From the NCBI GenBank assembly GCA_039189765.1, contig JBCCYL010000015.1:34505-98504 (forward strand): a DNA stretch of 64,000 bases, read 5' to 3'. A model generated the notes under the pieces. It saw only the letters and a program-made list of their open reading frames with translations, searched no databases and was not told where the DNA came from. The DNA comes from Cyanobacteria bacterium P01_F01_bin.150. Lineage in GTDB: Bacteria > Cyanobacteriota > Cyanobacteriia > CAKZMO01. How positions within the stretch are numbered: the stretch's first letter is position 1; the number at the start of each line of letters is the position of its first letter. A program made the position numbers and the translations under genes. This document shows positions 1-64,000 of the stretch, piece after piece.

Positions 1-259
1 ACAAATCTGCACCCTGAATACGGGGAAATTGAATCGGCACGCCACCCCAGCTTGCATCTTCAGCAGCTCTTTCCTTTTTGGAGTACCAGGCTATGCGAGT
101 ATTAATATCCGTATTGTTGACTGCTGCTGTGCTGACTCGACTCAAAACATCATCAGGCTTAACCTGGGGGATGGGAATATCGTGACGAAACTCAATTTGA
201 TCAAAGCCTCCACGCCCTTTTAGCCAGACACCACGCATCCGTTTCGATGATTTTTTCAT
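1..259 (-). CDS. Zinc-binding alcohol dehydrogenase / MDR family oxidoreductase, N-terminal part (runs off the window edge)
   Basis: Not in the ORF track. Manual translation from ATG at 259 gives MKKSSKRMRGVWLKGRGGFDQIEFRHDIPIPQVKPDDVLSRVSTAAVNNTDINTRIAWYSK...FPRIQGADL, a typical MDR GroES-like N-terminus. Confidence 0.8.
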   Translation of the reverse strand, partial: MKKSSKRMRGVWLKGRGGFDQIEFRHDIPIPQVKPDDVLSRVSTAAVNNTDINTRIAWYSKKERAAEDASWGGVPIQFPRIQGADL

Positions 260-274
260 AGTTGAAACCATCGA

Positions 275-586
275 TTAAACTCTAAATGGCTCTGATTTTT
301 CAGTGAAGTGTAACGGTAAGACTCCTTCAACATTTTCCGTTGGGTGAGGCACAATGTAGTGAGCGGTAGCCTCCCCATTCTCAGGGCAATTGTTCGCAAC
401 TGCCAGGCCAGCCTCCATGGCCCTTTTGACTTCAGCCACAGGACCTCGAATCACCACAAACTGATGTCCGCTATCGGCCTGGTTAATCCCCAGAAGAGAG
501 ACTCTACCTGCTTTAACCATGGCATCCGCCGCGACCATCGAAGCTGGATATCCGTGAGTTTCGATTACACCGACAGCGTAAAGCAT
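275..586 (-). CDS. ccmK: BMC-H carboxysome shell protein, CcmK family (orphan paralogue)
   Basis: AVGVIET..AADAMVKAGRV..IRGPVAEVKRAMEAG BMC signature and CcmK-type C-terminus (ENVEGVLPLHFTEKSEPFR). Start chosen at M-LYAVG. Confidence 0.88.
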   Translation of the reverse strand: MLYAVGVIETHGYPASMVAADAMVKAGRVSLLGINQADSGHQFVVIRGPVAEVKRAMEAGLAVANNCPENGEATAHYIVPHPTENVEGVLPLHFTEKSEPFRV

Positions 587-783
587 AGGGAAATAGTCCT
601 GTTGTAGTTCTTGCTTTCTAAATATACCTGAGACCGACACTCAACATGGCAAGAATGGAACAAAGATGGCGTAGGATCGAGAGTGGCGTTGGTAGCGCTC
701 TCATTACTGTTGCTTTTATTTAGCCTGCCAAAGAATCCGTTCTCAGCACATCCACATAATAGACCTGTTAAAAGTAGACCCAC

Positions 784-1548
784 ATGTTGATGGTAATTTC
801 CCCTGCTAAGACTCTAGATTTTAGCGGTAGCCCCTATCCCCACTTCACCCAACCCACCCATATAGAAGATAGTCAAGAACTGATTAATCAGCTCCGAGAA
901 TTCAGTGTGGCGGACATCGGTCAGTTAATGAAAATCAGCGAAAAGCTATCAATCCTCAATCAGCAACGTTACGAAGATTTTCAGACACCATTCACCCTAG
1001 ATAACGCTCAACAGGCACTGTTCGTATTCAAAGGTGATGTGTACAAGGGCATTGATATTGATAACTACGATGATGAAGATTTGGCCTTTGCTCAGGCTCA
1101 TTTACGAATTTTGTCGGGGCTATATGGCATTTTGCGTCCTCTGGATTTAATGCAAGCCTACAGGCTAGAAATGGGGACCAAGTTGGTTAATAAGCGCGGC
1201 AAAAATCTTTACGAGTTTTGGGGCAATCAAATCTCGGAACAGCTTAATGAGGAATTGGCGCAACAGGTTGAACCCTGGCTGGTAAATCTGGCATCTAATG
1301 AATATTTTAAGGCGATCGCCCCCAAAGCCCTCAATGCCAGATTATTGAACATTGCATTTAAGGAAAATAAAAGCGGCACCTATAAAGTCATTGGCATTCA
1401 CGCTAAACGAGCGAGAGGGCTGATGGTTAATTTCATTATTAAAAATCGGATTGAAACCCCTGAGCCAATAAAGACCTTTGATGTGGAAGGCTATGCCTTT
1501 AACGAAGAGTTATCCACCCCTGACACCTGGACATTCTGTCGAGGATGA
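784..1548 (+). CDS. yaaA: Peroxide stress protein YaaA (UPF0246)
   Basis: ISPAKTLD, LRILSGLYGILRPLDLMQAYRLEMGT, NLASNEY and AKRARGLM motifs. Confidence 0.93.
   Translation: MLMVISPAKTLDFSGSPYPHFTQPTHIEDSQELINQLREFSVADIGQLMKISEKLSILNQQRYEDFQTPFTLDNAQQALFVFKGDVYKGIDIDNYDDEDLAFAQAHLRILSGLYGILRPLDLMQAYRLEMGTKLVNKRGKNLYEFWGNQISEQLNEELAQQVEPWLVNLASNEYFKAIAPKALNARLLNIAFKENKSGTYKVIGIHAKRARGLMVNFIIKNRIETPEPIKTFDVEGYAFNEELSTPDTWTFCRG
1312..1319. repeat. HIP1 octamer (example; recurs throughout the window)
   Basis: GCGATCGC at 1312, 2932, 7626, 35377 and many other sites; a cyanobacterial hallmark. Confidence 0.9.
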
Positions 1549-1662
1549 TTTTAGTCTCTAAATACTGTGGAGCCATAAATGCCCATGTTAATGAAGATAA
1601 AGGGACAATTCGCTCTAGAATCATTCAAAGAACCAAAACGAAGACTGATTTAGGAAACCAGC

Positions 1663-2652
1663 ATGGATATTAAAAATGGATTCGTCGGCACAGTTGGCAA
1701 TACTCCCCTCATCCGACTAAACAGCTTGAGCGACGAAACTGGCTGTGAAATTTTGGGAAAAGCCGAATTTTTGAATCCAGGAGGGTCGGTAAAAGACCGG
1801 GCCGCTCTCTATATTATTAAAGATGCCGAAGAAAAAGGATTGCTTAAACCGGGCGGAACGGTTGTAGAAGGCACTGCCGGAAATACAGGCATCGGCCTTG
1901 CTCATATTTGTAATGCCAAAGGCTATAAATGTTTGATCATTATTCCTGAAACCCAATCCCAGGAAAAAATGGATCTGTTACGAACACTAGGGGCAGAGGT
2001 TCGCCCAGTGCCAGCCGTTCCCTATCGCGACCCCAATAACTATGTGAAAATGTCGGGACGCATTGCGGAAGAACTCCCCAATGCGATTTGGGCTAATCAG
2101 TTTGATAATGTCGCGAATCGGATTGCCCATTATCAAACAACGGGACCAGAAATTTGGGACCAAACGGATGGAAAAGTAGATGCCTGGATCGCAGCGACAG
2201 GAACAGGTGGGACCTATGCTGGTACATCTATGTTTTTGAAAGAAAAAAATCCTGACGTCAAATGTGTAGTTGCGGATCCAATGGGCAGCGGTATTTACAG
2301 CTTGGTGAAGACAGGGAACGTAAAAATTGAAGGCCGCTCTATCACCGAAGGAATTGGCAACAGCCGCATTACGGCTAATATGCAGGATGCTCCTGTTGAC
2401 GATGCCATCCAAATTGATGACTACGACGCCCTCAAAACCATCTATAAATTAATGGAGAAAGAAGGATTGTTTATGGGAGGGTCCGTAGGTATCAACGTTG
2501 CAGGCGCCGTAGCCTTGGCAAAGCAAATGGGACCAGGGCATACCATCGTGACAGTGTTATGTGACAGCGGAGCTAGATATCAGTCTCGGATTTTTGATAA
2601 AAACTGGCTAGTGTCCAAAGACTTCGATCTAGATAAATTAGGGCTACAATAA
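1663..2652 (+). CDS. cysK: Cysteine synthase (PLP-dependent, CysK/CysM family)
   Basis: KAEFLNPGGSVKDR PLP lysine motif, EGTAGNTG, GTGGT. Confidence 0.88.
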   Translation: MDIKNGFVGTVGNTPLIRLNSLSDETGCEILGKAEFLNPGGSVKDRAALYIIKDAEEKGLLKPGGTVVEGTAGNTGIGLAHICNAKGYKCLIIIPETQSQEKMDLLRTLGAEVRPVPAVPYRDPNNYVKMSGRIAEELPNAIWANQFDNVANRIAHYQTTGPEIWDQTDGKVDAWIAATGTGGTYAGTSMFLKEKNPDVKCVVADPMGSGIYSLVKTGNVKIEGRSITEGIGNSRITANMQDAPVDDAIQIDDYDALKTIYKLMEKEGLFMGGSVGINVAGAVALAKQMGPGHTIVTVLCDSGARYQSRIFDKNWLVSKDFDLDKLGLQ

Positions 2653-2686
2653 GCGGACTATTCATCAATCCACACAAGCATTTTGA

Positions 2687-2760
2687 GGGTTTCTAAGGCG
2701 AAATTAAATTAACGGTAGTGGGGCACGAAGCGCCCCCTCTACCTGCCCAAAGTTAACCCC
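2687..2760 (+). mobile_element. ~80-bp MITE-like repeat, copy A
   Basis: GGGTTTCTAAGGCGAAA...AACGGTAG-hairpin-CCCAAAGTTAACCCC, flanked by the direct repeat GCATTTTGA at 2678 and 2761. Confidence 0.8.
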
Positions 2761-3012
2761 GCATTTTGAGTGGGAAGGCATACGATAATTTTCTGCTCAT
2801 TTACAACATTGCCGAGCATTGTGTAATCTTGGCTCCGTCCCCCATTGTGCCCAGGGAAAACAAGGCCCTAATCAATATAACGATGTTGCACCATCTAACG
2901 CTTCCATTTCTCCACAACACGGAACTCGTTGGCGATCGCAAGTAGGTGATAAAAATCACTCACACACTTCATTCGATCTTCATCCAATTTGTCCACTCCT
3001 TACATGTATTTT

Positions 3013-3038
3013 TACTGAGTATCTTTAGATACTCAGTA
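3013..3038. promoter_or_regulatory. Palindromic operator-like site containing an NtcA-type GTA-N8-TAC core
   Basis: TACTGAGTATCT-tt-AGATACTCAGTA, 12-bp perfect arms, about 90 bp upstream of the ORF at 3128. Confidence 0.45.
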
Positions 3039-3127
3039 TAGTGGTTATTACTGGCATAGCGATAATGTGCTCCGGATTCTTTCTGAAGTGTAATCGCTAT
3101 CTTTGCGGTCTTTAAGGGGATAAACAC

Positions 3128-4381
3128 ATGGCATCTCGAGTAGTAAAGCAGCCTATTATCAGCAGAAATAGCCGCAAATATGATCCATGGGATTTAATGT
3201 TCAAAGAAGAGGCAGTTACTGACTCTGGAGTATACAACGCCCAAACGAAGATCTACGACACCTTCATTACTCTGGCAAAAACATGGGCATCGAATGATGT
3301 ACTCAGCCTTTTCCGGCAGGTTTTTATTCACTGTGTTGACTCCACCGAGAGCAATCTTACGCCAGCGCTTTATATTCTTCTACAAGCGGGGAATGAAGAG
3401 GACTTTCATTACACTCTCAACCGAGTGTGCTATATCCTTGTCAATAATTGGGAAACAGCTCGCGATCAAGATGCCATTATTGAACTAATTGATGTCCTGA
3501 CAATGGCCACAGACCTCAAGACAGGAAACTCGCCTAAACTAAGGAAATTGAGGAGGTGGGTAACTACCTTTTTGGAAAGTCAAGCATTTAGAGATCTCAA
3601 GCTCTATACCTCTCGGGAGACACAATCATCGCATTGGACTCACCGCTACACATCCTATTTGTTAACGGCTCAATCGCTTAATCAGAATAATCCTGATGAA
3701 CAACGCTTAGCTGCCAATATCGCCTCAAATGAAATGCGGCGTGAGTTCAAGCGTAATTTAGCCATGTACACGCTTCAGTCTGACAAATCTAATTACTCCA
3801 CTGACACTCTCAAAAATCCCACTTTGCTTGGAGAGCATGTCTTACCGCTAATCAGAAAAATCCTGACGAAAAAAGGAAAGTTTGGCTGCCAGGATGTGGC
3901 TAACATATTTCTAGCCCAGTCTAAAAACGCAAAGTTTAAGCATTTTAAGCGTGGACTGGCGGAGTATATCGTATTTGCAATAGGGTCTGAGGAAATAACA
4001 AAACTGTTGCAGACTCAGATATCCGAATATTTAGAGACCTTGTACACTCACTACGATAAGCGCCCTGTAGATGATGCCATTCTCCTCCGTACTGCCAATC
4101 AGATGATAGATTTTTTAATCATGAATCGGCGCGGAACTCCAGCACCCACCATGACTCTTCTGTTAAGTAAAGGCTATGCCCTCACTTTGGCAATTCTGCT
4201 GCTTAAGGTGATCATGATTAGTCCCAAATCCAGAAAATATTTGGAGGGTAAAATTGGCGATTTAGTGTCTTATTACGGCGAATTACCAGAAGGAGAATGC
4301 CAATGGCTGATCCAGTTCCTAGAGATTCTAAACGTCACTTTTACTATCTATTCAGATCGGGGTTCAACTTTAGGTGGGTAG
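3128..4381 (+). CDS. Hypothetical all-helical cyanobacterial protein; C-terminus replaced by a MITE insertion
   Basis: 417-aa ORF with an AAGGGGA RBS. The last codons (RGSTLGG*) are read from repeat copy B. Confidence 0.8.
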   Translation: MASRVVKQPIISRNSRKYDPWDLMFKEEAVTDSGVYNAQTKIYDTFITLAKTWASNDVLSLFRQVFIHCVDSTESNLTPALYILLQAGNEEDFHYTLNRVCYILVNNWETARDQDAIIELIDVLTMATDLKTGNSPKLRKLRRWVTTFLESQAFRDLKLYTSRETQSSHWTHRYTSYLLTAQSLNQNNPDEQRLAANIASNEMRREFKRNLAMYTLQSDKSNYSTDTLKNPTLLGEHVLPLIRKILTKKGKFGCQDVANIFLAQSKNAKFKHFKRGLAEYIVFAIGSEEITKLLQTQISEYLETLYTHYDKRPVDDAILLRTANQMIDFLIMNRRGTPAPTMTLLLSKGYALTLAILLLKVIMISPKSRKYLEGKIGDLVSYYGELPEGECQWLIQFLEILNVTFTIYSDRGSTLGG

Positions 4382-4438
4382 TGGAGGCGCAATGTGCCCC
4401 CGCTACCGTTAATCTTGTTTCGCCTTAAAACGAAACCC
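4359..4438 (-). mobile_element. ~80-bp MITE-like repeat, copy B
   Basis: Reverse strand reads GGGTTTCGTTTTAAGGCGAAACAAGATTAACGGTAG...CTACCCACCTAAAGTTGAACCCC. Flanks are TATTCAGATC (4349) and TATGCAGATC (4439). Confidence 0.85.
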
Positions 4439-4496
4439 TATGCAGATCAAAATATAAGCCAGGAGCAAGTCAGAGTTTCTTCGTTGTTGTTTCCTG

Positions 4497-6614
4497 TTAA
4501 CGCTCCAAGCAATCTAGAATAAAGGCATATTCAAATGCCTGTTCCTTCAAGCGACCATAGCGACCAGAGGCACCACCATGCCCAGCATCCATGTTAGTTT
4601 TGAGCAGAAGCTGACGCTGATCCGTTTTAAGGTCTCGTAGCTTGGCAGTCCATTTGGCTGGTTCCCAATAAGAGACCCTAGGATCGTTTAATCCTGCGGT
4701 AATCAGCAGATGAGGATAGTCTTGAGCCTTGACATTATCGTAAGGAGAGTAGGACTTCATGTAGTCGTAGAATTCAGGCTGGTTTGGATTACCCCACTCA
4801 TCCCATTCCATTACAGATAGAGGCAGGGACGGGTCCAGAATTGTTGTCAATACATCTACGAAAGGAACTGCGGCGATCGCCCCCTTGAATAGTTCAGGCC
4901 GCATATTCAATACCGCCCCCATCAGCAAACCGCCTGCACTGCCCCCTGAAATAGTCAACTTTTCAGCACAGGTCCACTGCTGCTCAATTAAGTATTCTGC
5001 ACAAGCAATAAAATCAGTAAAAGTATTCTTTTTGTTGAGAAACTTACCATCTTCATACCACTTGCGCCCCATTTCGCCACCACCACGAATATGGGCGATC
5101 GCACACACGACTCCTCGGTCTAAGAGTGATAACCGCTGAGATCCAAAACTCACTGGATAAGGATATCCATAGGAGCCATAACCTGTTAAAAACAGGGGAG
5201 CTTGACCATTTCTCTCTAAGCCTTTCTTGTAAACAAGAGAGATGGGAATCGACGTACCGTCAGTCGCTGTTGCCATTAGCCATTCGCTTTGATAGTCGTC
5301 CCGGTCATATCCTCCCAAAACAGGAGTTTCCTTCTTTAATTCCCGCTCGTGGGTGACCATATCATAGTCAAATACCGATGATGGCGTGGTTAGAGAGGTG
5401 TAGGTAAAACGCAAATTAGTCGTATCAAACTCAGGCATGGCACCAGAGGACACCGAATAGGTTGGCTCCGGGAACGTCAACGGATGAGGGGATTGACGTT
5501 CATTTGCTGATGTTGGAATTCCCTGAATCTGAATAGTGGGCAAACCATTCTCGCGCTCGTAACGCACTAGGTAATCTCTAAAAACATCAATGCCTCTGAG
5601 CATTACATCTTCTCGATGGGGAATCACAGTTTGCCAGTGCTCTTTCCCTGGTTTTACAACACTTGTGGCCATTAACTTGAAGTTAATCGCATTTTCATTG
5701 GTCACAATAAAGAATCGATCGGTAGCTTCACCCGTAGCATTACCTGGGTGATGATAAACACCATACTCTATACCCGGAATTCGAGGCTGGATCAGTTGTA
5801 AGTCGTCCAAAGGAGAATCTGCCGAGAGAAAACGGACCTCTGAGGTAATCTTGCTATCAGCAGATAAGAAAATATAGGCGTTACTGCGAGTGCGCTCTAC
5901 ATATAAATAAAATCCATCATCCGACTCCTCGTAGAGCAGCACATCCGCTGCCGGATCTGTACCCAGTTCATGACGCCAACATTGAAAAGGGCGATGGGCC
6001 TGATCAATACGAACGTAAAACAGAGTGCGATTGTCATTGGCCCAAACCGCATCACTCACCTCTTCAATCAATTCTGGGAAACAGCTCCCTGTCGATAGAT
6101 CCTTAATTTGTAGGGTGTAGGATTCGGAACCGTTAGTATCAGTGGAATAGGCCAAGTACTGATGATTTGGACTAATCGTTGTTGTACCCAGGCTAAAGAA
6201 AGGATAGCCCTCAGCTAGCTGATTTTGATCCAACAATATTTCTTCTTCACTTTCCAAAATTTCTTTTTTACGACAGAAAATTCTGTACGCTTTACCCGTT
6301 TCGGTGCGGCTGTAGTAAAAGTAGGGGCCATGCCGGTAAGGTACGGAAAGATCGGTTTCTTGAATACGACCCAACATCTCCTGATAAAGTTGATCCTGTA
6401 ACTCCTTAGCATGGGCCATTTGCGCTTCGGTATAAGCGTTTTCAGCCTCCAAATACTCAATAACCTCAGGATTTTCCTTCTCCCTGATCCAATAGTAAGG
6501 ATCGGTGCGGCGATCGCTATGCGTCTCAAGAACCTTGGGGCGCTTAACAGCAACCGGATACTCTATAAGTGAAGCCGAAAGTGGAGATGATTGTGACGAT
6601 TCAGGATTACGCAT
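4497..6614 (-). CDS. ptrB: Oligopeptidase B (S9A prolyl oligopeptidase family)
   Basis: GGSAGG nucleophile motif, NDPRV Asp, GHGG His, HIRGGGEMG. Confidence 0.93.
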   Translation of the reverse strand: MRNPESSQSSPLSASLIEYPVAVKRPKVLETHSDRRTDPYYWIREKENPEVIEYLEAENAYTEAQMAHAKELQDQLYQEMLGRIQETDLSVPYRHGPYFYYSRTETGKAYRIFCRKKEILESEEEILLDQNQLAEGYPFFSLGTTTISPNHQYLAYSTDTNGSESYTLQIKDLSTGSCFPELIEEVSDAVWANDNRTLFYVRIDQAHRPFQCWRHELGTDPAADVLLYEESDDGFYLYVERTRSNAYIFLSADSKITSEVRFLSADSPLDDLQLIQPRIPGIEYGVYHHPGNATGEATDRFFIVTNENAINFKLMATSVVKPGKEHWQTVIPHREDVMLRGIDVFRDYLVRYERENGLPTIQIQGIPTSANERQSPHPLTFPEPTYSVSSGAMPEFDTTNLRFTYTSLTTPSSVFDYDMVTHERELKKETPVLGGYDRDDYQSEWLMATATDGTSIPISLVYKKGLERNGQAPLFLTGYGSYGYPYPVSFGSQRLSLLDRGVVCAIAHIRGGGEMGRKWYEDGKFLNKKNTFTDFIACAEYLIEQQWTCAEKLTISGGSAGGLLMGAVLNMRPELFKGAIAAVPFVDVLTTILDPSLPLSVMEWDEWGNPNQPEFYDYMKSYSPYDNVKAQDYPHLLITAGLNDPRVSYWEPAKWTAKLRDLKTDQRQLLLKTNMDAGHGGASGRYGRLKEQAFEYAFILDCLER

Positions 6615-6886
6615 GAAATGGCAAAAGACTACAATTAGCTATGGATAACATGGGGCCTATAGCATTAGCCTAGAGTCAATCACCCGGCTCTAGCAATAGG
6701 ATCACCTACATTTTTGAGAAATTAGATGAAATCTTCTCAAAGGCAAATAGAACAGGACACCATGCTCGTTATCACTCTTCGCTTTTATTAAGCTTTACCT
6801 TAGTTTAAAGCGCCGGTGACAAATGGTTTTATTGTCGAGAGAAAATCCGGTACAAATTTCTCAAGACTTTTCCTAAAGCTATGTTT

Positions 6887-7195
6887 CTAATTAGACGTTT
6901 GTGGCTTGACGGGTTCTCCATCCACTAACTCAATTTGTCCTGATTCACGCACACAAAATAATTTCCATCGTTGATTATTTACTTTTCCAGGAAGAAAACC
7001 CATAATCATCAGGTACTCTTCCTTTTCACCCCGTCTAACGCGGACCAGCAATTCACCATTGCGTTGACTAACAATCAACGCCTCTATTTCAAACTCGCCC
7101 TCCTGTTCCCAGGGCATTAAAATGCGCTCACCAGATGCTGGGTTGGTGCGCAAAATTGCACGAATATTTTCAGATTCAGGTTTGCGAGGAACCAT
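6887..7195 (-). CDS. Hypothetical protein
   Basis: 102-aa ATG-initiated ORF with protein-like composition, co-oriented with ptrB. Confidence 0.6.
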   Translation of the reverse strand: MVPRKPESENIRAILRTNPASGERILMPWEQEGEFEIEALIVSQRNGELLVRVRRGEKEEYLMIMGFLPGKVNNQRWKLFCVRESGQIELVDGEPVKPQTSN

Positions 7196-7382
7196 AATTT
7201 TGTCAAACGTTGTATTAAGAGGAGACTATTGCTCAGCAAAGAGTTATATCAATGCCATAGTGATACTATCACCTTGGGCAGAATTGGGAACGTGTTTCAC
7301 ACATCTTCAACGATTTAATTTTCAAAAGCCTTATCAAGCGAATTTTGTCCCAAATATATTAACGAAATCTTATAAATATGGT

Positions 7383-7703
7383 ATGAACACGACACTGATT
7401 GACCTATGTGGCTGGTTACCGGCCATTATTATCCCACTAGCAACAATTATTCAGCTCAGTGCAATCTTTCGAAATCGTTCCACCGCAGGCATTAGCGCTA
7501 TCACTTGGTTCCTATTTGGCATCGCCAACGTAGGATTATACATCTACACAGAAAAATATGGAGACATCCAAGCCATTGCTGGCCTACTTGGCTCAGCCCT
7601 ATTAGATTTTATTATTACTGGTTTGGCGATCGCCCAGTATGGCAGTCAATCACAAGAAAAAAAGGCAGAAGTGGACCAAGGTGACCCTGAATATCTAAGT
7701 TGA
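7383..7703 (+). CDS. Small 3-TM membrane protein, PQ-loop/SemiSWEET-like
   Basis: From MNTTLID: GWLPAIIIP..IQL...RSTAGISAITW, three hydrophobic helices. The upstream part of the tracked ORF overlaps the opposite gene and is probably non-coding. Confidence 0.7.
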   Translation: MNTTLIDLCGWLPAIIIPLATIIQLSAIFRNRSTAGISAITWFLFGIANVGLYIYTEKYGDIQAIAGLLGSALLDFIITGLAIAQYGSQSQEKKAEVDQGDPEYLS

Positions 7704-8348
7704 TGCCACTTTACTGGCACTGATTTGACTTCTTAAAACTGATGCCCGCTCTGTGATCAGTGCCCAATTCTCTTTGTCCAGAAGAGGCTTGGGGAATAGG
7801 TGACTGGACAATCCCACCGCGATCGCTCCTGCCTTCAGAAACTCCAGGGCATTGTGAGTCGTAATCCCCCCTGTAGGAATTAAGGGAATATGACCAAGAG
7901 GTCCTCGCAAGCAGTTCAAATAGCTTGTTCCCCCCATCGTTTTAATGGGAAATACTTTTACGCAAGCGGCCCCTGCCTGCCATGCGGTAACAATTTCTGT
8001 CGGCGATAGTGCGCCAGGTACCATTGGGACCTGTTGGGCATAGGACAAGCGAATCAGGACTTCACTAGTATGGGGACTAAATGCAAATTTAGCGCCTGCA
8101 TCAATGGCAGCTTGCAGATCCGCTGGCGTCAGAATGGTCCCGGTACCGATAATACAGTCAGGATAATCCTCCACCAGGGTGCGAATTAAATTCGCTGCGT
8201 TACCACTGTTCCAGGTAATTTCAATCAGCCCCATGCCAGCTTCTATCACCGCCTGGGCCATCTTAAGCGCAATAGTGGCGTCATGGGAACGGACAACAGC
8301 AATTGCCCGATGGGTCTCTAGTAAACGAAGCCATTCCTCTGGAGTCAT
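7695..8348 (-). CDS. eda: KDPG/KHG aldolase
   Basis: IEIT, IGTGT, SPTEI, VKVFP, PTGGI motifs. Confidence 0.9.
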   Translation of the reverse strand: MTPEEWLRLLETHRAIAVVRSHDATIALKMAQAVIEAGMGLIEITWNSGNAANLIRTLVEDYPDCIIGTGTILTPADLQAAIDAGAKFAFSPHTSEVLIRLSYAQQVPMVPGALSPTEIVTAWQAGAACVKVFPIKTMGGTSYLNCLRGPLGHIPLIPTGGITTHNALEFLKAGAIAVGLSSHLFPKPLLDKENWALITERASVLRSQISASKVAST

Positions 8349-8511
8349 AGGGTATGGTCTACAGGAGTTATTGTCTAACCGATCCCCAATATTTGTATAT
8401 CAACATTGGGCAAATGATATGAACGCGAATGCTCACATCATCGTTAATTTTGATTTGCCCTAAAACAAGGCCTCAATATTCTAGCTTTTAGCCTTAACTC
8501 TGGGCTTGATT

Positions 8512-9825
8512 TTAGCGTTGATTCCAGGATTGTTCAGCATCTGCTAACGCATCATCAACAGACTTTTGGCCCAACATAGCAGCTTGAAGATTTTCATAGA
8601 TGATCTTTTGTAGCTGCTTCACGTCTTCCATGGCAGGAATTAGCACCTCAGCTTGCTCCATCTGTCCGGCGCTCACCAAGCGTGCTTTATCCCCCGGTGA
8701 GGCATCGCTGACCTCAAGCGTAAAATAATCATCTGTAAGAGCGGTTTGAGTTGAGGGCAATACATTGGCTTCTTTAGCAAAAGACAATTGATTGACATCA
8801 TTTGTCACGTACAGTGCAAAGTCCAGGGCCGCATCAGGGACATCGGTTCCTCTGGGAATCACCACATTCATGGCCGCCACATTCATCGCCCCAGTTTGCC
8901 CGGTGATTTGAGGTGCCGTTGATGATACTTCAGCAATGGATGGGGCATTCTTGGCGATCGCATCCAAAAAATGAGGGCTGGATGACACCATCGCAATTTC
9001 ACCAGCCTGATAAAGCTCTATCCCTCGGCGATGTCCCTGGGTCAACACATCCCTTGGAATCAGCTCATTTTGATACAAATCCACCCAATATTGAAATGCC
9101 GCCTTACCTTCCTGGGTATTAAACGCCGCCTTGCCCTGATCATCCACCAATGTCACATCCATCTTTACCAGCGATTGCAAAATATCCGCCGCATCGTCAG
9201 CCACAAAAGTTATAAAAAAGGCATATTTCCCGGTGGTATCTTTTACCTTTTTAGCAGCGATAGCCAATTCAGCAAACGTGGATGGCGGCTCATCAACTTG
9301 GGCTTGCCCAAAGAGCTCTTCGTTATAAATGGTGACACTCGCCGTGAGATACCAAGGTAAGCCAAAACTCTCACCGTTGAGGGTATTGGACTGCCAGATT
9401 TTGGGTAAATAGGTCTGCTTATCTACATCCGATACCTGATTGTCCAAAGTAAGCCATGCGTTACGGCTAGCAAGCTGTGAAGCAAAATCAGGGTTCAAAT
9501 TCACCACATCAGGAGCCGTTCCCGCAGATACAGAGGTCAGAATTTTGCTTTGCATATCTCCCCAAGGGACATCTACCCAGCGAACGCTCGTGTCAGGATT
9601 TTGGCTCTCAAAATCAGCAATCAGCTCATTGAAGTAGTCTGTAAAATCGGGCTGGAGCTGCATTGTCCAGAAGACGACTTCTTGGGTTGCACTTGCATCT
9701 GAACCCGAGTCTGCGTTCTCTTGAGATGACGATTGTCCACAGCCTGAGGTCGTCAGAGCGATCGCCAACCCTACGCTCAAGGCCACATTCCAATGCTGAC
9801 TTAATCTAGTCAATCGGTGCTCCAT
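8512..9825 (-). CDS. Sugar ABC transporter substrate-binding lipoprotein
   Basis: Lipobox (TSGC), AGTAPDVV, LPWY..IYN motifs of SBP_bac_1. Confidence 0.88.
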   Translation of the reverse strand: MEHRLTRLSQHWNVALSVGLAIALTTSGCGQSSSQENADSGSDASATQEVVFWTMQLQPDFTDYFNELIADFESQNPDTSVRWVDVPWGDMQSKILTSVSAGTAPDVVNLNPDFASQLASRNAWLTLDNQVSDVDKQTYLPKIWQSNTLNGESFGLPWYLTASVTIYNEELFGQAQVDEPPSTFAELAIAAKKVKDTTGKYAFFITFVADDAADILQSLVKMDVTLVDDQGKAAFNTQEGKAAFQYWVDLYQNELIPRDVLTQGHRRGIELYQAGEIAMVSSSPHFLDAIAKNAPSIAEVSSTAPQITGQTGAMNVAAMNVVIPRGTDVPDAALDFALYVTNDVNQLSFAKEANVLPSTQTALTDDYFTLEVSDASPGDKARLVSAGQMEQAEVLIPAMEDVKQLQKIIYENLQAAMLGQKSVDDALADAEQSWNQR

Positions 9826-9987
9826 ACGCCCTCCTCCTAAGACTATTTCTGTCGTGTATCAACCCTAACTGGATAGTGAGGGAATCGCCTACGCTAGTAT
9901 TAGCGTTGTTTCTCCTCAAAACCATTTCGCCTCAAACCTGAACCCACCCTGTCGGACAGTGTACGTTAAATTGAGTTCTATAAAAAC

Positions 9988-10032
9988 TTAGAGGGTGAGA
10001 GCTTGAGACCTGCTCAACTCCTCACCCTCTAA
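9988..10032 (-). terminator. Hairpin, probable rpsF terminator
   Basis: TTAGAGGGTGAG...CTCACCCTCTAA arms with A/T runs, 64 bp after the rpsF stop. Confidence 0.6.
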
Positions 10033-10095
10033 AAATGATGTCCAACTTAACCAACGTTAATTCATCACATCAGCTAATTTTCCCCCAAAAAAATC

Positions 10096-10440
10096 CTAGC
10101 TAGGGCGTTCACTGACAACTTCCTCAACGGTCGGCTCTTCAGCATCATTGGAAGATAATTCTTGCTTAATGGTCAAGTAACGAATAACATCCTCACTCAA
10201 ACGCATGGCACGCTCCATGGCCTTAACCGCATCGCCGGGACTTTGATAATTCATTTGAATATAAACCCCTTCACGATAGCGCTGAATTTCATAAGCAAGT
10301 CGGCGTCTACCCCGATGTTGAGTTTCAATATCAGCAGCACCATTATCAATTAATAATGTCTGATATTTGGTAATCGCCTGATCAGTCTGCTCTTCGCCCA
10401 TGTCAGGACGAAGAATATACATCGTTTCGTAAGCCTGCAT
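10096..10440 (-). CDS. rpsF: 30S ribosomal protein S6
   Basis: [34 protein letters not shown] precedes MQAYE. Confidence 0.96.
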
Positions 10441-10449
10441 TAAATTAGT

Positions 10450-10563
10450 ACTCCTTCTGGACAAATGGCCCCTATGGAATCAACAGTTATCGCCAACAGC
10501 TCGTATACGAGTGATGCTGGAGCACCATGTACAAGCTGCTTAGCGTCTAACTAGAGGCAAGGA
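10450..10563 (-). promoter_or_regulatory. S6:S18-type ribosomal protein leader RNA
   Basis: Minus strand reads UCCUUGCCUCUA...UAGGGGCCAUUUGUCCAGAAGGAG. An anti-SD UCCU can pair with the RBS, plus an inner stem and CC, as in rpsF leaders. Confidence 0.65.
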
Positions 10564-10905
10564 TCTAATATCATATACCAAGAAGAAGGCCTTTTACTTG
10601 CCAACACTTGGACTTCGCCCTCATCAATGGCTTCAAAAGCAGTTCGCATCTCTAACGGAATAGCCTAAAGTAGATAAGTCTTATGATTTTTATACATTCT
10701 TGGCTTATCATTAAAATGCTAATAAATAATAAAAAATAAATGATTCCGTTGACTCTCCACAATGCCTTGCTTGAGGCTAAACAATAGAGTGAACTTTATA
10801 AGATGTGGCGGGAAAGGTGGGGTATGGTAGAGCGTATGACTTCGTTCCTGACACACTCACTCATACAGGTCTTTATCATCCTTACAGAAGAAGCAAATAA
10901 TAGCT

Positions 10906-11748
10906 ATGGCGCAGCGCTATGTCCGAGTGCAAACGAACCAAGGACACCTCCACTACGGGATCCTGAACCTTGATAGATGTGTGCAAGTTTTAGATGCTCC
11001 GCCTTGGTTGAGAGGGCAACCAACCGAGCTTTTGTTGTCAGCAGACGAGTATCACCTAATGGCTCCTTGCGCACCTTCAAAGATTGTAGCGGTGGGCAAA
11101 AACTATCGGAAGCATGCTGCCGAGATGGATTCGGTTGTTCCATCAGAGCCTTTATTATTTATCAAGCCTTCTACCACGTTAACGGCAACCCAATCGATTA
11201 TCCTCTATCCGTTCCAATCTAGTCGCGTAGATTATGAAGGAGAACTGGCCCTAATTATTGGCGATCGCTGTGCCGATTGTTCCCCCGAAGAAGCTCAAAG
11301 CAAGATTTGGGGTTACACTATCGCCAACGATGTAACCGCCCGAGACTTGCAACGTCAAGACAGCCAGTGGACTAGGGCTAAAGGCTTCGATACTTTTTGT
11401 CCCCTTGGACCATGGATTGTTAGAGAATTACCGGTTGGTGCCCAAATAGAGACCCATTTGAATGAAGATGAAAAACCTGTGCAATCAGCCTGCACTGAAG
11501 ACATGGTGTTCCCTCCAGACATCTTAGTAGCTTACATCAGCCAAATTATGACGCTGTTACCGGGCGATGTAGTTTTAACAGGAACCCCAGAAGGGGTAGG
11601 ACCCTTACATGTGGGCGATCGCGTCCGAGTTACCATTGAAGGCATTGGGTCTCTTGAGAATCAAATTGAGCCTAGGCCAAGACCAGAGGCCATTAATCGT
11701 AACCGAAGTATAAAAAAAGACCTGAATGAGATCAGTGGGCCAGATTAG
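10906..11748 (+). CDS. Fumarylacetoacetate hydrolase family protein
   Basis: KIVAVGKNY, DYEGEL, NDVTARD, AKGFDTFCPLGP, TGTPEGVG. Confidence 0.92.
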   Translation: MAQRYVRVQTNQGHLHYGILNLDRCVQVLDAPPWLRGQPTELLLSADEYHLMAPCAPSKIVAVGKNYRKHAAEMDSVVPSEPLLFIKPSTTLTATQSIILYPFQSSRVDYEGELALIIGDRCADCSPEEAQSKIWGYTIANDVTARDLQRQDSQWTRAKGFDTFCPLGPWIVRELPVGAQIETHLNEDEKPVQSACTEDMVFPPDILVAYISQIMTLLPGDVVLTGTPEGVGPLHVGDRVRVTIEGIGSLENQIEPRPRPEAINRNRSIKKDLNEISGPD

Positions 11749-11791
11749 AGCATTAGCTCTAATCAAATCCACAATAATGACATATGTTGCC

Positions 11792-12307
11792 CTAACGAAC
11801 TTGCATGTAAACTGCATCGGAGATAGTTGGAATTTCCGCATACTTACCCAATGCCGACTGGAAAATTGAGTAGACGATGATAGCCAACCCTCCCAGCACT
11901 ATCGTATTGATCAGAGTGACTCCGAGCATCGTATTGCCTAAAACTGGGACAATATTCAGAATAAGCTGCCAGAGAATACTAAATAAGCTCAATGCAATAC
12001 CCACTAAGATCGCTTGCATCGCATTAAAGCGGATAAAGTGACGAATCCGCTCGTTTCGCACAACTAATGCAAAAACTAGAATAAATGCAATAAAATCGCC
12101 AAGGGGAATTTGTCCGACAATGCTGGCGTAAAGCCCAAATAGCAGATTTAGGGGAATCATCAGTAACGATACACCCGGGATAGAATTTAGCGTTTGAAGA
12201 ATATCACCATAAGCAAAATCAAGGCGATAGGCATCTGCTAGCGGCAGAGCATAAACTAAGCAAGAAAAAAATCGATCCATTGCTGTTGAGCTGCCTCGCC
12301 ATGTCAT
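11792..12307 (-). CDS. Tic20 family membrane protein (Ycf60-like)
   Basis: MTWRG..DRFFSCLVYALPL, VVRNERIRHFIRFNAMQAIL, GKYAEIPTISDAVYMQVR. Confidence 0.88.
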   Translation of the reverse strand: MTWRGSSTAMDRFFSCLVYALPLADAYRLDFAYGDILQTLNSIPGVSLLMIPLNLLFGLYASIVGQIPLGDFIAFILVFALVVRNERIRHFIRFNAMQAILVGIALSLFSILWQLILNIVPVLGNTMLGVTLINTIVLGGLAIIVYSIFQSALGKYAEIPTISDAVYMQVR

Positions 12308-12478
12308 TATTTTTCTCCCTATGTAAACTTGGCTTACCTTAGAGAGTAGCAATTTTTTCGAGAAACGCAGAGAAATTTGTGCACAGTTTGTGACAGAACA
12401 TGTAAAAGGTAAGCAATTATATTCATACCATCTACAAATTTACACCCATTTGCTGAAGCGTTGCAGTCACAACAAGTC

Positions 12479-12688
12479 TTAACCATCAATGTGAGCAATG
12501 CGAAATCCCATCTGACATTCATATTGATTAAGGCGATGGTCACCATCTTCAGGCAAACATTGCAATGCTCGACCACACAAAAGCTCTCCACCATACCAAC
12601 GAGGCCTTCCCTGCTGGTCCGCCATCACGCATCCTTGACACACTGATTGGGACGGGAGCAATTGATTATCCATGAGGATCACTAGCAT
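12479..12688 (-). CDS. Small cysteine-containing cyanobacterial protein (CxxC...C...C)
   Basis: GGAGG RBS. MLVILMD..VCQGC..GELLCG..YECQMGFRIA, a possible zinc-binding protein. Confidence 0.75.
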   Translation of the reverse strand: MLVILMDNQLLPSQSVCQGCVMADQQGRPRWYGGELLCGRALQCLPEDGDHRLNQYECQMGFRIAHIDG

Positions 12689-12728
12689 CCTTGCACCTCC
12701 AATGACTCACCTCTACGACTCATTTTAG

Positions 12729-12808
12729 GGGTTTCGTTTTAAGGCGAAACAAAATCAACGTTAGTGGGGACGCTCCATGTACCCACTAACAGCCTAAAGT
12801 TGATACCC
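12729..12808 (+). mobile_element. ~80-bp MITE-like repeat, copy C
   Basis: GGGTTTCGTTTTAAGGCGAAACAAAATCAACG...CCTAAAGTTGATACCC, with direct repeat CATTTTAGG at 12721 and 12808. Confidence 0.85.
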
Positions 12809-13047
12809 ATTTTAGGCGGGAGATATAGTTGCTGTCTGTTGAAGACAGAGAAACGTTACTCAAACTTTATGGGTTCTTCAATTCCAACTCCCCTTATAAA
12901 ATTCCCCATAAATATGTGCAAAAAACTTGAAGCCAGATGAATTGTAGGGACAAGACACGTTAGTATGTTTATCCTGTGGCTCTATTTTATTAAATTGAGC
13001 GGCCCAAATATTTCTACTGATTCTTAAGACTTGAAAGGAGCATCATT

Positions 13048-14331
13048 GTGACCCAATCTAACACTGATTACCTTGTCCAGACAGATGCAACTGTGGCTCA
13101 AATGCTCCAGAATGAGCTACAGCGTCAACAAGAGCACCTCGAACTGATTGCTAGTGAGAATTTTGCGTCTCCTGCCGTTATGGCTGCTCAAGGCTCAGTG
13201 TTGACGAATAAGTACGCTGAAGGCTTACCACAAAAGCGATACTACGGTGGATGTGAATTCATAGATCAGGTCGAGCAGCTAGCCATTGATCGAGTCAAAG
13301 AGTTATTTGGAGCAGCCCATGCCAATGTTCAGCCCCACTCTGGTGCCCAAGCAAACTTTGCGGTCTTCCTAGCGTTGCTCCAGCCCGGCGATACGATTAT
13401 GGGTATGGACTTGTCCCACGGAGGACACTTGACCCATGGCTCTCCCGTTAATGTATCGGGTAAGTGGTTCAATGTTTGCCACTATGGGGTTAATCAAGAA
13501 ACCGAACAGCTTGATTACGATAATATTCGAGAGATTGCATTGGAGCACAAGCCCAAACTAATAATCTGTGGATACTCTGCCTACCCTCGCACCATTCATT
13601 TTGAAAAGTTACGGGCGATCGCCGATGAAATCGGTGCATTTCTGATGGCAGACATTGCCCATATTGCTGGACTTGTCGCCAGTGGACATCATCCTAATCC
13701 CCTTCCACATTGCGATGTCGTTACTACCACCACTCATAAAACCCTACGGGGACCTCGCGGTGGTTTGATTATGACCCGAGACCCAGAGCTGGGCAAAAAA
13801 TTTGACAAAGCTGTTTTTCCTGGTAGTCAGGGTGGTCCTTTGGAGCATGTCATTGCGGCAAAAGCTGTTGCCTTTGGGGAAGCTCTCAAGCCCGAATTTA
13901 AAGCTTACTGCGGTCAGGTCGTTGCTAATGCCAAAGCAATGGGTAAGCGTCTCCAAGAACGAGGATTCAAGATCGTATCCAGTGGCACTGATAACCATCT
14001 AATCTTAGTTGACCTCCGTTCCATCGGCATGACTGGAAAAGTTGCGGATCAGCTTGTCAGTTTAGTCAACATCACTGCTAATAAAAATACCGTTCCCTTC
14101 GACCCTGAATCACCGTTCGTCACCAGTGGTCTTCGGTTAGGCTCTCCAGCCATGACCACACGCGGTATGGGGACAGAGGAATTTGCAGAGATCGCTGACA
14201 TTATTGCCGATCGGTTATTGAATCCTGAAGATGAGGCGATCGCCCAAAACTGTCTTAACCGCGTTAAATCTCTCTGCAATCGCTTTCCCCTTTATCGCCA
14301 TCTCCAGCAGGCAGAACCCGCTCTTGTCTAG
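13048..14331 (+). CDS. glyA: Serine hydroxymethyltransferase
   Basis: [34 protein letters not shown]. Confidence 0.98.
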
Positions 14332-14562
14332 ATCAACCTGGGCAAATTCCCAGATTCTCTAATCTGAGGTAGTCGGCTTAACTTGCGGACCTTATGATTA
14401 ATATCAAGGTTCCTCAGGATATATCCGGTTTTGTGTGCAGTCACGACGCAGAATATGAAAGGGCATCCCCTATTGACAAGATTCCCGTCATAAGGTCTCT
14501 TGAAATAGACACGTTTCCAATTTCCCAATACTTGTCGTGCTTGTACATCACTAAGGTTAGCC

Positions 14563-15612
14563 ATGCCCTCCCAGTTTTATCATCTGGTTGTTTTTTCAAT
14601 TTCCGCTGTAGTTGTTCTACTCAGCACCCCTATTGTCCGTAAGATTGGCATGAATAGCGGCCGCGTTGACTTACCAGGCGGCCGTAAAGTTCACGAACGT
14701 CCCATGGTTCGTCTCGGTGGTGTATCTATCTTTCTAGGCGTCTTGATTGCCCTATTAACCGCTTGGGCAATTGGTGGTTTCGGTATCCTTCCCCCGCAAA
14801 AAGAATATGAAATATGGGGAGTAACGATCGGAGGCCTGCTTTTTTTCCTGATTGGTCTCGCAGACGATTTATTTAATCTTTCACCATTGACCCGTCTAGC
14901 CCTGCAAATGCTTGTTGCAGGCTGTGCATGGTCTGTTGGAGTGCAAATTGCATTTATTGATATTCCGTTTGTCGGCATCACCCAATTGCCCGAAGTGCTA
15001 AGTTGTCTACTCACGATTATCTGGTTGGTTGGTATGGCAAATGCCATCAACTGGATTGATGGATTAGATGGTCTTGCTGCTGGGGTATGCGGAATTGCTG
15101 CCCTTGTTATGTTAATTGTTAGTCTGTTTATGAATCAGCCTGCCGCTGCATTAATCGTTGCAGCGTTAGCAGGGGGAGCATTTGGCTTCTTACGTTATAA
15201 CTTCAATCCTGCACAAATTTTTATGGGAGATGGAGGAGCCTATTTTATGGGCTTTACTCTAGCCGGTGTGGGGGTAATTGGTCTGCTAAAAGGGGTAACA
15301 ACAGTAGCCGTCCTATTACCTGTGCTGATTTTAGCTGTTCCTATTTTTGATATGTCAGCGGTGATTATTGATCGACTTCGTAGTGGCCAATCTCCATTCA
15401 TTGCAGATAAGCGTCATTTGCACCACCGATTATTGCAAGCAGGTCTATCACATCGATCAACGGTCCTATTTATCTATGCCCTAACTATCTGGGTAGGAAC
15501 TCTGGCTTTAGCCATTGCTCGTATTCCCAGCGGGGTTATTTATGCAAGTGCAGCAACCGCTTTATTAGGCTATAGCTGCTGGCGAGTACGTCGCCTATCT
15601 ACTAGGGGATAA
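14563..15612 (+). CDS. Undecaprenyl-phosphate GlcNAc-1-phosphate transferase (WecA/TagO, MraY-like)
   Basis: NAINWIDGLDGL, IFMGDGG, HLHHRL motifs, multi-TM. Confidence 0.9.
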   Translation: MPSQFYHLVVFSISAVVVLLSTPIVRKIGMNSGRVDLPGGRKVHERPMVRLGGVSIFLGVLIALLTAWAIGGFGILPPQKEYEIWGVTIGGLLFFLIGLADDLFNLSPLTRLALQMLVAGCAWSVGVQIAFIDIPFVGITQLPEVLSCLLTIIWLVGMANAINWIDGLDGLAAGVCGIAALVMLIVSLFMNQPAAALIVAALAGGAFGFLRYNFNPAQIFMGDGGAYFMGFTLAGVGVIGLLKGVTTVAVLLPVLILAVPIFDMSAVIIDRLRSGQSPFIADKRHLHHRLLQAGLSHRSTVLFIYALTIWVGTLALAIARIPSGVIYASAATALLGYSCWRVRRLSTRG

Positions 15613-15685
15613 TCTCTGCAACTTTAGCCCTGAGGACTCCATAATGGAGGTAAATTAGCAAAGGCAATTTGTAGAGTGACATCCC

Positions 15686-16948
15686 ATGGATCAGAGTGCT
15701 GAGATCATCTGTGTAGGAACAGAGCTATTACTAGGTGACATTCTCAATAGCAATGCCCAATATTTAGCTCAACAACTGGCTCAGTTAGGTATTCCCCACT
15801 ATTATCAGACGGTAGTAGGAGACAATCCAAATAGAATTCAGCGCGCGATTGCCATTGCCTGTGAGCGATCGCGCCTTTTAATTTTTACTGGGGGATTGGG
15901 GCCAACCCCAGACGATTTAACCACGGAAACCCTAGCCGATTTTTTCGGTGAGCCATTAATTGAGCGCCCTGAAATTATTGCAGATCTGCATCAGAAATTT
16001 ACCCAACGGGGTCGTAATTTATCTCCCAGCAATCTTAAACAGGCTCTACTTCCTGAAACTGCCCAAACTCTTCCCAATCCTCTGGGTAGTGCCCCTGGCA
16101 TCATTTGGGAACCTCGCTCTGGGTTAACCATATTGACTTTTCCTGGTGTGCCAAAGGAAATGGTTGCCATGTGGGAACAAACCGCAGTGCCCTATCTCAA
16201 ACAACATGGATGGAGCAAAACCACAATCTACAGCCGTATCCTTCGCCACTGGGGCATTGGCGAAGCAACATTGGCAGATAAAATTCGCCCGTTTTTTGAT
16301 TGCGATAATCCCACCGTTGCTCCTTATGCAGGCGAAGGAGAAGTCCGTTTACGGCTTTCAGCGAAAGCGACCTCTGAAGTAGAAGCACAGGCTCTTATTG
16401 CACCAGTTGAGCAAGAATTACGAGATATTATCGGAGAAGATTGCTACGGAGCTGACACTGATAGCCTCAGTTCCGTGGTTGGGCAACAGCTCATTGTCAG
16501 AAATGAAACATTGGCCGTTGCTGAATCCTGCACGGCTGGAGGTCTTGGTCATCAAATTACGACGACTCCTGGTAGCTCTGCCTATTTTTTGGGCGGCGTT
16601 ATTTCTTACAGCAATGCAATCAAGATACAATTGCTTAATGTTCAGGACTTGGATTTGACTCAATATGGTGCAGTGAGCCATCCCGTTGCTCGGCAAATGG
16701 CTCTGGGTGTGCGCGATCGCCTCGGTAGTAGCTGGGGTCTCAGCATCACTGGGATTGCAGGGCCAGAAGGAGGGACAGAAGAAAAGCCCGTTGGCCTTGT
16801 CTACATTGGCATTGCAGGTCCAGATAACCACTTGAGTAGCAATGAATATCGTTTATCGACCTATCGGGGGCGTGAATGGATTCGCTGGCTTAGCATTTGT
16901 ACTGCGTTGGATCAACTACGCCGTCTGCTGAATACAAAGCTTAAATAG
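15686..16948 (+). CDS. cinA: Competence/damage-inducible protein CinA (MoCF-like plus PncC domain)
   Basis: GTELLLG, GGLGPTPDDLT, AESCTAG, SITGIAGP. Confidence 0.93.
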   Translation: MDQSAEIICVGTELLLGDILNSNAQYLAQQLAQLGIPHYYQTVVGDNPNRIQRAIAIACERSRLLIFTGGLGPTPDDLTTETLADFFGEPLIERPEIIADLHQKFTQRGRNLSPSNLKQALLPETAQTLPNPLGSAPGIIWEPRSGLTILTFPGVPKEMVAMWEQTAVPYLKQHGWSKTTIYSRILRHWGIGEATLADKIRPFFDCDNPTVAPYAGEGEVRLRLSAKATSEVEAQALIAPVEQELRDIIGEDCYGADTDSLSSVVGQQLIVRNETLAVAESCTAGGLGHQITTTPGSSAYFLGGVISYSNAIKIQLLNVQDLDLTQYGAVSHPVARQMALGVRDRLGSSWGLSITGIAGPEGGTEEKPVGLVYIGIAGPDNHLSSNEYRLSTYRGREWIRWLSICTALDQLRRLLNTKLK

Positions 16949-17107
16949 CAAGCAATGCTCTTGTTTATTTGGCGAAATCGGCTATCATGAAATGAAGGCA
17001 CTTTATATCTACTTCTTCTAAATATTGTCGTTTCAATTTTAAAGTTGGGTGGATATTTTGTGTACTCTATGCTTACTTCGACGTTTTTATAGGGAGCGAC
17101 TTAGCCA

Positions 17108-17245
17108 ATGGACTTCATCGAAGAGATGCTGGATAAGCTGAGGGAACTCGTTGACAAGCTTTTAGATTCATTATTAGGGCCAGACCCTGAGCTTGAGCAT
17201 GAGCCTATTCCTGTTCCTGTCAACGATAGATACCGTCGACGATAG
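17108..17245 (+). CDS. 45-aa small protein (below the ORF track cutoff)
   Basis: MDFIEEMLDKLRELVDKLLDSLLGPDPELEHEPIPVPVNDRYRRR, with a GGGAG RBS, an amphipathic helix and a PIPVPV..R tail typical of small cyanobacterial proteins. Confidence 0.72.
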   Translation: MDFIEEMLDKLRELVDKLLDSLLGPDPELEHEPIPVPVNDRYRRR

Positions 17246-17292
17246 GTCATTATTTGAATCTTGAAACTTGTAAGAAATTGTAGGGTGTAAAG

Positions 17293-17733
17293 TTGTCTAC
17301 AGTTCTAGTTTTGAATGGTCCAAATCTCAACTTGTTGGGAACGAGAGAGCCAGGAATATATGGCGGTTTCACGTTAGAGGATGTAAGCAATAAACTTCGA
17401 ATACTAGCCGAGCAGCTATCAGTTGAACTGTTAATTTATCAGTCAAATCATGAAGGAGAGCTAGTTGACCTGATTCATAAAGCTTTGACTGAAAGAGTTG
17501 CAGGCATTCTAATTAATGCTGGGGCCTATACACACACTAGTGTGGCCCTTAGAGATGCTATATCTGCTGTAAATATCCCTACCGTTGAGATTCATATCAG
17601 TAATATATATGTGAGGGAAGAGTTCAGGCACTATTCATACATTGCACCTGTGGCTGTGGGCCAGATCAGTGGGTTTGGGTTAGAGAGCTATACGCTTGGG
17701 TTGCGTGCCCTGATGCCCTGGATAAATAAATAG
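17293..17733 (+). CDS. aroQ: Type II 3-dehydroquinate dehydratase
   Basis: [46 protein letters not shown]. Confidence 0.96.
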
Positions 17734-17867
17734 GTAGCCTTTGTCTATTACTGAAGTGACTATTCTGTTCACTGGGGCGGGGCTTTGTGCTGACAGTATG
17801 ATATTGGCTGTGGACTGATTGGCAATTAATTTATATTAGTCGCTCAATCACTTCGAAAGGTATCATT

Positions 17868-19889
17868 CTACCTCTTCTTTACGCTTGTCTTCTCTACGTC
17901 ATTTATATCGGATAGTTTTCTGCTGCTGCTGCTAACTATGGTCGAGAGACTTGGTTTTAGCAGCAGGCTTTTTGTAGTTGTAACGGGAATGGTGAATTGA
18001 AACTTGCTTCCTTTACCGTGTCCTTTTGATTCAGCCCAAATTTCACCACCTAAATGGGTGACTACCTGGCGACAAATTGCTAGACCAAGGCCAGTTCCTC
18101 CGGTCGTTCGTCTTAGTGCACCTTCTTCTTGATAAAAGCGATCGAAGACTGCTTCAAGACGCTTTGGCGCAATCCCCCTACCCGTATCTTCAATTGAAAT
18201 TTTAATCATGTCATTTTGGGTAGAAGCTGCTTCAATGCTGATTTGTCCATCTGAAGGAGTAAATTTGCAGGCATTATCCAAAAGCTTTGATAACACCTCG
18301 ACAAGCCATTCTCCATCGGCACAGACGAAGGGTAAATCGCTAGCAACGTAGCTCTGAATAGTTGGAAGATTTTCTTTTTGTTGTCGTATCCGAATACTGC
18401 TTAACGCAAGCTCTACACACTCTTCTATCGACAGAGACTCTAAATGCCATTCAACTCGTCCACTCTCCAACTGCGAAAGGGTCAGAAAATCTTGCACTAG
18501 TTTTCGCAACCGTTCTGCATCCTCAAGAGCCGTACTAAGCATTACTTGTTGTAAGTCCTGCGGCATATCCGGCTCACTGGCCAGGCTTTCGAGGCAAACT
18601 TGAATTGTCGATAACGGTGTACGCAACTCATGCCCCGTAATGGCAATGAGGTTGCTTCGGGTCCGCTCTAAAGCTTCCAATTGTTGATTAAGACGGTCTA
18701 AATTTGCATAGGCTTCTGCTTGGATTAAAGCAACTCCAAACTGAACGGCGATCGCCTCTAACATCTTGATGTCATCTGCACTCCACGAGTAGTGGGACTC
18801 GTTTCCAGCGTGAAGTTCTACGATGCCCATCAGAACTTCCTGATGCGTGATCGGAACTAACAACCAGCCACGTATCTGATACTGCTCAATCAAGCTTGCT
18901 AAAGAGACTAAGTTAATTGCAGAAAAAGTTTCCACATTTTCTATTGCAATTGTCTCCTGCTGTTGGATAATTGCTTGAAAAAGAGGATTATTATGCAGCG
19001 GCCAAACCTGCCCCACTAATGAGAGACAGTTAGAATTCAACAAGAACTCATGTTGAATAGTAATGCTCTGGTCATCTGCATGGCACGGATAAATAAAGCA
19101 TCGTTCAACCTGCATGACCTGCCCCAATTCTTGCACTGCCACAGCAAAGATCTGCTCCGGATCCAAAGACCGACGAATTGCAGACGTAATTAGATTAATA
19201 AGTTGTTCACGCCTACTCTGAGCCATCATGGCACGATAAGCTTTCAAAAGCTTGTACTGCCCAGCCTGTAGATAAGTTGTAAGCCTTTGTACAAAAGGAT
19301 CTGGGGCAATTGTTTGAGATGTATCAGCAACATTGAGAAAGGTATCCTTAGCTTCTGCAATTTTATTGGCTAATTCAGGCCGATAAACCAGGATTCGATC
19401 CAAAATAATGGTGGCAGATTGACAGCTAACCGTTTTATCAAACGTCCAAATCCCTTCAAAGCGGCGATTCTCATCCATAGCAATGGGAACTCTTCCGGAT
19501 GGTTCCTCATCTGTCTTTTCTCGACAAATTAGGCATGCGGTATGATGCAGACCAACAACAACAAGATGCCACTCTTGACTAAGCTGATCAGACGGTTCGA
19601 AGGCTACTCTTTCATAATCTTCAGACCCATGTGAAAAACTTGTTTCAGGTGCAGCTAAAACATAAACATGAGGAGTAAGGCGAGAAATTCTACGATAACG
19701 CTGAGCTTCCTGCCGGTAAAAGCGCTCTTGCTGAAAACTTGCAATCACAAGTGAAGGACTATCGCCAGCAAGAACTTGATCTTCCATTGCATGGGATAAC
19801 GCAGTGAGTGAAGACTTAAAATAAATTTGAAACCGAAGCTCAGGCATCGCCTGAATCACTTGATCTAGAATTGAAGTAGAAATACTCAT
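17868..19889 (-). CDS. DICT-GAF sensor histidine kinase
   Basis: N-terminal DICT (YFKSSLTALSHAMED, EWHLVV, FEGIWTFD), GAF, H-box HELRTPL, N/G boxes (LLDNACKFT, DTGRGI, GGTGLGL). Confidence 0.9.
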   Translation of the reverse strand: MSISTSILDQVIQAMPELRFQIYFKSSLTALSHAMEDQVLAGDSPSLVIASFQQERFYRQEAQRYRRISRLTPHVYVLAAPETSFSHGSEDYERVAFEPSDQLSQEWHLVVVGLHHTACLICREKTDEEPSGRVPIAMDENRRFEGIWTFDKTVSCQSATIILDRILVYRPELANKIAEAKDTFLNVADTSQTIAPDPFVQRLTTYLQAGQYKLLKAYRAMMAQSRREQLINLITSAIRRSLDPEQIFAVAVQELGQVMQVERCFIYPCHADDQSITIQHEFLLNSNCLSLVGQVWPLHNNPLFQAIIQQQETIAIENVETFSAINLVSLASLIEQYQIRGWLLVPITHQEVLMGIVELHAGNESHYSWSADDIKMLEAIAVQFGVALIQAEAYANLDRLNQQLEALERTRSNLIAITGHELRTPLSTIQVCLESLASEPDMPQDLQQVMLSTALEDAERLRKLVQDFLTLSQLESGRVEWHLESLSIEECVELALSSIRIRQQKENLPTIQSYVASDLPFVCADGEWLVEVLSKLLDNACKFTPSDGQISIEAASTQNDMIKISIEDTGRGIAPKRLEAVFDRFYQEEGALRRTTGGTGLGLAICRQVVTHLGGEIWAESKGHGKGSKFQFTIPVTTTKSLLLKPSLSTIVSSSSRKLSDINDVEKTSVKKR

Positions 19890-20276
19890 CAAATTGGCTT
19901 TGCTAAATAAGCCACTACAAAGATCCAAATAAGAAAAGATTACCTAAAGCAGTAAACCGCAAGATTGAACGGACAAGAGGCGACTAAGATAGGACGAAAC
20001 AATCAATCACATTTGTCTATACTGCAATAGTAACTCTCACGATAATCTTACAGTATTGCCATCCTTATTCCATGGAAGCTTCAATATATGATGCATGTTT
20101 CCTAGCTATAAACAGAAAGGGAGGCATCACCATATAATTATGAAGACTGACGAGACTTTTTGAGATAATAATAGGGCGTCAATTCCAGGGTGTGTTGATG
20201 TGAGCGCCTTACGGTAGGCAATTTCCATAAGGATTTTATTGGAATCCTTGTTTACATTTGCAATGATGAGACGTTT

Positions 20277-21038
20277 ATGTACAGCGATGACGACTTAACC
20301 GTACTAGATGTAGTTGGAGACCTAGAAAGTCCCCTTGACCAGTTGGAGACCGTTGAAGATGACACGAGTACGGAACTCCCCGATCCGGAAGAAATGCTTG
20401 CCCTTCTTGAAGCCGCCGATCCTCAACAGCGAATGCTTGCAGCTCGCTCATTTTGTGATTTGCAAGATGAGCGAGCAATTCCAAAACTAATTAATCTCTT
20501 ATCAGATCCTTGTCCTCTGGTAAGAGTTAGTGCTGCTTATGGGCTGGGAAGAAACCCTAGTAAAGATGCCGTAGAGTCTTTGATTCATCAGCTACAAACT
20601 GACTGGAACGGATATGTTCGAAAGGGTGTTGTTTGGGCTTTAGGCAATTGCCAAGACTTACGATCACGCGACCCGCTGCTGGTAGCAATTAAAGAAGACA
20701 TTCCAGCAGTGCGCTTGTGGGCCGCCAGTGCACTGGCCCAGATGAGGGGAATTGATTATGAGTCAATTATATGTGCTATTCCTCCTCTTATTGAAGCGAT
20801 GTTAAACGACCCTATTCCTGCAGTGCGTAGTAACTGTGCTTGGGCCATCGGTGAATTATGTCGAGAGCTACCCTCCAATGTGGTGTACTCAACGGCTGTA
20901 GATGCGCTCATCGAAGCTTTTGCAGAAGATGCCGATTTAGGAGTGCGAGAAGATGCTCGAGCAGCAGTACTTAAGTTAGGGGATACTCGAGGCTTACAAG
21001 TTATCGAAGAAATTGAACTGGACGGATTCTTCCTGTAG
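20277..21038 (+). CDS. HEAT-repeat (PBS lyase-like) protein
   Basis: Repeated VR..AA.ALG units. Confidence 0.85.
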   Translation: MYSDDDLTVLDVVGDLESPLDQLETVEDDTSTELPDPEEMLALLEAADPQQRMLAARSFCDLQDERAIPKLINLLSDPCPLVRVSAAYGLGRNPSKDAVESLIHQLQTDWNGYVRKGVVWALGNCQDLRSRDPLLVAIKEDIPAVRLWAASALAQMRGIDYESIICAIPPLIEAMLNDPIPAVRSNCAWAIGELCRELPSNVVYSTAVDALIEAFAEDADLGVREDARAAVLKLGDTRGLQVIEEIELDGFFL

Positions 21039-21085
21039 GACAGAAAAAGTCGTTTAGCGTGTATTAAAGAAGTGTTTTATCTGTA

Positions 21086-21529
21086 TCAAGATCCGGGTGG
21101 CAGCTCCGTCACGGAAACATCAACTACATCCACATCTACTGTGCCAGGAGGTGTTACTCTCTGAAATGATTTATCTTTCACAACGAGAAATTCACCACAG
21201 CTTGGACATTGCATCTTCTGATTGCTAATGCCAATAACACTCTGGCTACAAACCGGGCAGTTACCGTTGATTAAGCTACGCCGCAGCCAAATTTGGACCC
21301 CAATAAAGGCAAGAATCGGCAAAAGCAGCAGGATACCAATGAGAACAAAGATTGATTTGACAAGCCACCATAAGCCAACAGAACTAATAAACCAGAAGGC
21401 AGCAATCAGAACTAACCAAAAACGTAACCCTGATGAGAAGGCGTAAATCTTTTTAAATCCGTTTGGATTCACGGCTTTTCTCCTGAATAGCACATGCTTC
21501 AGCCTATCGCTTTCATTCGGTTTCAGCAA
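21086..21529 (-). CDS. Membrane protein with C-terminal zinc ribbon
   Basis: Two TM helices followed by CPVC...CPSCG. Start codon uncertain. Confidence 0.75.
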   Translation of the reverse strand: MLKPNESDRLKHVLFRRKAVNPNGFKKIYAFSSGLRFWLVLIAAFWFISSVGLWWLVKSIFVLIGILLLLPILAFIGVQIWLRRSLINGNCPVCSQSVIGISNQKMQCPSCGEFLVVKDKSFQRVTPPGTVDVDVVDVSVTELPPGS

Positions 21530-21552
21530 GAACTATTGCATGTTTGCAACCA

Positions 21553-22773
21553 TCAATTTGACTGCAGTAATGCCTGTAACCGCTGGCGAAACATCGCTTG
21601 CCCAAAGGTCGCGATCGCCTCCTCCCGCAACCATTTCCCATTACATCGTTGATCATTTCCTAGGAGTACCTCAATACAGGCATCAGCAACTGCTTGAGAG
21701 TTGCGATGGGGCACCTGCCAGCCAACTCGTCCATCCTGTAATGGGTCAGAAGAACCGTCGGCATCTCCAGACACAACAGGAATCCCACACGCCATTGCTT
21801 CCAAGTAAACAATGCCAAATCCTTCTTGGGATGGCATCACATAGGCATCTGCCAGTCGATAATGGTCTCGCAGTTCTGCCACTGGTACAAATCCAGCAAA
21901 AATCACCTGCCCCTCAACTCCTAGGTCCTTTGCCAATTTTGCTAAACGGGGCTGATCGTCTCCCCGACCAATAACAAGATACCGAATATTGGGAATCCTT
22001 TCTCGGATGGCAGGCAACGCCCTAATCGTAACATCGACCCCTTTATAAATATCGCCTGACCACAGACGAGCAACCGTGACCATGAGTTTAGAATCTGGAG
22101 AAATAGAGTAGCGATCGAGAAGTTGTGGGTTCTTCGGACCGGGAGTGAAGTAGGCCTCATCAATCGCGCAGGGTAAAAACTTTAGCCGTTCAAAGGGAAT
22201 TTGGTTGAATTGACAGAGGCAGTCGCCAGTATATCGGCTGATAGTCCAAATCGAATCAGCCTGTTGTAAAGCATTTTTATAGGATGGCTCTAATTCACGC
22301 CAAACTTCTTTGCCGTAGGTCAACACCGTGTAGGGAACATCAAACCAACGACACAGCCGTTGTACAAGGGGAGTAAGCAAAATATGTCCACAGTACACTC
22401 GCTCCGGACGCTGGCGTAGCAGATAGAGAAACAGGGCGATGGCAAATTTAATCCGTCCCAAGACAGGAAAATCAGACTGAAAATAATGAAAGGTAAATTT
22501 AGAAGGTTGGGAAGATTGAAACGGGTTCTCACAGTCGGAGCGATCGCGCAGTAAAAATACATCTGCCTGCAACGGTTGATCGTTCCGATCAGCGTCTATG
22601 TGTTTATAGGCATAAAAGATATCCTTGATGTAGGACTGAATTCCTCCCTCCTGGGAAAAGATTTCTAAGCATAGCAACAGAATTGAAGGTGCAGCATCAT
22701 CTTGGGATTGCAAAGACGAAGAATTTTCAGTTGGGCTAGAGGATTTTTCCAGAGGTACGTAAGCCATAGTCAT
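21553..22773 (-). CDS. Glycosyltransferase family 4
   Basis: GGIQSY, YKGVD, EGFGIVYLEAMACGIPVV. Confidence 0.92.
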   Translation of the reverse strand: MTMAYVPLEKSSSPTENSSSLQSQDDAAPSILLLCLEIFSQEGGIQSYIKDIFYAYKHIDADRNDQPLQADVFLLRDRSDCENPFQSSQPSKFTFHYFQSDFPVLGRIKFAIALFLYLLRQRPERVYCGHILLTPLVQRLCRWFDVPYTVLTYGKEVWRELEPSYKNALQQADSIWTISRYTGDCLCQFNQIPFERLKFLPCAIDEAYFTPGPKNPQLLDRYSISPDSKLMVTVARLWSGDIYKGVDVTIRALPAIRERIPNIRYLVIGRGDDQPRLAKLAKDLGVEGQVIFAGFVPVAELRDHYRLADAYVMPSQEGFGIVYLEAMACGIPVVSGDADGSSDPLQDGRVGWQVPHRNSQAVADACIEVLLGNDQRCNGKWLREEAIATFGQAMFRQRLQALLQSN

Positions 22774-22802
22774 CCATTGACATCACTATTCATAAGCGTT
22801 AG

Positions 22803-22882
22803 GGGTTTCGTTTTAAGGCGAAACAGAATGGACAGTGGTGTGGGCGCGACGCACCCACACCACCGACCTAAAGGTGATACCC
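22803..22882 (+). mobile_element. ~80-bp MITE-like repeat, copy D
   Basis: GGGTTTCGTTTTAAGGCGAAACAG...CCTAAAGGTGATACCC, with degenerate flanks AGCGTTAG / ATCGCTAG. Confidence 0.8.
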
Positions 22883-23107
22883 ATCGCTAGAGACGGATAC
22901 AATCCAATGGCTCAATCTTTCCAAGAAATAGTCCAATTAGGCTTCGAAAGCACACTGAAGTTTCCCTCTAAGTTTACTAGGAGTGAATTTATACTCAGCC
23001 TTTTCACGGATAGGGTCATATCGTGGTGTCCAATAAAAATGAATCCTCCGCTAAACGAAAGATTCATTCTCAAAGTTGTGTCCGAAAGACTATAGGTATC
23101 GGTAAAT

Positions 23108-23590
23108 TTAGAAAAGCCCTAAAGTCAGAGACTTATCAATAGGGAAGGTGGCACCAATGCCCAACCAAAGTGTTACGGCAGTTCCAAAGAGGAAAACAGC
23201 CATTGCCCCTTTTCTCCTAAAAGGATTCTGGAACTTATTCACACTCTCAATAAAAGGAACCATCATCAGACCTAGTGGGATAGCACCTTGAAGAGCGATA
23301 CCCAACAGCTTGTTAGGCAAAATTCTCAGAATCTGAAACACAGGATACAAATACCATTCAGGCAAAATCTCCAGGGGAGTTGCAAATGGATTGGCCGGTT
23401 CACCAACCATTGCAGGATCAAGCACAGCCAAACTAACGACACAACCAATGGTGCCCAAAATTACAATGGGGAATGTGTAAAGTAAATCATTAGGCCAAGC
23501 AGGCTCACCATAATAGTTATGCCCCATACCCTGCTTTAGCAATTCACGAAGTTTAGGATCACTTAGATCCGGCTTCTTAAGGACTGACAT
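23108..23590 (-). CDS. petD: Cytochrome b6f subunit IV
   Basis: [24 protein letters not shown]. Confidence 0.98.
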
Positions 23591-23632
23591 TCGTCTAAAA
23601 TTCTCCTGAAAACAGAAATTTTCTACGTCTAA

Positions 23633-23712
23633 GGGTCTCGCTCTAAAGTGAAACAGAATTAGCGGCCACGTAGGCGGATCGCACTCAAACGACCCGCCTA
23701 AATTGAATGCCC
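23633..23712 (+). mobile_element. Degenerate MITE-like repeat, copy E (petB-petD spacer)
   Basis: GGGTCTCGCTCTAAAGTGAAACAGAATTAGCGG...CCCGCCTAAATTGAATGCCC. Same length and layout as the family; no target duplication left. Confidence 0.65.
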
Positions 23713-23830
23713 CTTATTGAGTAAGCCTCAACATACAGTTCATATTAGCAACTGGGAGCATTGTCAGAGCCGAAGTGTAACTAAAATGAACCTAGCTAAA
23801 CGCTTGGCAAAAGTCCTCACATTCAAAGCT

Positions 23831-24499
23831 CTACAAGGGACCTGAAATACCCTGCTTACGAATCATCAAGAAGTGCAGCAGCATAAAGACTGCAATCAAC
23901 CAAGGCAAAACAAAGGTATGAAGACTGTAAAAGCGAGTCAATGTTGGTTGCCCAACACTAACACCGCCCCGCAAGGCTTCAACCATTAAAGAACCGACAA
24001 CTGGAATTGCTTCTGGCACACCAGACACAATCTTGACGGCCCAATAACCAACCTGGTCCCAAGGCAGCGAATAACCAGTTACGCCAAAGGAAACAGTAAT
24101 AACAGCCATGGTCACACCAGTAATCCAAGTTAATTCACGGGGTCTTTTGAACCCTCCTGTCAAGTAAACTCGGAAAACATGAAGAATCATCATAAGAACC
24201 ATCATACTGGCAGACCAGCGATGAATAGAACGAATGAGCCAACCAAAGTTCACCTCAGTCATGAGATATTGAACAGAACTAAACGCCTCTACCACAGTTG
24301 GCTTGTAGTAAAACGTCATCGCAAAACCAGTAGCAAACTGAATTAAGAAACAAACTAGAGTAATGCCGCCCAGACAGTAAAAAATATTTACATGAGGCGG
24401 AACATACTTACTAGAGATGTCGTCAGAAATGGCCTGAATTTCCAGGCGTTCCTGAAACCATTGAAATGGTGCTGAATCTGTAACCTGCTTGGTAAACAT
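23831..24499 (-). CDS. petB: Cytochrome b6
   Basis: [31 protein letters not shown]. Confidence 0.98.
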
Positions 24500-24798
24500 T
24501 GAACAAAGACTTAGCTTAGAAGGAATATCGAGGTTGCTTGTAACAAAAAATGTAGCATAGTAATAGCTATCGTTTTTTCATCTATTCACATACAGAAACA
24601 TCGATATATTAAGAATTAATACCCATCAGAGTGACATTATAGTCCGGCTATCATTGCGTTCTAGCCCATGAAGATAGAGCATTTTAGCGATCAAAAAGAC
24701 ATGTAAAGAAAAAAAAACCTGCAAACTTAATCGTAATAAATTGTAATAAATATGAGCCTAACCTTGCTCCAGGTTAGACCACTAGATTAAATCGGGCT

Positions 24799-26040
24799 AT
24801 GAGTTTGGCAAAGGATATTAGCGGAATGAAAAAAGTAACCCTTCAACTGAGTGGAATGTTGAGTTGCATCCTGGCTTTTGTGACTGTTTGGACTGTCTCT
24901 CCAGAAGTGGCGATCGCTTACTCTGATGGACAACAGCTATTGAGCGAAGCCTGGCACGTTGTTGATCGTTCCTATGTTGATGACACGTTTAACCATCAAA
25001 ACTGGTGGAAAGTCAGACAAAAAGCTCTAAAGCAGCCATTATCAACTCCTGAAGAAGCATATACGGCGATTGAGGAGATGTTGAGCTTGCTTGATGATCC
25101 GTTTACTCGTTTGTTGCGTCCTCAGCAGTATCAAAGCTTGCAAACGAGTACCGCTGGCGAACTGACCGGTGTAGGGCTTCAGCTTGTTCAGGACTTGGAG
25201 ACAGAGGATCTGATTGTCATTGCCCCAATGGAGGGTTCACCCGCCCAAAAAGCTGGCATACAGTCCCAAGACCGTATTACAGCTATTGATGGGGTTTCAA
25301 CTCATACCTTTGATTTAGAAGAGGCTGCTCGCAGAATGAGGGGCCAAATTGGGTCTCATGTTAAGCTAACGATTCTACGCGAACAGGAGAGTCATTCATT
25401 TGAGATAGTACGCGATCGCATTACCCTAAATCCAGTTCAAGCTGAACTAAGGCAGCAAGATGATGGCTCTAAGTTTGGTTATATCCGGCTCAGCCAATTT
25501 AATGGCAATGCAACGACTCAAATGCGAGAGGGTTTACAGGAGCTAGAAGAACAGGGTGCAGAGAGCTATATTCTTGATTTGAGAAATAATCCTGGAGGTT
25601 TACTCCAAGCAGGCATTGATATTTCTCGGTTATGGCTAGATGATGGCACTATTGTCTACACTGCAAATCGAAACGGCATTCAAGATCGCTTCGATGCCAG
25701 CAATACATCATTGACCCAAGACAGACTTATCGTCCTAGTAAATTCCGGCACTGCCAGCGCCAGTGAAATTCTATCCGGCGCATTGCAGGATAATCATCGA
25801 GCAATCCTAGTAGGAGAAAAAACATTTGGGAAGGGCCTTATTCAGTCTTTGTTTAACTTATCTGATGGTTCTGGGATAGCAGTAACTGTTGCTCGATACG
25901 AAACCCCTGCACATAACGATATCAATAAGCTCGGTATTACTCCTGATGTAAGAGTACCCATGATCGGATTGGGTTGGGACAAAGTAGGTACGATGGAAGA
26001 CTCACAGTATGTAGAAGCCTTGGCTAATCTACAAAATTGA
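24799..26040 (+). CDS. ctpA: Carboxyl-terminal processing protease (S41, PDZ)
   Basis: DLRNNPGG, TASASEI, TFGKGLIQ. Divergent from petB, as often seen in cyanobacteria. Confidence 0.88.
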   Translation: MSLAKDISGMKKVTLQLSGMLSCILAFVTVWTVSPEVAIAYSDGQQLLSEAWHVVDRSYVDDTFNHQNWWKVRQKALKQPLSTPEEAYTAIEEMLSLLDDPFTRLLRPQQYQSLQTSTAGELTGVGLQLVQDLETEDLIVIAPMEGSPAQKAGIQSQDRITAIDGVSTHTFDLEEAARRMRGQIGSHVKLTILREQESHSFEIVRDRITLNPVQAELRQQDDGSKFGYIRLSQFNGNATTQMREGLQELEEQGAESYILDLRNNPGGLLQAGIDISRLWLDDGTIVYTANRNGIQDRFDASNTSLTQDRLIVLVNSGTASASEILSGALQDNHRAILVGEKTFGKGLIQSLFNLSDGSGIAVTVARYETPAHNDINKLGITPDVRVPMIGLGWDKVGTMEDSQYVEALANLQN

Positions 26041-26118
26041 TAATTTCTATAGAAGATAAGTAAACAGCCCCTTGTCTTTACCTACTTAAAAGCTAAGGGA
26101 GTAATAATAAAAATTAAA

Positions 26119-26142
26119 GGCAAGAAGCATATGCTTCTTGCC
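26119..26142. terminator. Perfect palindrome between the convergent ctpA and tRNA-Glu genes
   Basis: GGCAAGAAGCATATGCTTCTTGCC. Confidence 0.6.
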
Positions 26143-26148
26143 CTCATA

Positions 26149-26221
26149 TACCCCCAGGGGAATTCGAATCCCCGTCGCCTCCGTGAAAGGGAGGTGTCCT
26201 AGGCCTCTAGACGATGGGGGC
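26149..26221 (-). tRNA. trnE: tRNA-Glu (TTC)
   Basis: Reverse complement GCCCCCATCGTCTAGAGGCCTAGGACACCTCCCTTTCACGGAGGCGACGGGGATTCGAATTCCCCTGGGGGTA folds as a cloverleaf with anticodon TTC. CCA is not encoded. Confidence 0.97.
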
Positions 26222-26355
26222 AAAACTGTGAAACTTGTTCAGTGCCTTGCCTGCGCGTCATTCACATAAGCCATGATATCGAGCCGTAAGAAAGGTGTCA
26301 ACCCTTACATCGAAGTTTTCTGAAAAATCTGCATGATGGCAACCTGAACACGTTA

Positions 26356-26634
26356 CTAACCATGTAATTTAGAGTTACGCAGACGGATCAGTTGTCGTCG
26401 CATTTCCGCAGACGCATCGGTATCAGGAACCTCTTCAGCCGTTGTCTGAGCTGATAGCATCTCCAAGTATTCATCAGACCCACAAGACAGAGCATCAATC
26501 AATAATTCCAGCAGATGTTCCTGATCGTCCAGGAGTCCCTGTTCTTCAATTAGCTTGAACTTGAGATGAACCTCACATTCATAAATACCGACATCAAGTT
26601 GAACATCCTGTGTGTGGAGCGAACTAGATTTCAT
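26356..26634 (-). CDS. Npun_R1517-family (heterocyst differentiation-associated) small regulator
   Basis: VGIYECEVHLKFKLIEE...DAL..GSDEYLE...AS.EMRRQLIRLRN, recognised from memory of this family. Start chosen at MKSSS. Confidence 0.72.
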   Translation of the reverse strand: MKSSSLHTQDVQLDVGIYECEVHLKFKLIEEQGLLDDQEHLLELLIDALSCGSDEYLEMLSAQTTAEEVPDTDASAEMRRQLIRLRNSKLHG

Positions 26635-27235
26635 AAGTCTTAAGCTGGACAATTGCCCAGACGTATATAAGGACGGTCTATATTGATTAGAAGTCGAAAG
26701 TTTGGACATCTGCAATGAGCTGAAATCATTCAGCTTTACCCTGCCATAATGAATAACCCAATGCGCAACGTTTATAGAAAATGCTCTTTCGGACTAGCTT
26801 TATGACCTAACGTTAACATTTACAAAGACCATTCCATATCCGACATCATACTGACTTCAGCCCTATCATTATCGTTATGGGTTACCTTATTTGTAACGCG
26901 GACTCTGCATGTCATCGATATCTAAGTAAGCTTCCATGCAAAAGGTATCTGGCTGGACTCCATAGCGTCTTTATGGCAAGAATAAAATCACTTTAAATTC
27001 GATTGGGTAAAACATTAGCCTTTCCTCACAACAACAGGATCTACACAGATAGTGAATTTCATTACAATACTGCCTCCTCTATTCTGACAGTAGCGCAAAT
27101 GCATCTTTATAAAGCCACGGTAAGTTTTTTACTGCAATCCATGAGTTTTTTAAGATGAATATTGTGCATTATGACTATTGTGAGCCGCCTAAATCCTGCC
27201 AGGTAGATTTTTCAGACCCTATTAGTCGTTCCGCA

Positions 27236-27314
27236 GGGTCTCGTTTTAAGACGAAACAAAATCAACGGTATTGTGGGCGCGGAGCGCCCACAATACCCAC
27301 CTAAAGTTGATCCC
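27236..27314 (+). mobile_element. ~80-bp MITE-like repeat, copy F
   Basis: GGGTCTCGTTTTAAGACGAAACAAAATCAACGGTATTGTGGGCGC-GGA-GCGCCCACAATACCCACCTAAAGTTGATCCC, with exact flanking repeat GTTCCGCA. Confidence 0.87.
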
Positions 27315-27530
27315 GTTCCGCAGTATTGTTACCGATAAAGGCAAATATTAAGTAGGCTAGACGTAAGTTTCGAGGTGAACTTTACTCACACATGATTAAA
27401 TTCATTCCAGATTTGAGCAATATGTCACCCTCAAGGAAGCTCAACTCTTATTAAAAAATTTGGGATGCAGAGACCTATCCCTACATCCCATAACCGTTAA
27501 TTTTCTGAACTCTCACAGATTAGCAATAGC

Positions 27531-29546
27531 CTATGGCTCCCGCACCGGGTCTGCAGATAGATTGTTGTCGGGGAAATTGCTAACGGCTCTTTGAATCGCA
27601 ACTAGTGCCCGATTGTAAGCCAAAATGGCCGTAACCAAGTTGACTTCTGCTTCGGTTAAACGGGTTTGAGCTTCCAAGACGTCGGACTGAATACCAACTC
27701 CGGCACCAAACCGTAAACGGGCCAACCGCAAGGATTCTTCCGCTAAGCCAACGGCAGAATTTGCCGTTTGAATATTTTTGAAGCTGGCTCCTAAGTTTAG
27801 ATACTGCTGCTCTATATCAAAACGAATGTCTTCTCTAGTATCAGCAAATTGAGTTTCAGCAAGCTCAGCGGCAATTGCCTCCTGTCGGGCGGCTGCTCGA
27901 GTCGCACCGCCGTTGTACAATGTCCAGGCAAGCTGGAGACCAACGGATAGCTCTTCATTATCTGTCGGAGAACGGGTCACATCAAGCAAATCGTTAATTT
28001 GATACTCAGCAAAAGCAGAGAGCTGGGGCCAGCGGTTGGCAAGGGTGGCCCGTTTCTGCTGCTGTTCAATTTCTCGCTGAAGCAACTGTTGTTCTAGCTC
28101 AGCCCGATTGCGATAGGCTAACACAAGAGTTTCTTCTAGTGGCATTGCCCATTCTCCTGCCACTTCAACCGGATCGGCCGCTGAAATATTGATGCCAGGG
28201 GGAATGCTCAAAACTTCGGCGAGTTGGCGTCGCGTCACCTGTTGGTCCCTGAGGGCATTGCTGAGGGCCTGTTCATCATTGGCCAGATCAACCTCTGCTT
28301 GGAGACGATCAAAACGGGTACCGACCCCAGCTCGTTCCCTTGCCAGAGCATCCCTCAAACTAATACGCGACTGCTCAACCGTATCTTCAGCAATACGAAC
28401 CAGCTCATCGGATTCCTGGAGGTCATAGTAGGCTGATGTAATGTTAAGGCGTAAATCTTCTCTAACAACTTCCACCTGTAGCTGCTGCAATTCTACAGCT
28501 TTTTCTGCCGCTCGAACCGATGCTGACCTCTGACCAGAGGTAAAAATGTCGTAGTCTACCCTTAGTACAGAGAGTAAATTTGTAGTTACAGTGTCGTCTC
28601 CATCCAGTGAAGCAGAAGGGTTCCCCTGTACATCAGGAGCGCCCACTGGTTCATTAGAAATATCAACGTCTTGGTGGGTTAAGGTCGTTTGACTAGTAAT
28701 CGTAGGCAAATAGGCCGCTCTTTGCTGTCGCAGGGCCTCTTGGCTTTGCTCAAGCTGCTGAAGGGCTGATTCTAGCTCTCGACTGTTACGGCGAGAAATT
28801 TCTAGTGCCTGTTCTAAGGAGATGGGTTGAGTTCCCTCTATTTCAACTGTTTCTGGCTCAATCGGGGTAAATAGTGGATTGGCAGGGGCTAGTAGATAAT
28901 CAGGAATTTCGATTAATGACTCTGACGAATCACTTGGTTCTTCGACAAAATCATCTATCTCAGCATCGGATGGAATCGCGATATCTGGCCTTGCGCGAAC
29001 GGGGGGTTCTTCAGTAGGCGTTGGGTCTTCCTGAGATGTAGCCTCAGGTATTTCATCTGCCGACTCTAATGCCGGTAACTGAGCCTCTAATCCTTCACTT
29101 GTCGCTTCTTCTGCCGTCTCTGTTTTGTCCACCTCAGAGATTGTCGGGGTCCCAAGAGCTGGTAGATCAACTTCAAATGATTGAGCGGTCAATAGCTCAT
29201 TATCAGTATTAGCAACAGCAGAAGATACGGCCTGGATAGGTTCCCAAACTTGTTCATCTTTTCCATGAGAAGGACTGAATTCTAGCAGCCTTAAGTTCTC
29301 TGAGACCTCAGAGAATGCGTATTTTTCCGGCGCAGGCAAATGACTAGAGCCAAACCCTTGGAGATCCGTTGATATTAGAGAAGGAAGAGTATTAGATTCG
29401 CTGGCAGGACTATCTGAAGCCGTAAGCTCATACTCACCGTGAGGAGTAGGAGAAGAAAGTTTAGCTTGAGCAGAAGCCCCTTCTGCAACTCCCAAAAGGA
29501 TGGCAGTGCTAATAACTGTAATAAACGTTTGATGAGCAGATTGCAT
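27531..29546 (-). CDS. tolC: TolC family outer-membrane efflux protein with a long acidic N-terminal extension
   Basis: Two OEP repeats (AYYDLQ, RERAGVGTRFD, LRFGAGVGIQSDV) and a signal peptide. Confidence 0.87.
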   Translation of the reverse strand: MQSAHQTFITVISTAILLGVAEGASAQAKLSSPTPHGEYELTASDSPASESNTLPSLISTDLQGFGSSHLPAPEKYAFSEVSENLRLLEFSPSHGKDEQVWEPIQAVSSAVANTDNELLTAQSFEVDLPALGTPTISEVDKTETAEEATSEGLEAQLPALESADEIPEATSQEDPTPTEEPPVRARPDIAIPSDAEIDDFVEEPSDSSESLIEIPDYLLAPANPLFTPIEPETVEIEGTQPISLEQALEISRRNSRELESALQQLEQSQEALRQQRAAYLPTITSQTTLTHQDVDISNEPVGAPDVQGNPSASLDGDDTVTTNLLSVLRVDYDIFTSGQRSASVRAAEKAVELQQLQVEVVREDLRLNITSAYYDLQESDELVRIAEDTVEQSRISLRDALARERAGVGTRFDRLQAEVDLANDEQALSNALRDQQVTRRQLAEVLSIPPGINISAADPVEVAGEWAMPLEETLVLAYRNRAELEQQLLQREIEQQQKRATLANRWPQLSAFAEYQINDLLDVTRSPTDNEELSVGLQLAWTLYNGGATRAAARQEAIAAELAETQFADTREDIRFDIEQQYLNLGASFKNIQTANSAVGLAEESLRLARLRFGAGVGIQSDVLEAQTRLTEAEVNLVTAILAYNRALVAIQRAVSNFPDNNLSADPVREP

Positions 29547-29980
29547 ATGAATAACTTATAAACCTATGGGCCGGGGAACTTAGGGACGACGTAACCTACA
29601 TGCAGATGCTACCCGATTATTATTGCAAGAACATAAAAATAGGGGTGTCAATCTTAAAATGGGTGGGTAGACACTAATAGGACATACATCCGTTGGTTTT
29701 TGTTTCGCCTCAGAACAAAAACCAGTGTATTGATATTATTGATAATAGGCAACAATGCAGGTTCCTTACTCATGCTTATGGATGAAGTGAGGCAACATCT
29801 TCTCTTCAACATAAAGCCTTGGGGTACAGGATTATTTGAATGCACCTCAGAAGGAACTCTTTCAAGCATAAAGAAATGTAGGTCATGGAGACAATGCGTT
29901 TTCATCGCTGTTTATGATCTCTGAAATCGGCCTTTGAGGCTTCATTGAGCCTTATTTAGTACTGTTCAGGGATTTTTGCA

Positions 29981-31393
29981 ATGAAAGATGGACCTACTGT
30001 TGTCGAACCCACCCCGCCACCACAAAAAGAAAATGCGATCGCCCATTACTTTAGATTTAGAGAACTGGGCACCAATTTCCGCACTGAGATACTCGCCGGA
30101 ATTACCACCTTTTTTACAATGGCTTATATTCTAGTGGTCAATCCTGGTATCCTATCTAGCGCTATTTTCTTGCAAGAGTCTGGGGATCTCTTTGGGGAAT
30201 TAGTCATTGCCACCGCCCTATCAGCAGCGATCGCCACTGCCATTATGGGCCTACTCGCCAACTATCCCTTTGCCCTGGCACCAGGCATGGGGCTCAATGC
30301 CTTTTTTGCCTTTTCTGTCGTCCTGGGCCTAGGCATTGATTGGCGCATTGGATTGGCGATTATTTTCATTGAAGGCCTTATTTTTATCCTGCTAACCCTG
30401 TCAAATTTACGAGCTGCCATTATCAAAGCTATTCCAGCCTGCTTAAAGCGAGCTACCGCCGTGGGTATTGGCTTTTTTATCGCCTACATTGGCCTGTCAG
30501 GGGACCCATCTGTAGGTGGTGCGGGTATTATTATTGCCAACGAAGCGACAAAGACCAGCCTGGGCAGTTTGGGTCAGCCTCCAACTATTATGGCTCTCTT
30601 GGGAATTCTGATTACGGCAGCATTTATGGCCCGACGCATTAAAGGTGGCCTGCTCTGGGGTATCCTTGCGACTGCTCTTCTGGGCTGGATTTTAGGAATC
30701 GCCGCTTGGCCCCAAGGCATTGTGCAATGGCCGACCTTTCCCACAAATCTATTTGGACAGGCTTTTATTGGGCTTAGGCAAATGAGTACAGCCAATGTTC
30801 TAGACTTACTGGCTGTCCTATTTGTATTTTTGTTTGTCGATTTATTTGATACGATTGGAACTCTCTCTGGCGTTGGTATTCAAGCTAATCTGATTACTGT
30901 AGACGGGGAACTGCCTAGGGCTAATCAAGCCCTTATAGCCGATGCTGTCGGGACAACTGTGGGGGCAGTTTTGGGAACGTCCACCGTTACTACCTACATC
31001 GAATCAGCTTCGGGGGTCTCCGAAGGGGGGCGTTCTGGCTTTGCAGCTCTTGTTTCGGCTGCATTATTTGTTTTAGCAATCTTTTTCGTGCCTCTTTTTT
31101 CCGCAATTCCAGGCTTTGCCACGGCAGCCACTCTAATAATGGTTGGCGTGTTGATGGCTGGAAATGTCAGCGGTATTAATTGGTCTGATCCAGCAGAGTC
31201 CATTCCTTGTTTTCTTACGATCATCGTTATGCCATTGAGCTTTTCAATTGCAGAGGGGTTAGCAGTCGGATTTATTGCCTATCCTGTTATCAAAGCATTT
31301 CAAGGAAAAGCCCACGAAGTGAATAACGCAGTATGGATTTTAGCGTTTATCTTCCTTGTGAGATTTGTCTTACTCGGTGTAGGTGTTATTTAG
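29981..31393 (+). CDS. NCS2/AzgA-type nucleobase permease
   Basis: EILAGITTFFTMAYILVVNP, LAPGMGLNAFF, DLFDTIGTL, YIESASG. Confidence 0.92.
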   Translation: MKDGPTVVEPTPPPQKENAIAHYFRFRELGTNFRTEILAGITTFFTMAYILVVNPGILSSAIFLQESGDLFGELVIATALSAAIATAIMGLLANYPFALAPGMGLNAFFAFSVVLGLGIDWRIGLAIIFIEGLIFILLTLSNLRAAIIKAIPACLKRATAVGIGFFIAYIGLSGDPSVGGAGIIIANEATKTSLGSLGQPPTIMALLGILITAAFMARRIKGGLLWGILATALLGWILGIAAWPQGIVQWPTFPTNLFGQAFIGLRQMSTANVLDLLAVLFVFLFVDLFDTIGTLSGVGIQANLITVDGELPRANQALIADAVGTTVGAVLGTSTVTTYIESASGVSEGGRSGFAALVSAALFVLAIFFVPLFSAIPGFATAATLIMVGVLMAGNVSGINWSDPAESIPCFLTIIVMPLSFSIAEGLAVGFIAYPVIKAFQGKAHEVNNAVWILAFIFLVRFVLLGVGVI

Positions 31394-31609
31394 TTAAGAC
31401 AGGGGTCAGCCTAAAGATCAACATAGGAGCGCTAATCCTACGTTCAAAGCTTGTTGCTATGCAACATTAGTTGACATTAACGTTAGCAAAAAGAAACTTA
31501 CGATTTCTGACAAAGGACAGGTCTCTGAGGGCCGTTTTGCGGTAACGTTTGAGTTGATTATTTTTTATAGTTCGCTTCAATATTCAATAACTGTAGTAAG
31601 AGGTCATCA

Positions 31610-32002
31610 ATGGCTCTGGATTATCCTGACAATCTAAGTTATTACGACTCCCATGAATATGCTCTTCTAGAAGGGGATATGGTCACCATTGGGATTACCG
31701 CATTTGCGGTGGATGAACTGGGTGACATCGTATTTCTAGAACTCCCCGATGTTGGTGATTCTGTATCGAAAGGCGAGACCTTTGGCACGGTGGAATCAGT
31801 TAAAGCGGTAGAAGACTTGGTTTCTCCTGTGTCGGGAGAAGTGATTGGCTTTAATGAGGCATTGGTAGATTCGCCAGAAACCCTAAGTGATGATCCCTAC
31901 GAGACAGGATGGATGATTAAGGTCAAAATTGAGGACCCGTCTGAGCTTGATGATGCGATGAGTTCAGAGGAGTATAGCTCGAAGGTTGAAGGAGACGAGT
32001 AA
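31610..32002 (+). CDS. gcvH: Glycine cleavage system H protein
   Basis: GITAFAVDELGDIVF, VESVKA lipoyl lysine. Confidence 0.96.
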   Translation: MALDYPDNLSYYDSHEYALLEGDMVTIGITAFAVDELGDIVFLELPDVGDSVSKGETFGTVESVKAVEDLVSPVSGEVIGFNEALVDSPETLSDDPYETGWMIKVKIEDPSELDDAMSSEEYSSKVEGDE

Positions 32003-32312
32003 TACCAGAAATTGTGAACAAGCGCTAACCGAAATTATTAGCGCAAAAATACTATTAGCCGATCTGTAACTATGTTGTTATGGATCGGTCATTTTATGAA
32101 ATTAGGCACTGACTCAGACAAACTTGCAGCGTATTGCACAAAATTGTTGCAAACTATAAAGGACTATTGGATTAGATGCGCCTAGTTTAATGGGTGCAAT
32201 CTTGTTGACTCAGTATGAACTAGATGTATGATTTTTCATTCTTTAGGTTGTCGAGTCAAGGGTGCTGATCTAGTTATTTCCATTGCGTTCCAAAGAGCTT
32301 GTATCAGATAAT

Positions 32313-35300
32313 ATGTCTTCAAATCTGTCTGTTTCTCCACCTCCTGAAGCCCAAACCCCTGCTACAGCGACCACCGCTGTTGACACTGCATCCACGGAAA
32401 AGCTAGTAGCAGGCACCATCTCTTCAGGCGCGATCGCCCAACCTTCCTCTTCCAACGTCCAGGTAGTTACACAACGCTTGAATGCCGATCAGTTTGTCGA
32501 TCGTCACATTGGACCTAGCGCTGATGATATTGATCAGATGCTGTCTGTTTTGGGGTTGGACAGTTTAGATGAATTGATTGACCAAACGGTTCCCCAAAAC
32601 ATTCGTCTACAGACCCCATTAAATCTGCCGACAGCAAAGGGGGAACATGAGCTTTTGGCAGACTTAAAAGCGATCGCCTCCCAAAATAAAATTTTCCGAT
32701 CGTTTATCGGCATGGGATATTACGGCTGCTTTACTCCCCCCATTATTCAGCGAAATATTTTAGAAAATCCGGGCTGGTATACCCAATACACTCCATATCA
32801 GCCGGAAATTGCCCAGGGCCGTTTGGAAGCATTGTTGAACTTCCAAACCATGATCACAGATTTAACTGGCCTAGACATTGCTAATGCCTCTTTGCTTGAT
32901 GAAGGTACAGCGGCAGCGGAAGCAATGACCATGAGCTACGGATTAGGCAAGGGAAAATCCCATAAGTTCTTTGTATCTGAAGTCTGTCACCCGCAAACAA
33001 TTGCAGTAGTACAAACGCGTGCGCAGCCTCTAGGGGTTGAGGTGATTGTGGGCGATCATCGCACCGTAGAGTTGGATAATGACTTCTTCGGCATTTTGCT
33101 ACAGTATCCAGCTACCGATGGCTCAATTCATGACTACCGTGAGGTGACGGAAAAAGCCCACGGAGTAAAAGCATTGGTGACGGTGGCAGCAGATATCTTG
33201 GCACTTACCGTATTGACTCCCCCTGGAGAATTTGGTGCAGATATTGCAGTAGGCAATACCCAACGGTTTGGAGTGCCGATGGGCTATGGTGGTCCCCACG
33301 CTGCTTATTTCGCGACAAAAATGGACTATAAGCGCCAAATTCCTGGCCGCTTAGTCGGAGTATCCAAGGATGTAGATGGCTCCACCGCTCTACGGTTGGC
33401 GCTACAGACCCGAGAACAGCATATTCGCCGAGATAAAGCCACCAGCAATATTTGTACAGCCCAGGTCCTTTTGGCCATTATGGCAAGCATGTATGCGGTG
33501 TACCATGGCCCTGAAGGGCTGATGCAGATTGCTAACCGCGTTCAGTTTTTAACTCAACAATTGGCTACGGGATTGATGGTGAAAGGTTATGAGCTGGGCC
33601 AACAGCCCTACTTTGATACCGTGAGAGTGGAAATGGATGCGGCCCAAGTGGACGCAATCATGGAGAAGGCGATCTCCCACCAAATTAATCTTCGTCAGTT
33701 CAGCGATACGGTTATCACTATTTCCCTAGATGAAACCACCACGGAATCAGATATCACTCTTCTTTTGAGTCTGTTTGAAGAGGCATCCCAATCAGCCAAC
33801 GGTCATGGCAACGGTAACGGTAACGGCAAAAAAGAGGTAACACAATCTACACCTACACCTACTTCAATTCCCGAAGTACTCCAGCGTACATCTGCCTACC
33901 TTACCCATCCAGTCTTTAGCTCTTATCATTCAGAGACTGAGTTACTCCGGTATATCCATCGTCTCCAAGCAAAAGATTTGTCATTGACCACAGCAATGAT
34001 TCCTTTGGGTTCATGCACCATGAAGCTAAACGCCACTGCGGAAATGATTCCTGTGACCTGGCCTGAATTTGGCAGTATTCATCCCTTTGCCCCCCTGTTC
34101 CAAACAGAAGGTTACCAGCAGCTATTTTCGTCGTTGGAGACCATGCTGGAAGAAATTACTGGATTTGACGGTATTTCGCTCCAGCCAAACGCAGGTTCAC
34201 AAGGGGAATACGCTGGTCTTTTGGTTATTCGCCAGTATCATCGCAGTCAAGGGAATGGCGATCGCAACATTTGCTTAATTCCCGACTCAGCCCATGGAAC
34301 GAACCCTGCTAGTGCAATTATGGCTGGGATGAAAGTGGTCGTTGTGCAGTGTGACGGTGATGGAAACATTGACATTGAAGATCTCACAGCCAAAGCTGAA
34401 AAGCACAAAGACCAACTAGCGGCGTTAATGGTGACCTATCCGTCTACCCATGGAGTCTTTGAAGAAGGTATCGCGGCTGTCTGTGATATTGTTCATCAGC
34501 ATGGTGGTCAAGTCTATATGGATGGAGCCAACATGAATGCTCAGGTAGGTCTTTGTCGTCCTGCTGATTTTGGTGCAGACGTCTGTCACTTGAATTTACA
34601 TAAAACTTTCTGTATTCCCCACGGAGGAGGAGGACCCGGAGTCGGGCCAATTGGCGTCAAATCCCACTTAATTCCTTTCTTGCCTGACAGCACGGTGGTG
34701 AATATGGGTAGTCAGCAGGATGGTAAAAGCTCCGTTGGCTCCGTTTCTGCTGCACCTTGGGGCAGTAGCAGCATTTTGCCTATTTCCTGGATGTATATTG
34801 CCATGATGGGTTCAGAAGGGCTAACCCATGCTACGAAGGTTGCGATTTTAAGCGCAAACTATGTTGCTAAACGTTTGGAAGGTCACTACAACACGCTTTA
34901 TAAAGGCAGCCAGGGCTGGATTGCCCACGAGTGCATTGTTGATACCCGTCCTTTTAAGAAGTCCGCTGGAGTGGAGGTAACGGATGTTGCGAAGCGGCTT
35001 ATTGACTATGGCTTTCACCCCCCTACCATGTCTTGGCCTGTCATCGGCACCATAATGGTGGAGCCTACTGAAAGCGAATCTAAGGTAGAACTCGACCGCT
35101 TCTGTGACGCTATGATTGCCATTCGAGACGAAATTCGCACCATTGAATCTGGCGAAGCGGATGACCATAACAACATCCTAAAGCATGCTCCCCACACTGC
35201 CCACAGCCTGATTACTGGTAGTTGGGATCGTCCCTATTCAAGGGAGCAGGCAGCATACCCAACTCATTGGACTAGGGAAAATAAGTTTTGGCCAGCGGTA

Positions 35301-35375
35301 GGTAGGATTGACGATGCCTTTGGCGATCGCAACCTAGTCTGCTCCTGTTTACCAATTGATGCTTATCAGCAGTAA
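32313..35375 (+). CDS. gcvP: Glycine dehydrogenase (decarboxylating), P protein
   Basis: [38 protein letters not shown]. Start approximate. Confidence 0.97.
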
Positions 35376-35457
35376 AGCGATCGCATTAGGCTTCCTGGAT
35401 TCTGCAAGACTCTAATAAACGGCAGACGTTCCGCCCCATCCTAAACCCGCATGTCTT

Positions 35458-35563
35458 CTCATTCCCAGCGGGACGCTGGGAATGCTATCAAGAGACTCTG
35501 GCTATTGATGATCTTGGAACCAGAGTCTCCAATGGGGGTTCCAAGCCAAAGGCTGGGAACCAG
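35458..35563. repeat. Three-hairpin REP-like element
   Basis: CATTCCCAGCG/CGCTGGGAATG, GAGACTCTGG/CCAGAGTCTC and GTTCCAAGCC/GGCTGGGAAC between convergent gcvP and leuB. Confidence 0.7.
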
Positions 35564-35598
35564 ATGGAATGTTGACAGGGTCATCCAGGCTCTTTGCA

Positions 35599-36690
35599 CT
35601 ATGCAAGGGCCTGAAGCGCTTTTAAGAGAGCGTCGCCCATTGCCTTACAGCCTAAAAGATTCATTCCTTCAGCCATAATATCGCCAGTGCGATCGCCTTG
35701 ATCTAGAACCTTGATAACGGATTGTTCCAATCGTTCCGCAGCTTCAGGCTCATTCAATCCATAACGTAGCATCATGGCAGCACTAAGAACTTGCGCAATT
35801 GGATTTGCCTTATCTTGACCAGCAATATCCGGTGCAGAACCATGGACAGGCTCAAACACACCGGGACCATCGGCACCTAGACTAGCCGAGGGCAACATGC
35901 CAATGCTGCCCGTAAGCATCGCGGCAGCATCGGACAAAATATCGCCAAATAGATTTCCGGTGACAATGGTGTCAAACTGTTTGGGCCAGCGAATCATTTG
36001 CATGGCAGCATTATCTACGTATAGATGACTGACCTCTACATCGCTGTAGTCTTTAGAGAGAGTGGTAATGCGATCGCGCCATAACTGGGACACATTTAAG
36101 ACATTTGCTTTGTCTACAGAGCAAAGGCGACCCTGGCGTTTCTGAGCAGTTTCAAACGCCACCCGACCAATGCGATCGATCTCAGCATCGGTGTAAACCA
36201 TTGTATTAAAGCCTCGTTTTTCCCCCGTTTCAGCCGTAAAAATGCCCTTGGGCTCGCCAAAATAGATGCCTCCAGTTAGTTCGCGCACGACCATGATGTC
36301 TACGCCTTCCACCACCTCACGCTTGAGGCTTGAAGCATCAATTAGCTGAGGCAATATAGTCGCTGGACGCAAGTTAGCAAACAGACCCAACCCTGCTCGT
36401 AGTCCCAGCAAGCCACGCTCTGGACGCTGTTCATTGGGCAAATTATCCCATTTCTGACCACCAATCGCCGCTAAAAGGACCGCATCACTCTGACGACACT
36501 GCTCCAACGTTGCATCCGGTAACGGCGATCCTGTCGCATCAATGGCGCAACCTCCCATTAATGCGGTGGTACAGTCAAAAATAATATCAAATTGGCCGCC
36601 AACCTCCTGTAAAAGAGCGACAGCAACCTCCATAATTTCAGGCCCAATACCATCGCCAGGAAGTAAAGTAATGCGGTAGTGTTTTGTCAT
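35599..36690 (-). CDS. leuB: 3-isopropylmalate dehydrogenase
   Basis: [41 protein letters not shown]. Confidence 0.97.
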
Positions 36691-36798
36691 ATTCAAATAA
36701 AGCCTCAGATGGCTGCAGAGATAGGTGTAATCGTTGCGACCCGTATTTTATCTCAAAACGTTTTATCCCCAAATTGGTTGATGGCTGGGGCGCAGACA

Positions 36799-37101
36799 CT
36801 ATCCCATAAATTGAATGTTTGGCAAGAGCGGATCACGCACAAGACCAATGCCGTCGAATTTCCATCGTTCCATAATGCTCTTAAGCTGTGGTTGGGTAAC
36901 AGATTCCACAGCAAAATTCTTGGCTAAGTCAGGGGCGTGGGCATTCAAGTAGCTCAGTCCGTCAGCATAGTCTTGAAACATAATTAGATAACCTGGATTT
37001 ATCTGTGGCGAAGACTTACCAGGAGATTGAGTTCTGGGTCGAGCAACCAAATAACTGCCATCTTGCCGCGATCGCAGCAAATAATGAATATTTGTCAACA
37101 T
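36799..37101 (-). CDS. Hypothetical cyanobacterial protein
   Basis: YLLRSRQDGSYLVA...LSYLNAHAPD...ERWKFDGIGLVRDPL; start chosen at MLTN. Confidence 0.75.
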   Translation of the reverse strand: MLTNIHYLLRSRQDGSYLVARPRTQSPGKSSPQINPGYLIMFQDYADGLSYLNAHAPDLAKNFAVESVTQPQLKSIMERWKFDGIGLVRDPLLPNIQFMG

Positions 37102-37378
37102 AGGGCAGAGACTGAAGAATACAGACTTTAGACAGTAGTCTTTAATATATATTGTAGAACTAACCAAGAAACACTCAACCTGGGTGTTTTTTATCTGTAA
37201 AAAAAGGTGATCAATTCTTCAATTCTGATCTAAGCTGGATATGCTAGTCAGCTCCCATAGACGCTTTGTAATCCACAGGTGCTTAACTGGCGACATATCT
37301 TTGTCTTTTAGCCTGTGCATTTGAAAGGTTCTGTTGGGTATTCTATACATCAAGGAGCTGGGTGGTTCGTTCGCCTGA

Positions 37379-38314
<936 letters not shown>

Positions 38315-38364
38315 GTTAGCCTCTACAGGGCAAATTCTAGTCATCTATCTAAGACTCTATTCAT

Positions 38365-39435
38365 TTATTTAGATGCTGCTTTAACTGTCACCGAATTTTC
38401 AAGCATACTTTGAGACTCCAGATGATGATAGTCAGACACTGTCATTGGATGTTTTGCCTGACTGGTTAATGTAGGGCCGCTCTGAATAAAAGGCTGAGTA
38501 GGGTGCGTGGAAGTTTGTGGCCTTGATAGAGCCACATCCGGTGGTCTAAAGATAGGGACATAGCTTCGCCACATCGCCTCTACTTCTCCACGCTCCAGTC
38601 GAAATGCCTGACCTAACGCAGGGTCGGCAACCACTACTGTATCGTGATCCATTTCTAACAAAGCCAGGGCATGGGGTAGACGGCGATCGCCATTATCTAC
38701 CCATACTGATAGCACACCTGGCCGATTAATTTGCTGTATGGTTTGCCATGACGGCTCTAAGTCCAAACCATCCATTCCTAATTGCCGAGCAGCAAAAATC
38801 AGATGGGGTATTGATGTACCTAATCGGCTCGTTTGAGCAAGTTTGGCAATTTCTGCCTCAGAACTATAAATATTCCACTGCTTCAGAACCGTCGCTAATG
38901 CGGCTGGTGCACAGCTACTCGCTGATGTTTGTTGAACGACATTATGAATTGATGAAGTACGGTCCAGCGAGGGATAAATGGGGGCCATCAAATGGCTCTC
39001 TAGCCCCCAAAATCCAACAAACCCAATAGCCCCAATAAAAGCGATCGCCACAACTTGTTTGCGTGACGTTCGCCAACACAACCCAATCGCGACACCACAG
39101 GCGCTTAGTAACAATGAACGCATCAACAAGCCAGAGGCATTAAGTCCTCGTATTCTCCATAGTAGAGGCCAAATTCTAAGATGGGGACCATGAAGTAATA
39201 TGATAGCCAGAAAGACATAAACTGCCAGCATCACCAGAGACCAGGGAACCCTAGATCGCGACTTATGTCGTCCCTGACATACCATCAGGATCCAAAATCC
39301 AACACTTAGTCCTAGCAGCAGGCATACAGCGCTAAAGATAAGATTGGCCACAATATCTGTCAAAATATAGATACTCCAGAATCTCGTATGGCACGAAGCA
39401 TAAAGCCATCGAGTTCTCTGCAACAAAAACATCAA
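38365..39435 (-). CDS. Membrane-anchored C39-like cysteine peptidase (no ABC domain)
   Basis: About 4 N-terminal TM helices, then QQTSASSCAPAAL (Gln/Cys), LPHAL (His) and VADPA (Asp). Confidence 0.78.
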   Translation of the reverse strand: MMFLLQRTRWLYASCHTRFWSIYILTDIVANLIFSAVCLLLGLSVGFWILMVCQGRHKSRSRVPWSLVMLAVYVFLAIILLHGPHLRIWPLLWRIRGLNASGLLMRSLLLSACGVAIGLCWRTSRKQVVAIAFIGAIGFVGFWGLESHLMAPIYPSLDRTSSIHNVVQQTSASSCAPAALATVLKQWNIYSSEAEIAKLAQTSRLGTSIPHLIFAARQLGMDGLDLEPSWQTIQQINRPGVLSVWVDNGDRRLPHALALLEMDHDTVVVADPALGQAFRLERGEVEAMWRSYVPIFRPPDVALSRPQTSTHPTQPFIQSGPTLTSQAKHPMTVSDYHHLESQSMLENSVTVKAASK

Positions 39436-39900
39436 GGGCTAGATGGCCTTTGGGTAAGCCTTTATCCTTTTCCCATCAGAAATACAAGATCCGCCTTAAA
39501 GTGAATCAAGTCGAAAGATGCTCTTGGTTTAAGCATCCATACCACTTGCCTAAATTTAAGGGCCTAAATGCTTGATCTCCAAGTGTGATTGACTAACTCA
39601 GCCACATAAGTAGCCAAGTCACGCATAAAACTTAGTTACTATTACTGAACATTGTTTCAATAAACATGACACGTAAAATAAAGATTTGGTAAAGCAACCG
39701 TAATATCTCGTTGTTTGTAGCTGGTTTTAGGGCACCAAGTTAGCAATTAACGATTTGATTGTTAAAAGATGTGGGACAATTCCCGATATTGCATCAGTGA
39801 AAAAAGTAGTTGAAGTTAGGGCTTACCGCTTCACTACATATATAGTTCAGTTTGTAATAGAACGAATTGAAAGCCTTTGGGGATAGAGCGTACGTAAAGG

Positions 39901-41400
39901 GTGTTCTTTGAAATGAGTAGAGGATTTTTGCGGGCTTTCAGAAAAGCCGGTATAGTATCAGGTGTTTCGGCTGCGTTACTGGGGATACTTGCCTTGTCGA
40001 CTCAGGGCGTCACGTTAAGTAAAGAGCCTCAGCAAGACTGGAATAACAAAGCTTTCAGGGTGGCTCAAGGGCCATTATCTTACGAGGAACTAGACTTTGA
40101 AATTTCTTTACTTCCCTCTTTGGAAAGTGACCTTTCTATTGGTCCCATCTTTTCTGAACTACAATTCTTACCCGATTTATTTTTACCCCGATATCCCTCT
40201 TTCAATAGCCAACTTTTAGATCAGCAGCTCATCCTATATTCTATTCACATGTTTCTGGTAGGTCCGCCAGATGTACTGATTGTAGGTAGTTCTAGGGCCA
40301 TACAAGGTGTTGATCCAAAGACTTTAAGGCAATCCCTGATAAACCAAGGCCATGGTGAACTAGATATTTATAATTTCAGTATCAATGGAGCAACCGCTCA
40401 AGTCATCGAGCTTCTGTTGCGAGAAATTTTGACTCCGGATCAACTCCCTAAACTGGTCATTTGGGCCGACGGTTCCCGTGCATTCAACAGCGGTCGTCCC
40501 GATCGAACTTACCTACAAATTGCTCAGTCAGACGGGTTTAAGCAGCTTGAAAATGGAATGCACCCTATTTTGGTTCATCCAACTGAGGCGATTGCCCAAG
40601 CTAACTGCCAAGATTATTTAGATCCTCAATTCGGCTATCGGCAGTCATCCTTGATAGAACTAGGGGAGGAATCATCTTTTATTTCAGCATCTAATGTGTC
40701 AATGTTGACACAAGGCGATGCAGACACGTTTGGTCAAATGAAATCAACGTTTGATCCCTACATCTCAGTTGCAACGGGAACCTGCCCTGCCCCTTCACCG
40801 TCTTCAAATTTCTACTCTGAGACAAAAGCAATATTAAGTTCTCCTTTCCAAAATGTACCTTCAAATATTTTGGAAACGGATCAATATCCTACAACTGAAT
40901 TCGTAACCTATTCCTCTGCTTCAAGTGACAGTTCCATTGCCTCCTTACAGGATTTAGCCTCTCGTTTACCCTTCGAGTTAGAAGTGAATGGCTTTTTACC
41001 CAATTCAACTGAGTTTGATCCATCTTCCTATTACCAACGATTCCCCCATGTTGCTGGAGAATATGACGCAAATTATGTTCCATTTGAACTCCATGGAGTT
41101 CAAACAGAAGCAACTCAACGTTTAGCCCAATCTATGCAAAATAAACAAATTCCCCTAGTGTTTGTGAACCTACCGTTGACTCTAGACTATTTGGATGAGA
41201 CTCGGCTTGATTACGAGGCTCAATTCCTTCAGCATATGGCTCAAGTTTCTCAACAGTCTAGGTTTACATTTGTCAATCTCAATCAAGTGGATTTAGCTAA
41301 AAATCAATACTTTGCTGATCCAAGTCACCTAAATGAACAAGGTGCTCGTGCCGTTGCCAAAGCTATTGCTCAACAAAATAGTATTTCCTGGCCTCGTTAG
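39901..41400 (+). CDS. SGNH-like protein (DUF1574-like)
   Basis: VLIVGSSRA, NFSINGAT, FADPSHLN..GA. Confidence 0.72.
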   Translation: MFFEMSRGFLRAFRKAGIVSGVSAALLGILALSTQGVTLSKEPQQDWNNKAFRVAQGPLSYEELDFEISLLPSLESDLSIGPIFSELQFLPDLFLPRYPSFNSQLLDQQLILYSIHMFLVGPPDVLIVGSSRAIQGVDPKTLRQSLINQGHGELDIYNFSINGATAQVIELLLREILTPDQLPKLVIWADGSRAFNSGRPDRTYLQIAQSDGFKQLENGMHPILVHPTEAIAQANCQDYLDPQFGYRQSSLIELGEESSFISASNVSMLTQGDADTFGQMKSTFDPYISVATGTCPAPSPSSNFYSETKAILSSPFQNVPSNILETDQYPTTEFVTYSSASSDSSIASLQDLASRLPFELEVNGFLPNSTEFDPSSYYQRFPHVAGEYDANYVPFELHGVQTEATQRLAQSMQNKQIPLVFVNLPLTLDYLDETRLDYEAQFLQHMAQVSQQSRFTFVNLNQVDLAKNQYFADPSHLNEQGARAVAKAIAQQNSISWPR

Positions 41401-41684
41401 TCTCAATGCCCAAAGGATGCAAGATAATCAAACGACAGACTGTTGTTTCTTAAGCAACAATTATCTTTAAATGGATAGTCTCCTAGATAGTCCCCAGCTT
41501 GATGTCACATCACCGCATAAACTCTAAAGTAAAGCTAATTATGAAAAGTTGATGAACTTAAAACGCCATATTAATTGCCTTAGATGTCTGAAGCTAGCAT
41601 GGCATAAAGCTAGTCAATTTTTTAAGCGCAGTAGCCTTACCCTCTGTTATTCAGTGGGCTAGAAGGAAGTTATTAAATATTAGG

Positions 41685-41957
41685 ATGCATCTTTTATCAG
41701 TTATGGTTTATATTGCTGAGTTTGCGGTACTGGGAACAATGGAGCTTGCAGATGAAATTTTAATCTGCTCAGACTCTAAAGAAGATGCTCATTTATTCGC
41801 CCTTCACTATGCATCAAATTGGGGAGTTGACTTGCATTCATTACGAGTGGCAACGGACCAATATATTAAAGCTGCAAAAAATTATAAATACTCGATTCCG
41901 AAGCAATTGAAAACGCCTCAAAGTACTTTTCATCGATTGTCTAGATTACCTGCTTAG
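41685..41957 (+). CDS. Hypothetical protein
   Basis: 90-aa ORF in otherwise empty space with protein-like composition. Confidence 0.5.
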   Translation: MHLLSVMVYIAEFAVLGTMELADEILICSDSKEDAHLFALHYASNWGVDLHSLRVATDQYIKAAKNYKYSIPKQLKTPQSTFHRLSRLPA

Positions 41958-42153
41958 CAATTATCAGACAATCGAAATTAGTGCAGGTAAAAGGACTATG
42001 TGTTTCAGCGATTGCTTGATGCTAATCCTCAATAACGAACAGCAATTAACACGACTTGACAAAGTTCACGGGTGAATAAGCTTATTGAGGTTTTCAACTA
42101 AAAGATTGGTACTGGATAAAGCAACCCAGTACCCTATTCCTGAGAGGTGCTCA

Positions 42154-43269
42154 CTACCCTCGCTTATAAAAAGGACGTTTTACGACCATAGCGGGATAAA
42201 GCTTTCCTCTAATTTCAACATCTAAGGATTGCCCAATAGAAGACACTTCCGTTGAAACATAAGCCAAAGCAATCGCATCTCCTAGAGTTGGAGATTGGGT
42301 TCCACTGGTGACAATCCCTACAGGCTGTCCCTTATACAGAAGCGGATAGTCATGGCGGGCAATGCCCCTAGCCTGCATTTTTAACCCTACCAGCGCTTTG
42401 GTTATGCCTTCTTTTTTCTGCTGTTCTAACACTGAGCGTCCAATGAAATTGCCTTTGCGATCCAGATGCACTAGCCAGCCGAGACGTGCTTCTAATGGCG
42501 TTGTACTGTCATCAATATCCTGACCATAAAGTGCCATTGCTGCCTCTAAGCGAAGGGTATCCCGTGCCCCCAAGCCACAAGGGATCACTCCAGCATCCAA
42601 GAGCGATCGCCATAATTCTTTACCAGTCGCAGGGTCTAGCATAATTTCCACCCCGTCTTCTCCGGTATATCCAGTACGGGCAACAAATGCCAAGGATCCC
42701 AGCAGATTAACGGTACTGTGACCAAACCGAGGAATTAGCTCTATTGTTTCATCAGGAATAAGGGTCTGAAGGATAGCGATCGCCTTTGGGCCTTGAATCG
42801 CAATTAGCACCTCTTCCTGGGACACATCATCAAACTGAATCCCCGTGAGGTGCCTTTTAAGCCACTCCCGATCCTTAACCGTCGTGGCAGCATTTACGAT
42901 CAACACTACTTGCTCAAGCCCATCGTTTGTGGGTTCTTGAAGATAGACAATCAGATCATCAATAATGCCGCCATTCTCATTAAGTAAAACGGTATATTGG
43001 GCAGCACCGGGTTTCAACTGGCTTAGATCAGTAGGTACTAGCGCTTGTAGCTTTTCAAGCACATCTGTTCCAAGCAATAGAAACTTACCCATATGGGAAA
43101 TATCAAACATTCCAGCACGTTCACGAACCGCTTGGTGCTCGGGTCGAATACCTTGGTATTGCACAGGCATTTCCCACCCCGAAAAAGGAACCATGCGAGC
43201 GGATTGTTCTTTATGGAGATCATAGAGGGGGGTACGGAAAAGAGCTTGTTCCGCTGCGACATCACTCAT
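42154..43269 (-). CDS. gcvT: Glycine cleavage system aminomethyltransferase T
   Basis: RTPLY, FSGWEMPVQY, FDISHMG, RTGYTGEDG, GLGARDTLRLEA. Confidence 0.97.
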   Translation of the reverse strand: MSDVAAEQALFRTPLYDLHKEQSARMVPFSGWEMPVQYQGIRPEHQAVRERAGMFDISHMGKFLLLGTDVLEKLQALVPTDLSQLKPGAAQYTVLLNENGGIIDDLIVYLQEPTNDGLEQVVLIVNAATTVKDREWLKRHLTGIQFDDVSQEEVLIAIQGPKAIAILQTLIPDETIELIPRFGHSTVNLLGSLAFVARTGYTGEDGVEIMLDPATGKELWRSLLDAGVIPCGLGARDTLRLEAAMALYGQDIDDSTTPLEARLGWLVHLDRKGNFIGRSVLEQQKKEGITKALVGLKMQARGIARHDYPLLYKGQPVGIVTSGTQSPTLGDAIALAYVSTEVSSIGQSLDVEIRGKLYPAMVVKRPFYKRG

Positions 43270-43581
43270 AATGGCTTCGAGTCACTTTAGATATGTGTTT
43301 TTTCTGTCTTCCATCCTGCCAGATTTAGGCTGATGGGTAAAGTTTATACATACCCATCATAATTATTGTAATTGTTGTCACATTTGCATTGGATAGACTA
43401 TTTTGGGGGATTTATTTTAAGCAGAAAATTTTGGTACATATTGCCTCAGTTGTCCGTAATATTGTTCAGAGCAAAAGTAAAACTTTATTTCCATAATTAC
43501 ACTTTAATGCAAGACAAAATCAGCGATAGTTGGAAACACGGAACGCTCCCATTACAGCCTAAAGCTATTATCCCGTTTTTG

Positions 43582-43659
43582 GGGTATCAACTTTAGGCGG
43601 GTCGTGTGAACGCGATACACTCACTATCGTTTATTTTGTTTTGCATTAAAATGGAACCC
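43582..43659 (-). mobile_element. ~80-bp MITE-like repeat, copy G
   Basis: Plus strand GGGTATCAACTTTAGGCGG...TTAAAATGGAACCC, with exact flanking repeat CGTTTTTG. Confidence 0.8.
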
Positions 43660-43758
43660 CGTTTTTGTGTGGAAAAAATTGGGATAACTGAAAATAGCAT
43701 TGTTATTTAGCTGAATAGTACATAATAACTTTGCGTATTCAGTAGATTAGGGAATACT

Positions 43759-44496
43759 ATGACCTACTCACTACGAGTGGTGGATATGCCCACCAGTGAA
43801 AGGCCTCGGGAACGGCTGTTAGAAAAGGGGGCTAAAAGTTTATCCAATGCAGAATTACTAGCGTTGTTATTAGGAACAGGGCAAGGTGCTGGCAAACTGT
43901 CAGCGGTGGGCTTAGGCCATCATATTCTCAAAACATTGAGTGAACATGAACGGGACCCGCTTGATATTTTACGCAGCGTCAGTGCTCAAGAACTCATGGA
44001 GATTCCGGGCATCGGCAAAGCTAAAGCGACAGCTATTCTTGCGGCCATCGAATTGGGCAAGCGCGTATTATATACACAGCCACAGGATAGAGTAGTCATT
44101 GATGATCCAGCGATCGCCGCCGCCTATTTGAGCAACGATTTAATGTGGCAACCTCAGGAAAGATTTGCCGTATTGCTGCTGGATGTAAAACACCGGGTCA
44201 TCGGTCGCCAAATTGTTAGCATTGGCACTGCGACGGAAACGTTAGCCCATCCCCGTGATATTTTCCGAGAAGCCATTCGTCAAGGAGCGACCCGCCTTAT
44301 CGTGGCCCATAATCATCCCTCTGGTAATGTGGAACCCAGCGGCGAGGATATTACATTGACTAAACAGTTACTGGTAGGTGCTGAAGTTTTAGGCATTCCC
44401 GTATTGGATCACCTTATTCTCGGCAATGGGAACCATGCCAGCATCCGGCAACTTACTACCCTATGGCAGGATATAAACCACGAGAATTCTGCTTAA
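43759..44496 (+). CDS. radC: RadC/JAB-domain protein (UPF0758)
   Basis: RPRERLL..GA..LS.AELLA, HhH GIGKAKA, HPRDIF, AHNHPSG..S.ED, LDHLI. Confidence 0.93.
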
Positions 44497-44528
44497 TATC
44501 GTCAGCGCCGTAATTCAAGAATACAGTT

Positions 44529-44590
44529 GGCATCAATAACGGTGGAGCATTCCTCTACCGTTAATTTTGTTTCATCGCAAAACGCAACCC
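44529..44590 (-). mobile_element. Shortened/degenerate MITE-like repeat, copy H
   Basis: Reverse strand GGGTTGCGTTTTGCGATGAAACAAAATTAACGGTAGAG-GAATG-CTCCACCGTTATTGATGCC. Confidence 0.6.
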
Positions 44591-44764
44591 TAAAAAGCTA
44601 CTGGAATTAATGCTCAAGCAACGCCCAATTGTCTTACCAGTACATCTACAATATTTTGTAAAGATTTGATAAGCCTCTACCTAAAATGCTAGATTGCACT
44701 CAAACAACTTATTTGAGCTACCCCAGACTAGCCATATTTTGATATTTCTTTAATTTAATTGGAT

Positions 44765-45514
44765 ATGCCAACCGTTAATTCTTCTGTGTTACCAAGCTCA
44801 GTTCCAGATAGCCTTAATGCCTCAACTTTAGAGCGTTTACAAGAGCGCCTACTACAGCAGAGGCATCCAGGCGTACCACTGAAAATTGTGGCCTTGGGCG
44901 ATAGTTTGATTTACGGTTTTGGCGACCCAATCCAAGGGGGGTGGGTTGAACAACTCCGTAGACAGTGGATGGCAACCGACAGTCCCGGTCACGTTATGTA
45001 CAATTTGGGCATTCGCGGAGATGGAGTTAAACAGGTCTGTCAGCGACTTGATGCCGAATTCCACTGTAGAGGAGAGCTACGTCATCGGGTACCCGACGTG
45101 ATTTTACTCTCAGTCGGGACCAACGACTCTGCGCGTCTTGGCCGGTTAACGGGTAAGCAATTTACGCCATTTGAACAATTTGAAGTGGACCTAGCAAAGC
45201 TGCTCGATCGCGCCCAGCACCTTTGCCCGGTCCTGTACGTTGGCATGCCGCCTGTGGATCAAGCCTGTATGCCTTTTGCCGGATGTATGTATTACAATCA
45301 CGCTGACCAAAGAGTTTACAAAAATCTGACTAAACAGGGATGTCAGACACGGAATATTCCCTATCTCGACATTTTTGATTTATGGATAGCGAGGGGGGAC
45401 GCCTGGTGGCGATCGCGCCTCTGTGCAGACGGTATTCACCCCAACTCTGAGGGCTACCGTTCCTTACTTGAAGATGTCCAGAATTGGTCGGCATTTCAAC
45501 ATTTACTCGCTTAA
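44765..45514 (+). CDS. GDSL/SGNH lipase-esterase
   Basis: LGDSL, NLGIRGD, GTND, DGIHPN blocks. Confidence 0.9.
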   Translation: MPTVNSSVLPSSVPDSLNASTLERLQERLLQQRHPGVPLKIVALGDSLIYGFGDPIQGGWVEQLRRQWMATDSPGHVMYNLGIRGDGVKQVCQRLDAEFHCRGELRHRVPDVILLSVGTNDSARLGRLTGKQFTPFEQFEVDLAKLLDRAQHLCPVLYVGMPPVDQACMPFAGCMYYNHADQRVYKNLTKQGCQTRNIPYLDIFDLWIARGDAWWRSRLCADGIHPNSEGYRSLLEDVQNWSAFQHLLA

Positions 45515-46062
45515 TCTTTTACTTTTTTCATTCCTTTTGTTTGTCGGATAATGCCCCGACGATGAATTCCTAACTTTTCCCGCACATCCTCCAACGGAGT
45601 TGCCCAGTCCGACTCAATATCCCAATGAATAATTTGCTTGGCAATTCGTCCCAAATGGAGACTACGCCTTAGCGATGTCCAGCTAAGCTGCCTTGTCACC
45701 AGGCCGACAAGAACCACAATCGCGCTAGATGGCCGGAAAATTTGGGCACGAACAAAAGCTTGCAGAATAAACTCCTCTTCTGCAATAGGTGACAATCCAG
45801 TCAATACATGCCAAATGTCATGGGTTTGCTGAATCCAATCTCCCGTTTGGGGTAGCTGAAAATTATGGCTATCTAAAAATAGCGCCAATTCATACCCCAG
45901 CGTTCCCTTTGGCAATTTTCTCAAAGAGTCAAGATCAACATGAAAGGTTTGCCAAGGCCGAACGGGAGGATTTATCGTGCGTGCCAACCAAAAAGCCGTT
46001 TTTGCTTGCCATTCATCCTCAGGCATCCTCTGCTGATTAGAGTTATCTGGACCGTTCATCAT
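45511..46062 (-). CDS. Coq4-family protein
   Basis: LPKGTLG, HDIWHVLTG....EE metal motif, LEDVREKLGI. Confidence 0.8.
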   Translation of the reverse strand: MMNGPDNSNQQRMPEDEWQAKTAFWLARTINPPVRPWQTFHVDLDSLRKLPKGTLGYELALFLDSHNFQLPQTGDWIQQTHDIWHVLTGLSPIAEEEFILQAFVRAQIFRPSSAIVVLVGLVTRQLSWTSLRRSLHLGRIAKQIIHWDIESDWATPLEDVREKLGIHRRGIIRQTKGMKKVKD

Positions 46063-46237
46063 AAAGCCCCCTGTAGGTACCACCCTTGCGAAAGAAGAAA
46101 GAGTGGCTAAATTTCCTAAATATCGCAAGTCAGATCGGTATCATCTGACGATTGATAAAACCTATCTTCTGGAATATTTAGGTAAATTGATATTACCCAC
46201 AGGGGTAATTTAGGGATGCGCAAAGAAAAAAGCAGAT

Positions 46238-47176
46238 TTAAGCCTTTAAGATCATGTCATCGGTGGAAAAATCCACTGCCTGAACTGTACTATTAATCAA
46301 ATAGTCCTGGGTAAACGAATCTTTCAAGCCCGAGACCAGATCATACTTAGGAGTCCATTTCAAATCAGCCTTAGCCTTGTGAATATCAGCGAAAAAGTTT
46401 TGAACCCTCATAGGGAACGCTTTACGTTTGCCAAAATCAAAGGAGGCTGGATCATAATGGACTAAGTTGAGCATGGAAGGATCTTTACCTGCTGCGATCG
46501 TGCATGCTTCAGCGAGCCCATCGAACGAAACGAATCTCTCTCCTGAAATGTTATAAATTTGCCCAATAGCGGTTTTATTGCCCAATACCGCTACCATTGC
46601 ATCTACTAAATCAGCAACGTGTCCTAGCTGAGTCAAGTGCTCACCATTTCCTGGAATGGGGATGGGGCGATCGCGTACGATTCTATGGAAGAACCACGTT
46701 TCTAAAGGATTGTAGTTTTGAGGACCGTAGATATACACCGGGCGAATAGAGGTGAATGGAATGCCCTGTTCAACAAAATAGTCTTCAGTGTGAAATTTCC
46801 CCTTGTGACGACTATTTGGGTCTACCGCATCCCCTTCTAAATGAGGCATCTGGCCTGATTTAAGATAAACGCCAGCAGAACTCACATAAACAAAGTGTTT
46901 TACCGTATCTTTAAATAGGTCAACTAATGGTTGAGTATCCCCCAGCTTACGGCCATTGTTATCAAAAATGGCATCGAATGATTGTCCAGACAGCTTTTCC
47001 TTTAGCTGATTAGGGTCAGTGCGATCGCCATGAATTTGCTCAAGCTCCTCAACTGGAGAAGGTTTGTTGCCTCGGTTGAACAGGACCACTTCATGCCCCA
47101 AATCAACCAACTTTTTAACTAGATACACTCCAATAAATCGAGTGCCACCCATTACTAAAATACGCATGTTCTCCAT
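46238..47176 (-). CDS. NAD-dependent epimerase/dehydratase family, CSP41b-like RNA-binding protein
   Basis: ILVMGGTRFIG, SSAGVY, RPVYIYGP, GKRKAFPMR. Confidence 0.85.
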   Translation of the reverse strand: MENMRILVMGGTRFIGVYLVKKLVDLGHEVVLFNRGNKPSPVEELEQIHGDRTDPNQLKEKLSGQSFDAIFDNNGRKLGDTQPLVDLFKDTVKHFVYVSSAGVYLKSGQMPHLEGDAVDPNSRHKGKFHTEDYFVEQGIPFTSIRPVYIYGPQNYNPLETWFFHRIVRDRPIPIPGNGEHLTQLGHVADLVDAMVAVLGNKTAIGQIYNISGERFVSFDGLAEACTIAAGKDPSMLNLVHYDPASFDFGKRKAFPMRVQNFFADIHKAKADLKWTPKYDLVSGLKDSFTQDYLINSTVQAVDFSTDDMILKA

Positions 47177-47293
47177 ACCTCCTATTTATCCAGTGCTCTA
47201 ATCCCAGCTTTAATCAGGTCAAGACACAATATCAACGAGCAGCCGGACTCTAGCGAATATTTTACTGGAGGATGGTTATGGAGAATAAAGGGC

Positions 47294-47893
47294 CTACGAG
47301 CCGCAGATGACTCGACGCATTTGCTTTAGATTACTAGGTAGGTCAAACTTGATAGCCTCTTGGATCAACGCCGAAGGAACTGGAATAGTTGGAGTTGCCT
47401 TGACTGAATACGTCAGAAGAGTGCCACCATCATAATCCTGCAGCGCCAAGTCAGCGGAGAAGTCTCTAAAGGTACCTCGCTCCATCCGGAACTGGATTTT
47501 TTGATGGGTAATCTCAATAGCCTTGAGATAAATTTCCACTTGAGCAGAGAACATAAAGAAGGCCTTCTTCGCTACTTGGTATAAACGCTTACCACTTTTT
47601 TTTGCCAAGCCTTTACCGGGAATTGAAGAGAGGACTTCACTATGGGTCAAGTCAGGAAAAAACTTGACCCATTGAGAATAGTTAGTTAACTCTGTCCACA
47701 CATGGGAACGAAGAGATGGAATATACATTTGAGCTGTCACAGCCCCACCCCATGCAGAATGGGGGTAGGTTTCAATTAAAATTTCGCCGTTTAGTAATGC
47801 CCGATGCTGATGAGCAGAGAAGACATGCTGAGAGCTAGAGAAAGAATGCTGCATCAAAGTGTCAGATGGGTGCATAGCAGTAAGTGACGGCAT
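47294..47893 (-). CDS. SRPBCC/polyketide cyclase-like protein
   Basis: VW..LTNY..W.KFFPD, F.MERGTF.DF, LLTYSV..TP..PVP. Confidence 0.8.
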   Translation of the reverse strand: MPSLTAMHPSDTLMQHSFSSSQHVFSAHQHRALLNGEILIETYPHSAWGGAVTAQMYIPSLRSHVWTELTNYSQWVKFFPDLTHSEVLSSIPGKGLAKKSGKRLYQVAKKAFFMFSAQVEIYLKAIEITHQKIQFRMERGTFRDFSADLALQDYDGGTLLTYSVKATPTIPVPSALIQEAIKFDLPSNLKQMRRVICGS

Positions 47894-48358
47894 AAAATCG
47901 TAACTCCTGAATCAGTAAAACGACAGTCAAAATGTGGATAACGAATGCGGAGTGCACAGTAGATGCAGAGGAAGGCGCAAGTGCTAGCCATAAATTCAAC
48001 GAAAACGCTGAGCATAAATCTATGACACACAAAATCAAAAAACTATTTCGATCTTTACGATAAGCAAAAGATATATTTTGCAAACAATATTAACGGTTAT
48101 CATTAAGTATTGCCACAAAATATCATGACATTCCTCAGGTTATCCACTTAGAACCATAACAGGCATTAATCAAAGGGTTGGAAAACTTCGCCATTGAAAC
48201 CATAAAGTTTCCAATAAGTTTAATGGAGTGATAAAACCCGTAATTGCCTGTATTGGTTATGTATCCACACTACGGACTTCTATGTATTTTTATCAGGTAG
48301 CAGAAACGCTAGCTCTTTCCATACTATTTTTGTCCTCGATATCTACTGAATCAAAATT

Positions 48359-48544
48359 ATGTATAGAATCCGTAAGGCTGGAACCAAACTTTTTTGGCTA
48401 TTCTTGACTGTCACTATTTTAGTTTGGGCCTTCAGAGGATTCGGACTTCTGACATTCTTTCCCGGAGGACTCATTTGGGCTTTAATCATCGGCACAATGG
48501 GAGCGGGAATTTTTAGCGCAATTCAGCAAACCAAACGATGGTAG
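48359..48544 (+). CDS. Small 2-TM membrane protein
   Basis: 61 aa with two hydrophobic helices; VWAFRGFGLLTFFPGG. Confidence 0.65.
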   Translation: MYRIRKAGTKLFWLFLTVTILVWAFRGFGLLTFFPGGLIWALIIGTMGAGIFSAIQQTKRW

Positions 48545-48631
48545 TGAGCAGCCATTTTAAGCATTCTGAAAGTTTGAACATTTTGGACCTTTCATCTGGG
48601 TGTCAAATAGTTGCATAAGCTTAGTTCAGGC

Positions 48632-48712
48632 ATCTTAAAGCTTATGCCGGGAGGAATTTAACGGAGTACTGGGGCGATCCGCACCCCAGTACTCCGCATC
48701 GAAATACAAGCC
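48632..48712 (+). repeat. Second hairpin-core repeat element
   Basis: TTAA-CGGAGTACTGGGG..CCCCAGTACTCCG 13-bp stem, flanked by direct repeat GTTCAGGC at 48624 and 48713. Confidence 0.6.
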
Positions 48713-48850
48713 GTTCAGGCCAACTAATTATCCGCATCTAAATATTTCACTTCAAGCTGCAATTCCCTATTCTGATTCTAGGTGTTCTACAGTATCAACA
48801 GAGTGCATACTGGCTCATAAATTTGTACATGGAACGAATAACGATTGCCT

Positions 48851-51112
48851 ATGGCCCCTCATCAGCCACCTCCTAACGGTCCAAAGTCTATCATCAAAAC
48901 CATTACGAAAGTTGTTCAAGCGGTACAGGCTAAGGTCGACTTTTCTCAACTGGTGTTGCGTCCCAATGCCCGTGTCCCCGAGCTGTCAATCGATGGATTG
49001 GATGGAACATCGAGTAAAACCTATCCGTTACTGGGCGATCGCTATTTAATCGGACGCAGTTCCCAAAAGTGCGACATTGTTGTCCGTAATCCAGTGGTTA
49101 GCCAAGTTCATGGTGCAATTCAAAAGGAAAGCCCAAACCCCAAAGCAGGGTTTGTAATATTGGACCAAAAATCAACAAACGGCATCTATATTGGCAAACG
49201 ACGAGTCACCACACTTCCTCTGCGCCACGGAGATGTATTGACTCTGGGGCCTCCAGACTTGGCCAATGCGGTTCGTATCGAGTATAAAAATCCGCCGCCT
49301 CTCTATGTTAAGTTTGCTCGCTATGCCCTTTACGGATTCACGGGGGCGACCGCGTTGATTACGCTGTGGATTCTAGGTGAATGGCAGAAAGTATCCGTCT
49401 ATCCTTTACCGGACTCGATTCAAGGGCCTGTTATTGTTTATGCCGAAGACGGTGTAACACCCTTGCGAAAGTCAAGAAAAAAAGCTCACATCGAGTATCA
49501 GCGATTATCGGAGTTTTCGCCCTATTTACCCAAAGCCGTCATGGCGTCTGAAGATTCTCGCTATTACTGGCATCTAGGCGTCGATCCCATTGGCATTTTA
49601 CGAGCACTAATCACCAATATTCGCGGCGGCGGCATTCGAGAAGGAGGAAGTACAGTTACTCAGCAGCTGGCACGTAGTATTTTCCGAGACTATGTTGGGA
49701 CTGAAGATTCAGCTCAGCGTAAAATCCGGGAGGCGATCGTTGCACTCAAGCTGGAAACCTTTTACAGCAAAGATTTCTTAATGTTGACCTATCTCAATAG
49801 AGTATATTTAGGGCACAATAACGCTGGGTTTGAAGATGCAGCTCAGTTTTATTTTGGGAAACCAGCAAAGAATCTGACGCTTTCCGAAGCTGCAACATTA
49901 GTAGGGATTTTACCAGGGCCTAACAGTTTTAATCCGGTCCAAGATTATGATAAGGCCGCCTCATTGCGTAATCGAGTACTGAATCGCATGGTAGAACTGG
50001 GGATGGTGAGTAAAAAGGAGGCCGATCGGGCTAAGCGATCGCGGATTGAAGTCAATCCTGCCGCCATTGAAGAACTACAAAGCACCATTGCTCCATATTT
50101 TTATGCTCACATTTTTTCAGAATTAGAGGACTTATTAGGAAGCGAATTGGCTCGATCAGGCAATTTCATTATTGAAAGCACCTTAGATCCCCGTCTCCAG
50201 ACCCAGGCTGAAGCAAGCCTAGTGAGTAGCATTAATACGGCTGGTAGCGCCTCTGGATTCTCTCAAGGAGCAATCGTTACCATTGATGCCAACACAGGTG
50301 GAGTGCTCGCTATGGTTGGTGGAGCAAACTATCAGACCAGTCAATTTAATCGTGCAACTCAAGCTCTACGACAGCCTGGATCGACCTTCAAGATTTTTCC
50401 CTATGCAGTTGCCCTAATGCAGGATATCTCACCGACTAAGAATTATGCCTGTACTCCCCTCAATTGGGGAGGACAAACGTTTAATGGATGCCGCGCAGGG
50501 AGTGCTCCTGTAAATATGTATAGGGGGATGGCCCAATCAGAAAACGTTGTAGCCCTTAGGATTGCTCAAGAAGTTGGATTAGAAAAGGTTGTTCAATTAG
50601 CCCGAAAAATGGGCATTACGTCTAGCCTAAAACCCGTTCCCGGATTGGTCTTAGGACAAAGCGAAGCTACGGTTATGGAAATGACAGGAGCGTTTAGCAT
50701 CCTGGCTAATGATGGAGTATTTCATTCGCCTCATACAATTCGTCGAATTTTAGACAGTGGTGATTGCCAAGATTTAAACCTTCGGGATACCTGTCGTGTG
50801 ATCTATACCTATGATGCCCAACAAGGTGCTGGCAATCAGGTCTTACCTTCACAGGTCGCTACACGCATGACTCAAATGCTTCAGGAGGTTGTTCAATCAG
50901 GAACAGGTCGTAATGCTGCCCTTGGTAAAGGTGAAGCAGGTAAAACTGGTACGACCAATCGCAATGTAGATTTATGGTATGTTGGCTATCTCCCTCAACC
51001 CAAGATTGTTACAGGCATTTGGTTAGGGAACGATGATAATTCTCCTAGCTGGGGAAGTAGTGCACAAGCGGCCTTGCTCTGGAGAGATTATATGACCCGT
51101 AGTTTGCGTTAA
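48851..51112 (+). CDS. Class A penicillin-binding protein with N-terminal FHA domain
   Basis: FHA (IGRS, VSQVH, STNG), transglycosylase (SEDSRY, GGSTVTQQLA), transpeptidase (STFK, SEN, KTG). Confidence 0.92.
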   Translation: MAPHQPPPNGPKSIIKTITKVVQAVQAKVDFSQLVLRPNARVPELSIDGLDGTSSKTYPLLGDRYLIGRSSQKCDIVVRNPVVSQVHGAIQKESPNPKAGFVILDQKSTNGIYIGKRRVTTLPLRHGDVLTLGPPDLANAVRIEYKNPPPLYVKFARYALYGFTGATALITLWILGEWQKVSVYPLPDSIQGPVIVYAEDGVTPLRKSRKKAHIEYQRLSEFSPYLPKAVMASEDSRYYWHLGVDPIGILRALITNIRGGGIREGGSTVTQQLARSIFRDYVGTEDSAQRKIREAIVALKLETFYSKDFLMLTYLNRVYLGHNNAGFEDAAQFYFGKPAKNLTLSEAATLVGILPGPNSFNPVQDYDKAASLRNRVLNRMVELGMVSKKEADRAKRSRIEVNPAAIEELQSTIAPYFYAHIFSELEDLLGSELARSGNFIIESTLDPRLQTQAEASLVSSINTAGSASGFSQGAIVTIDANTGGVLAMVGGANYQTSQFNRATQALRQPGSTFKIFPYAVALMQDISPTKNYACTPLNWGGQTFNGCRAGSAPVNMYRGMAQSENVVALRIAQEVGLEKVVQLARKMGITSSLKPVPGLVLGQSEATVMEMTGAFSILANDGVFHSPHTIRRILDSGDCQDLNLRDTCRVIYTYDAQQGAGNQVLPSQVATRMTQMLQEVVQSGTGRNAALGKGEAGKTGTTNRNVDLWYVGYLPQPKIVTGIWLGNDDNSPSWGSSAQAALLWRDYMTRSLR

Positions 51113-51415
51113 GTACTTACACAGTCAAGAAAATAGAAAAGGATGCTCAAAATAAGCTGACTCAGCAAAGAGGCGTATATCGCAACAATCGATTTGTTCA
51201 AATTATATTTAAATTGCCATCACATTAAGAAATGTAAATTATTGATTTGAGAAAAATACTTTTTACGAAGAGGTGGGTGTTAATTTTCGAAATATTCGGA
51301 TATGATGGCAGCGGCTTTAGTTGTAGCAAAATGTAAGTTGATTTGCTGCTTGTTTTGTTTATGCTACTGTCACAGATAGAATTTATGACTGATTTGAATT
51401 GGCTTGGGGAAAATT

Positions 51416-51673
51416 GTGACAATCTACATTGGCAACCTGTCCTTTCAGGCAACGGAAGATGATATCCGTGAGGTATTCCGAGAGTATGGCAGTGTGACGC
51501 GCATTAGCCTTCCAATAGATCGTGAAACGGGGCGAAAGCGTGGTTTTGCATTTGTTGAAATGGAAACTGAGGCACAAGAAGATAAAACCATTTCAGAGCT
51601 AGATGGCGCTGAGTGGATGGGGCGTGAGATTAGGTTGAATAAAGCCAAACCTCGTGAAAACAATCGTCGATAA
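51416..51673 (+). CDS. rbp: RRM RNA-binding protein (Rbp family)
   Basis: RNP2 IYIGNL, RNP1 RGFAFVEM, GTG start; no glycine-rich tail. Confidence 0.92.
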   Translation: MTIYIGNLSFQATEDDIREVFREYGSVTRISLPIDRETGRKRGFAFVEMETEAQEDKTISELDGAEWMGREIRLNKAKPRENNRR

Positions 51674-51997
51674 TTGGTTCTGAGCATTTCTATGTTTCGA
51701 ACTAGGCATTCTAGAACATCGCTCTGTTCTCGAAGTTAAACCTCTTTTCCATCTGTAAAGGTGACCTTGTACCCTCCTCCACAGGGATTTGCATGTCACT
51801 TGTTAGGTTGATTAGGTATTCTCAGATATCCTACAGTGATAAGTTGGTAGTTTTTTATGGGCAGCTAGTTTTCAGCTAAGCTGCTCCTTTGAGATATATG
51901 GCTTCGTACAGTCTTTTAATCACATATGGAAAAGATGCGCCGACTTGTGCGACTAGGGACTACTTGTTTATATTCAGGCTGTTATGAATACTAAGGT

Positions 51998-52345
51998 ATG
52001 AATAAATCAACGACTGAGCTATCAACCAAACAAGAGAATAATTTAACTCCTCCATCCATGCAGCCAGAGGTAACGCCAATACGATGTTTTACAGGTGCTC
52101 TAATCTCAGCTCCCATTGGTTACGCTCTTTACTTGCTGACCCTATCTATCAGTCAAACCTTTGCATCAAAGCCAATGACAGCAAGTAGCACATTGGCTAT
52201 CCGTATTTCCATAATGGTCAGAACACTGGTTATGGGCATGAGTGCACTGGGAACTACAATTTTTGTATTTACTACTCTAGGCGTCATAGCGCTGGGTATT
52301 CAGCTTTTAATCAAGTCTTGGATGGGTAAAGCGGAAAATGGGTGA
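51998..52345 (+). CDS. DUF3082-like membrane protein
   Basis: TPIRCFTGA..., VRTLVMG, two TM helices. Confidence 0.7.
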   Translation: MNKSTTELSTKQENNLTPPSMQPEVTPIRCFTGALISAPIGYALYLLTLSISQTFASKPMTASSTLAIRISIMVRTLVMGMSALGTTIFVFTTLGVIALGIQLLIKSWMGKAENG

Positions 52346-52436
52346 TGGGCCTACTGGTATCGGTGTTTACTCAATATATTTTTCACATGTGATGTGCATT
52401 TGCTCAGCGCATTAACATCAAACCTATAAACGGCAT

Positions 52437-52473
52437 AAAAGAGAGGGGAACTTATTTTTCCACTCTCTTTTTT
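52437..52473 (+). terminator. Rho-independent terminator-like hairpin
   Basis: AAAAGAGAGGGGAA...TTCCACTCTCTTTTTT. Confidence 0.6.
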
Positions 52474-52779
52474 CGGCATCATTACTCGGGTTCAATATTC
52501 TCCTAAACAGACAAAACATCCCCGAAAGTAGTGAAAGCCTAAAGCGTATACATAGGTCCATTCTGGTCCCTGTAATCTAGGCAAAAGATGGGGCAAAAAC
52601 TGATGGTCGATAGATCATGCCAACAACAGAGACTAAATTACCATTGCTAAATTGATTTTTTCAGAAAATCAGCTTCACACATATATAAAGAAGTAATTAG
52701 CCTAGCAAATGTAATAAATAATACTTCAATTCGAGTATATACTTAAAGGGACAATCTTAGTACGGCCTACTATTTGGTA

Positions 52780-52873
52780 TGTACATGGTCACAGTTGTTA
52801 GGGCATTTTTGTGAGGGCGCGAAGCGCCCTCACAAAAATATCTTCGTCCTAATAAAAGTGTCTCGACTGTACA
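52780..52873. repeat. Third hairpin-core repeat element
   Basis: 16-bp perfect stem ATTTTTGTGAGGGCGC-GAA-GCGCCCTCACAAAAAT (52805-52839) inside imperfect inverted ends TGTACA..TTAGG. Confidence 0.65.
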
Positions 52874-53069
52874 GGATAATTCTTTAAACTAATGATTTTG
52901 TCATTGCAAAATCTTTTTTACCCTAGGCAGAAAAACTCAAGGAGGCGAGCATAAAGTAAATAGATATAAAGGACAGTCGAAAACGTTAGAGCTTGAGGGG
53001 AATGCTAATGCTATCCTAGCTAACTTTTTGGGATACGCAAAGATAGGATGACAAAAGGTAACAGTATCG

Positions 53070-53216
53070 ATGAATCACTTGGTCATGTTAGGTATTACTA
53101 TTCTTATGGCGTTGAGCCTTTCATCCAAAGTCCCGATTTCCTGTGCCGAGTTTCACCCGCCTGACAACGGTGGGCCTGAAACAACCCAAGGATCTGGCAC
53201 GCGGCTGAGCAGTTAA
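53070..53216 (+). CDS. 48-aa putative secreted peptide with FHPPDNGGP..TQGSGTR motif
   Basis: Manual translation MNHLVMLGITILMALSLSSKVPISCAEFHPPDNGGPETTQGSGTRLSS. Hydrophobic N-terminus, AAAGG upstream, stop overlaps the stop of the convergent gene. Confidence 0.68.
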   Translation: MNHLVMLGITILMALSLSSKVPISCAEFHPPDNGGPETTQGSGTRLSS

Positions 53217-53860
53217 GGTCTAGGTAGCTTATGACACTCATGGATAAAAGCCGCTGCAATAGTCATGCAAGAGACAATCCCTCCCCACTTAAAAAGTGTC
53301 AACATTTTAGGGGCAATTCCTAACTCAGACGTCGATGGGTTCCACGGGAAAATCAACAATGCACTGAGGAACGGCAGTAAAACCCCTAGCTCTAAGTACA
53401 GGTTTCGCCAAAAAAAGTGGTTCATCACATCAAGTTTGCCCGCACTAGGAAGAATTCCGAAGGGCAATCGAAATGTGTCCACGCTGAAGGGGTATAAAAG
53501 CGGCAGCGGGGTAACCCCAACTAAAACATCCAATATCAGATGGGAAATACTCACCACTAATACCTGTAGGTACAAAAGTTTATTGGGGGTGTGAGTAGAT
53601 AACCAAGACCTGCGAAACTTCCATAACCACAGACTTGTTAAAAAGGTCAGAAAAAAGCTGACAACCAAAGAGTGGGTAATCCGCAATCCATTATGGGAAG
53701 AAGGGTGAACAGGCGGCAGGATATAGTCAACATCTGCTCCCCAAGCGACAACAATGAGCCACAGGGACCATCCATAGCATTGCCATCTATTGGAAAATCC
53801 CCTGATGTTCTGTGGCATAAAAGCGACTGCCATCAAACCATGACCAATAAATGATGACAT
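53213..53860 (-). CDS. Membrane-bound metal-dependent hydrolase (YdjM-like)
   Basis: MSSFIGH, ADVD, RITHSL, SHLILD, LLYPF. Confidence 0.82.
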   Translation of the reverse strand: MSSFIGHGLMAVAFMPQNIRGFSNRWQCYGWSLWLIVVAWGADVDYILPPVHPSSHNGLRITHSLVVSFFLTFLTSLWLWKFRRSWLSTHTPNKLLYLQVLVVSISHLILDVLVGVTPLPLLYPFSVDTFRLPFGILPSAGKLDVMNHFFWRNLYLELGVLLPFLSALLIFPWNPSTSELGIAPKMLTLFKWGGIVSCMTIAAAFIHECHKLPRP

Positions 53861-53891
53861 AACCTTATTTGCATTCCATAACTTTATAAGG

Positions 53892-53929
53892 GCGAGCCGT
53901 TGTAGTGAATATTCACTACAACGGCTCGC
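53892..53929. repeat. 38-bp perfect palindrome downstream of ndhB
   Basis: GCGAGCCGTTGTAGTGAAT-ATTCACTACAACGGCTCGC. Confidence 0.8.
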
Positions 53930-54005
53930 TAATCAAACATAATCAATCCTATGTGACAAATTCCATCTAATAGATTACTTAAGGGCGTAAATGAAGAGAG
54001 AGAAC

Positions 54006-55559
54006 TTAGTGTTCATCAATGTTCAGTAAAGCCGTCTGGACAGTTGCCTGCTCAATTAGGGAATTAGCTAACATTGGCGTATTCACAACGGAGTCATTAA
54101 CCAATGTAAATAAGGGGTTAGATAAAATACCTGCCAGAGATGTAGTGACTAGAGTCAATACAATGGCCACTTGAATAGGCCTCATGCCAGGTAAAGTCCA
54201 GCGGATCTGAGGATAATTCTTGACCGCATTGGACATTTCTTGAGGTTCCTTCACTACCATCATCTTCACTACACGAATGTAGTAATAGATAGAAACCACA
54301 CTAGTAAGTAAGCCAATAATGACTAATCCATATGCCCCAGCTTGCCACCCTGCCCAGAACAAATAAATCTTTCCAAAGAAGCCAGCTAGTGGTGGAATGC
54401 CCCCTAACGATAGTAGGCAAATGCTAAGAGCCAAGGTCAACAATGGGTCTTTCTGATATAGACCACTGTATTCGGAAATTTCGTCTGTTCCAGTATTAAG
54501 AGAAAATAGAATAATGCATGTGAATCCACCCAGGTTCATAAACAGATAAACCATCAGGTAGAATAGCATGCTGGCGTATCCAGCCTCTGTTCCAATTACT
54601 AGGCCGATCATAACAAAGCCTGCTTGACCAATAGAAGAATAAGCAAGCATCCTTTTCATGCTGGTCTGGGCCAGCGCCACAACGTTACCGAGGACCATAC
54701 TCAAAATGGCCAGAGCTGCAAGGACAAAACGCCACTGGTCGGAAACTAGAGGAAAAGCAGTCACTAGTAGACGAATTGCTAATGCAAAGCCAGCCGCTTT
54801 AGATCCGACAGAGAGGAATGCCACCACCGGTGTAGGGGATCCTTCATATACGTCTGGAGTCCATTGATGGAAGGGAACAGCCGCAATCTTAAATGCAATA
54901 CCTGCAATCACAAATACAAGTGCGATGATTAATCCCAAGTCCTCAACACTATTTATGCTGGAGGCAACCGCCTGCAAGCGCGTTTCTCCTCCAGACAGAC
55001 CATAAAGTAATGAGGAACCATAGAGAAATATCGCTGAACTAGCTGCTCCAATTAGCAAATACTTTAGAGCGGCTTCGTTGGAACGCGGATCTCTCTTCAT
55101 ATATCCCGTTAGCAGATAGGAGGAAATACTAAGCGTTTCCAAAGCCACGAAAATCATGACCAATTCGTCGGCACCAGACAGGAACATGGCTCCTACCGTA
55201 GCCGACAATAGGATAGCAATAAATTCTGCCAAAGCCGTTCCAGATTGCTCTACGTAGCGAGCTGACATCAAGATAGTAATAGCTGCCGCTAAAGCGATGA
55301 TGCCTCGAAAAATGACGCTCAATGGGTCTGAGTTGAAGACTCCTAAAAAAGCTATTGGGTTAGGGTTATTCCACTGAAAATAAAGTGATCCTACTGACCC
55401 AAGGAGACCCGCGATAGCAACATAAGGAGCCCAACGAGTTGACGACGAGCGACCCAGAATTAAGTCACCGACCAACACCACTAGAATTGTCAAAATGACA
55501 AGTGCTTCTGGAACAATGGTCGATGCATTAATTTGAGCCGATAAGGTGGTGAAATCCAT
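54006..55559 (-). CDS. ndhB: NAD(P)H-quinone oxidoreductase subunit 2 (NDH-1 subunit B)
   Basis: [51 protein letters not shown]. Confidence 0.96.
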
Positions 55560-56261
55560 AACTAAGCTGGAACTGTACTAATCCGTTATAACGCATGCGG
55601 TGCCGTGCAGGTTCACACGACTTAAACACAAATAAGTGAGGGAGTTGAATGATTCAAGCTCGTCGTTTTAGCTTCGAAGAATAAGACCTAGGTCTTATAA
55701 AAATAGCTATTACCATAGAGTCTACGCCAATATTCAGACATTCGAACATACAATATTCAGGAAATACCTTCTCAACGATGATGAGACCCCTCAAAAATAA
55801 TGCTAAATTGGACAGAATTTTGCATCTTCGTGTTGTTAAGAGTCTCTAAATTGGGAACTTAATAAAGTGTAGCTTGATGATGGCTATGCTGAAACCACTG
55901 TTGAAAAAGTGTTTTCCGTCTATTGCTGCCCAGCAAAGCTGAACGTCAATCGATCTGCATAACAAACAAAATTTGCCACTCTCTCATCAATGTGCTTACG
56001 TGAGAGTAGAGTAAGTAAATTCTGTTGGGGACCCATATCATTTCTGTCGGAGATAGCCTCTATATGATTGATAAGTATGATTGATGAGTGAGAAGCTCGT
56101 TAGGGTCCATTACTCTAAGGGTGATGAAACAATTTTTAGGTGGTTAGGGATTAAAGCATCATGTTTAAGACCTGCACATCTATCGTTTGATGTTTCCGCT
56201 TTGTTGCAGCCAAGTAGCTGCTCTTTTTACTGTAAGACTGAAGAACTGAATCCAAACGCCC

Positions 56262-59165
56262 ATGTCAACCCTCGTCATTGTTGAATCTCCAACCAAAGCA
56301 AAAACAATTCGTGGTTATTTGCCCAGTGGCTATCATGTTGAGGCATCGATGGGCCATGTGCGTGATTTACCTGGCTCAGCAACCGACATTCCTGCTTCTG
56401 TCAAAGGTGAGGAGTGGGCCAAGCTAGGGGTCAACATTGATTCTAATTTTGAACCTATTTATATTGTTCCCAAAGATAAGAAAAAGGTTGTGAAGGGTCT
56501 TAAAGATGCCCTTGCCACAGCCGATGAGTTGGTTCTAGCGACAGACGAAGATCGAGAAGGCGAGAGTATTAGCTGGCATCTCCTTCAGGTTCTGAAACCT
56601 AAAGTGCCGACCAAACGTATGGTCTTTCACGAAATTACCGAAGAAGCGATTCAAGATGCGTTGAGTAATTGTCGTGATATTGATGAACAGCTAGTCCACG
56701 CCCAGGAAACTCGCCGTATTCTGGATCGATTAGTTGGGTATCCATTGTCGAGCCTGCTGTGGGAGAAAATTTCTTATCATTTGTCAGCCGGTAGAGTGCA
56801 GTCTGTATCCGTTCGCCTATTGGTCAGACGAGAGAGGGAGCGTCGAGCTTTTAGAAAAGGTAGTTATTGGGATTTGAAGGCTCAGCTACTTCATGGAGAG
56901 GCATCATCCTTTGATGCCAAGCTCGTAGCTTTAGATGGGGTACGGTTAGCAACAGGAAATGATTTTGATGAAACGACGGGGCAAATTACGGTTGGTCGCA
57001 ACGTTGTGTTGCTGGATGAAGCAAGGGCGCGATCGCTTCAGCAGGATCTCACATCCCAACCCTGGTCGGTCAGTAGCTTAGAGGAGCGAGCATCTAATCG
57101 AAAACCATCTCCACCCTTTACCACCTCAACCCTACAGCAGGAAGCCAACCGCAAGCTAAAACTGTCAGCCCGAGACACAATGCGGACCGCCCAGGGGCTT
57201 TATGAGAGAGGCTTTATTACCTACATGAGAACGGATTCGGTGCATCTATCGAATCAAGCGATCGCGGCTGCTCGTACCTGTGTGGAAGATAAGTATGGTC
57301 CTGAATATCTAAGCCCTAAACCCCGTCAATACTCCACTAAATCAAAGGGTGCTCAGGAAGCTCACGAGGCAATTCGCCCTTCAGGCAGCAGCTTCCGTAC
57401 TCCAAATGAAACGGGATTAAGTGGTCGTGACCTACAGCTTTATGAATTGATTTGGAAGCGAACAGTGGCATGTCAAATGGCGGAAGCTCGTCAAACCCAC
57501 ATCACGGCAAAGCTTCAAGTTGATAATGCAGAGTTTAGGGCGACGGGAAAGCGGATTGATTTTCCTGGATTTTTCCGGGCCTATGTCGAAGGGTCCGATG
57601 ATCCCGACGCCGCTTTAGAAAACAAAGAAGTAATCTTACCGGATTTGAAAGTAGGCGATGCCGTAAACTGTCAAGACTTAAATGCTGTTGGACACGAAAC
57701 CCAGCCTCCAGCTCGGTATACAGAAGCGTCTCTAGTAAAAATGCTGGAAGGTGAGGGGATTGGTCGTCCCAGTACCTACGCGAGTATCATCGGCACATTG
57801 GTTAAGCGTAACTATGCTCAGTTAAACAACAACACCCTTATTCCGACCTTCCTTGCCTTTGCAGTTACTGGTTTACTTGAGGAGTATTTCCCTGATTTAG
57901 TTGATACTGGTTTCACTGCGAAGATGGAGCGGACCCTGGATGATATCGCGACTGGGGAAGTCGATTGGCTCCCCTATCTCAAAGAATTTTTCTTAGGAGA
58001 TACCGGACTAAATACGCAGATTAAAGAGCGAAAAAGTCAAATTGATCCGGATAAGGCTCGTACCCTACATCTAGAAGGAATTGATGTGCCAATTCGGGTC
58101 GGGCGATATGGTGCCTACCTGGAGGTGGAGCAAGACGGAAAAATGGTCAAGGCGTCTATTCCCGATATGCTGACGCCCGCAGACTTTGACCAAGAACAAG
58201 TTGACGTTTTAATTCGCAGAAAGCTAGAAGGGCCAAGGGTTGTTGGCATTCACTCTAAGCTTCAGCAGCCTATTTATGCGCTTAGTGGCCGATTTGGCCC
58301 CTATTTACAATTGGGAGATAAGACCGAAGATAACCCCAAGCCCAAAACGGCTTCATTTATGAAGGGGATGGAACTAGAAACAATTACGTTGGAAGAAGCG
58401 GAGCAATTGTTATCGATCCCCCGTAATTTGGGTGAACATCCTGAGTTAGGAGGCATTATTGAGGCACGTCGAGGCCGTGGTGGGCCTTATATCGCCCACA
58501 TTTTGGGAAATGAGGAAGATACTCGCTCTCTTAAGAAAGAAGATAATGTCCTTACGGTTACCCTAGAGCGGGCATTGGAACTGTTGGCTATTCCAAAGAA
58601 AAGTCGTCGTCGAAAGGCTGCAACGCCTTTACGTGAGCTTGGGCCTCATCCCGACGATGAAAAGCTAGTCGCGATTTACGACGGTCCGTTTGGAAAATAT
58701 GTCAAGCACGGTCGAACAAATGCATCCCTTCCAGAGAAGGAAACGGTGGAGTCCATGACTATGGATTTAGCGATTGAACTGCTGGCAGCAAAAGCAGGGA
58801 CTAAAACCAAGAAGAAAACCACTAAAGCTAAATCGACCAAGGCAAAATCGACTAAAGCGAAAACCACAGCCAAAAAATCGACTAAAGCGAAATCAACCAA
58901 AACGAAGGCAGGCTCCAAGACAACTAAAACCACGACCAAAAAGGCGGCTGCTAAAAAGGCCACCAGCCAGTCTGAAGGCAATGATAAAGCTGACACTACC
59001 GATAAAATATCATCAAAATCCCAATCAAAATCCCAAAAAGGAGATGTGCTTGAAGTCGTTGCAGTCAAATCTAAGGCGAGTCAGACAAACGCTGCTGCCA
59101 AAACATCCACAAAGCGAACCACTAAAAAAAGCGGTGCATCATCTACGTCTGCGAAAGCCAGCTAA
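56262..59165 (+). CDS. topA: DNA topoisomerase I with Toprim_C repeats and Lys-rich tail
   Basis: LVIVESPTKAKTI, ATDEDREGE, SAGRVQS, ITYMRTD, GIGRPSTYA. Confidence 0.97.
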   Translation: MSTLVIVESPTKAKTIRGYLPSGYHVEASMGHVRDLPGSATDIPASVKGEEWAKLGVNIDSNFEPIYIVPKDKKKVVKGLKDALATADELVLATDEDREGESISWHLLQVLKPKVPTKRMVFHEITEEAIQDALSNCRDIDEQLVHAQETRRILDRLVGYPLSSLLWEKISYHLSAGRVQSVSVRLLVRRERERRAFRKGSYWDLKAQLLHGEASSFDAKLVALDGVRLATGNDFDETTGQITVGRNVVLLDEARARSLQQDLTSQPWSVSSLEERASNRKPSPPFTTSTLQQEANRKLKLSARDTMRTAQGLYERGFITYMRTDSVHLSNQAIAAARTCVEDKYGPEYLSPKPRQYSTKSKGAQEAHEAIRPSGSSFRTPNETGLSGRDLQLYELIWKRTVACQMAEARQTHITAKLQVDNAEFRATGKRIDFPGFFRAYVEGSDDPDAALENKEVILPDLKVGDAVNCQDLNAVGHETQPPARYTEASLVKMLEGEGIGRPSTYASIIGTLVKRNYAQLNNNTLIPTFLAFAVTGLLEEYFPDLVDTGFTAKMERTLDDIATGEVDWLPYLKEFFLGDTGLNTQIKERKSQIDPDKARTLHLEGIDVPIRVGRYGAYLEVEQDGKMVKASIPDMLTPADFDQEQVDVLIRRKLEGPRVVGIHSKLQQPIYALSGRFGPYLQLGDKTEDNPKPKTASFMKGMELETITLEEAEQLLSIPRNLGEHPELGGIIEARRGRGGPYIAHILGNEEDTRSLKKEDNVLTVTLERALELLAIPKKSRRRKAATPLRELGPHPDDEKLVAIYDGPFGKYVKHGRTNASLPEKETVESMTMDLAIELLAAKAGTKTKKKTTKAKSTKAKSTKAKTTAKKSTKAKSTKTKAGSKTTKTTTKKAAAKKATSQSEGNDKADTTDKISSKSQSKSQKGDVLEVVAVKSKASQTNAAAKTSTKRTTKKSGASSTSAKAS

Positions 59166-59377
59166 TACTGGATCAGCTTTATTTTGAGAGGAAATTTCCT
59201 GCGGGATGTTCCTCTCGATTTATTTTCTGGCAGAACACTAGGAAAAATTCACTTTGGTTCTCTAACCTCGCTGATCTCAGCAAACAACATTAAGGGCGAT
59301 CGGGTTTTGCGATTACTCCCTTAGGATGGAAAATGCACCATCTACATTTTGCAGTTCTGGGATAGAGGAGAACAGCG

Positions 59378-62227
59378 GTGAATCAGCTGAGTATAAAACA
59401 AAGGCTTGGGTTAGGGCTTTTGGCGATCATTGTTCTAACCGTGCTGTTTTTTGGAACGGCTATTCATTTATTGACGGAATGGTGGTGGTTTCAAGCAGTT
59501 GACTTTGTTGGAGTGTTTCAAACCCGCTTAACTTGGCAAATCGTCCTATGGTTGGGGGCTTTCAGCATATATGGTGGATTTTTGTGGCTAAATTATGCGA
59601 TCGCCTCCCGCGTTACCCGCTATCACCACTATATCTTGCTCAACGAGTTAGACCTCCGGGCCTATATTCCCTACGTACCCACGTTACTGCTGACCTCGAT
59701 TTTGGTGTTAAGTATCAATGGTGCTGCCATTGGAGCTATTTCGTGGGACACAATTCTCCAATTTTTCAATCGCACATCGTTTCAATTGGCGGACCCCATC
59801 TATCAGCGCGATGTAGAATTTTATGTCTTCCAACTGCCTTTGTACGAAAAGCTCCATGGATGGCTATTGGGGCTGGTTGTTTGGTCTTTTTTATTAACCC
59901 TGGGCCTATATCTCATCAAAGGCGCAATTGAACCCGATCGGGGTTGGAAATATGCCCTACGAGGGGGAGCTAAAACCCATTTGAGTTTGCTGGTTGTGGC
60001 GCTTGCCCTTCTCATTGCCGCAGGCTTTTGGCTACAGCGATACGAGCTGCTGTATTCCTCTGAAGGAGTGGTGTTCGGAGCAGGATACACGGATGTCCAT
60101 GCCCAAGAGCAGGCTTACTGGTTTATGAGCATTGCGACAGTGGTGCTTGCAGTGCTGTTTGTGTCTTCTCTATGGCGAATTGATTTAGCGGTTCCTCTTT
60201 ACGGCGTTGGCGTTTATTTTGTTGCCTTGATTCTCCTGACTGGCGTTTATCCCAAGTTTCAGCAGCAGTTTGTTGTTGAACCCAACGAGTTGGCAAAGGA
60301 GACACCTTACATTGAGCATAACTTAGAGTTTACCCGTCAGGCGTATGGGTTACAGGATGTAGAACGGCAACGCTATCCTGCCGAAACCCAACTTGATCGG
60401 AGCGCTCTGGACCAAAATGCGGCCACGGTGCGCAACATTCGACTATGGGATTATCGTCCCCTGCTGAGCACCTATCGTCAGCTCCAAGAAATTCGTCTTT
60501 ATTATCGATTTAAAGATGTAGATATCGATCGCTACACCCTCGATAACAGCTATCGTCAGGTAATGCTAGCGGCACGGGAGTTAGACTACAGCCGTGTGTC
60601 AGCGGATGCCCAAAATTGGGTCAATCAACGGCTCAAATATACCCACGGCTATGGATTGGCCATGAGTCCAGTAAATGTGGCGACGCCCCAGGGGTTACCA
60701 AACTTTTTTATTAAAGATATTCCCCCAGTCTCGTCAGTGGATTTAGACGTGACCCAACCCAGCATTTACTATGGCGAAGAGACGGATGACTATATTTTTA
60801 CGGGGATGACCACAGAGGAGTTTGACTATCCCAAAAGTGATGGGAACGCCTTGGTGATGTACGATGGCCGTGGGGGGGTCCCGATCCCTTCTTTTTTACA
60901 TCGGCTAGCCTATGCATATGACTTGGGAAGCCTAAAAATTCTAATTTCCAATTACTTCTCTCCCCAGTCTAAAATTCATTACTACCGTCAGATTCGCCAA
61001 CGGGTTAACCATATTGCGCCATTTCTGGAACTGGATAATGATCCCTATATCACCGTTATTGATGGTCAGCTTAAGTGGATTGTTGATGCCTATACGATGA
61101 GCGATCGCTTCCCTTATTCGCAACCGTTGGCTTGGCGATCAACGGTTAGACAAAATCGGTCTGAAAATGCATCCACAACTCGCTCATTTAACTACATTAG
61201 AAACTCAGTAAAGGTTGTTGTAGATGCCTACGACGGAACCATGGAGTTTTTTGCGGTTGATAATGCGGACCCTGTCTTAAAGGCCTATCAAAAGATCTTT
61301 CCGTCTCTGTTTACTGCTAGTGATGCACTTCCTTCTGACGTTAAAGCTCATTTCCGCTATCCACTTGATTTATTCCAAGCCCAGGCTAAGATTTTTCGGG
61401 CTTACCATATGACCGACCCTGAAGTGTTTTATAACAAGGAGGATCTGTGGAATATCCCCACCGAACAGGTCGAAGACAACACTCAATTAATGGAGCCTTA
61501 CCATGTGATTATGCAGCTTCCAGGAGATGAGCAAGAGGAATTTATCCTCATTCAACCTTTTACCCCCAATAAAAAGGACAATATGATTGCCTGGATGGCA
61601 GCACGGTCGGATGGCGATCGCTATGGTGAGATGGTGCTGTATGAATTCCCTAAGCAAGAACTAGTGTACGGCCCCAGTCAAATTACAGCCCGGATTAATC
61701 AGAATCCAAATATTTCTCCACAGCTTAGTCTTTGGGGACAACGGGGATCGAAAGTGATTCATGGAGATTTACTCGTGATCCCCATAGAGAAATCCTTGCT
61801 ATATGTGGAACCCATCTATCTACGTGCCGAAACGGGTGAATTACCAGAGCTAAAGCGAGTAATTGTCGCCTATGGGGATGAGGTGGTTATGGAAGAAACC
61901 CTAGATAAGGCTCTGCTTAATATCTTTGGCCCGGCGACTCAACAAGCAAGCAATTCTTCCAGCCAAGAAGAACAAACTGTTGTCCTTTCGGATACTCCCT
62001 CAGACGCTCCCTCTGGTAATGATACTTCAGCCACGGAAGCAATATCTACAGAGCTAGAGCGTCCTGACGTTAGCAATCCGGAATTTTCATCGTTGGCAAA
62101 ATCGCTGGCGGATACCTATGAACAAGCTCAAGAGGCATTGCGCCAAGGCGACTGGGATACCTACGGCCAAAAGCAATCCGAGTTGCAGCAGTTAATTCAA
62201 CAATTAAATCAGCAGGCTGGTAATTAG
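59378..62227 (+). CDS. UPF0182 family membrane protein
   Basis: EWWWF, GAGYTDVHA, NIRLWD, YTHGYG, NYIRNSVKVVVDAYDG, LLYVEPIY. Confidence 0.92.
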   Translation: MNQLSIKQRLGLGLLAIIVLTVLFFGTAIHLLTEWWWFQAVDFVGVFQTRLTWQIVLWLGAFSIYGGFLWLNYAIASRVTRYHHYILLNELDLRAYIPYVPTLLLTSILVLSINGAAIGAISWDTILQFFNRTSFQLADPIYQRDVEFYVFQLPLYEKLHGWLLGLVVWSFLLTLGLYLIKGAIEPDRGWKYALRGGAKTHLSLLVVALALLIAAGFWLQRYELLYSSEGVVFGAGYTDVHAQEQAYWFMSIATVVLAVLFVSSLWRIDLAVPLYGVGVYFVALILLTGVYPKFQQQFVVEPNELAKETPYIEHNLEFTRQAYGLQDVERQRYPAETQLDRSALDQNAATVRNIRLWDYRPLLSTYRQLQEIRLYYRFKDVDIDRYTLDNSYRQVMLAARELDYSRVSADAQNWVNQRLKYTHGYGLAMSPVNVATPQGLPNFFIKDIPPVSSVDLDVTQPSIYYGEETDDYIFTGMTTEEFDYPKSDGNALVMYDGRGGVPIPSFLHRLAYAYDLGSLKILISNYFSPQSKIHYYRQIRQRVNHIAPFLELDNDPYITVIDGQLKWIVDAYTMSDRFPYSQPLAWRSTVRQNRSENASTTRSFNYIRNSVKVVVDAYDGTMEFFAVDNADPVLKAYQKIFPSLFTASDALPSDVKAHFRYPLDLFQAQAKIFRAYHMTDPEVFYNKEDLWNIPTEQVEDNTQLMEPYHVIMQLPGDEQEEFILIQPFTPNKKDNMIAWMAARSDGDRYGEMVLYEFPKQELVYGPSQITARINQNPNISPQLSLWGQRGSKVIHGDLLVIPIEKSLLYVEPIYLRAETGELPELKRVIVAYGDEVVMEETLDKALLNIFGPATQQASNSSSQEEQTVVLSDTPSDAPSGNDTSATEAISTELERPDVSNPEFSSLAKSLADTYEQAQEALRQGDWDTYGQKQSELQQLIQQLNQQAGN

Positions 62228-62237
62228 ACGCCTATGC

Positions 62238-62265
62238 CTGGTGGTTCGATGGCATCGACCACCAG
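62238..62265. terminator. Hairpin between convergent genes
   Basis: CTGGTGGTTCGAT-GGC-ATCGACCACCAG, 11 bp after the UPF0182 stop. Confidence 0.5.
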
Positions 62266-62477
62266 ATTAAATTTGCAAATACTGCTCAAACGCTTTCAAT
62301 GTAACGTTTGATCCTTCTAACCAGGCTCGTTCTACGTAGGATGGGATTAGGTCTACGATCGAGGTCAATTCGCTCCTTTCCTAAAACCGCTCCATAATTC
62401 TGAACGTAAAAACAGTGGTCAGGTTCAAGGTCTTTTTCATGCAGCTTTTTAAGTGTAACCGGATCAAAATTGTGTCA

Positions 62478-63107
62478 TTATTCCATTCGTCTTCGATTAT
62501 TGGAGATTCCCACAGGCGACAAACCCGCGATCGCCTTCAAATTTTGGCAGCGCAACAGTTCAGACAAATCCAGAGCCGGACGCCCCTCAATTCTTGCTAC
62601 AGACTCAATTGCCGCCAACAAATGGCGAGCGGCATCTGTTTCACCATACCCCCGCCGTTGAGCCACCTGGATAGCCAATTCATCCGCATCGAGTTCCCGT
62701 TGAGTGCTGCGGTGCGATCGCCAAATTTGACTCGTCCCCATAGCCGCCAACCCAACTGACACCATTATCCCAATTGCATCGCCTTGAGCGAACTCGACCG
62801 CAGCACCCAATAAACCAGCAGCCATTAGACCTCGATAAAGGTCAAACGTAAACCACTGCATTCCTATCACCCAACTGACCGTACGTAATAGTAGTAGGTC
62901 CCGTTGGGATTCAGGTAGCTGATTCCACAAATCCAAATTTAGAGAGACTGGTCGCTTACCTCTTTGCCAAGGTAAAGGCAAAGAGGTTGCAATAACCACC
63001 GACTGTTCAGGACAGTGCATCAGCCGACACAGCATTCGGCCAGAGGCAGGCATAAGCTCCTGCAACCGACCTAATTCAGCTTCCTGATCAGCAATAGGGT
63101 AGACCAT
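62478..63107 (-). CDS. DUF3318 family protein
   Basis: LQELMPASGRM, QRDLLLLRTV.W, ELDADE.A..VAQRRGY, ELLRCQNL. Confidence 0.8.
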   Translation of the reverse strand: MVYPIADQEAELGRLQELMPASGRMLCRLMHCPEQSVVIATSLPLPWQRGKRPVSLNLDLWNQLPESQRDLLLLRTVSWVIGMQWFTFDLYRGLMAAGLLGAAVEFAQGDAIGIMVSVGLAAMGTSQIWRSHRSTQRELDADELAIQVAQRRGYGETDAARHLLAAIESVARIEGRPALDLSELLRCQNLKAIAGLSPVGISNNRRRME

Positions 63108-63155
63108 AATAATGCTTCTGGGTATTTAATCATTTATGAGAGCAAAATTTGAAGC

Positions 63156-63695
63156 CTATTGAGGTAAAGGCTTCAAACTAGCAGGAAGTGTGGCGATCGC
63201 TTCCGCAAATACTTGTTGCCCTGCTTCAGTAGCCGCAAGCATTAACAAAAAGACACTGTCGTCAAACTGACGTACAAAAATAGCACCGGACAAGGGTTGA
63301 GTCTTCCGGGTGGTGACCTGTCCCGTCCATTCAATTTTGATGCCACCCGAATTTAAAGATTGAAAATTATTTGCAGCAAATCCCTCTCCCTGTTGAAAAG
63401 TGACCTGAGCGATTTGTGCAAGGGCTGCATCTGTCAACGTTGAGTTTGATAAGGTCGGGGAAACAATCACACTGTAAGCCACTTCACCATCTGGTGACTC
63501 AAAAATCGATTTTCCGGCGATAAGATGAGCCTTAAAGCCCTCCAAAAGGGCGATCGAATATTGATTATTGGGGTCCGTAAAGGATGGGGACGGGGCAGCA
63601 CTTGACGGCTGAGAGAATGGATCAGTTCCAATCCATAGAACAGAGATGAAGGTGACTAAGAGGAATCCCAAAAACCAACGATACTGGCGTGCCAT
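63156..63695 (-). CDS. Hypothetical secreted protein (PsbP/DcrB-like fold possible)
   Basis: Signal peptide, then FTDPNNQYSI...LTDAALAQIA. Confidence 0.65.
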   Translation of the reverse strand: MARQYRWFLGFLLVTFISVLWIGTDPFSQPSSAAPSPSFTDPNNQYSIALLEGFKAHLIAGKSIFESPDGEVAYSVIVSPTLSNSTLTDAALAQIAQVTFQQGEGFAANNFQSLNSGGIKIEWTGQVTTRKTQPLSGAIFVRQFDDSVFLLMLAATEAGQQVFAEAIATLPASLKPLPQ

Positions 63696-63884
63696 AGTCG
63701 TCTCCCTGAGAGTTAGACTTTTCAAGCATTGACATCTCGAAGTTTATCTCAACTGAAGAGGATTGTAGTAGGCGCTAGTTATGAAGATTCACACAACCGT
63801 CGTGGTTCGTTATCACGCCAAGAGCTAAACCCCGCTGTGAAATACTGTGTCGTCCATTTGCTTTGAAAAAGCCTTTTTAAATGT

Positions 63885-63918
63885 AACGGTGTTGTGGGGG
63901 GCAAGCCCCCCCAACACC
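63885..63918 (+). repeat. Hairpin core related to the MITE-like family
   Basis: AACGGTGTTGTGGGGGGC-AA-GCCCCCCCAACACC, with the same AACGGT entry into a GC stem. Confidence 0.5.
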
Positions 63919-64000
63919 CCTCAAAAGTTTGTACGTTATTTTTTTAAATTTTAAAAAGGATAAAAAAAAAATTACCAAAAATTTGAACACAGAAATGGTA

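Follow-up and report, generated by a model that had tools for sequence, protein, structure and literature searches.

The 64-kb window, meaning the whole stretch of DNA analysed here, carries a dispersed family of short repeats, designated F1, together with one copy of a sister family, F2. Copies lie on both strands, genome-wide and, as the initial annotation had stated, in the window. Of the eight copies it claimed, six are full length (78-80 nt) and the one at 2687 spans 74 nt, but the eighth, at 44529, proved to be short and diverged. In all, the window holds seven full or near-full F1 copies, this one diverged relative and a few decayed copies.

The leftmost copy (2687..2760, + strand; hmm 1-77, E 5.8e-13) owes its 74 nt to an internal deletion of the left end and lies between 9-nt direct repeats, GCATTTTGA, at 2678-2686 and 2761-2769. 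The next (4359..4438, - strand, 80 nt; hmm 1-80, E 4.7e-21) has a 10-nt flanking repeat with one mismatch; the terminus of an open reading frame at 3128-4381 falls within this copy. Two poorer matches on the - strand follow, a decayed copy at 8398..8471 (hmm 3-77, E 1.4e-6) and a weak F1-like remnant at 9856..9922 (E 0.009). The copy at 12729..12808 (+, 80 nt, E 6.6e-19) is bounded by the target duplication CATTTTAG(G), whose length is ambiguous (8-9 nt) because the target overlaps the element end. At 22803..22882 (+, 80 nt) the duplication has decayed to 6/8 matches, and at 23633..23712 (+, 80 nt), an old copy with 71% identity to the consensus, it is not recognisable. The copy at 27236..27314 (+, 79 nt) retains a perfect hairpin, with a predicted DNA fold of -22 kcal/mol (z -7.1), and lies between exact 8-bp duplicates of GTTCCGCA. 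A weak remnant at 43500..43570 (+, E 0.0023) adjoins the copy at 43582..43659 (-), in which the hairpin has decayed and the exact 8-bp duplication reads CAAAAACG in element orientation. The relative at 44529..44590 (-, ~62 nt) has a left end, but its small hairpin is a different one and its right end is degenerate; it scored below the nhmmer threshold with the 210-copy profile. The F2 copy lies at 48634..48712 (-, E 8.3e-16); its ends start GGCTTG.. and GGCTTAA.., and its ends and central GC hairpin follow the plan of F1. A partial F1 copy at 63879..63933 (+; hmm 23-77, E 0.001) comprises hairpin and right end. The initial annotation had attributed flanking repeats to five copies, and direct reading shows them at 2687, 4359, 12729, 27236 and 43582. 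The 18-nt left end, at up to three mismatches, occurs four times in the window versus 0.08 expected from shuffles, and the right end six times versus 0.02; one right-end match, at 22171, is probably due to chance.

Element ends and the central hairpin

The consensus first proposed from the window agrees with the one derived by majority from 210 full copies across the genome. Its left end starts GGGTTTCG.. and its right end finishes ..GTTGATACCC, and the imperfect 18-bp inverted repeat described earlier holds at 13/18 identical positions. The modal length is 80 nt (99/211 full copies), so that the element is, as claimed, very small and non-coding, too short for a gene. The left end itself forms a small hairpin and is followed by a conserved unpaired stretch and then by a 15-bp GC-rich central hairpin. 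Among six genomes compared, conservation is highest in the columns of the ends, and the left-end hairpin persists although its stem sequence changes from one genome to another.

Compensatory changes in the stem preserve the pairing of the central hairpin, whose loop is present in both orientations. Such loops between perfect inverted arms likewise occur in both orientations in chloroplast non-coding DNA, as small inversions, which are a mutational habit of any palindrome and not a mobile element family. We take the central hairpin to be a passenger whose arms stay perfectly matched through intramolecular processes (arm-to-arm correction and loop inversion) and not through any demonstrated function. 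Contigs of the assembly break inside this GC hairpin.

In a composite origin, a ~50-bp minitransposon might carry a separately mobile tiny palindrome, REP-like or akin to the small dispersed repeats of Nostoc, which spread by its own means, for example by a tyrosine transposase of the REP-associated type or via RNA. Consistent with this, the hairpin differs between F1 and F2 and among genomes while the ends remain alike, variants with other interiors were found, and the hairpin arm starts GGTAG.., recalling the GTAG-tagged REPs reported from cyanobacteria (PMC3733652). Yet of the exact matches to the hairpin core, GGGCGC-N3-GCGCCC, 136 fall in F1 or F2 loci and 5 elsewhere, in a different small palindrome, and no duplication surrounds the hairpin within the 210-copy consensus. 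We consider the composite origin very unlikely. The target duplication and the near-confinement of the hairpin core to these elements (136/141 sites) speak against identity with REPs or REPINs.

Target duplication, insertion sites and copy age

Across the genome the flanks of F1 match over 8 bp far more often than chance allows: at least 6 of 8 positions are identical in 152/339 full copies versus 3.8 expected from re-paired flanks, and the same test on an earlier set gave 93/210 versus 2.0. Per-position identity is 0.50-0.64 across exactly 8 positions and 0.14-0.31 beyond them (210 copies). The initial annotation had placed the duplication at 8-10 bp; the flanking direct repeat is genuine, but its genome-wide register is 8 bp, and a 9-10 bp duplication fits few copies (7/210 with at least 8/10 matches, versus 0.2 expected). 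Its pairing of terminal inverted repeats with target duplications is thus borne out far above chance. The duplicated sites vary between copies, with no one sequence shared, and are AT-rich (0.66 versus 0.58 in non-ORF DNA). Because the 8 bp differ in sequence at each site, they mark insertion and not a conserved site. Insertions of the element number several hundred, mostly at intergenic, AT-rich sites, and every one produced an 8-bp target duplication.

A hairpin-recognising, single-strand mode of transposition, of the IS200/IS605 type or REPIN-like, could be envisaged in place of a DDE enzyme, given that hairpins stand at or adjoin the ends and that the left-end hairpin persists across genomes despite different stems. 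However, members of the IS200/IS605 family do not duplicate their target and integrate beside a fixed short motif, whereas the present element is flanked by a variable 8-bp duplication. A single-strand mechanism is accordingly extremely improbable.

The assembly comprises 10.6 Mb in 350 contigs with repeats collapsed, and the genome is 99% complete. The initial annotation had predicted hundreds of copies from the density in the window, and nhmmer with the 210-copy profile returned 770 non-overlapping F1 loci in the whole assembly, 608 of them at E<=1e-5 and 414 with both ends; a 7-copy seed had given 597 matches. ORFs take up 83% of the genome on a crude map, yet only 13 of the 414 copies lie fully within them; 43 overlap ORF ends. 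Among 368 placed copies, divergent gene gaps are enriched (146 copies versus 31% of gap length) and convergent gaps depleted (39 copies versus 15%). As had been suggested, the copies are of different ages: they match the consensus at 0.58 to 0.96 identity (median 0.84), by which measure most F1 copies are judged old. Near-twins at 97.5% identity or more were seen for 12/231 copies, and copies with an intact duplication are slightly nearer the consensus than those with at most 5/8 matches (0.833 versus 0.805).

These distributions also bear on whether the repeat is instead a functional structured element, such as a terminator, an mRNA stabiliser or a regulatory RNA or DNA site, held by selection and with incidental flanking repeats. 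The folds lend this some credit, since the two-hairpin structure is strong and conserved (DNA-fold z -4 to -10 in good copies) and its stem shows the compensatory changes noted above; in tandem gene gaps there is, in addition, a slight orientation bias (109 copies same versus 74 opposite). Against it, the variable 8-bp duplication at each site marks insertion, both orientations are present, the depletion in convergent and excess in divergent gaps are the opposite of terminator placement, and none of the window's copies is covered by an Rfam family. As far as the loci compared show, occupancy also differs between relatives. At 12 syntenic loci from three congeners, which are 67-80% identical in genes and whose intergenic regions align unreliably, no copy was detected at nhmmer E<=1; these loci include the intergenic regions matching the 12729 and 4359 sites, the former lacking a copy in all three congeners. 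A selected function as the origin of the family is highly unlikely, although individual copies may have been co-opted.

At this 67-80% gene identity a base-precise empty site was not obtained from the congeners. The sole paralogous comparison (1/566 elements) has the element replacing 9 nt without a duplication, and an empty allele was absent from the Logan contigs of the one run holding the element.

A sister family and the search for a transposase

The sister family F2 is 81 bp long, shares the plan of F1 and accounts for 264 loci in the assembly, with the 8-bp duplication in 60/130 copies versus 2.0 expected. Together F1 and F2 amount to ~1,000 loci (770 + 264) in one 10.6-Mb genome. Homologous 80-81-bp families are patchily distributed across other cyanobacterial genomes. 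Two of these, G011 and G022, which come from separate families of cyanobacteria, have the matching architecture with 8-bp duplications, and G022 holds 221 end motifs versus 0 in a reversed control.

Taken together, the data make it very probable that F1 is a non-autonomous MITE, mobilised in trans by a DDE transposase whose cuts have an 8-bp stagger. In this mechanism a DDE-type transposase encoded elsewhere would bind both element ends, cut the target with an 8-bp stagger and join the element in, and repair of the gaps would leave the 8-bp duplication. Mobilisation in trans, already proposed in the initial annotation, is something we infer, because no transposase gene bounded by the element's ends was found. 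None was seen in the 350 contigs of this assembly, with its collapsed repeats, nor did the loci inspected in G001, G011 and G022 contain an autonomous element. Pairs of like ends 0.2-8 kb apart with an 8-bp duplication were absent from the genome except for one at 6 kb, which is likely due to chance, and pairs without a duplication surround ordinary genes. Half-copies have no interior sequence in common, and among the multi-copy assembly-breaking repeats listed none begins with such an end, the nearest matching at 10/18 positions. The transposase might be in the genome but unassembled, or might have been lost, or might be of a kind that is not recognised.

Resident insertion sequences were compared with the element at their ends. 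Of the families named by the initial annotation, IS1595 has no match in the genome (PF12762, 0 matches in the 99% complete assembly) and is not supported as the mobiliser; IS256, ISKra4-like and ISL3 copies are present, but their ends differ. The ends of resident ISL3, ISKra4-like, IS256, IS1 and IS66 elements are all unlike those of F1 beyond the first GG or GGGT. ISL3 copies in this genome and in G022 share the 8-bp duplication, but as a mobiliser ISL3 is not supported by its ends, which diverge after the first 2-3 bases (GGTTCTTCGGGACC.., GGCTCTCTTGAAG..), and those of G022 (GGCTCTCTGGGAATG..) are likewise unlike the element's. The sole point in its favour is that ISL3 transposases occur in the element-rich genomes (51 matches in G022, 7 in the present genome, 5 in G001) and in none of four element-poor or element-free ones, which is a correlation among seven genomes and nothing further. 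The ISMich2 subgroup of ISKra4 makes 8-bp repeats and has GGG ends. The resident ISKra4-like element, however, starts GGGTGTAA.. on both sides, with GGGT-T alone in common, and no element-like ends lie near ISKra4 genes in G001, G022 or G004; these comparisons do not support it as the mobiliser. The inverted repeat of the one IS256 copy compared, C82 (..GGTGTCT..GTTTTCGCCA), is not collinear with the element ends, which speaks against IS256.

As to the kind of enzyme, we give about even chances to some other or unrecognised transposase; an ISL3-like enzyme is possible at roughly half that weight, an ISKra4/ISMich2-like one is rather unlikely and an IS256-like one more unlikely still. A broader reading, which we hold as doubtful, is that F1, F2 and the near-identical families of G011 and G022 are members of a single superfamily that spreads horizontally. 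Its transposase would be none of the IS types annotated in these genomes but an unrecognised or domesticated chromosomal enzyme, for which the left-end hairpin and the unpaired ACAA.ATTAACGG would be the recognition features.

Relation to known repeats and significance

In the literature searched, no named family matches the 80-bp element and its end motifs do not occur. Elhai et al. in 2008 reportedly described from Nostoc punctiforme small dispersed repeats of 21-27 nt, proposed to move via RNA, which are said to share a hairpin structure with compensatory changes and sometimes to lie inside minitransposons. The likeness is in very small cyanobacterial repeats with a compensated hairpin; the difference is that F1 moves as a unit of all 80 bp with its 8-bp duplication, the hairpin core not being found alone. 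The present family may equal one of those minitransposons. Correia/NEMIS, RUP and ERIC elements measure ~100-157 bp, and Correia duplicates TA. They resemble F1 in being high-copy, intergenic and foldable with inverted ends, but differ in host, size and ends, and in the TA of Correia versus the 8-bp duplication here. All three, Correia/NEMIS from Neisseria, are listed in two published sources (PMC3184786, PMC3733652).

The Nezha family of Anabaena variabilis and Nostoc sp. (~130-170 bp; Zhou et al. 2008, as reviewed in PMC3184786) shares its ends with ISNpu3. As there described, it is like F1 in being cyanobacterial and non-coding, with terminal inverted repeats, flanking direct repeats, a stable predicted fold and a partner IS missing from carrier genomes; F1 differs in its 80 bp and in that no IS with its ends was found. 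The same review lists MaeMITE of Microcystis (150-435 bp), Muzha (~154 bp) and the Anabaena MITE of Wolk et al. (~224 bp), which are of the same kind and phylum but roughly two to five times longer (PMC3184786). REPs and REPINs with their RAYTs are likewise high-copy intergenic palindromes, short and GC-rich, but have neither target duplication nor outer inverted repeats, both of which the 80-bp element has (PMC3116915, PMC3733652).

The ~1,000 F1 and F2 loci in one genome compare with a maximum of 468 conserved MITEs in any genome in a 2024 census, which used a different method (PMC11602168). The over-representation of F1 copies in divergent gene gaps means that copies may touch promoters. 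The repeats are genuine copies of a non-coding mobile element. If the missing transposase is of an unrecognised kind, the family would be a ready-made substrate with which to test it; otherwise it is ordinary selfish DNA.

Copies, anatomy and target-site duplication in F1

The initial annotation described a dense family of short repeats in the window, here called F1, and direct reading of its eight claimed sites bore this description out. Six sites hold copies of 78-80 nt, named by window start and strand as 4359(-), 12729(+), 22803(+), 23633(+), 27236(+) and 43582(-), while 2687 (+) is a 74-nt copy with a left-end deletion and 44529-44590 (-) is a short diverged relative. Profile searches added decayed F1 copies at 8398-8471, 9856-9922, 43500-43570 and 63879-63933, as well as one copy of F2, an 81-bp sister family, at 48634-48712 (-). 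The window contains 4 matches to the 18-nt motif of the left F1 end and 6 to that of the right end, as compared to 0.08 and 0.02 in shuffles.

The majority consensus opens with the left end GGGTTTCGTTTTAAGGCGAAAC, which forms a hairpin of its own (GTTTCG / CGAAAC). It continues with an unpaired stretch terminating in ..ATTAACGG, a GC-rich central hairpin of 15 bp with a loop of 1-3 nt, and the right end, ..CCTAAAGTTGATACCC. Left and right ends agree at 13 of 18 positions, confirming the imperfect 18-bp inverted repeat proposed for them. As single-stranded DNA, good copies have a predicted fold of -17 to -22 kcal/mol (z -4 to -7); the predicted folds of the decayed copies 43582 and 4359 are indistinct from those of shuffles.

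Duplications were scored with the element borders fixed, and the expectation was obtained by pairing the left flank of one copy with the right flank of another. Flanks matching at 6-8 of 8 positions were found in 93 of 210 F1 copies (2.0 expected) and, by the same score, in 152 of 339 copies of a larger set (3.8 expected). Identity between the two flanks is 0.50-0.64 across a stretch of exactly eight positions, as compared to 0.14-0.31 in the four positions beyond it in either direction, which sets the duplication length at 8 bp. A length of 9-10 bp fits few copies, the 4359 copy included (7 of 210 with at least 8 of 10 matches, 0.2 expected). The flanking repeats first reported as 8-10 bp are true duplications with a register of 8 bp. 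The duplicated octamers vary by site and have an AT content of 0.66, as compared to 0.58 in non-ORF DNA.

An Rfam search over the window placed no family on any F1 copy, its sole match being the tRNA gene at 26149-26221 (-), where word depth is about 5x that of the surroundings (contigs of one sequencing run, summed). Also in the window, three tandem 30-nt units at 58806-58895 (+), 70-100% alike, lie in or beside the long ORF 56262-59165; each would encode a lysine-rich decapeptide, if in frame.

Copy number, age and placement in the genome

The assembly of this genome, Cyanobacteria bacterium P01_F01_bin.150, comprises 10.64 Mb in 350 contigs at 45% G+C, with the window at C15:34505-98504, and carries the cyanobacteria-typical octamer GCGATCGC. 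An nhmmer profile built from 7 window copies gave 597 matches at E<=1e-3 across the whole assembly, 211 of them full-length and 99 of those exactly 80 nt. With a profile from 210 full copies, 770 non-overlapping F1 loci were obtained (706 at E<=1e-3, 608 at E<=1e-5), with both ends present in 414, in keeping with the hundreds of copies that had been forecast.

The median identity of F1 copies to the consensus is 0.84 (range 0.58-0.96). Mean identity is 0.833 in copies with a perfect duplication versus 0.805 in copies matching at no more than 5 of 8 positions; judged by this divergence, the former appear slightly younger. A near neighbour at >=95% identity exists for 22 of 231 copies, and at >=97.5% for 12 of 231. 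By such sequence comparisons, F1 copies are mostly old, with a few fairly recent.

Placement was assessed on a rough map of the longest non-overlapping ORFs (at least 100 aa; 83% of the genome). On this map, 13 of the 414 two-ended copies lie wholly within an ORF, and 43, the 4359 copy among them, extend over one end of an ORF. The 368 copies in gaps between two ORFs are distributed as 146 divergent, 183 tandem and 39 convergent, these gap types accounting by summed length for 31%, 54% and 15% of intergenic DNA. A terminator would not be placed in this way, and we reject the terminator reading of F1. In the window, a 417-aa ORF at 3128-4381 (+) reaches its stop 22 nt into the F1 copy at 4359-4438, its last codons and stop being supplied by the element.

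Pairing in the central hairpin was tabulated from 196 F1 copies of exactly 80 nt. Watson-Crick pairing occurs in 126-182 of these copies at 14 of the 15 central pairs, and in only 86 at the loop-closing pair. Several pairs vary between two or three types: pair 35-59 is AT in 114 copies, GC in 47 and CG in 11; pair 36-58 is GC in 128, AT in 34 and TA in 14; and pair 39-55 is TA in 114 and GC in 68. Each loop triplet is about as common as its reverse complement (GAC 45 / GTC 32, GAA 17 / TTC 13, AAC 17 / GTT 15 and, more rarely, ATC 8 / GAT 6 and TCC 7 / GGA 5), which argues that the loop flips while the arms stay paired. Palindromes undergo arm-to-arm correction and loop inversion, and loop flipping in F1 fits these processes; a function is then unneeded, yet possible. 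The reading of the central hairpin as a nested REP was rejected, since the hairpin core almost never occurs solo. A third small palindrome, TTTTTGTGGGGGCGC-N3-GCGCCCCCACAAAAA, has the hairpin core in common and is free of the MITE ends, at five sites outside MITEs. Many contigs end within the GC hairpin of a MITE (for example C41, C182, C247, C2, C145, C14 and C134) and degrade there to poly-G/poly-C and low-complexity sequence, apparently an artefact of sequencing or assembly induced by the hairpin.

The sister family, relatives and empty sites

F2 was discovered in a search for solo ends. It is 81 bp long with a central GC hairpin, its ends start GGCTTGTATTTTAAGGCG and GGCTTAAAACTTAAGCC, and it occupies 264 loci of this genome that do not overlap F1 (210 at E<=1e-5). 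An 8-bp duplication matches in 60 of 130 F2 copies (2.0 expected). The pattern GG.T......TT.AG.CG is common to all four ends of the two families, and one enzyme could serve both.

In other cyanobacteria, BLAST with one copy at E<=0.001 detected F1 in 4 of 31 relatives, and all four belong to the same genus; first-look candidate counts were 277 in genome G001, 6 in G002 and 4 in G003. At E<=1e-4, F1 was found in 3 of 17 genomes of the order. At class level, where only two candidates per genome were scored, 3 of 401 genomes had it at that threshold. BLAST gave 134 candidates in G022, a near-complete genome from another family, where a homologous family of 81 bp is about 75% identical over its full length and end motifs number 221 versus 0 in a reversed control. 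The internal motif of both groups, with up to 2 mismatches, occurs among the 401 genomes 151 times in this genome, 121 in G022, 65 in G001 and 17 in G011, and at most 5 times in each of the others (controls 0-2).

Forty copies from six genomes aligned on one plan throughout, the G011 and G022 stems being offset by one column from those of the group that includes the present genome. Copies in G011 and G022 have 8-bp duplications and the same two predicted hairpins with different stem sequences (z -8 to -10), and their consensus sequences are nearly alike even though the two genomes belong to different families. This near-identity, together with the patchy distribution, suggests horizontal movement of the superfamily across cyanobacterial families. 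In the public genome_contigs collection, a search with the right-end 16-mer gave 80 loci that were read. Copies of 80 bp were present in 41 of them, without exception from records titled 'MAG: Cyanothece sp. SIO2G6'; the others were chance 16-mer matches, and one solo end adjoins an aminotransferase gene. BLAST of a plasmid collection gave no F1 match, and an 18-mer search of JGI metagenomes gave 5 matches, all by chance.

Three congeners have genes 67-80% identical to those of the window. No copy was detected at nhmmer E<=1 in 12 syntenic congener loci, including the regions matching the 12729 and 4359 sites, and occupancy therefore differs between species; congener intergenic DNA is too diverged to fix an empty site to the base. 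Within the genome itself, a paralogous flank pair was found for 1 of 566 elements. The MITE copy at C207:894-973 and the locus at C172:16960-16970 lie in surroundings 87-89% alike, the latter having 9 nt, AAAAACATG, at the point where the former has the element. The filled copy is without a duplication, and the pair is not a textbook empty site. One DNA run, which may derive from the source sample, and no RNA run were listed among element-bearing sequencing runs; Logan contigs of this DNA run held no empty allele, only copy-copy joints, and are uninformative because contigs drop rare variants.

The search for a mobilising partner

A partner would be an autonomous insertion sequence with F1-like ends around a transposase gene. 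A transposase bounded by the 18-bp ends, for which the initial annotation proposed a search, was not found in paired-end, repeat and contig-end searches of this genome, and in combination these searches of a fragmented assembly yielded no gene-enclosing element with F1 ends. Pairing of half-copies gave only two pairs, namely an IS1 inserted in a copy and two separate copies, and the interiors adjoining 126 half-copies had no sequence in common. No partner came from pairing end motifs, allowing up to 4-5 mismatches and spacings of 0.14-8 kb, whether or not an 8-bp duplication was required; pairs at 1.5-2 kb enclose ordinary genes, such as one for a WD40 protein. No partner emerged from the self-BLAST repeat families, and a scan for units of 0.6-4 kb with an exact 8-bp duplication and inverted ends matching at >=14 of 18 positions returned 10 candidates, none with F1-like ends. 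When the 700 contig ends were clustered, no F1-like partner end was seen among those listed. Repeats terminate 307 of the 700 ends, and with such fragmentation the F1 partner may be unassembled.

Several elements in this genome duplicate 8 bp of target and were compared as partners, and transposases were searched with profiles PF12762, PF01610, PF00872 and NF033572. The resident ISL3 copies (GGTTCTTCGGGACC.. and GGCTCTCTTGAAG..), an ISKra4-like element (GGGTGTAA..), IS256, a 960-bp IS1 and a 1789-bp IS66 all have ends unlike those of F1. Of the families initially named, IS256/ISKra4 and ISL3 are represented by these elements with unlike ends, and an IS1595 transposase had no match in this genome. 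ISL3 matches number 51 in G022, 7 in the present genome and 5 in G001, the three copy-rich genomes, and no ISL3 genes were found in four copy-poor genomes; this co-occurrence is a lead only, since the ISL3 ends of G022 are unlike those of the element. A multi-copy end, GGCACTGGTTCAG.., has a 12-13-nt block in common with the F1 right end and an unassembled interior, and was rejected as partner. Its one internal remnant adjoins an ordinary 446-aa gene without a Pfam match, and the end is absent from G001, G011 and G022.

Other insertion-sequence-like features were recorded along the way. A multi-copy insertion-sequence end with an unassembled interior, GGCACTGGTTCAGTCAA.TTAAAGCC.., lies at the ends of contigs C39, C66, C147, C148, C165 and C346, and was not found in G001, G002, G003, G004, G011 or G022. 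A 960-bp IS1-family element (Pfam PF03400) at C64:41821-42780 (locus L117) interrupts a MITE copy at its central hairpin, flanked by a target duplication of 8 bp, TGGGCGCT. The inverted repeat of this IS1 element opens with 9 nt (GGTAGTGTG) identical to the beginning of the hairpin arm in the MITE, which may reflect chance or end-like targeting. In G022, an insertion-sequence-like unit of about 2.2 kb (L140:202-2432, contig C4) has a 411-aa ORF, a MITE copy in its left part, and inverted ends of 58 nt that are 90% complementary and contain CAGGGTAATCGC..; C5 and C6, two other contigs of G022, also begin with this left part.

The described cyanobacterial MITEs Nezha, Muzha, Anabaena MITE and MaeMITE are 130-435 bp long according to a review (PMC3184786), whereas F1 is 80 bp. 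The F1 end motifs had no match in the literature searched, and nothing closer was found. Elhai et al. 2008 reportedly described very small hairpin repeats along with minitransposons from Nostoc; F1 may be identical with one of those elements. No mobilising enzyme for F1 was found in searches of this genome. F1 is a genuine MITE family of 80 bp and high copy number that duplicates exactly 8 bp of target, and it belongs to a small superfamily present in scattered cyanobacteria.
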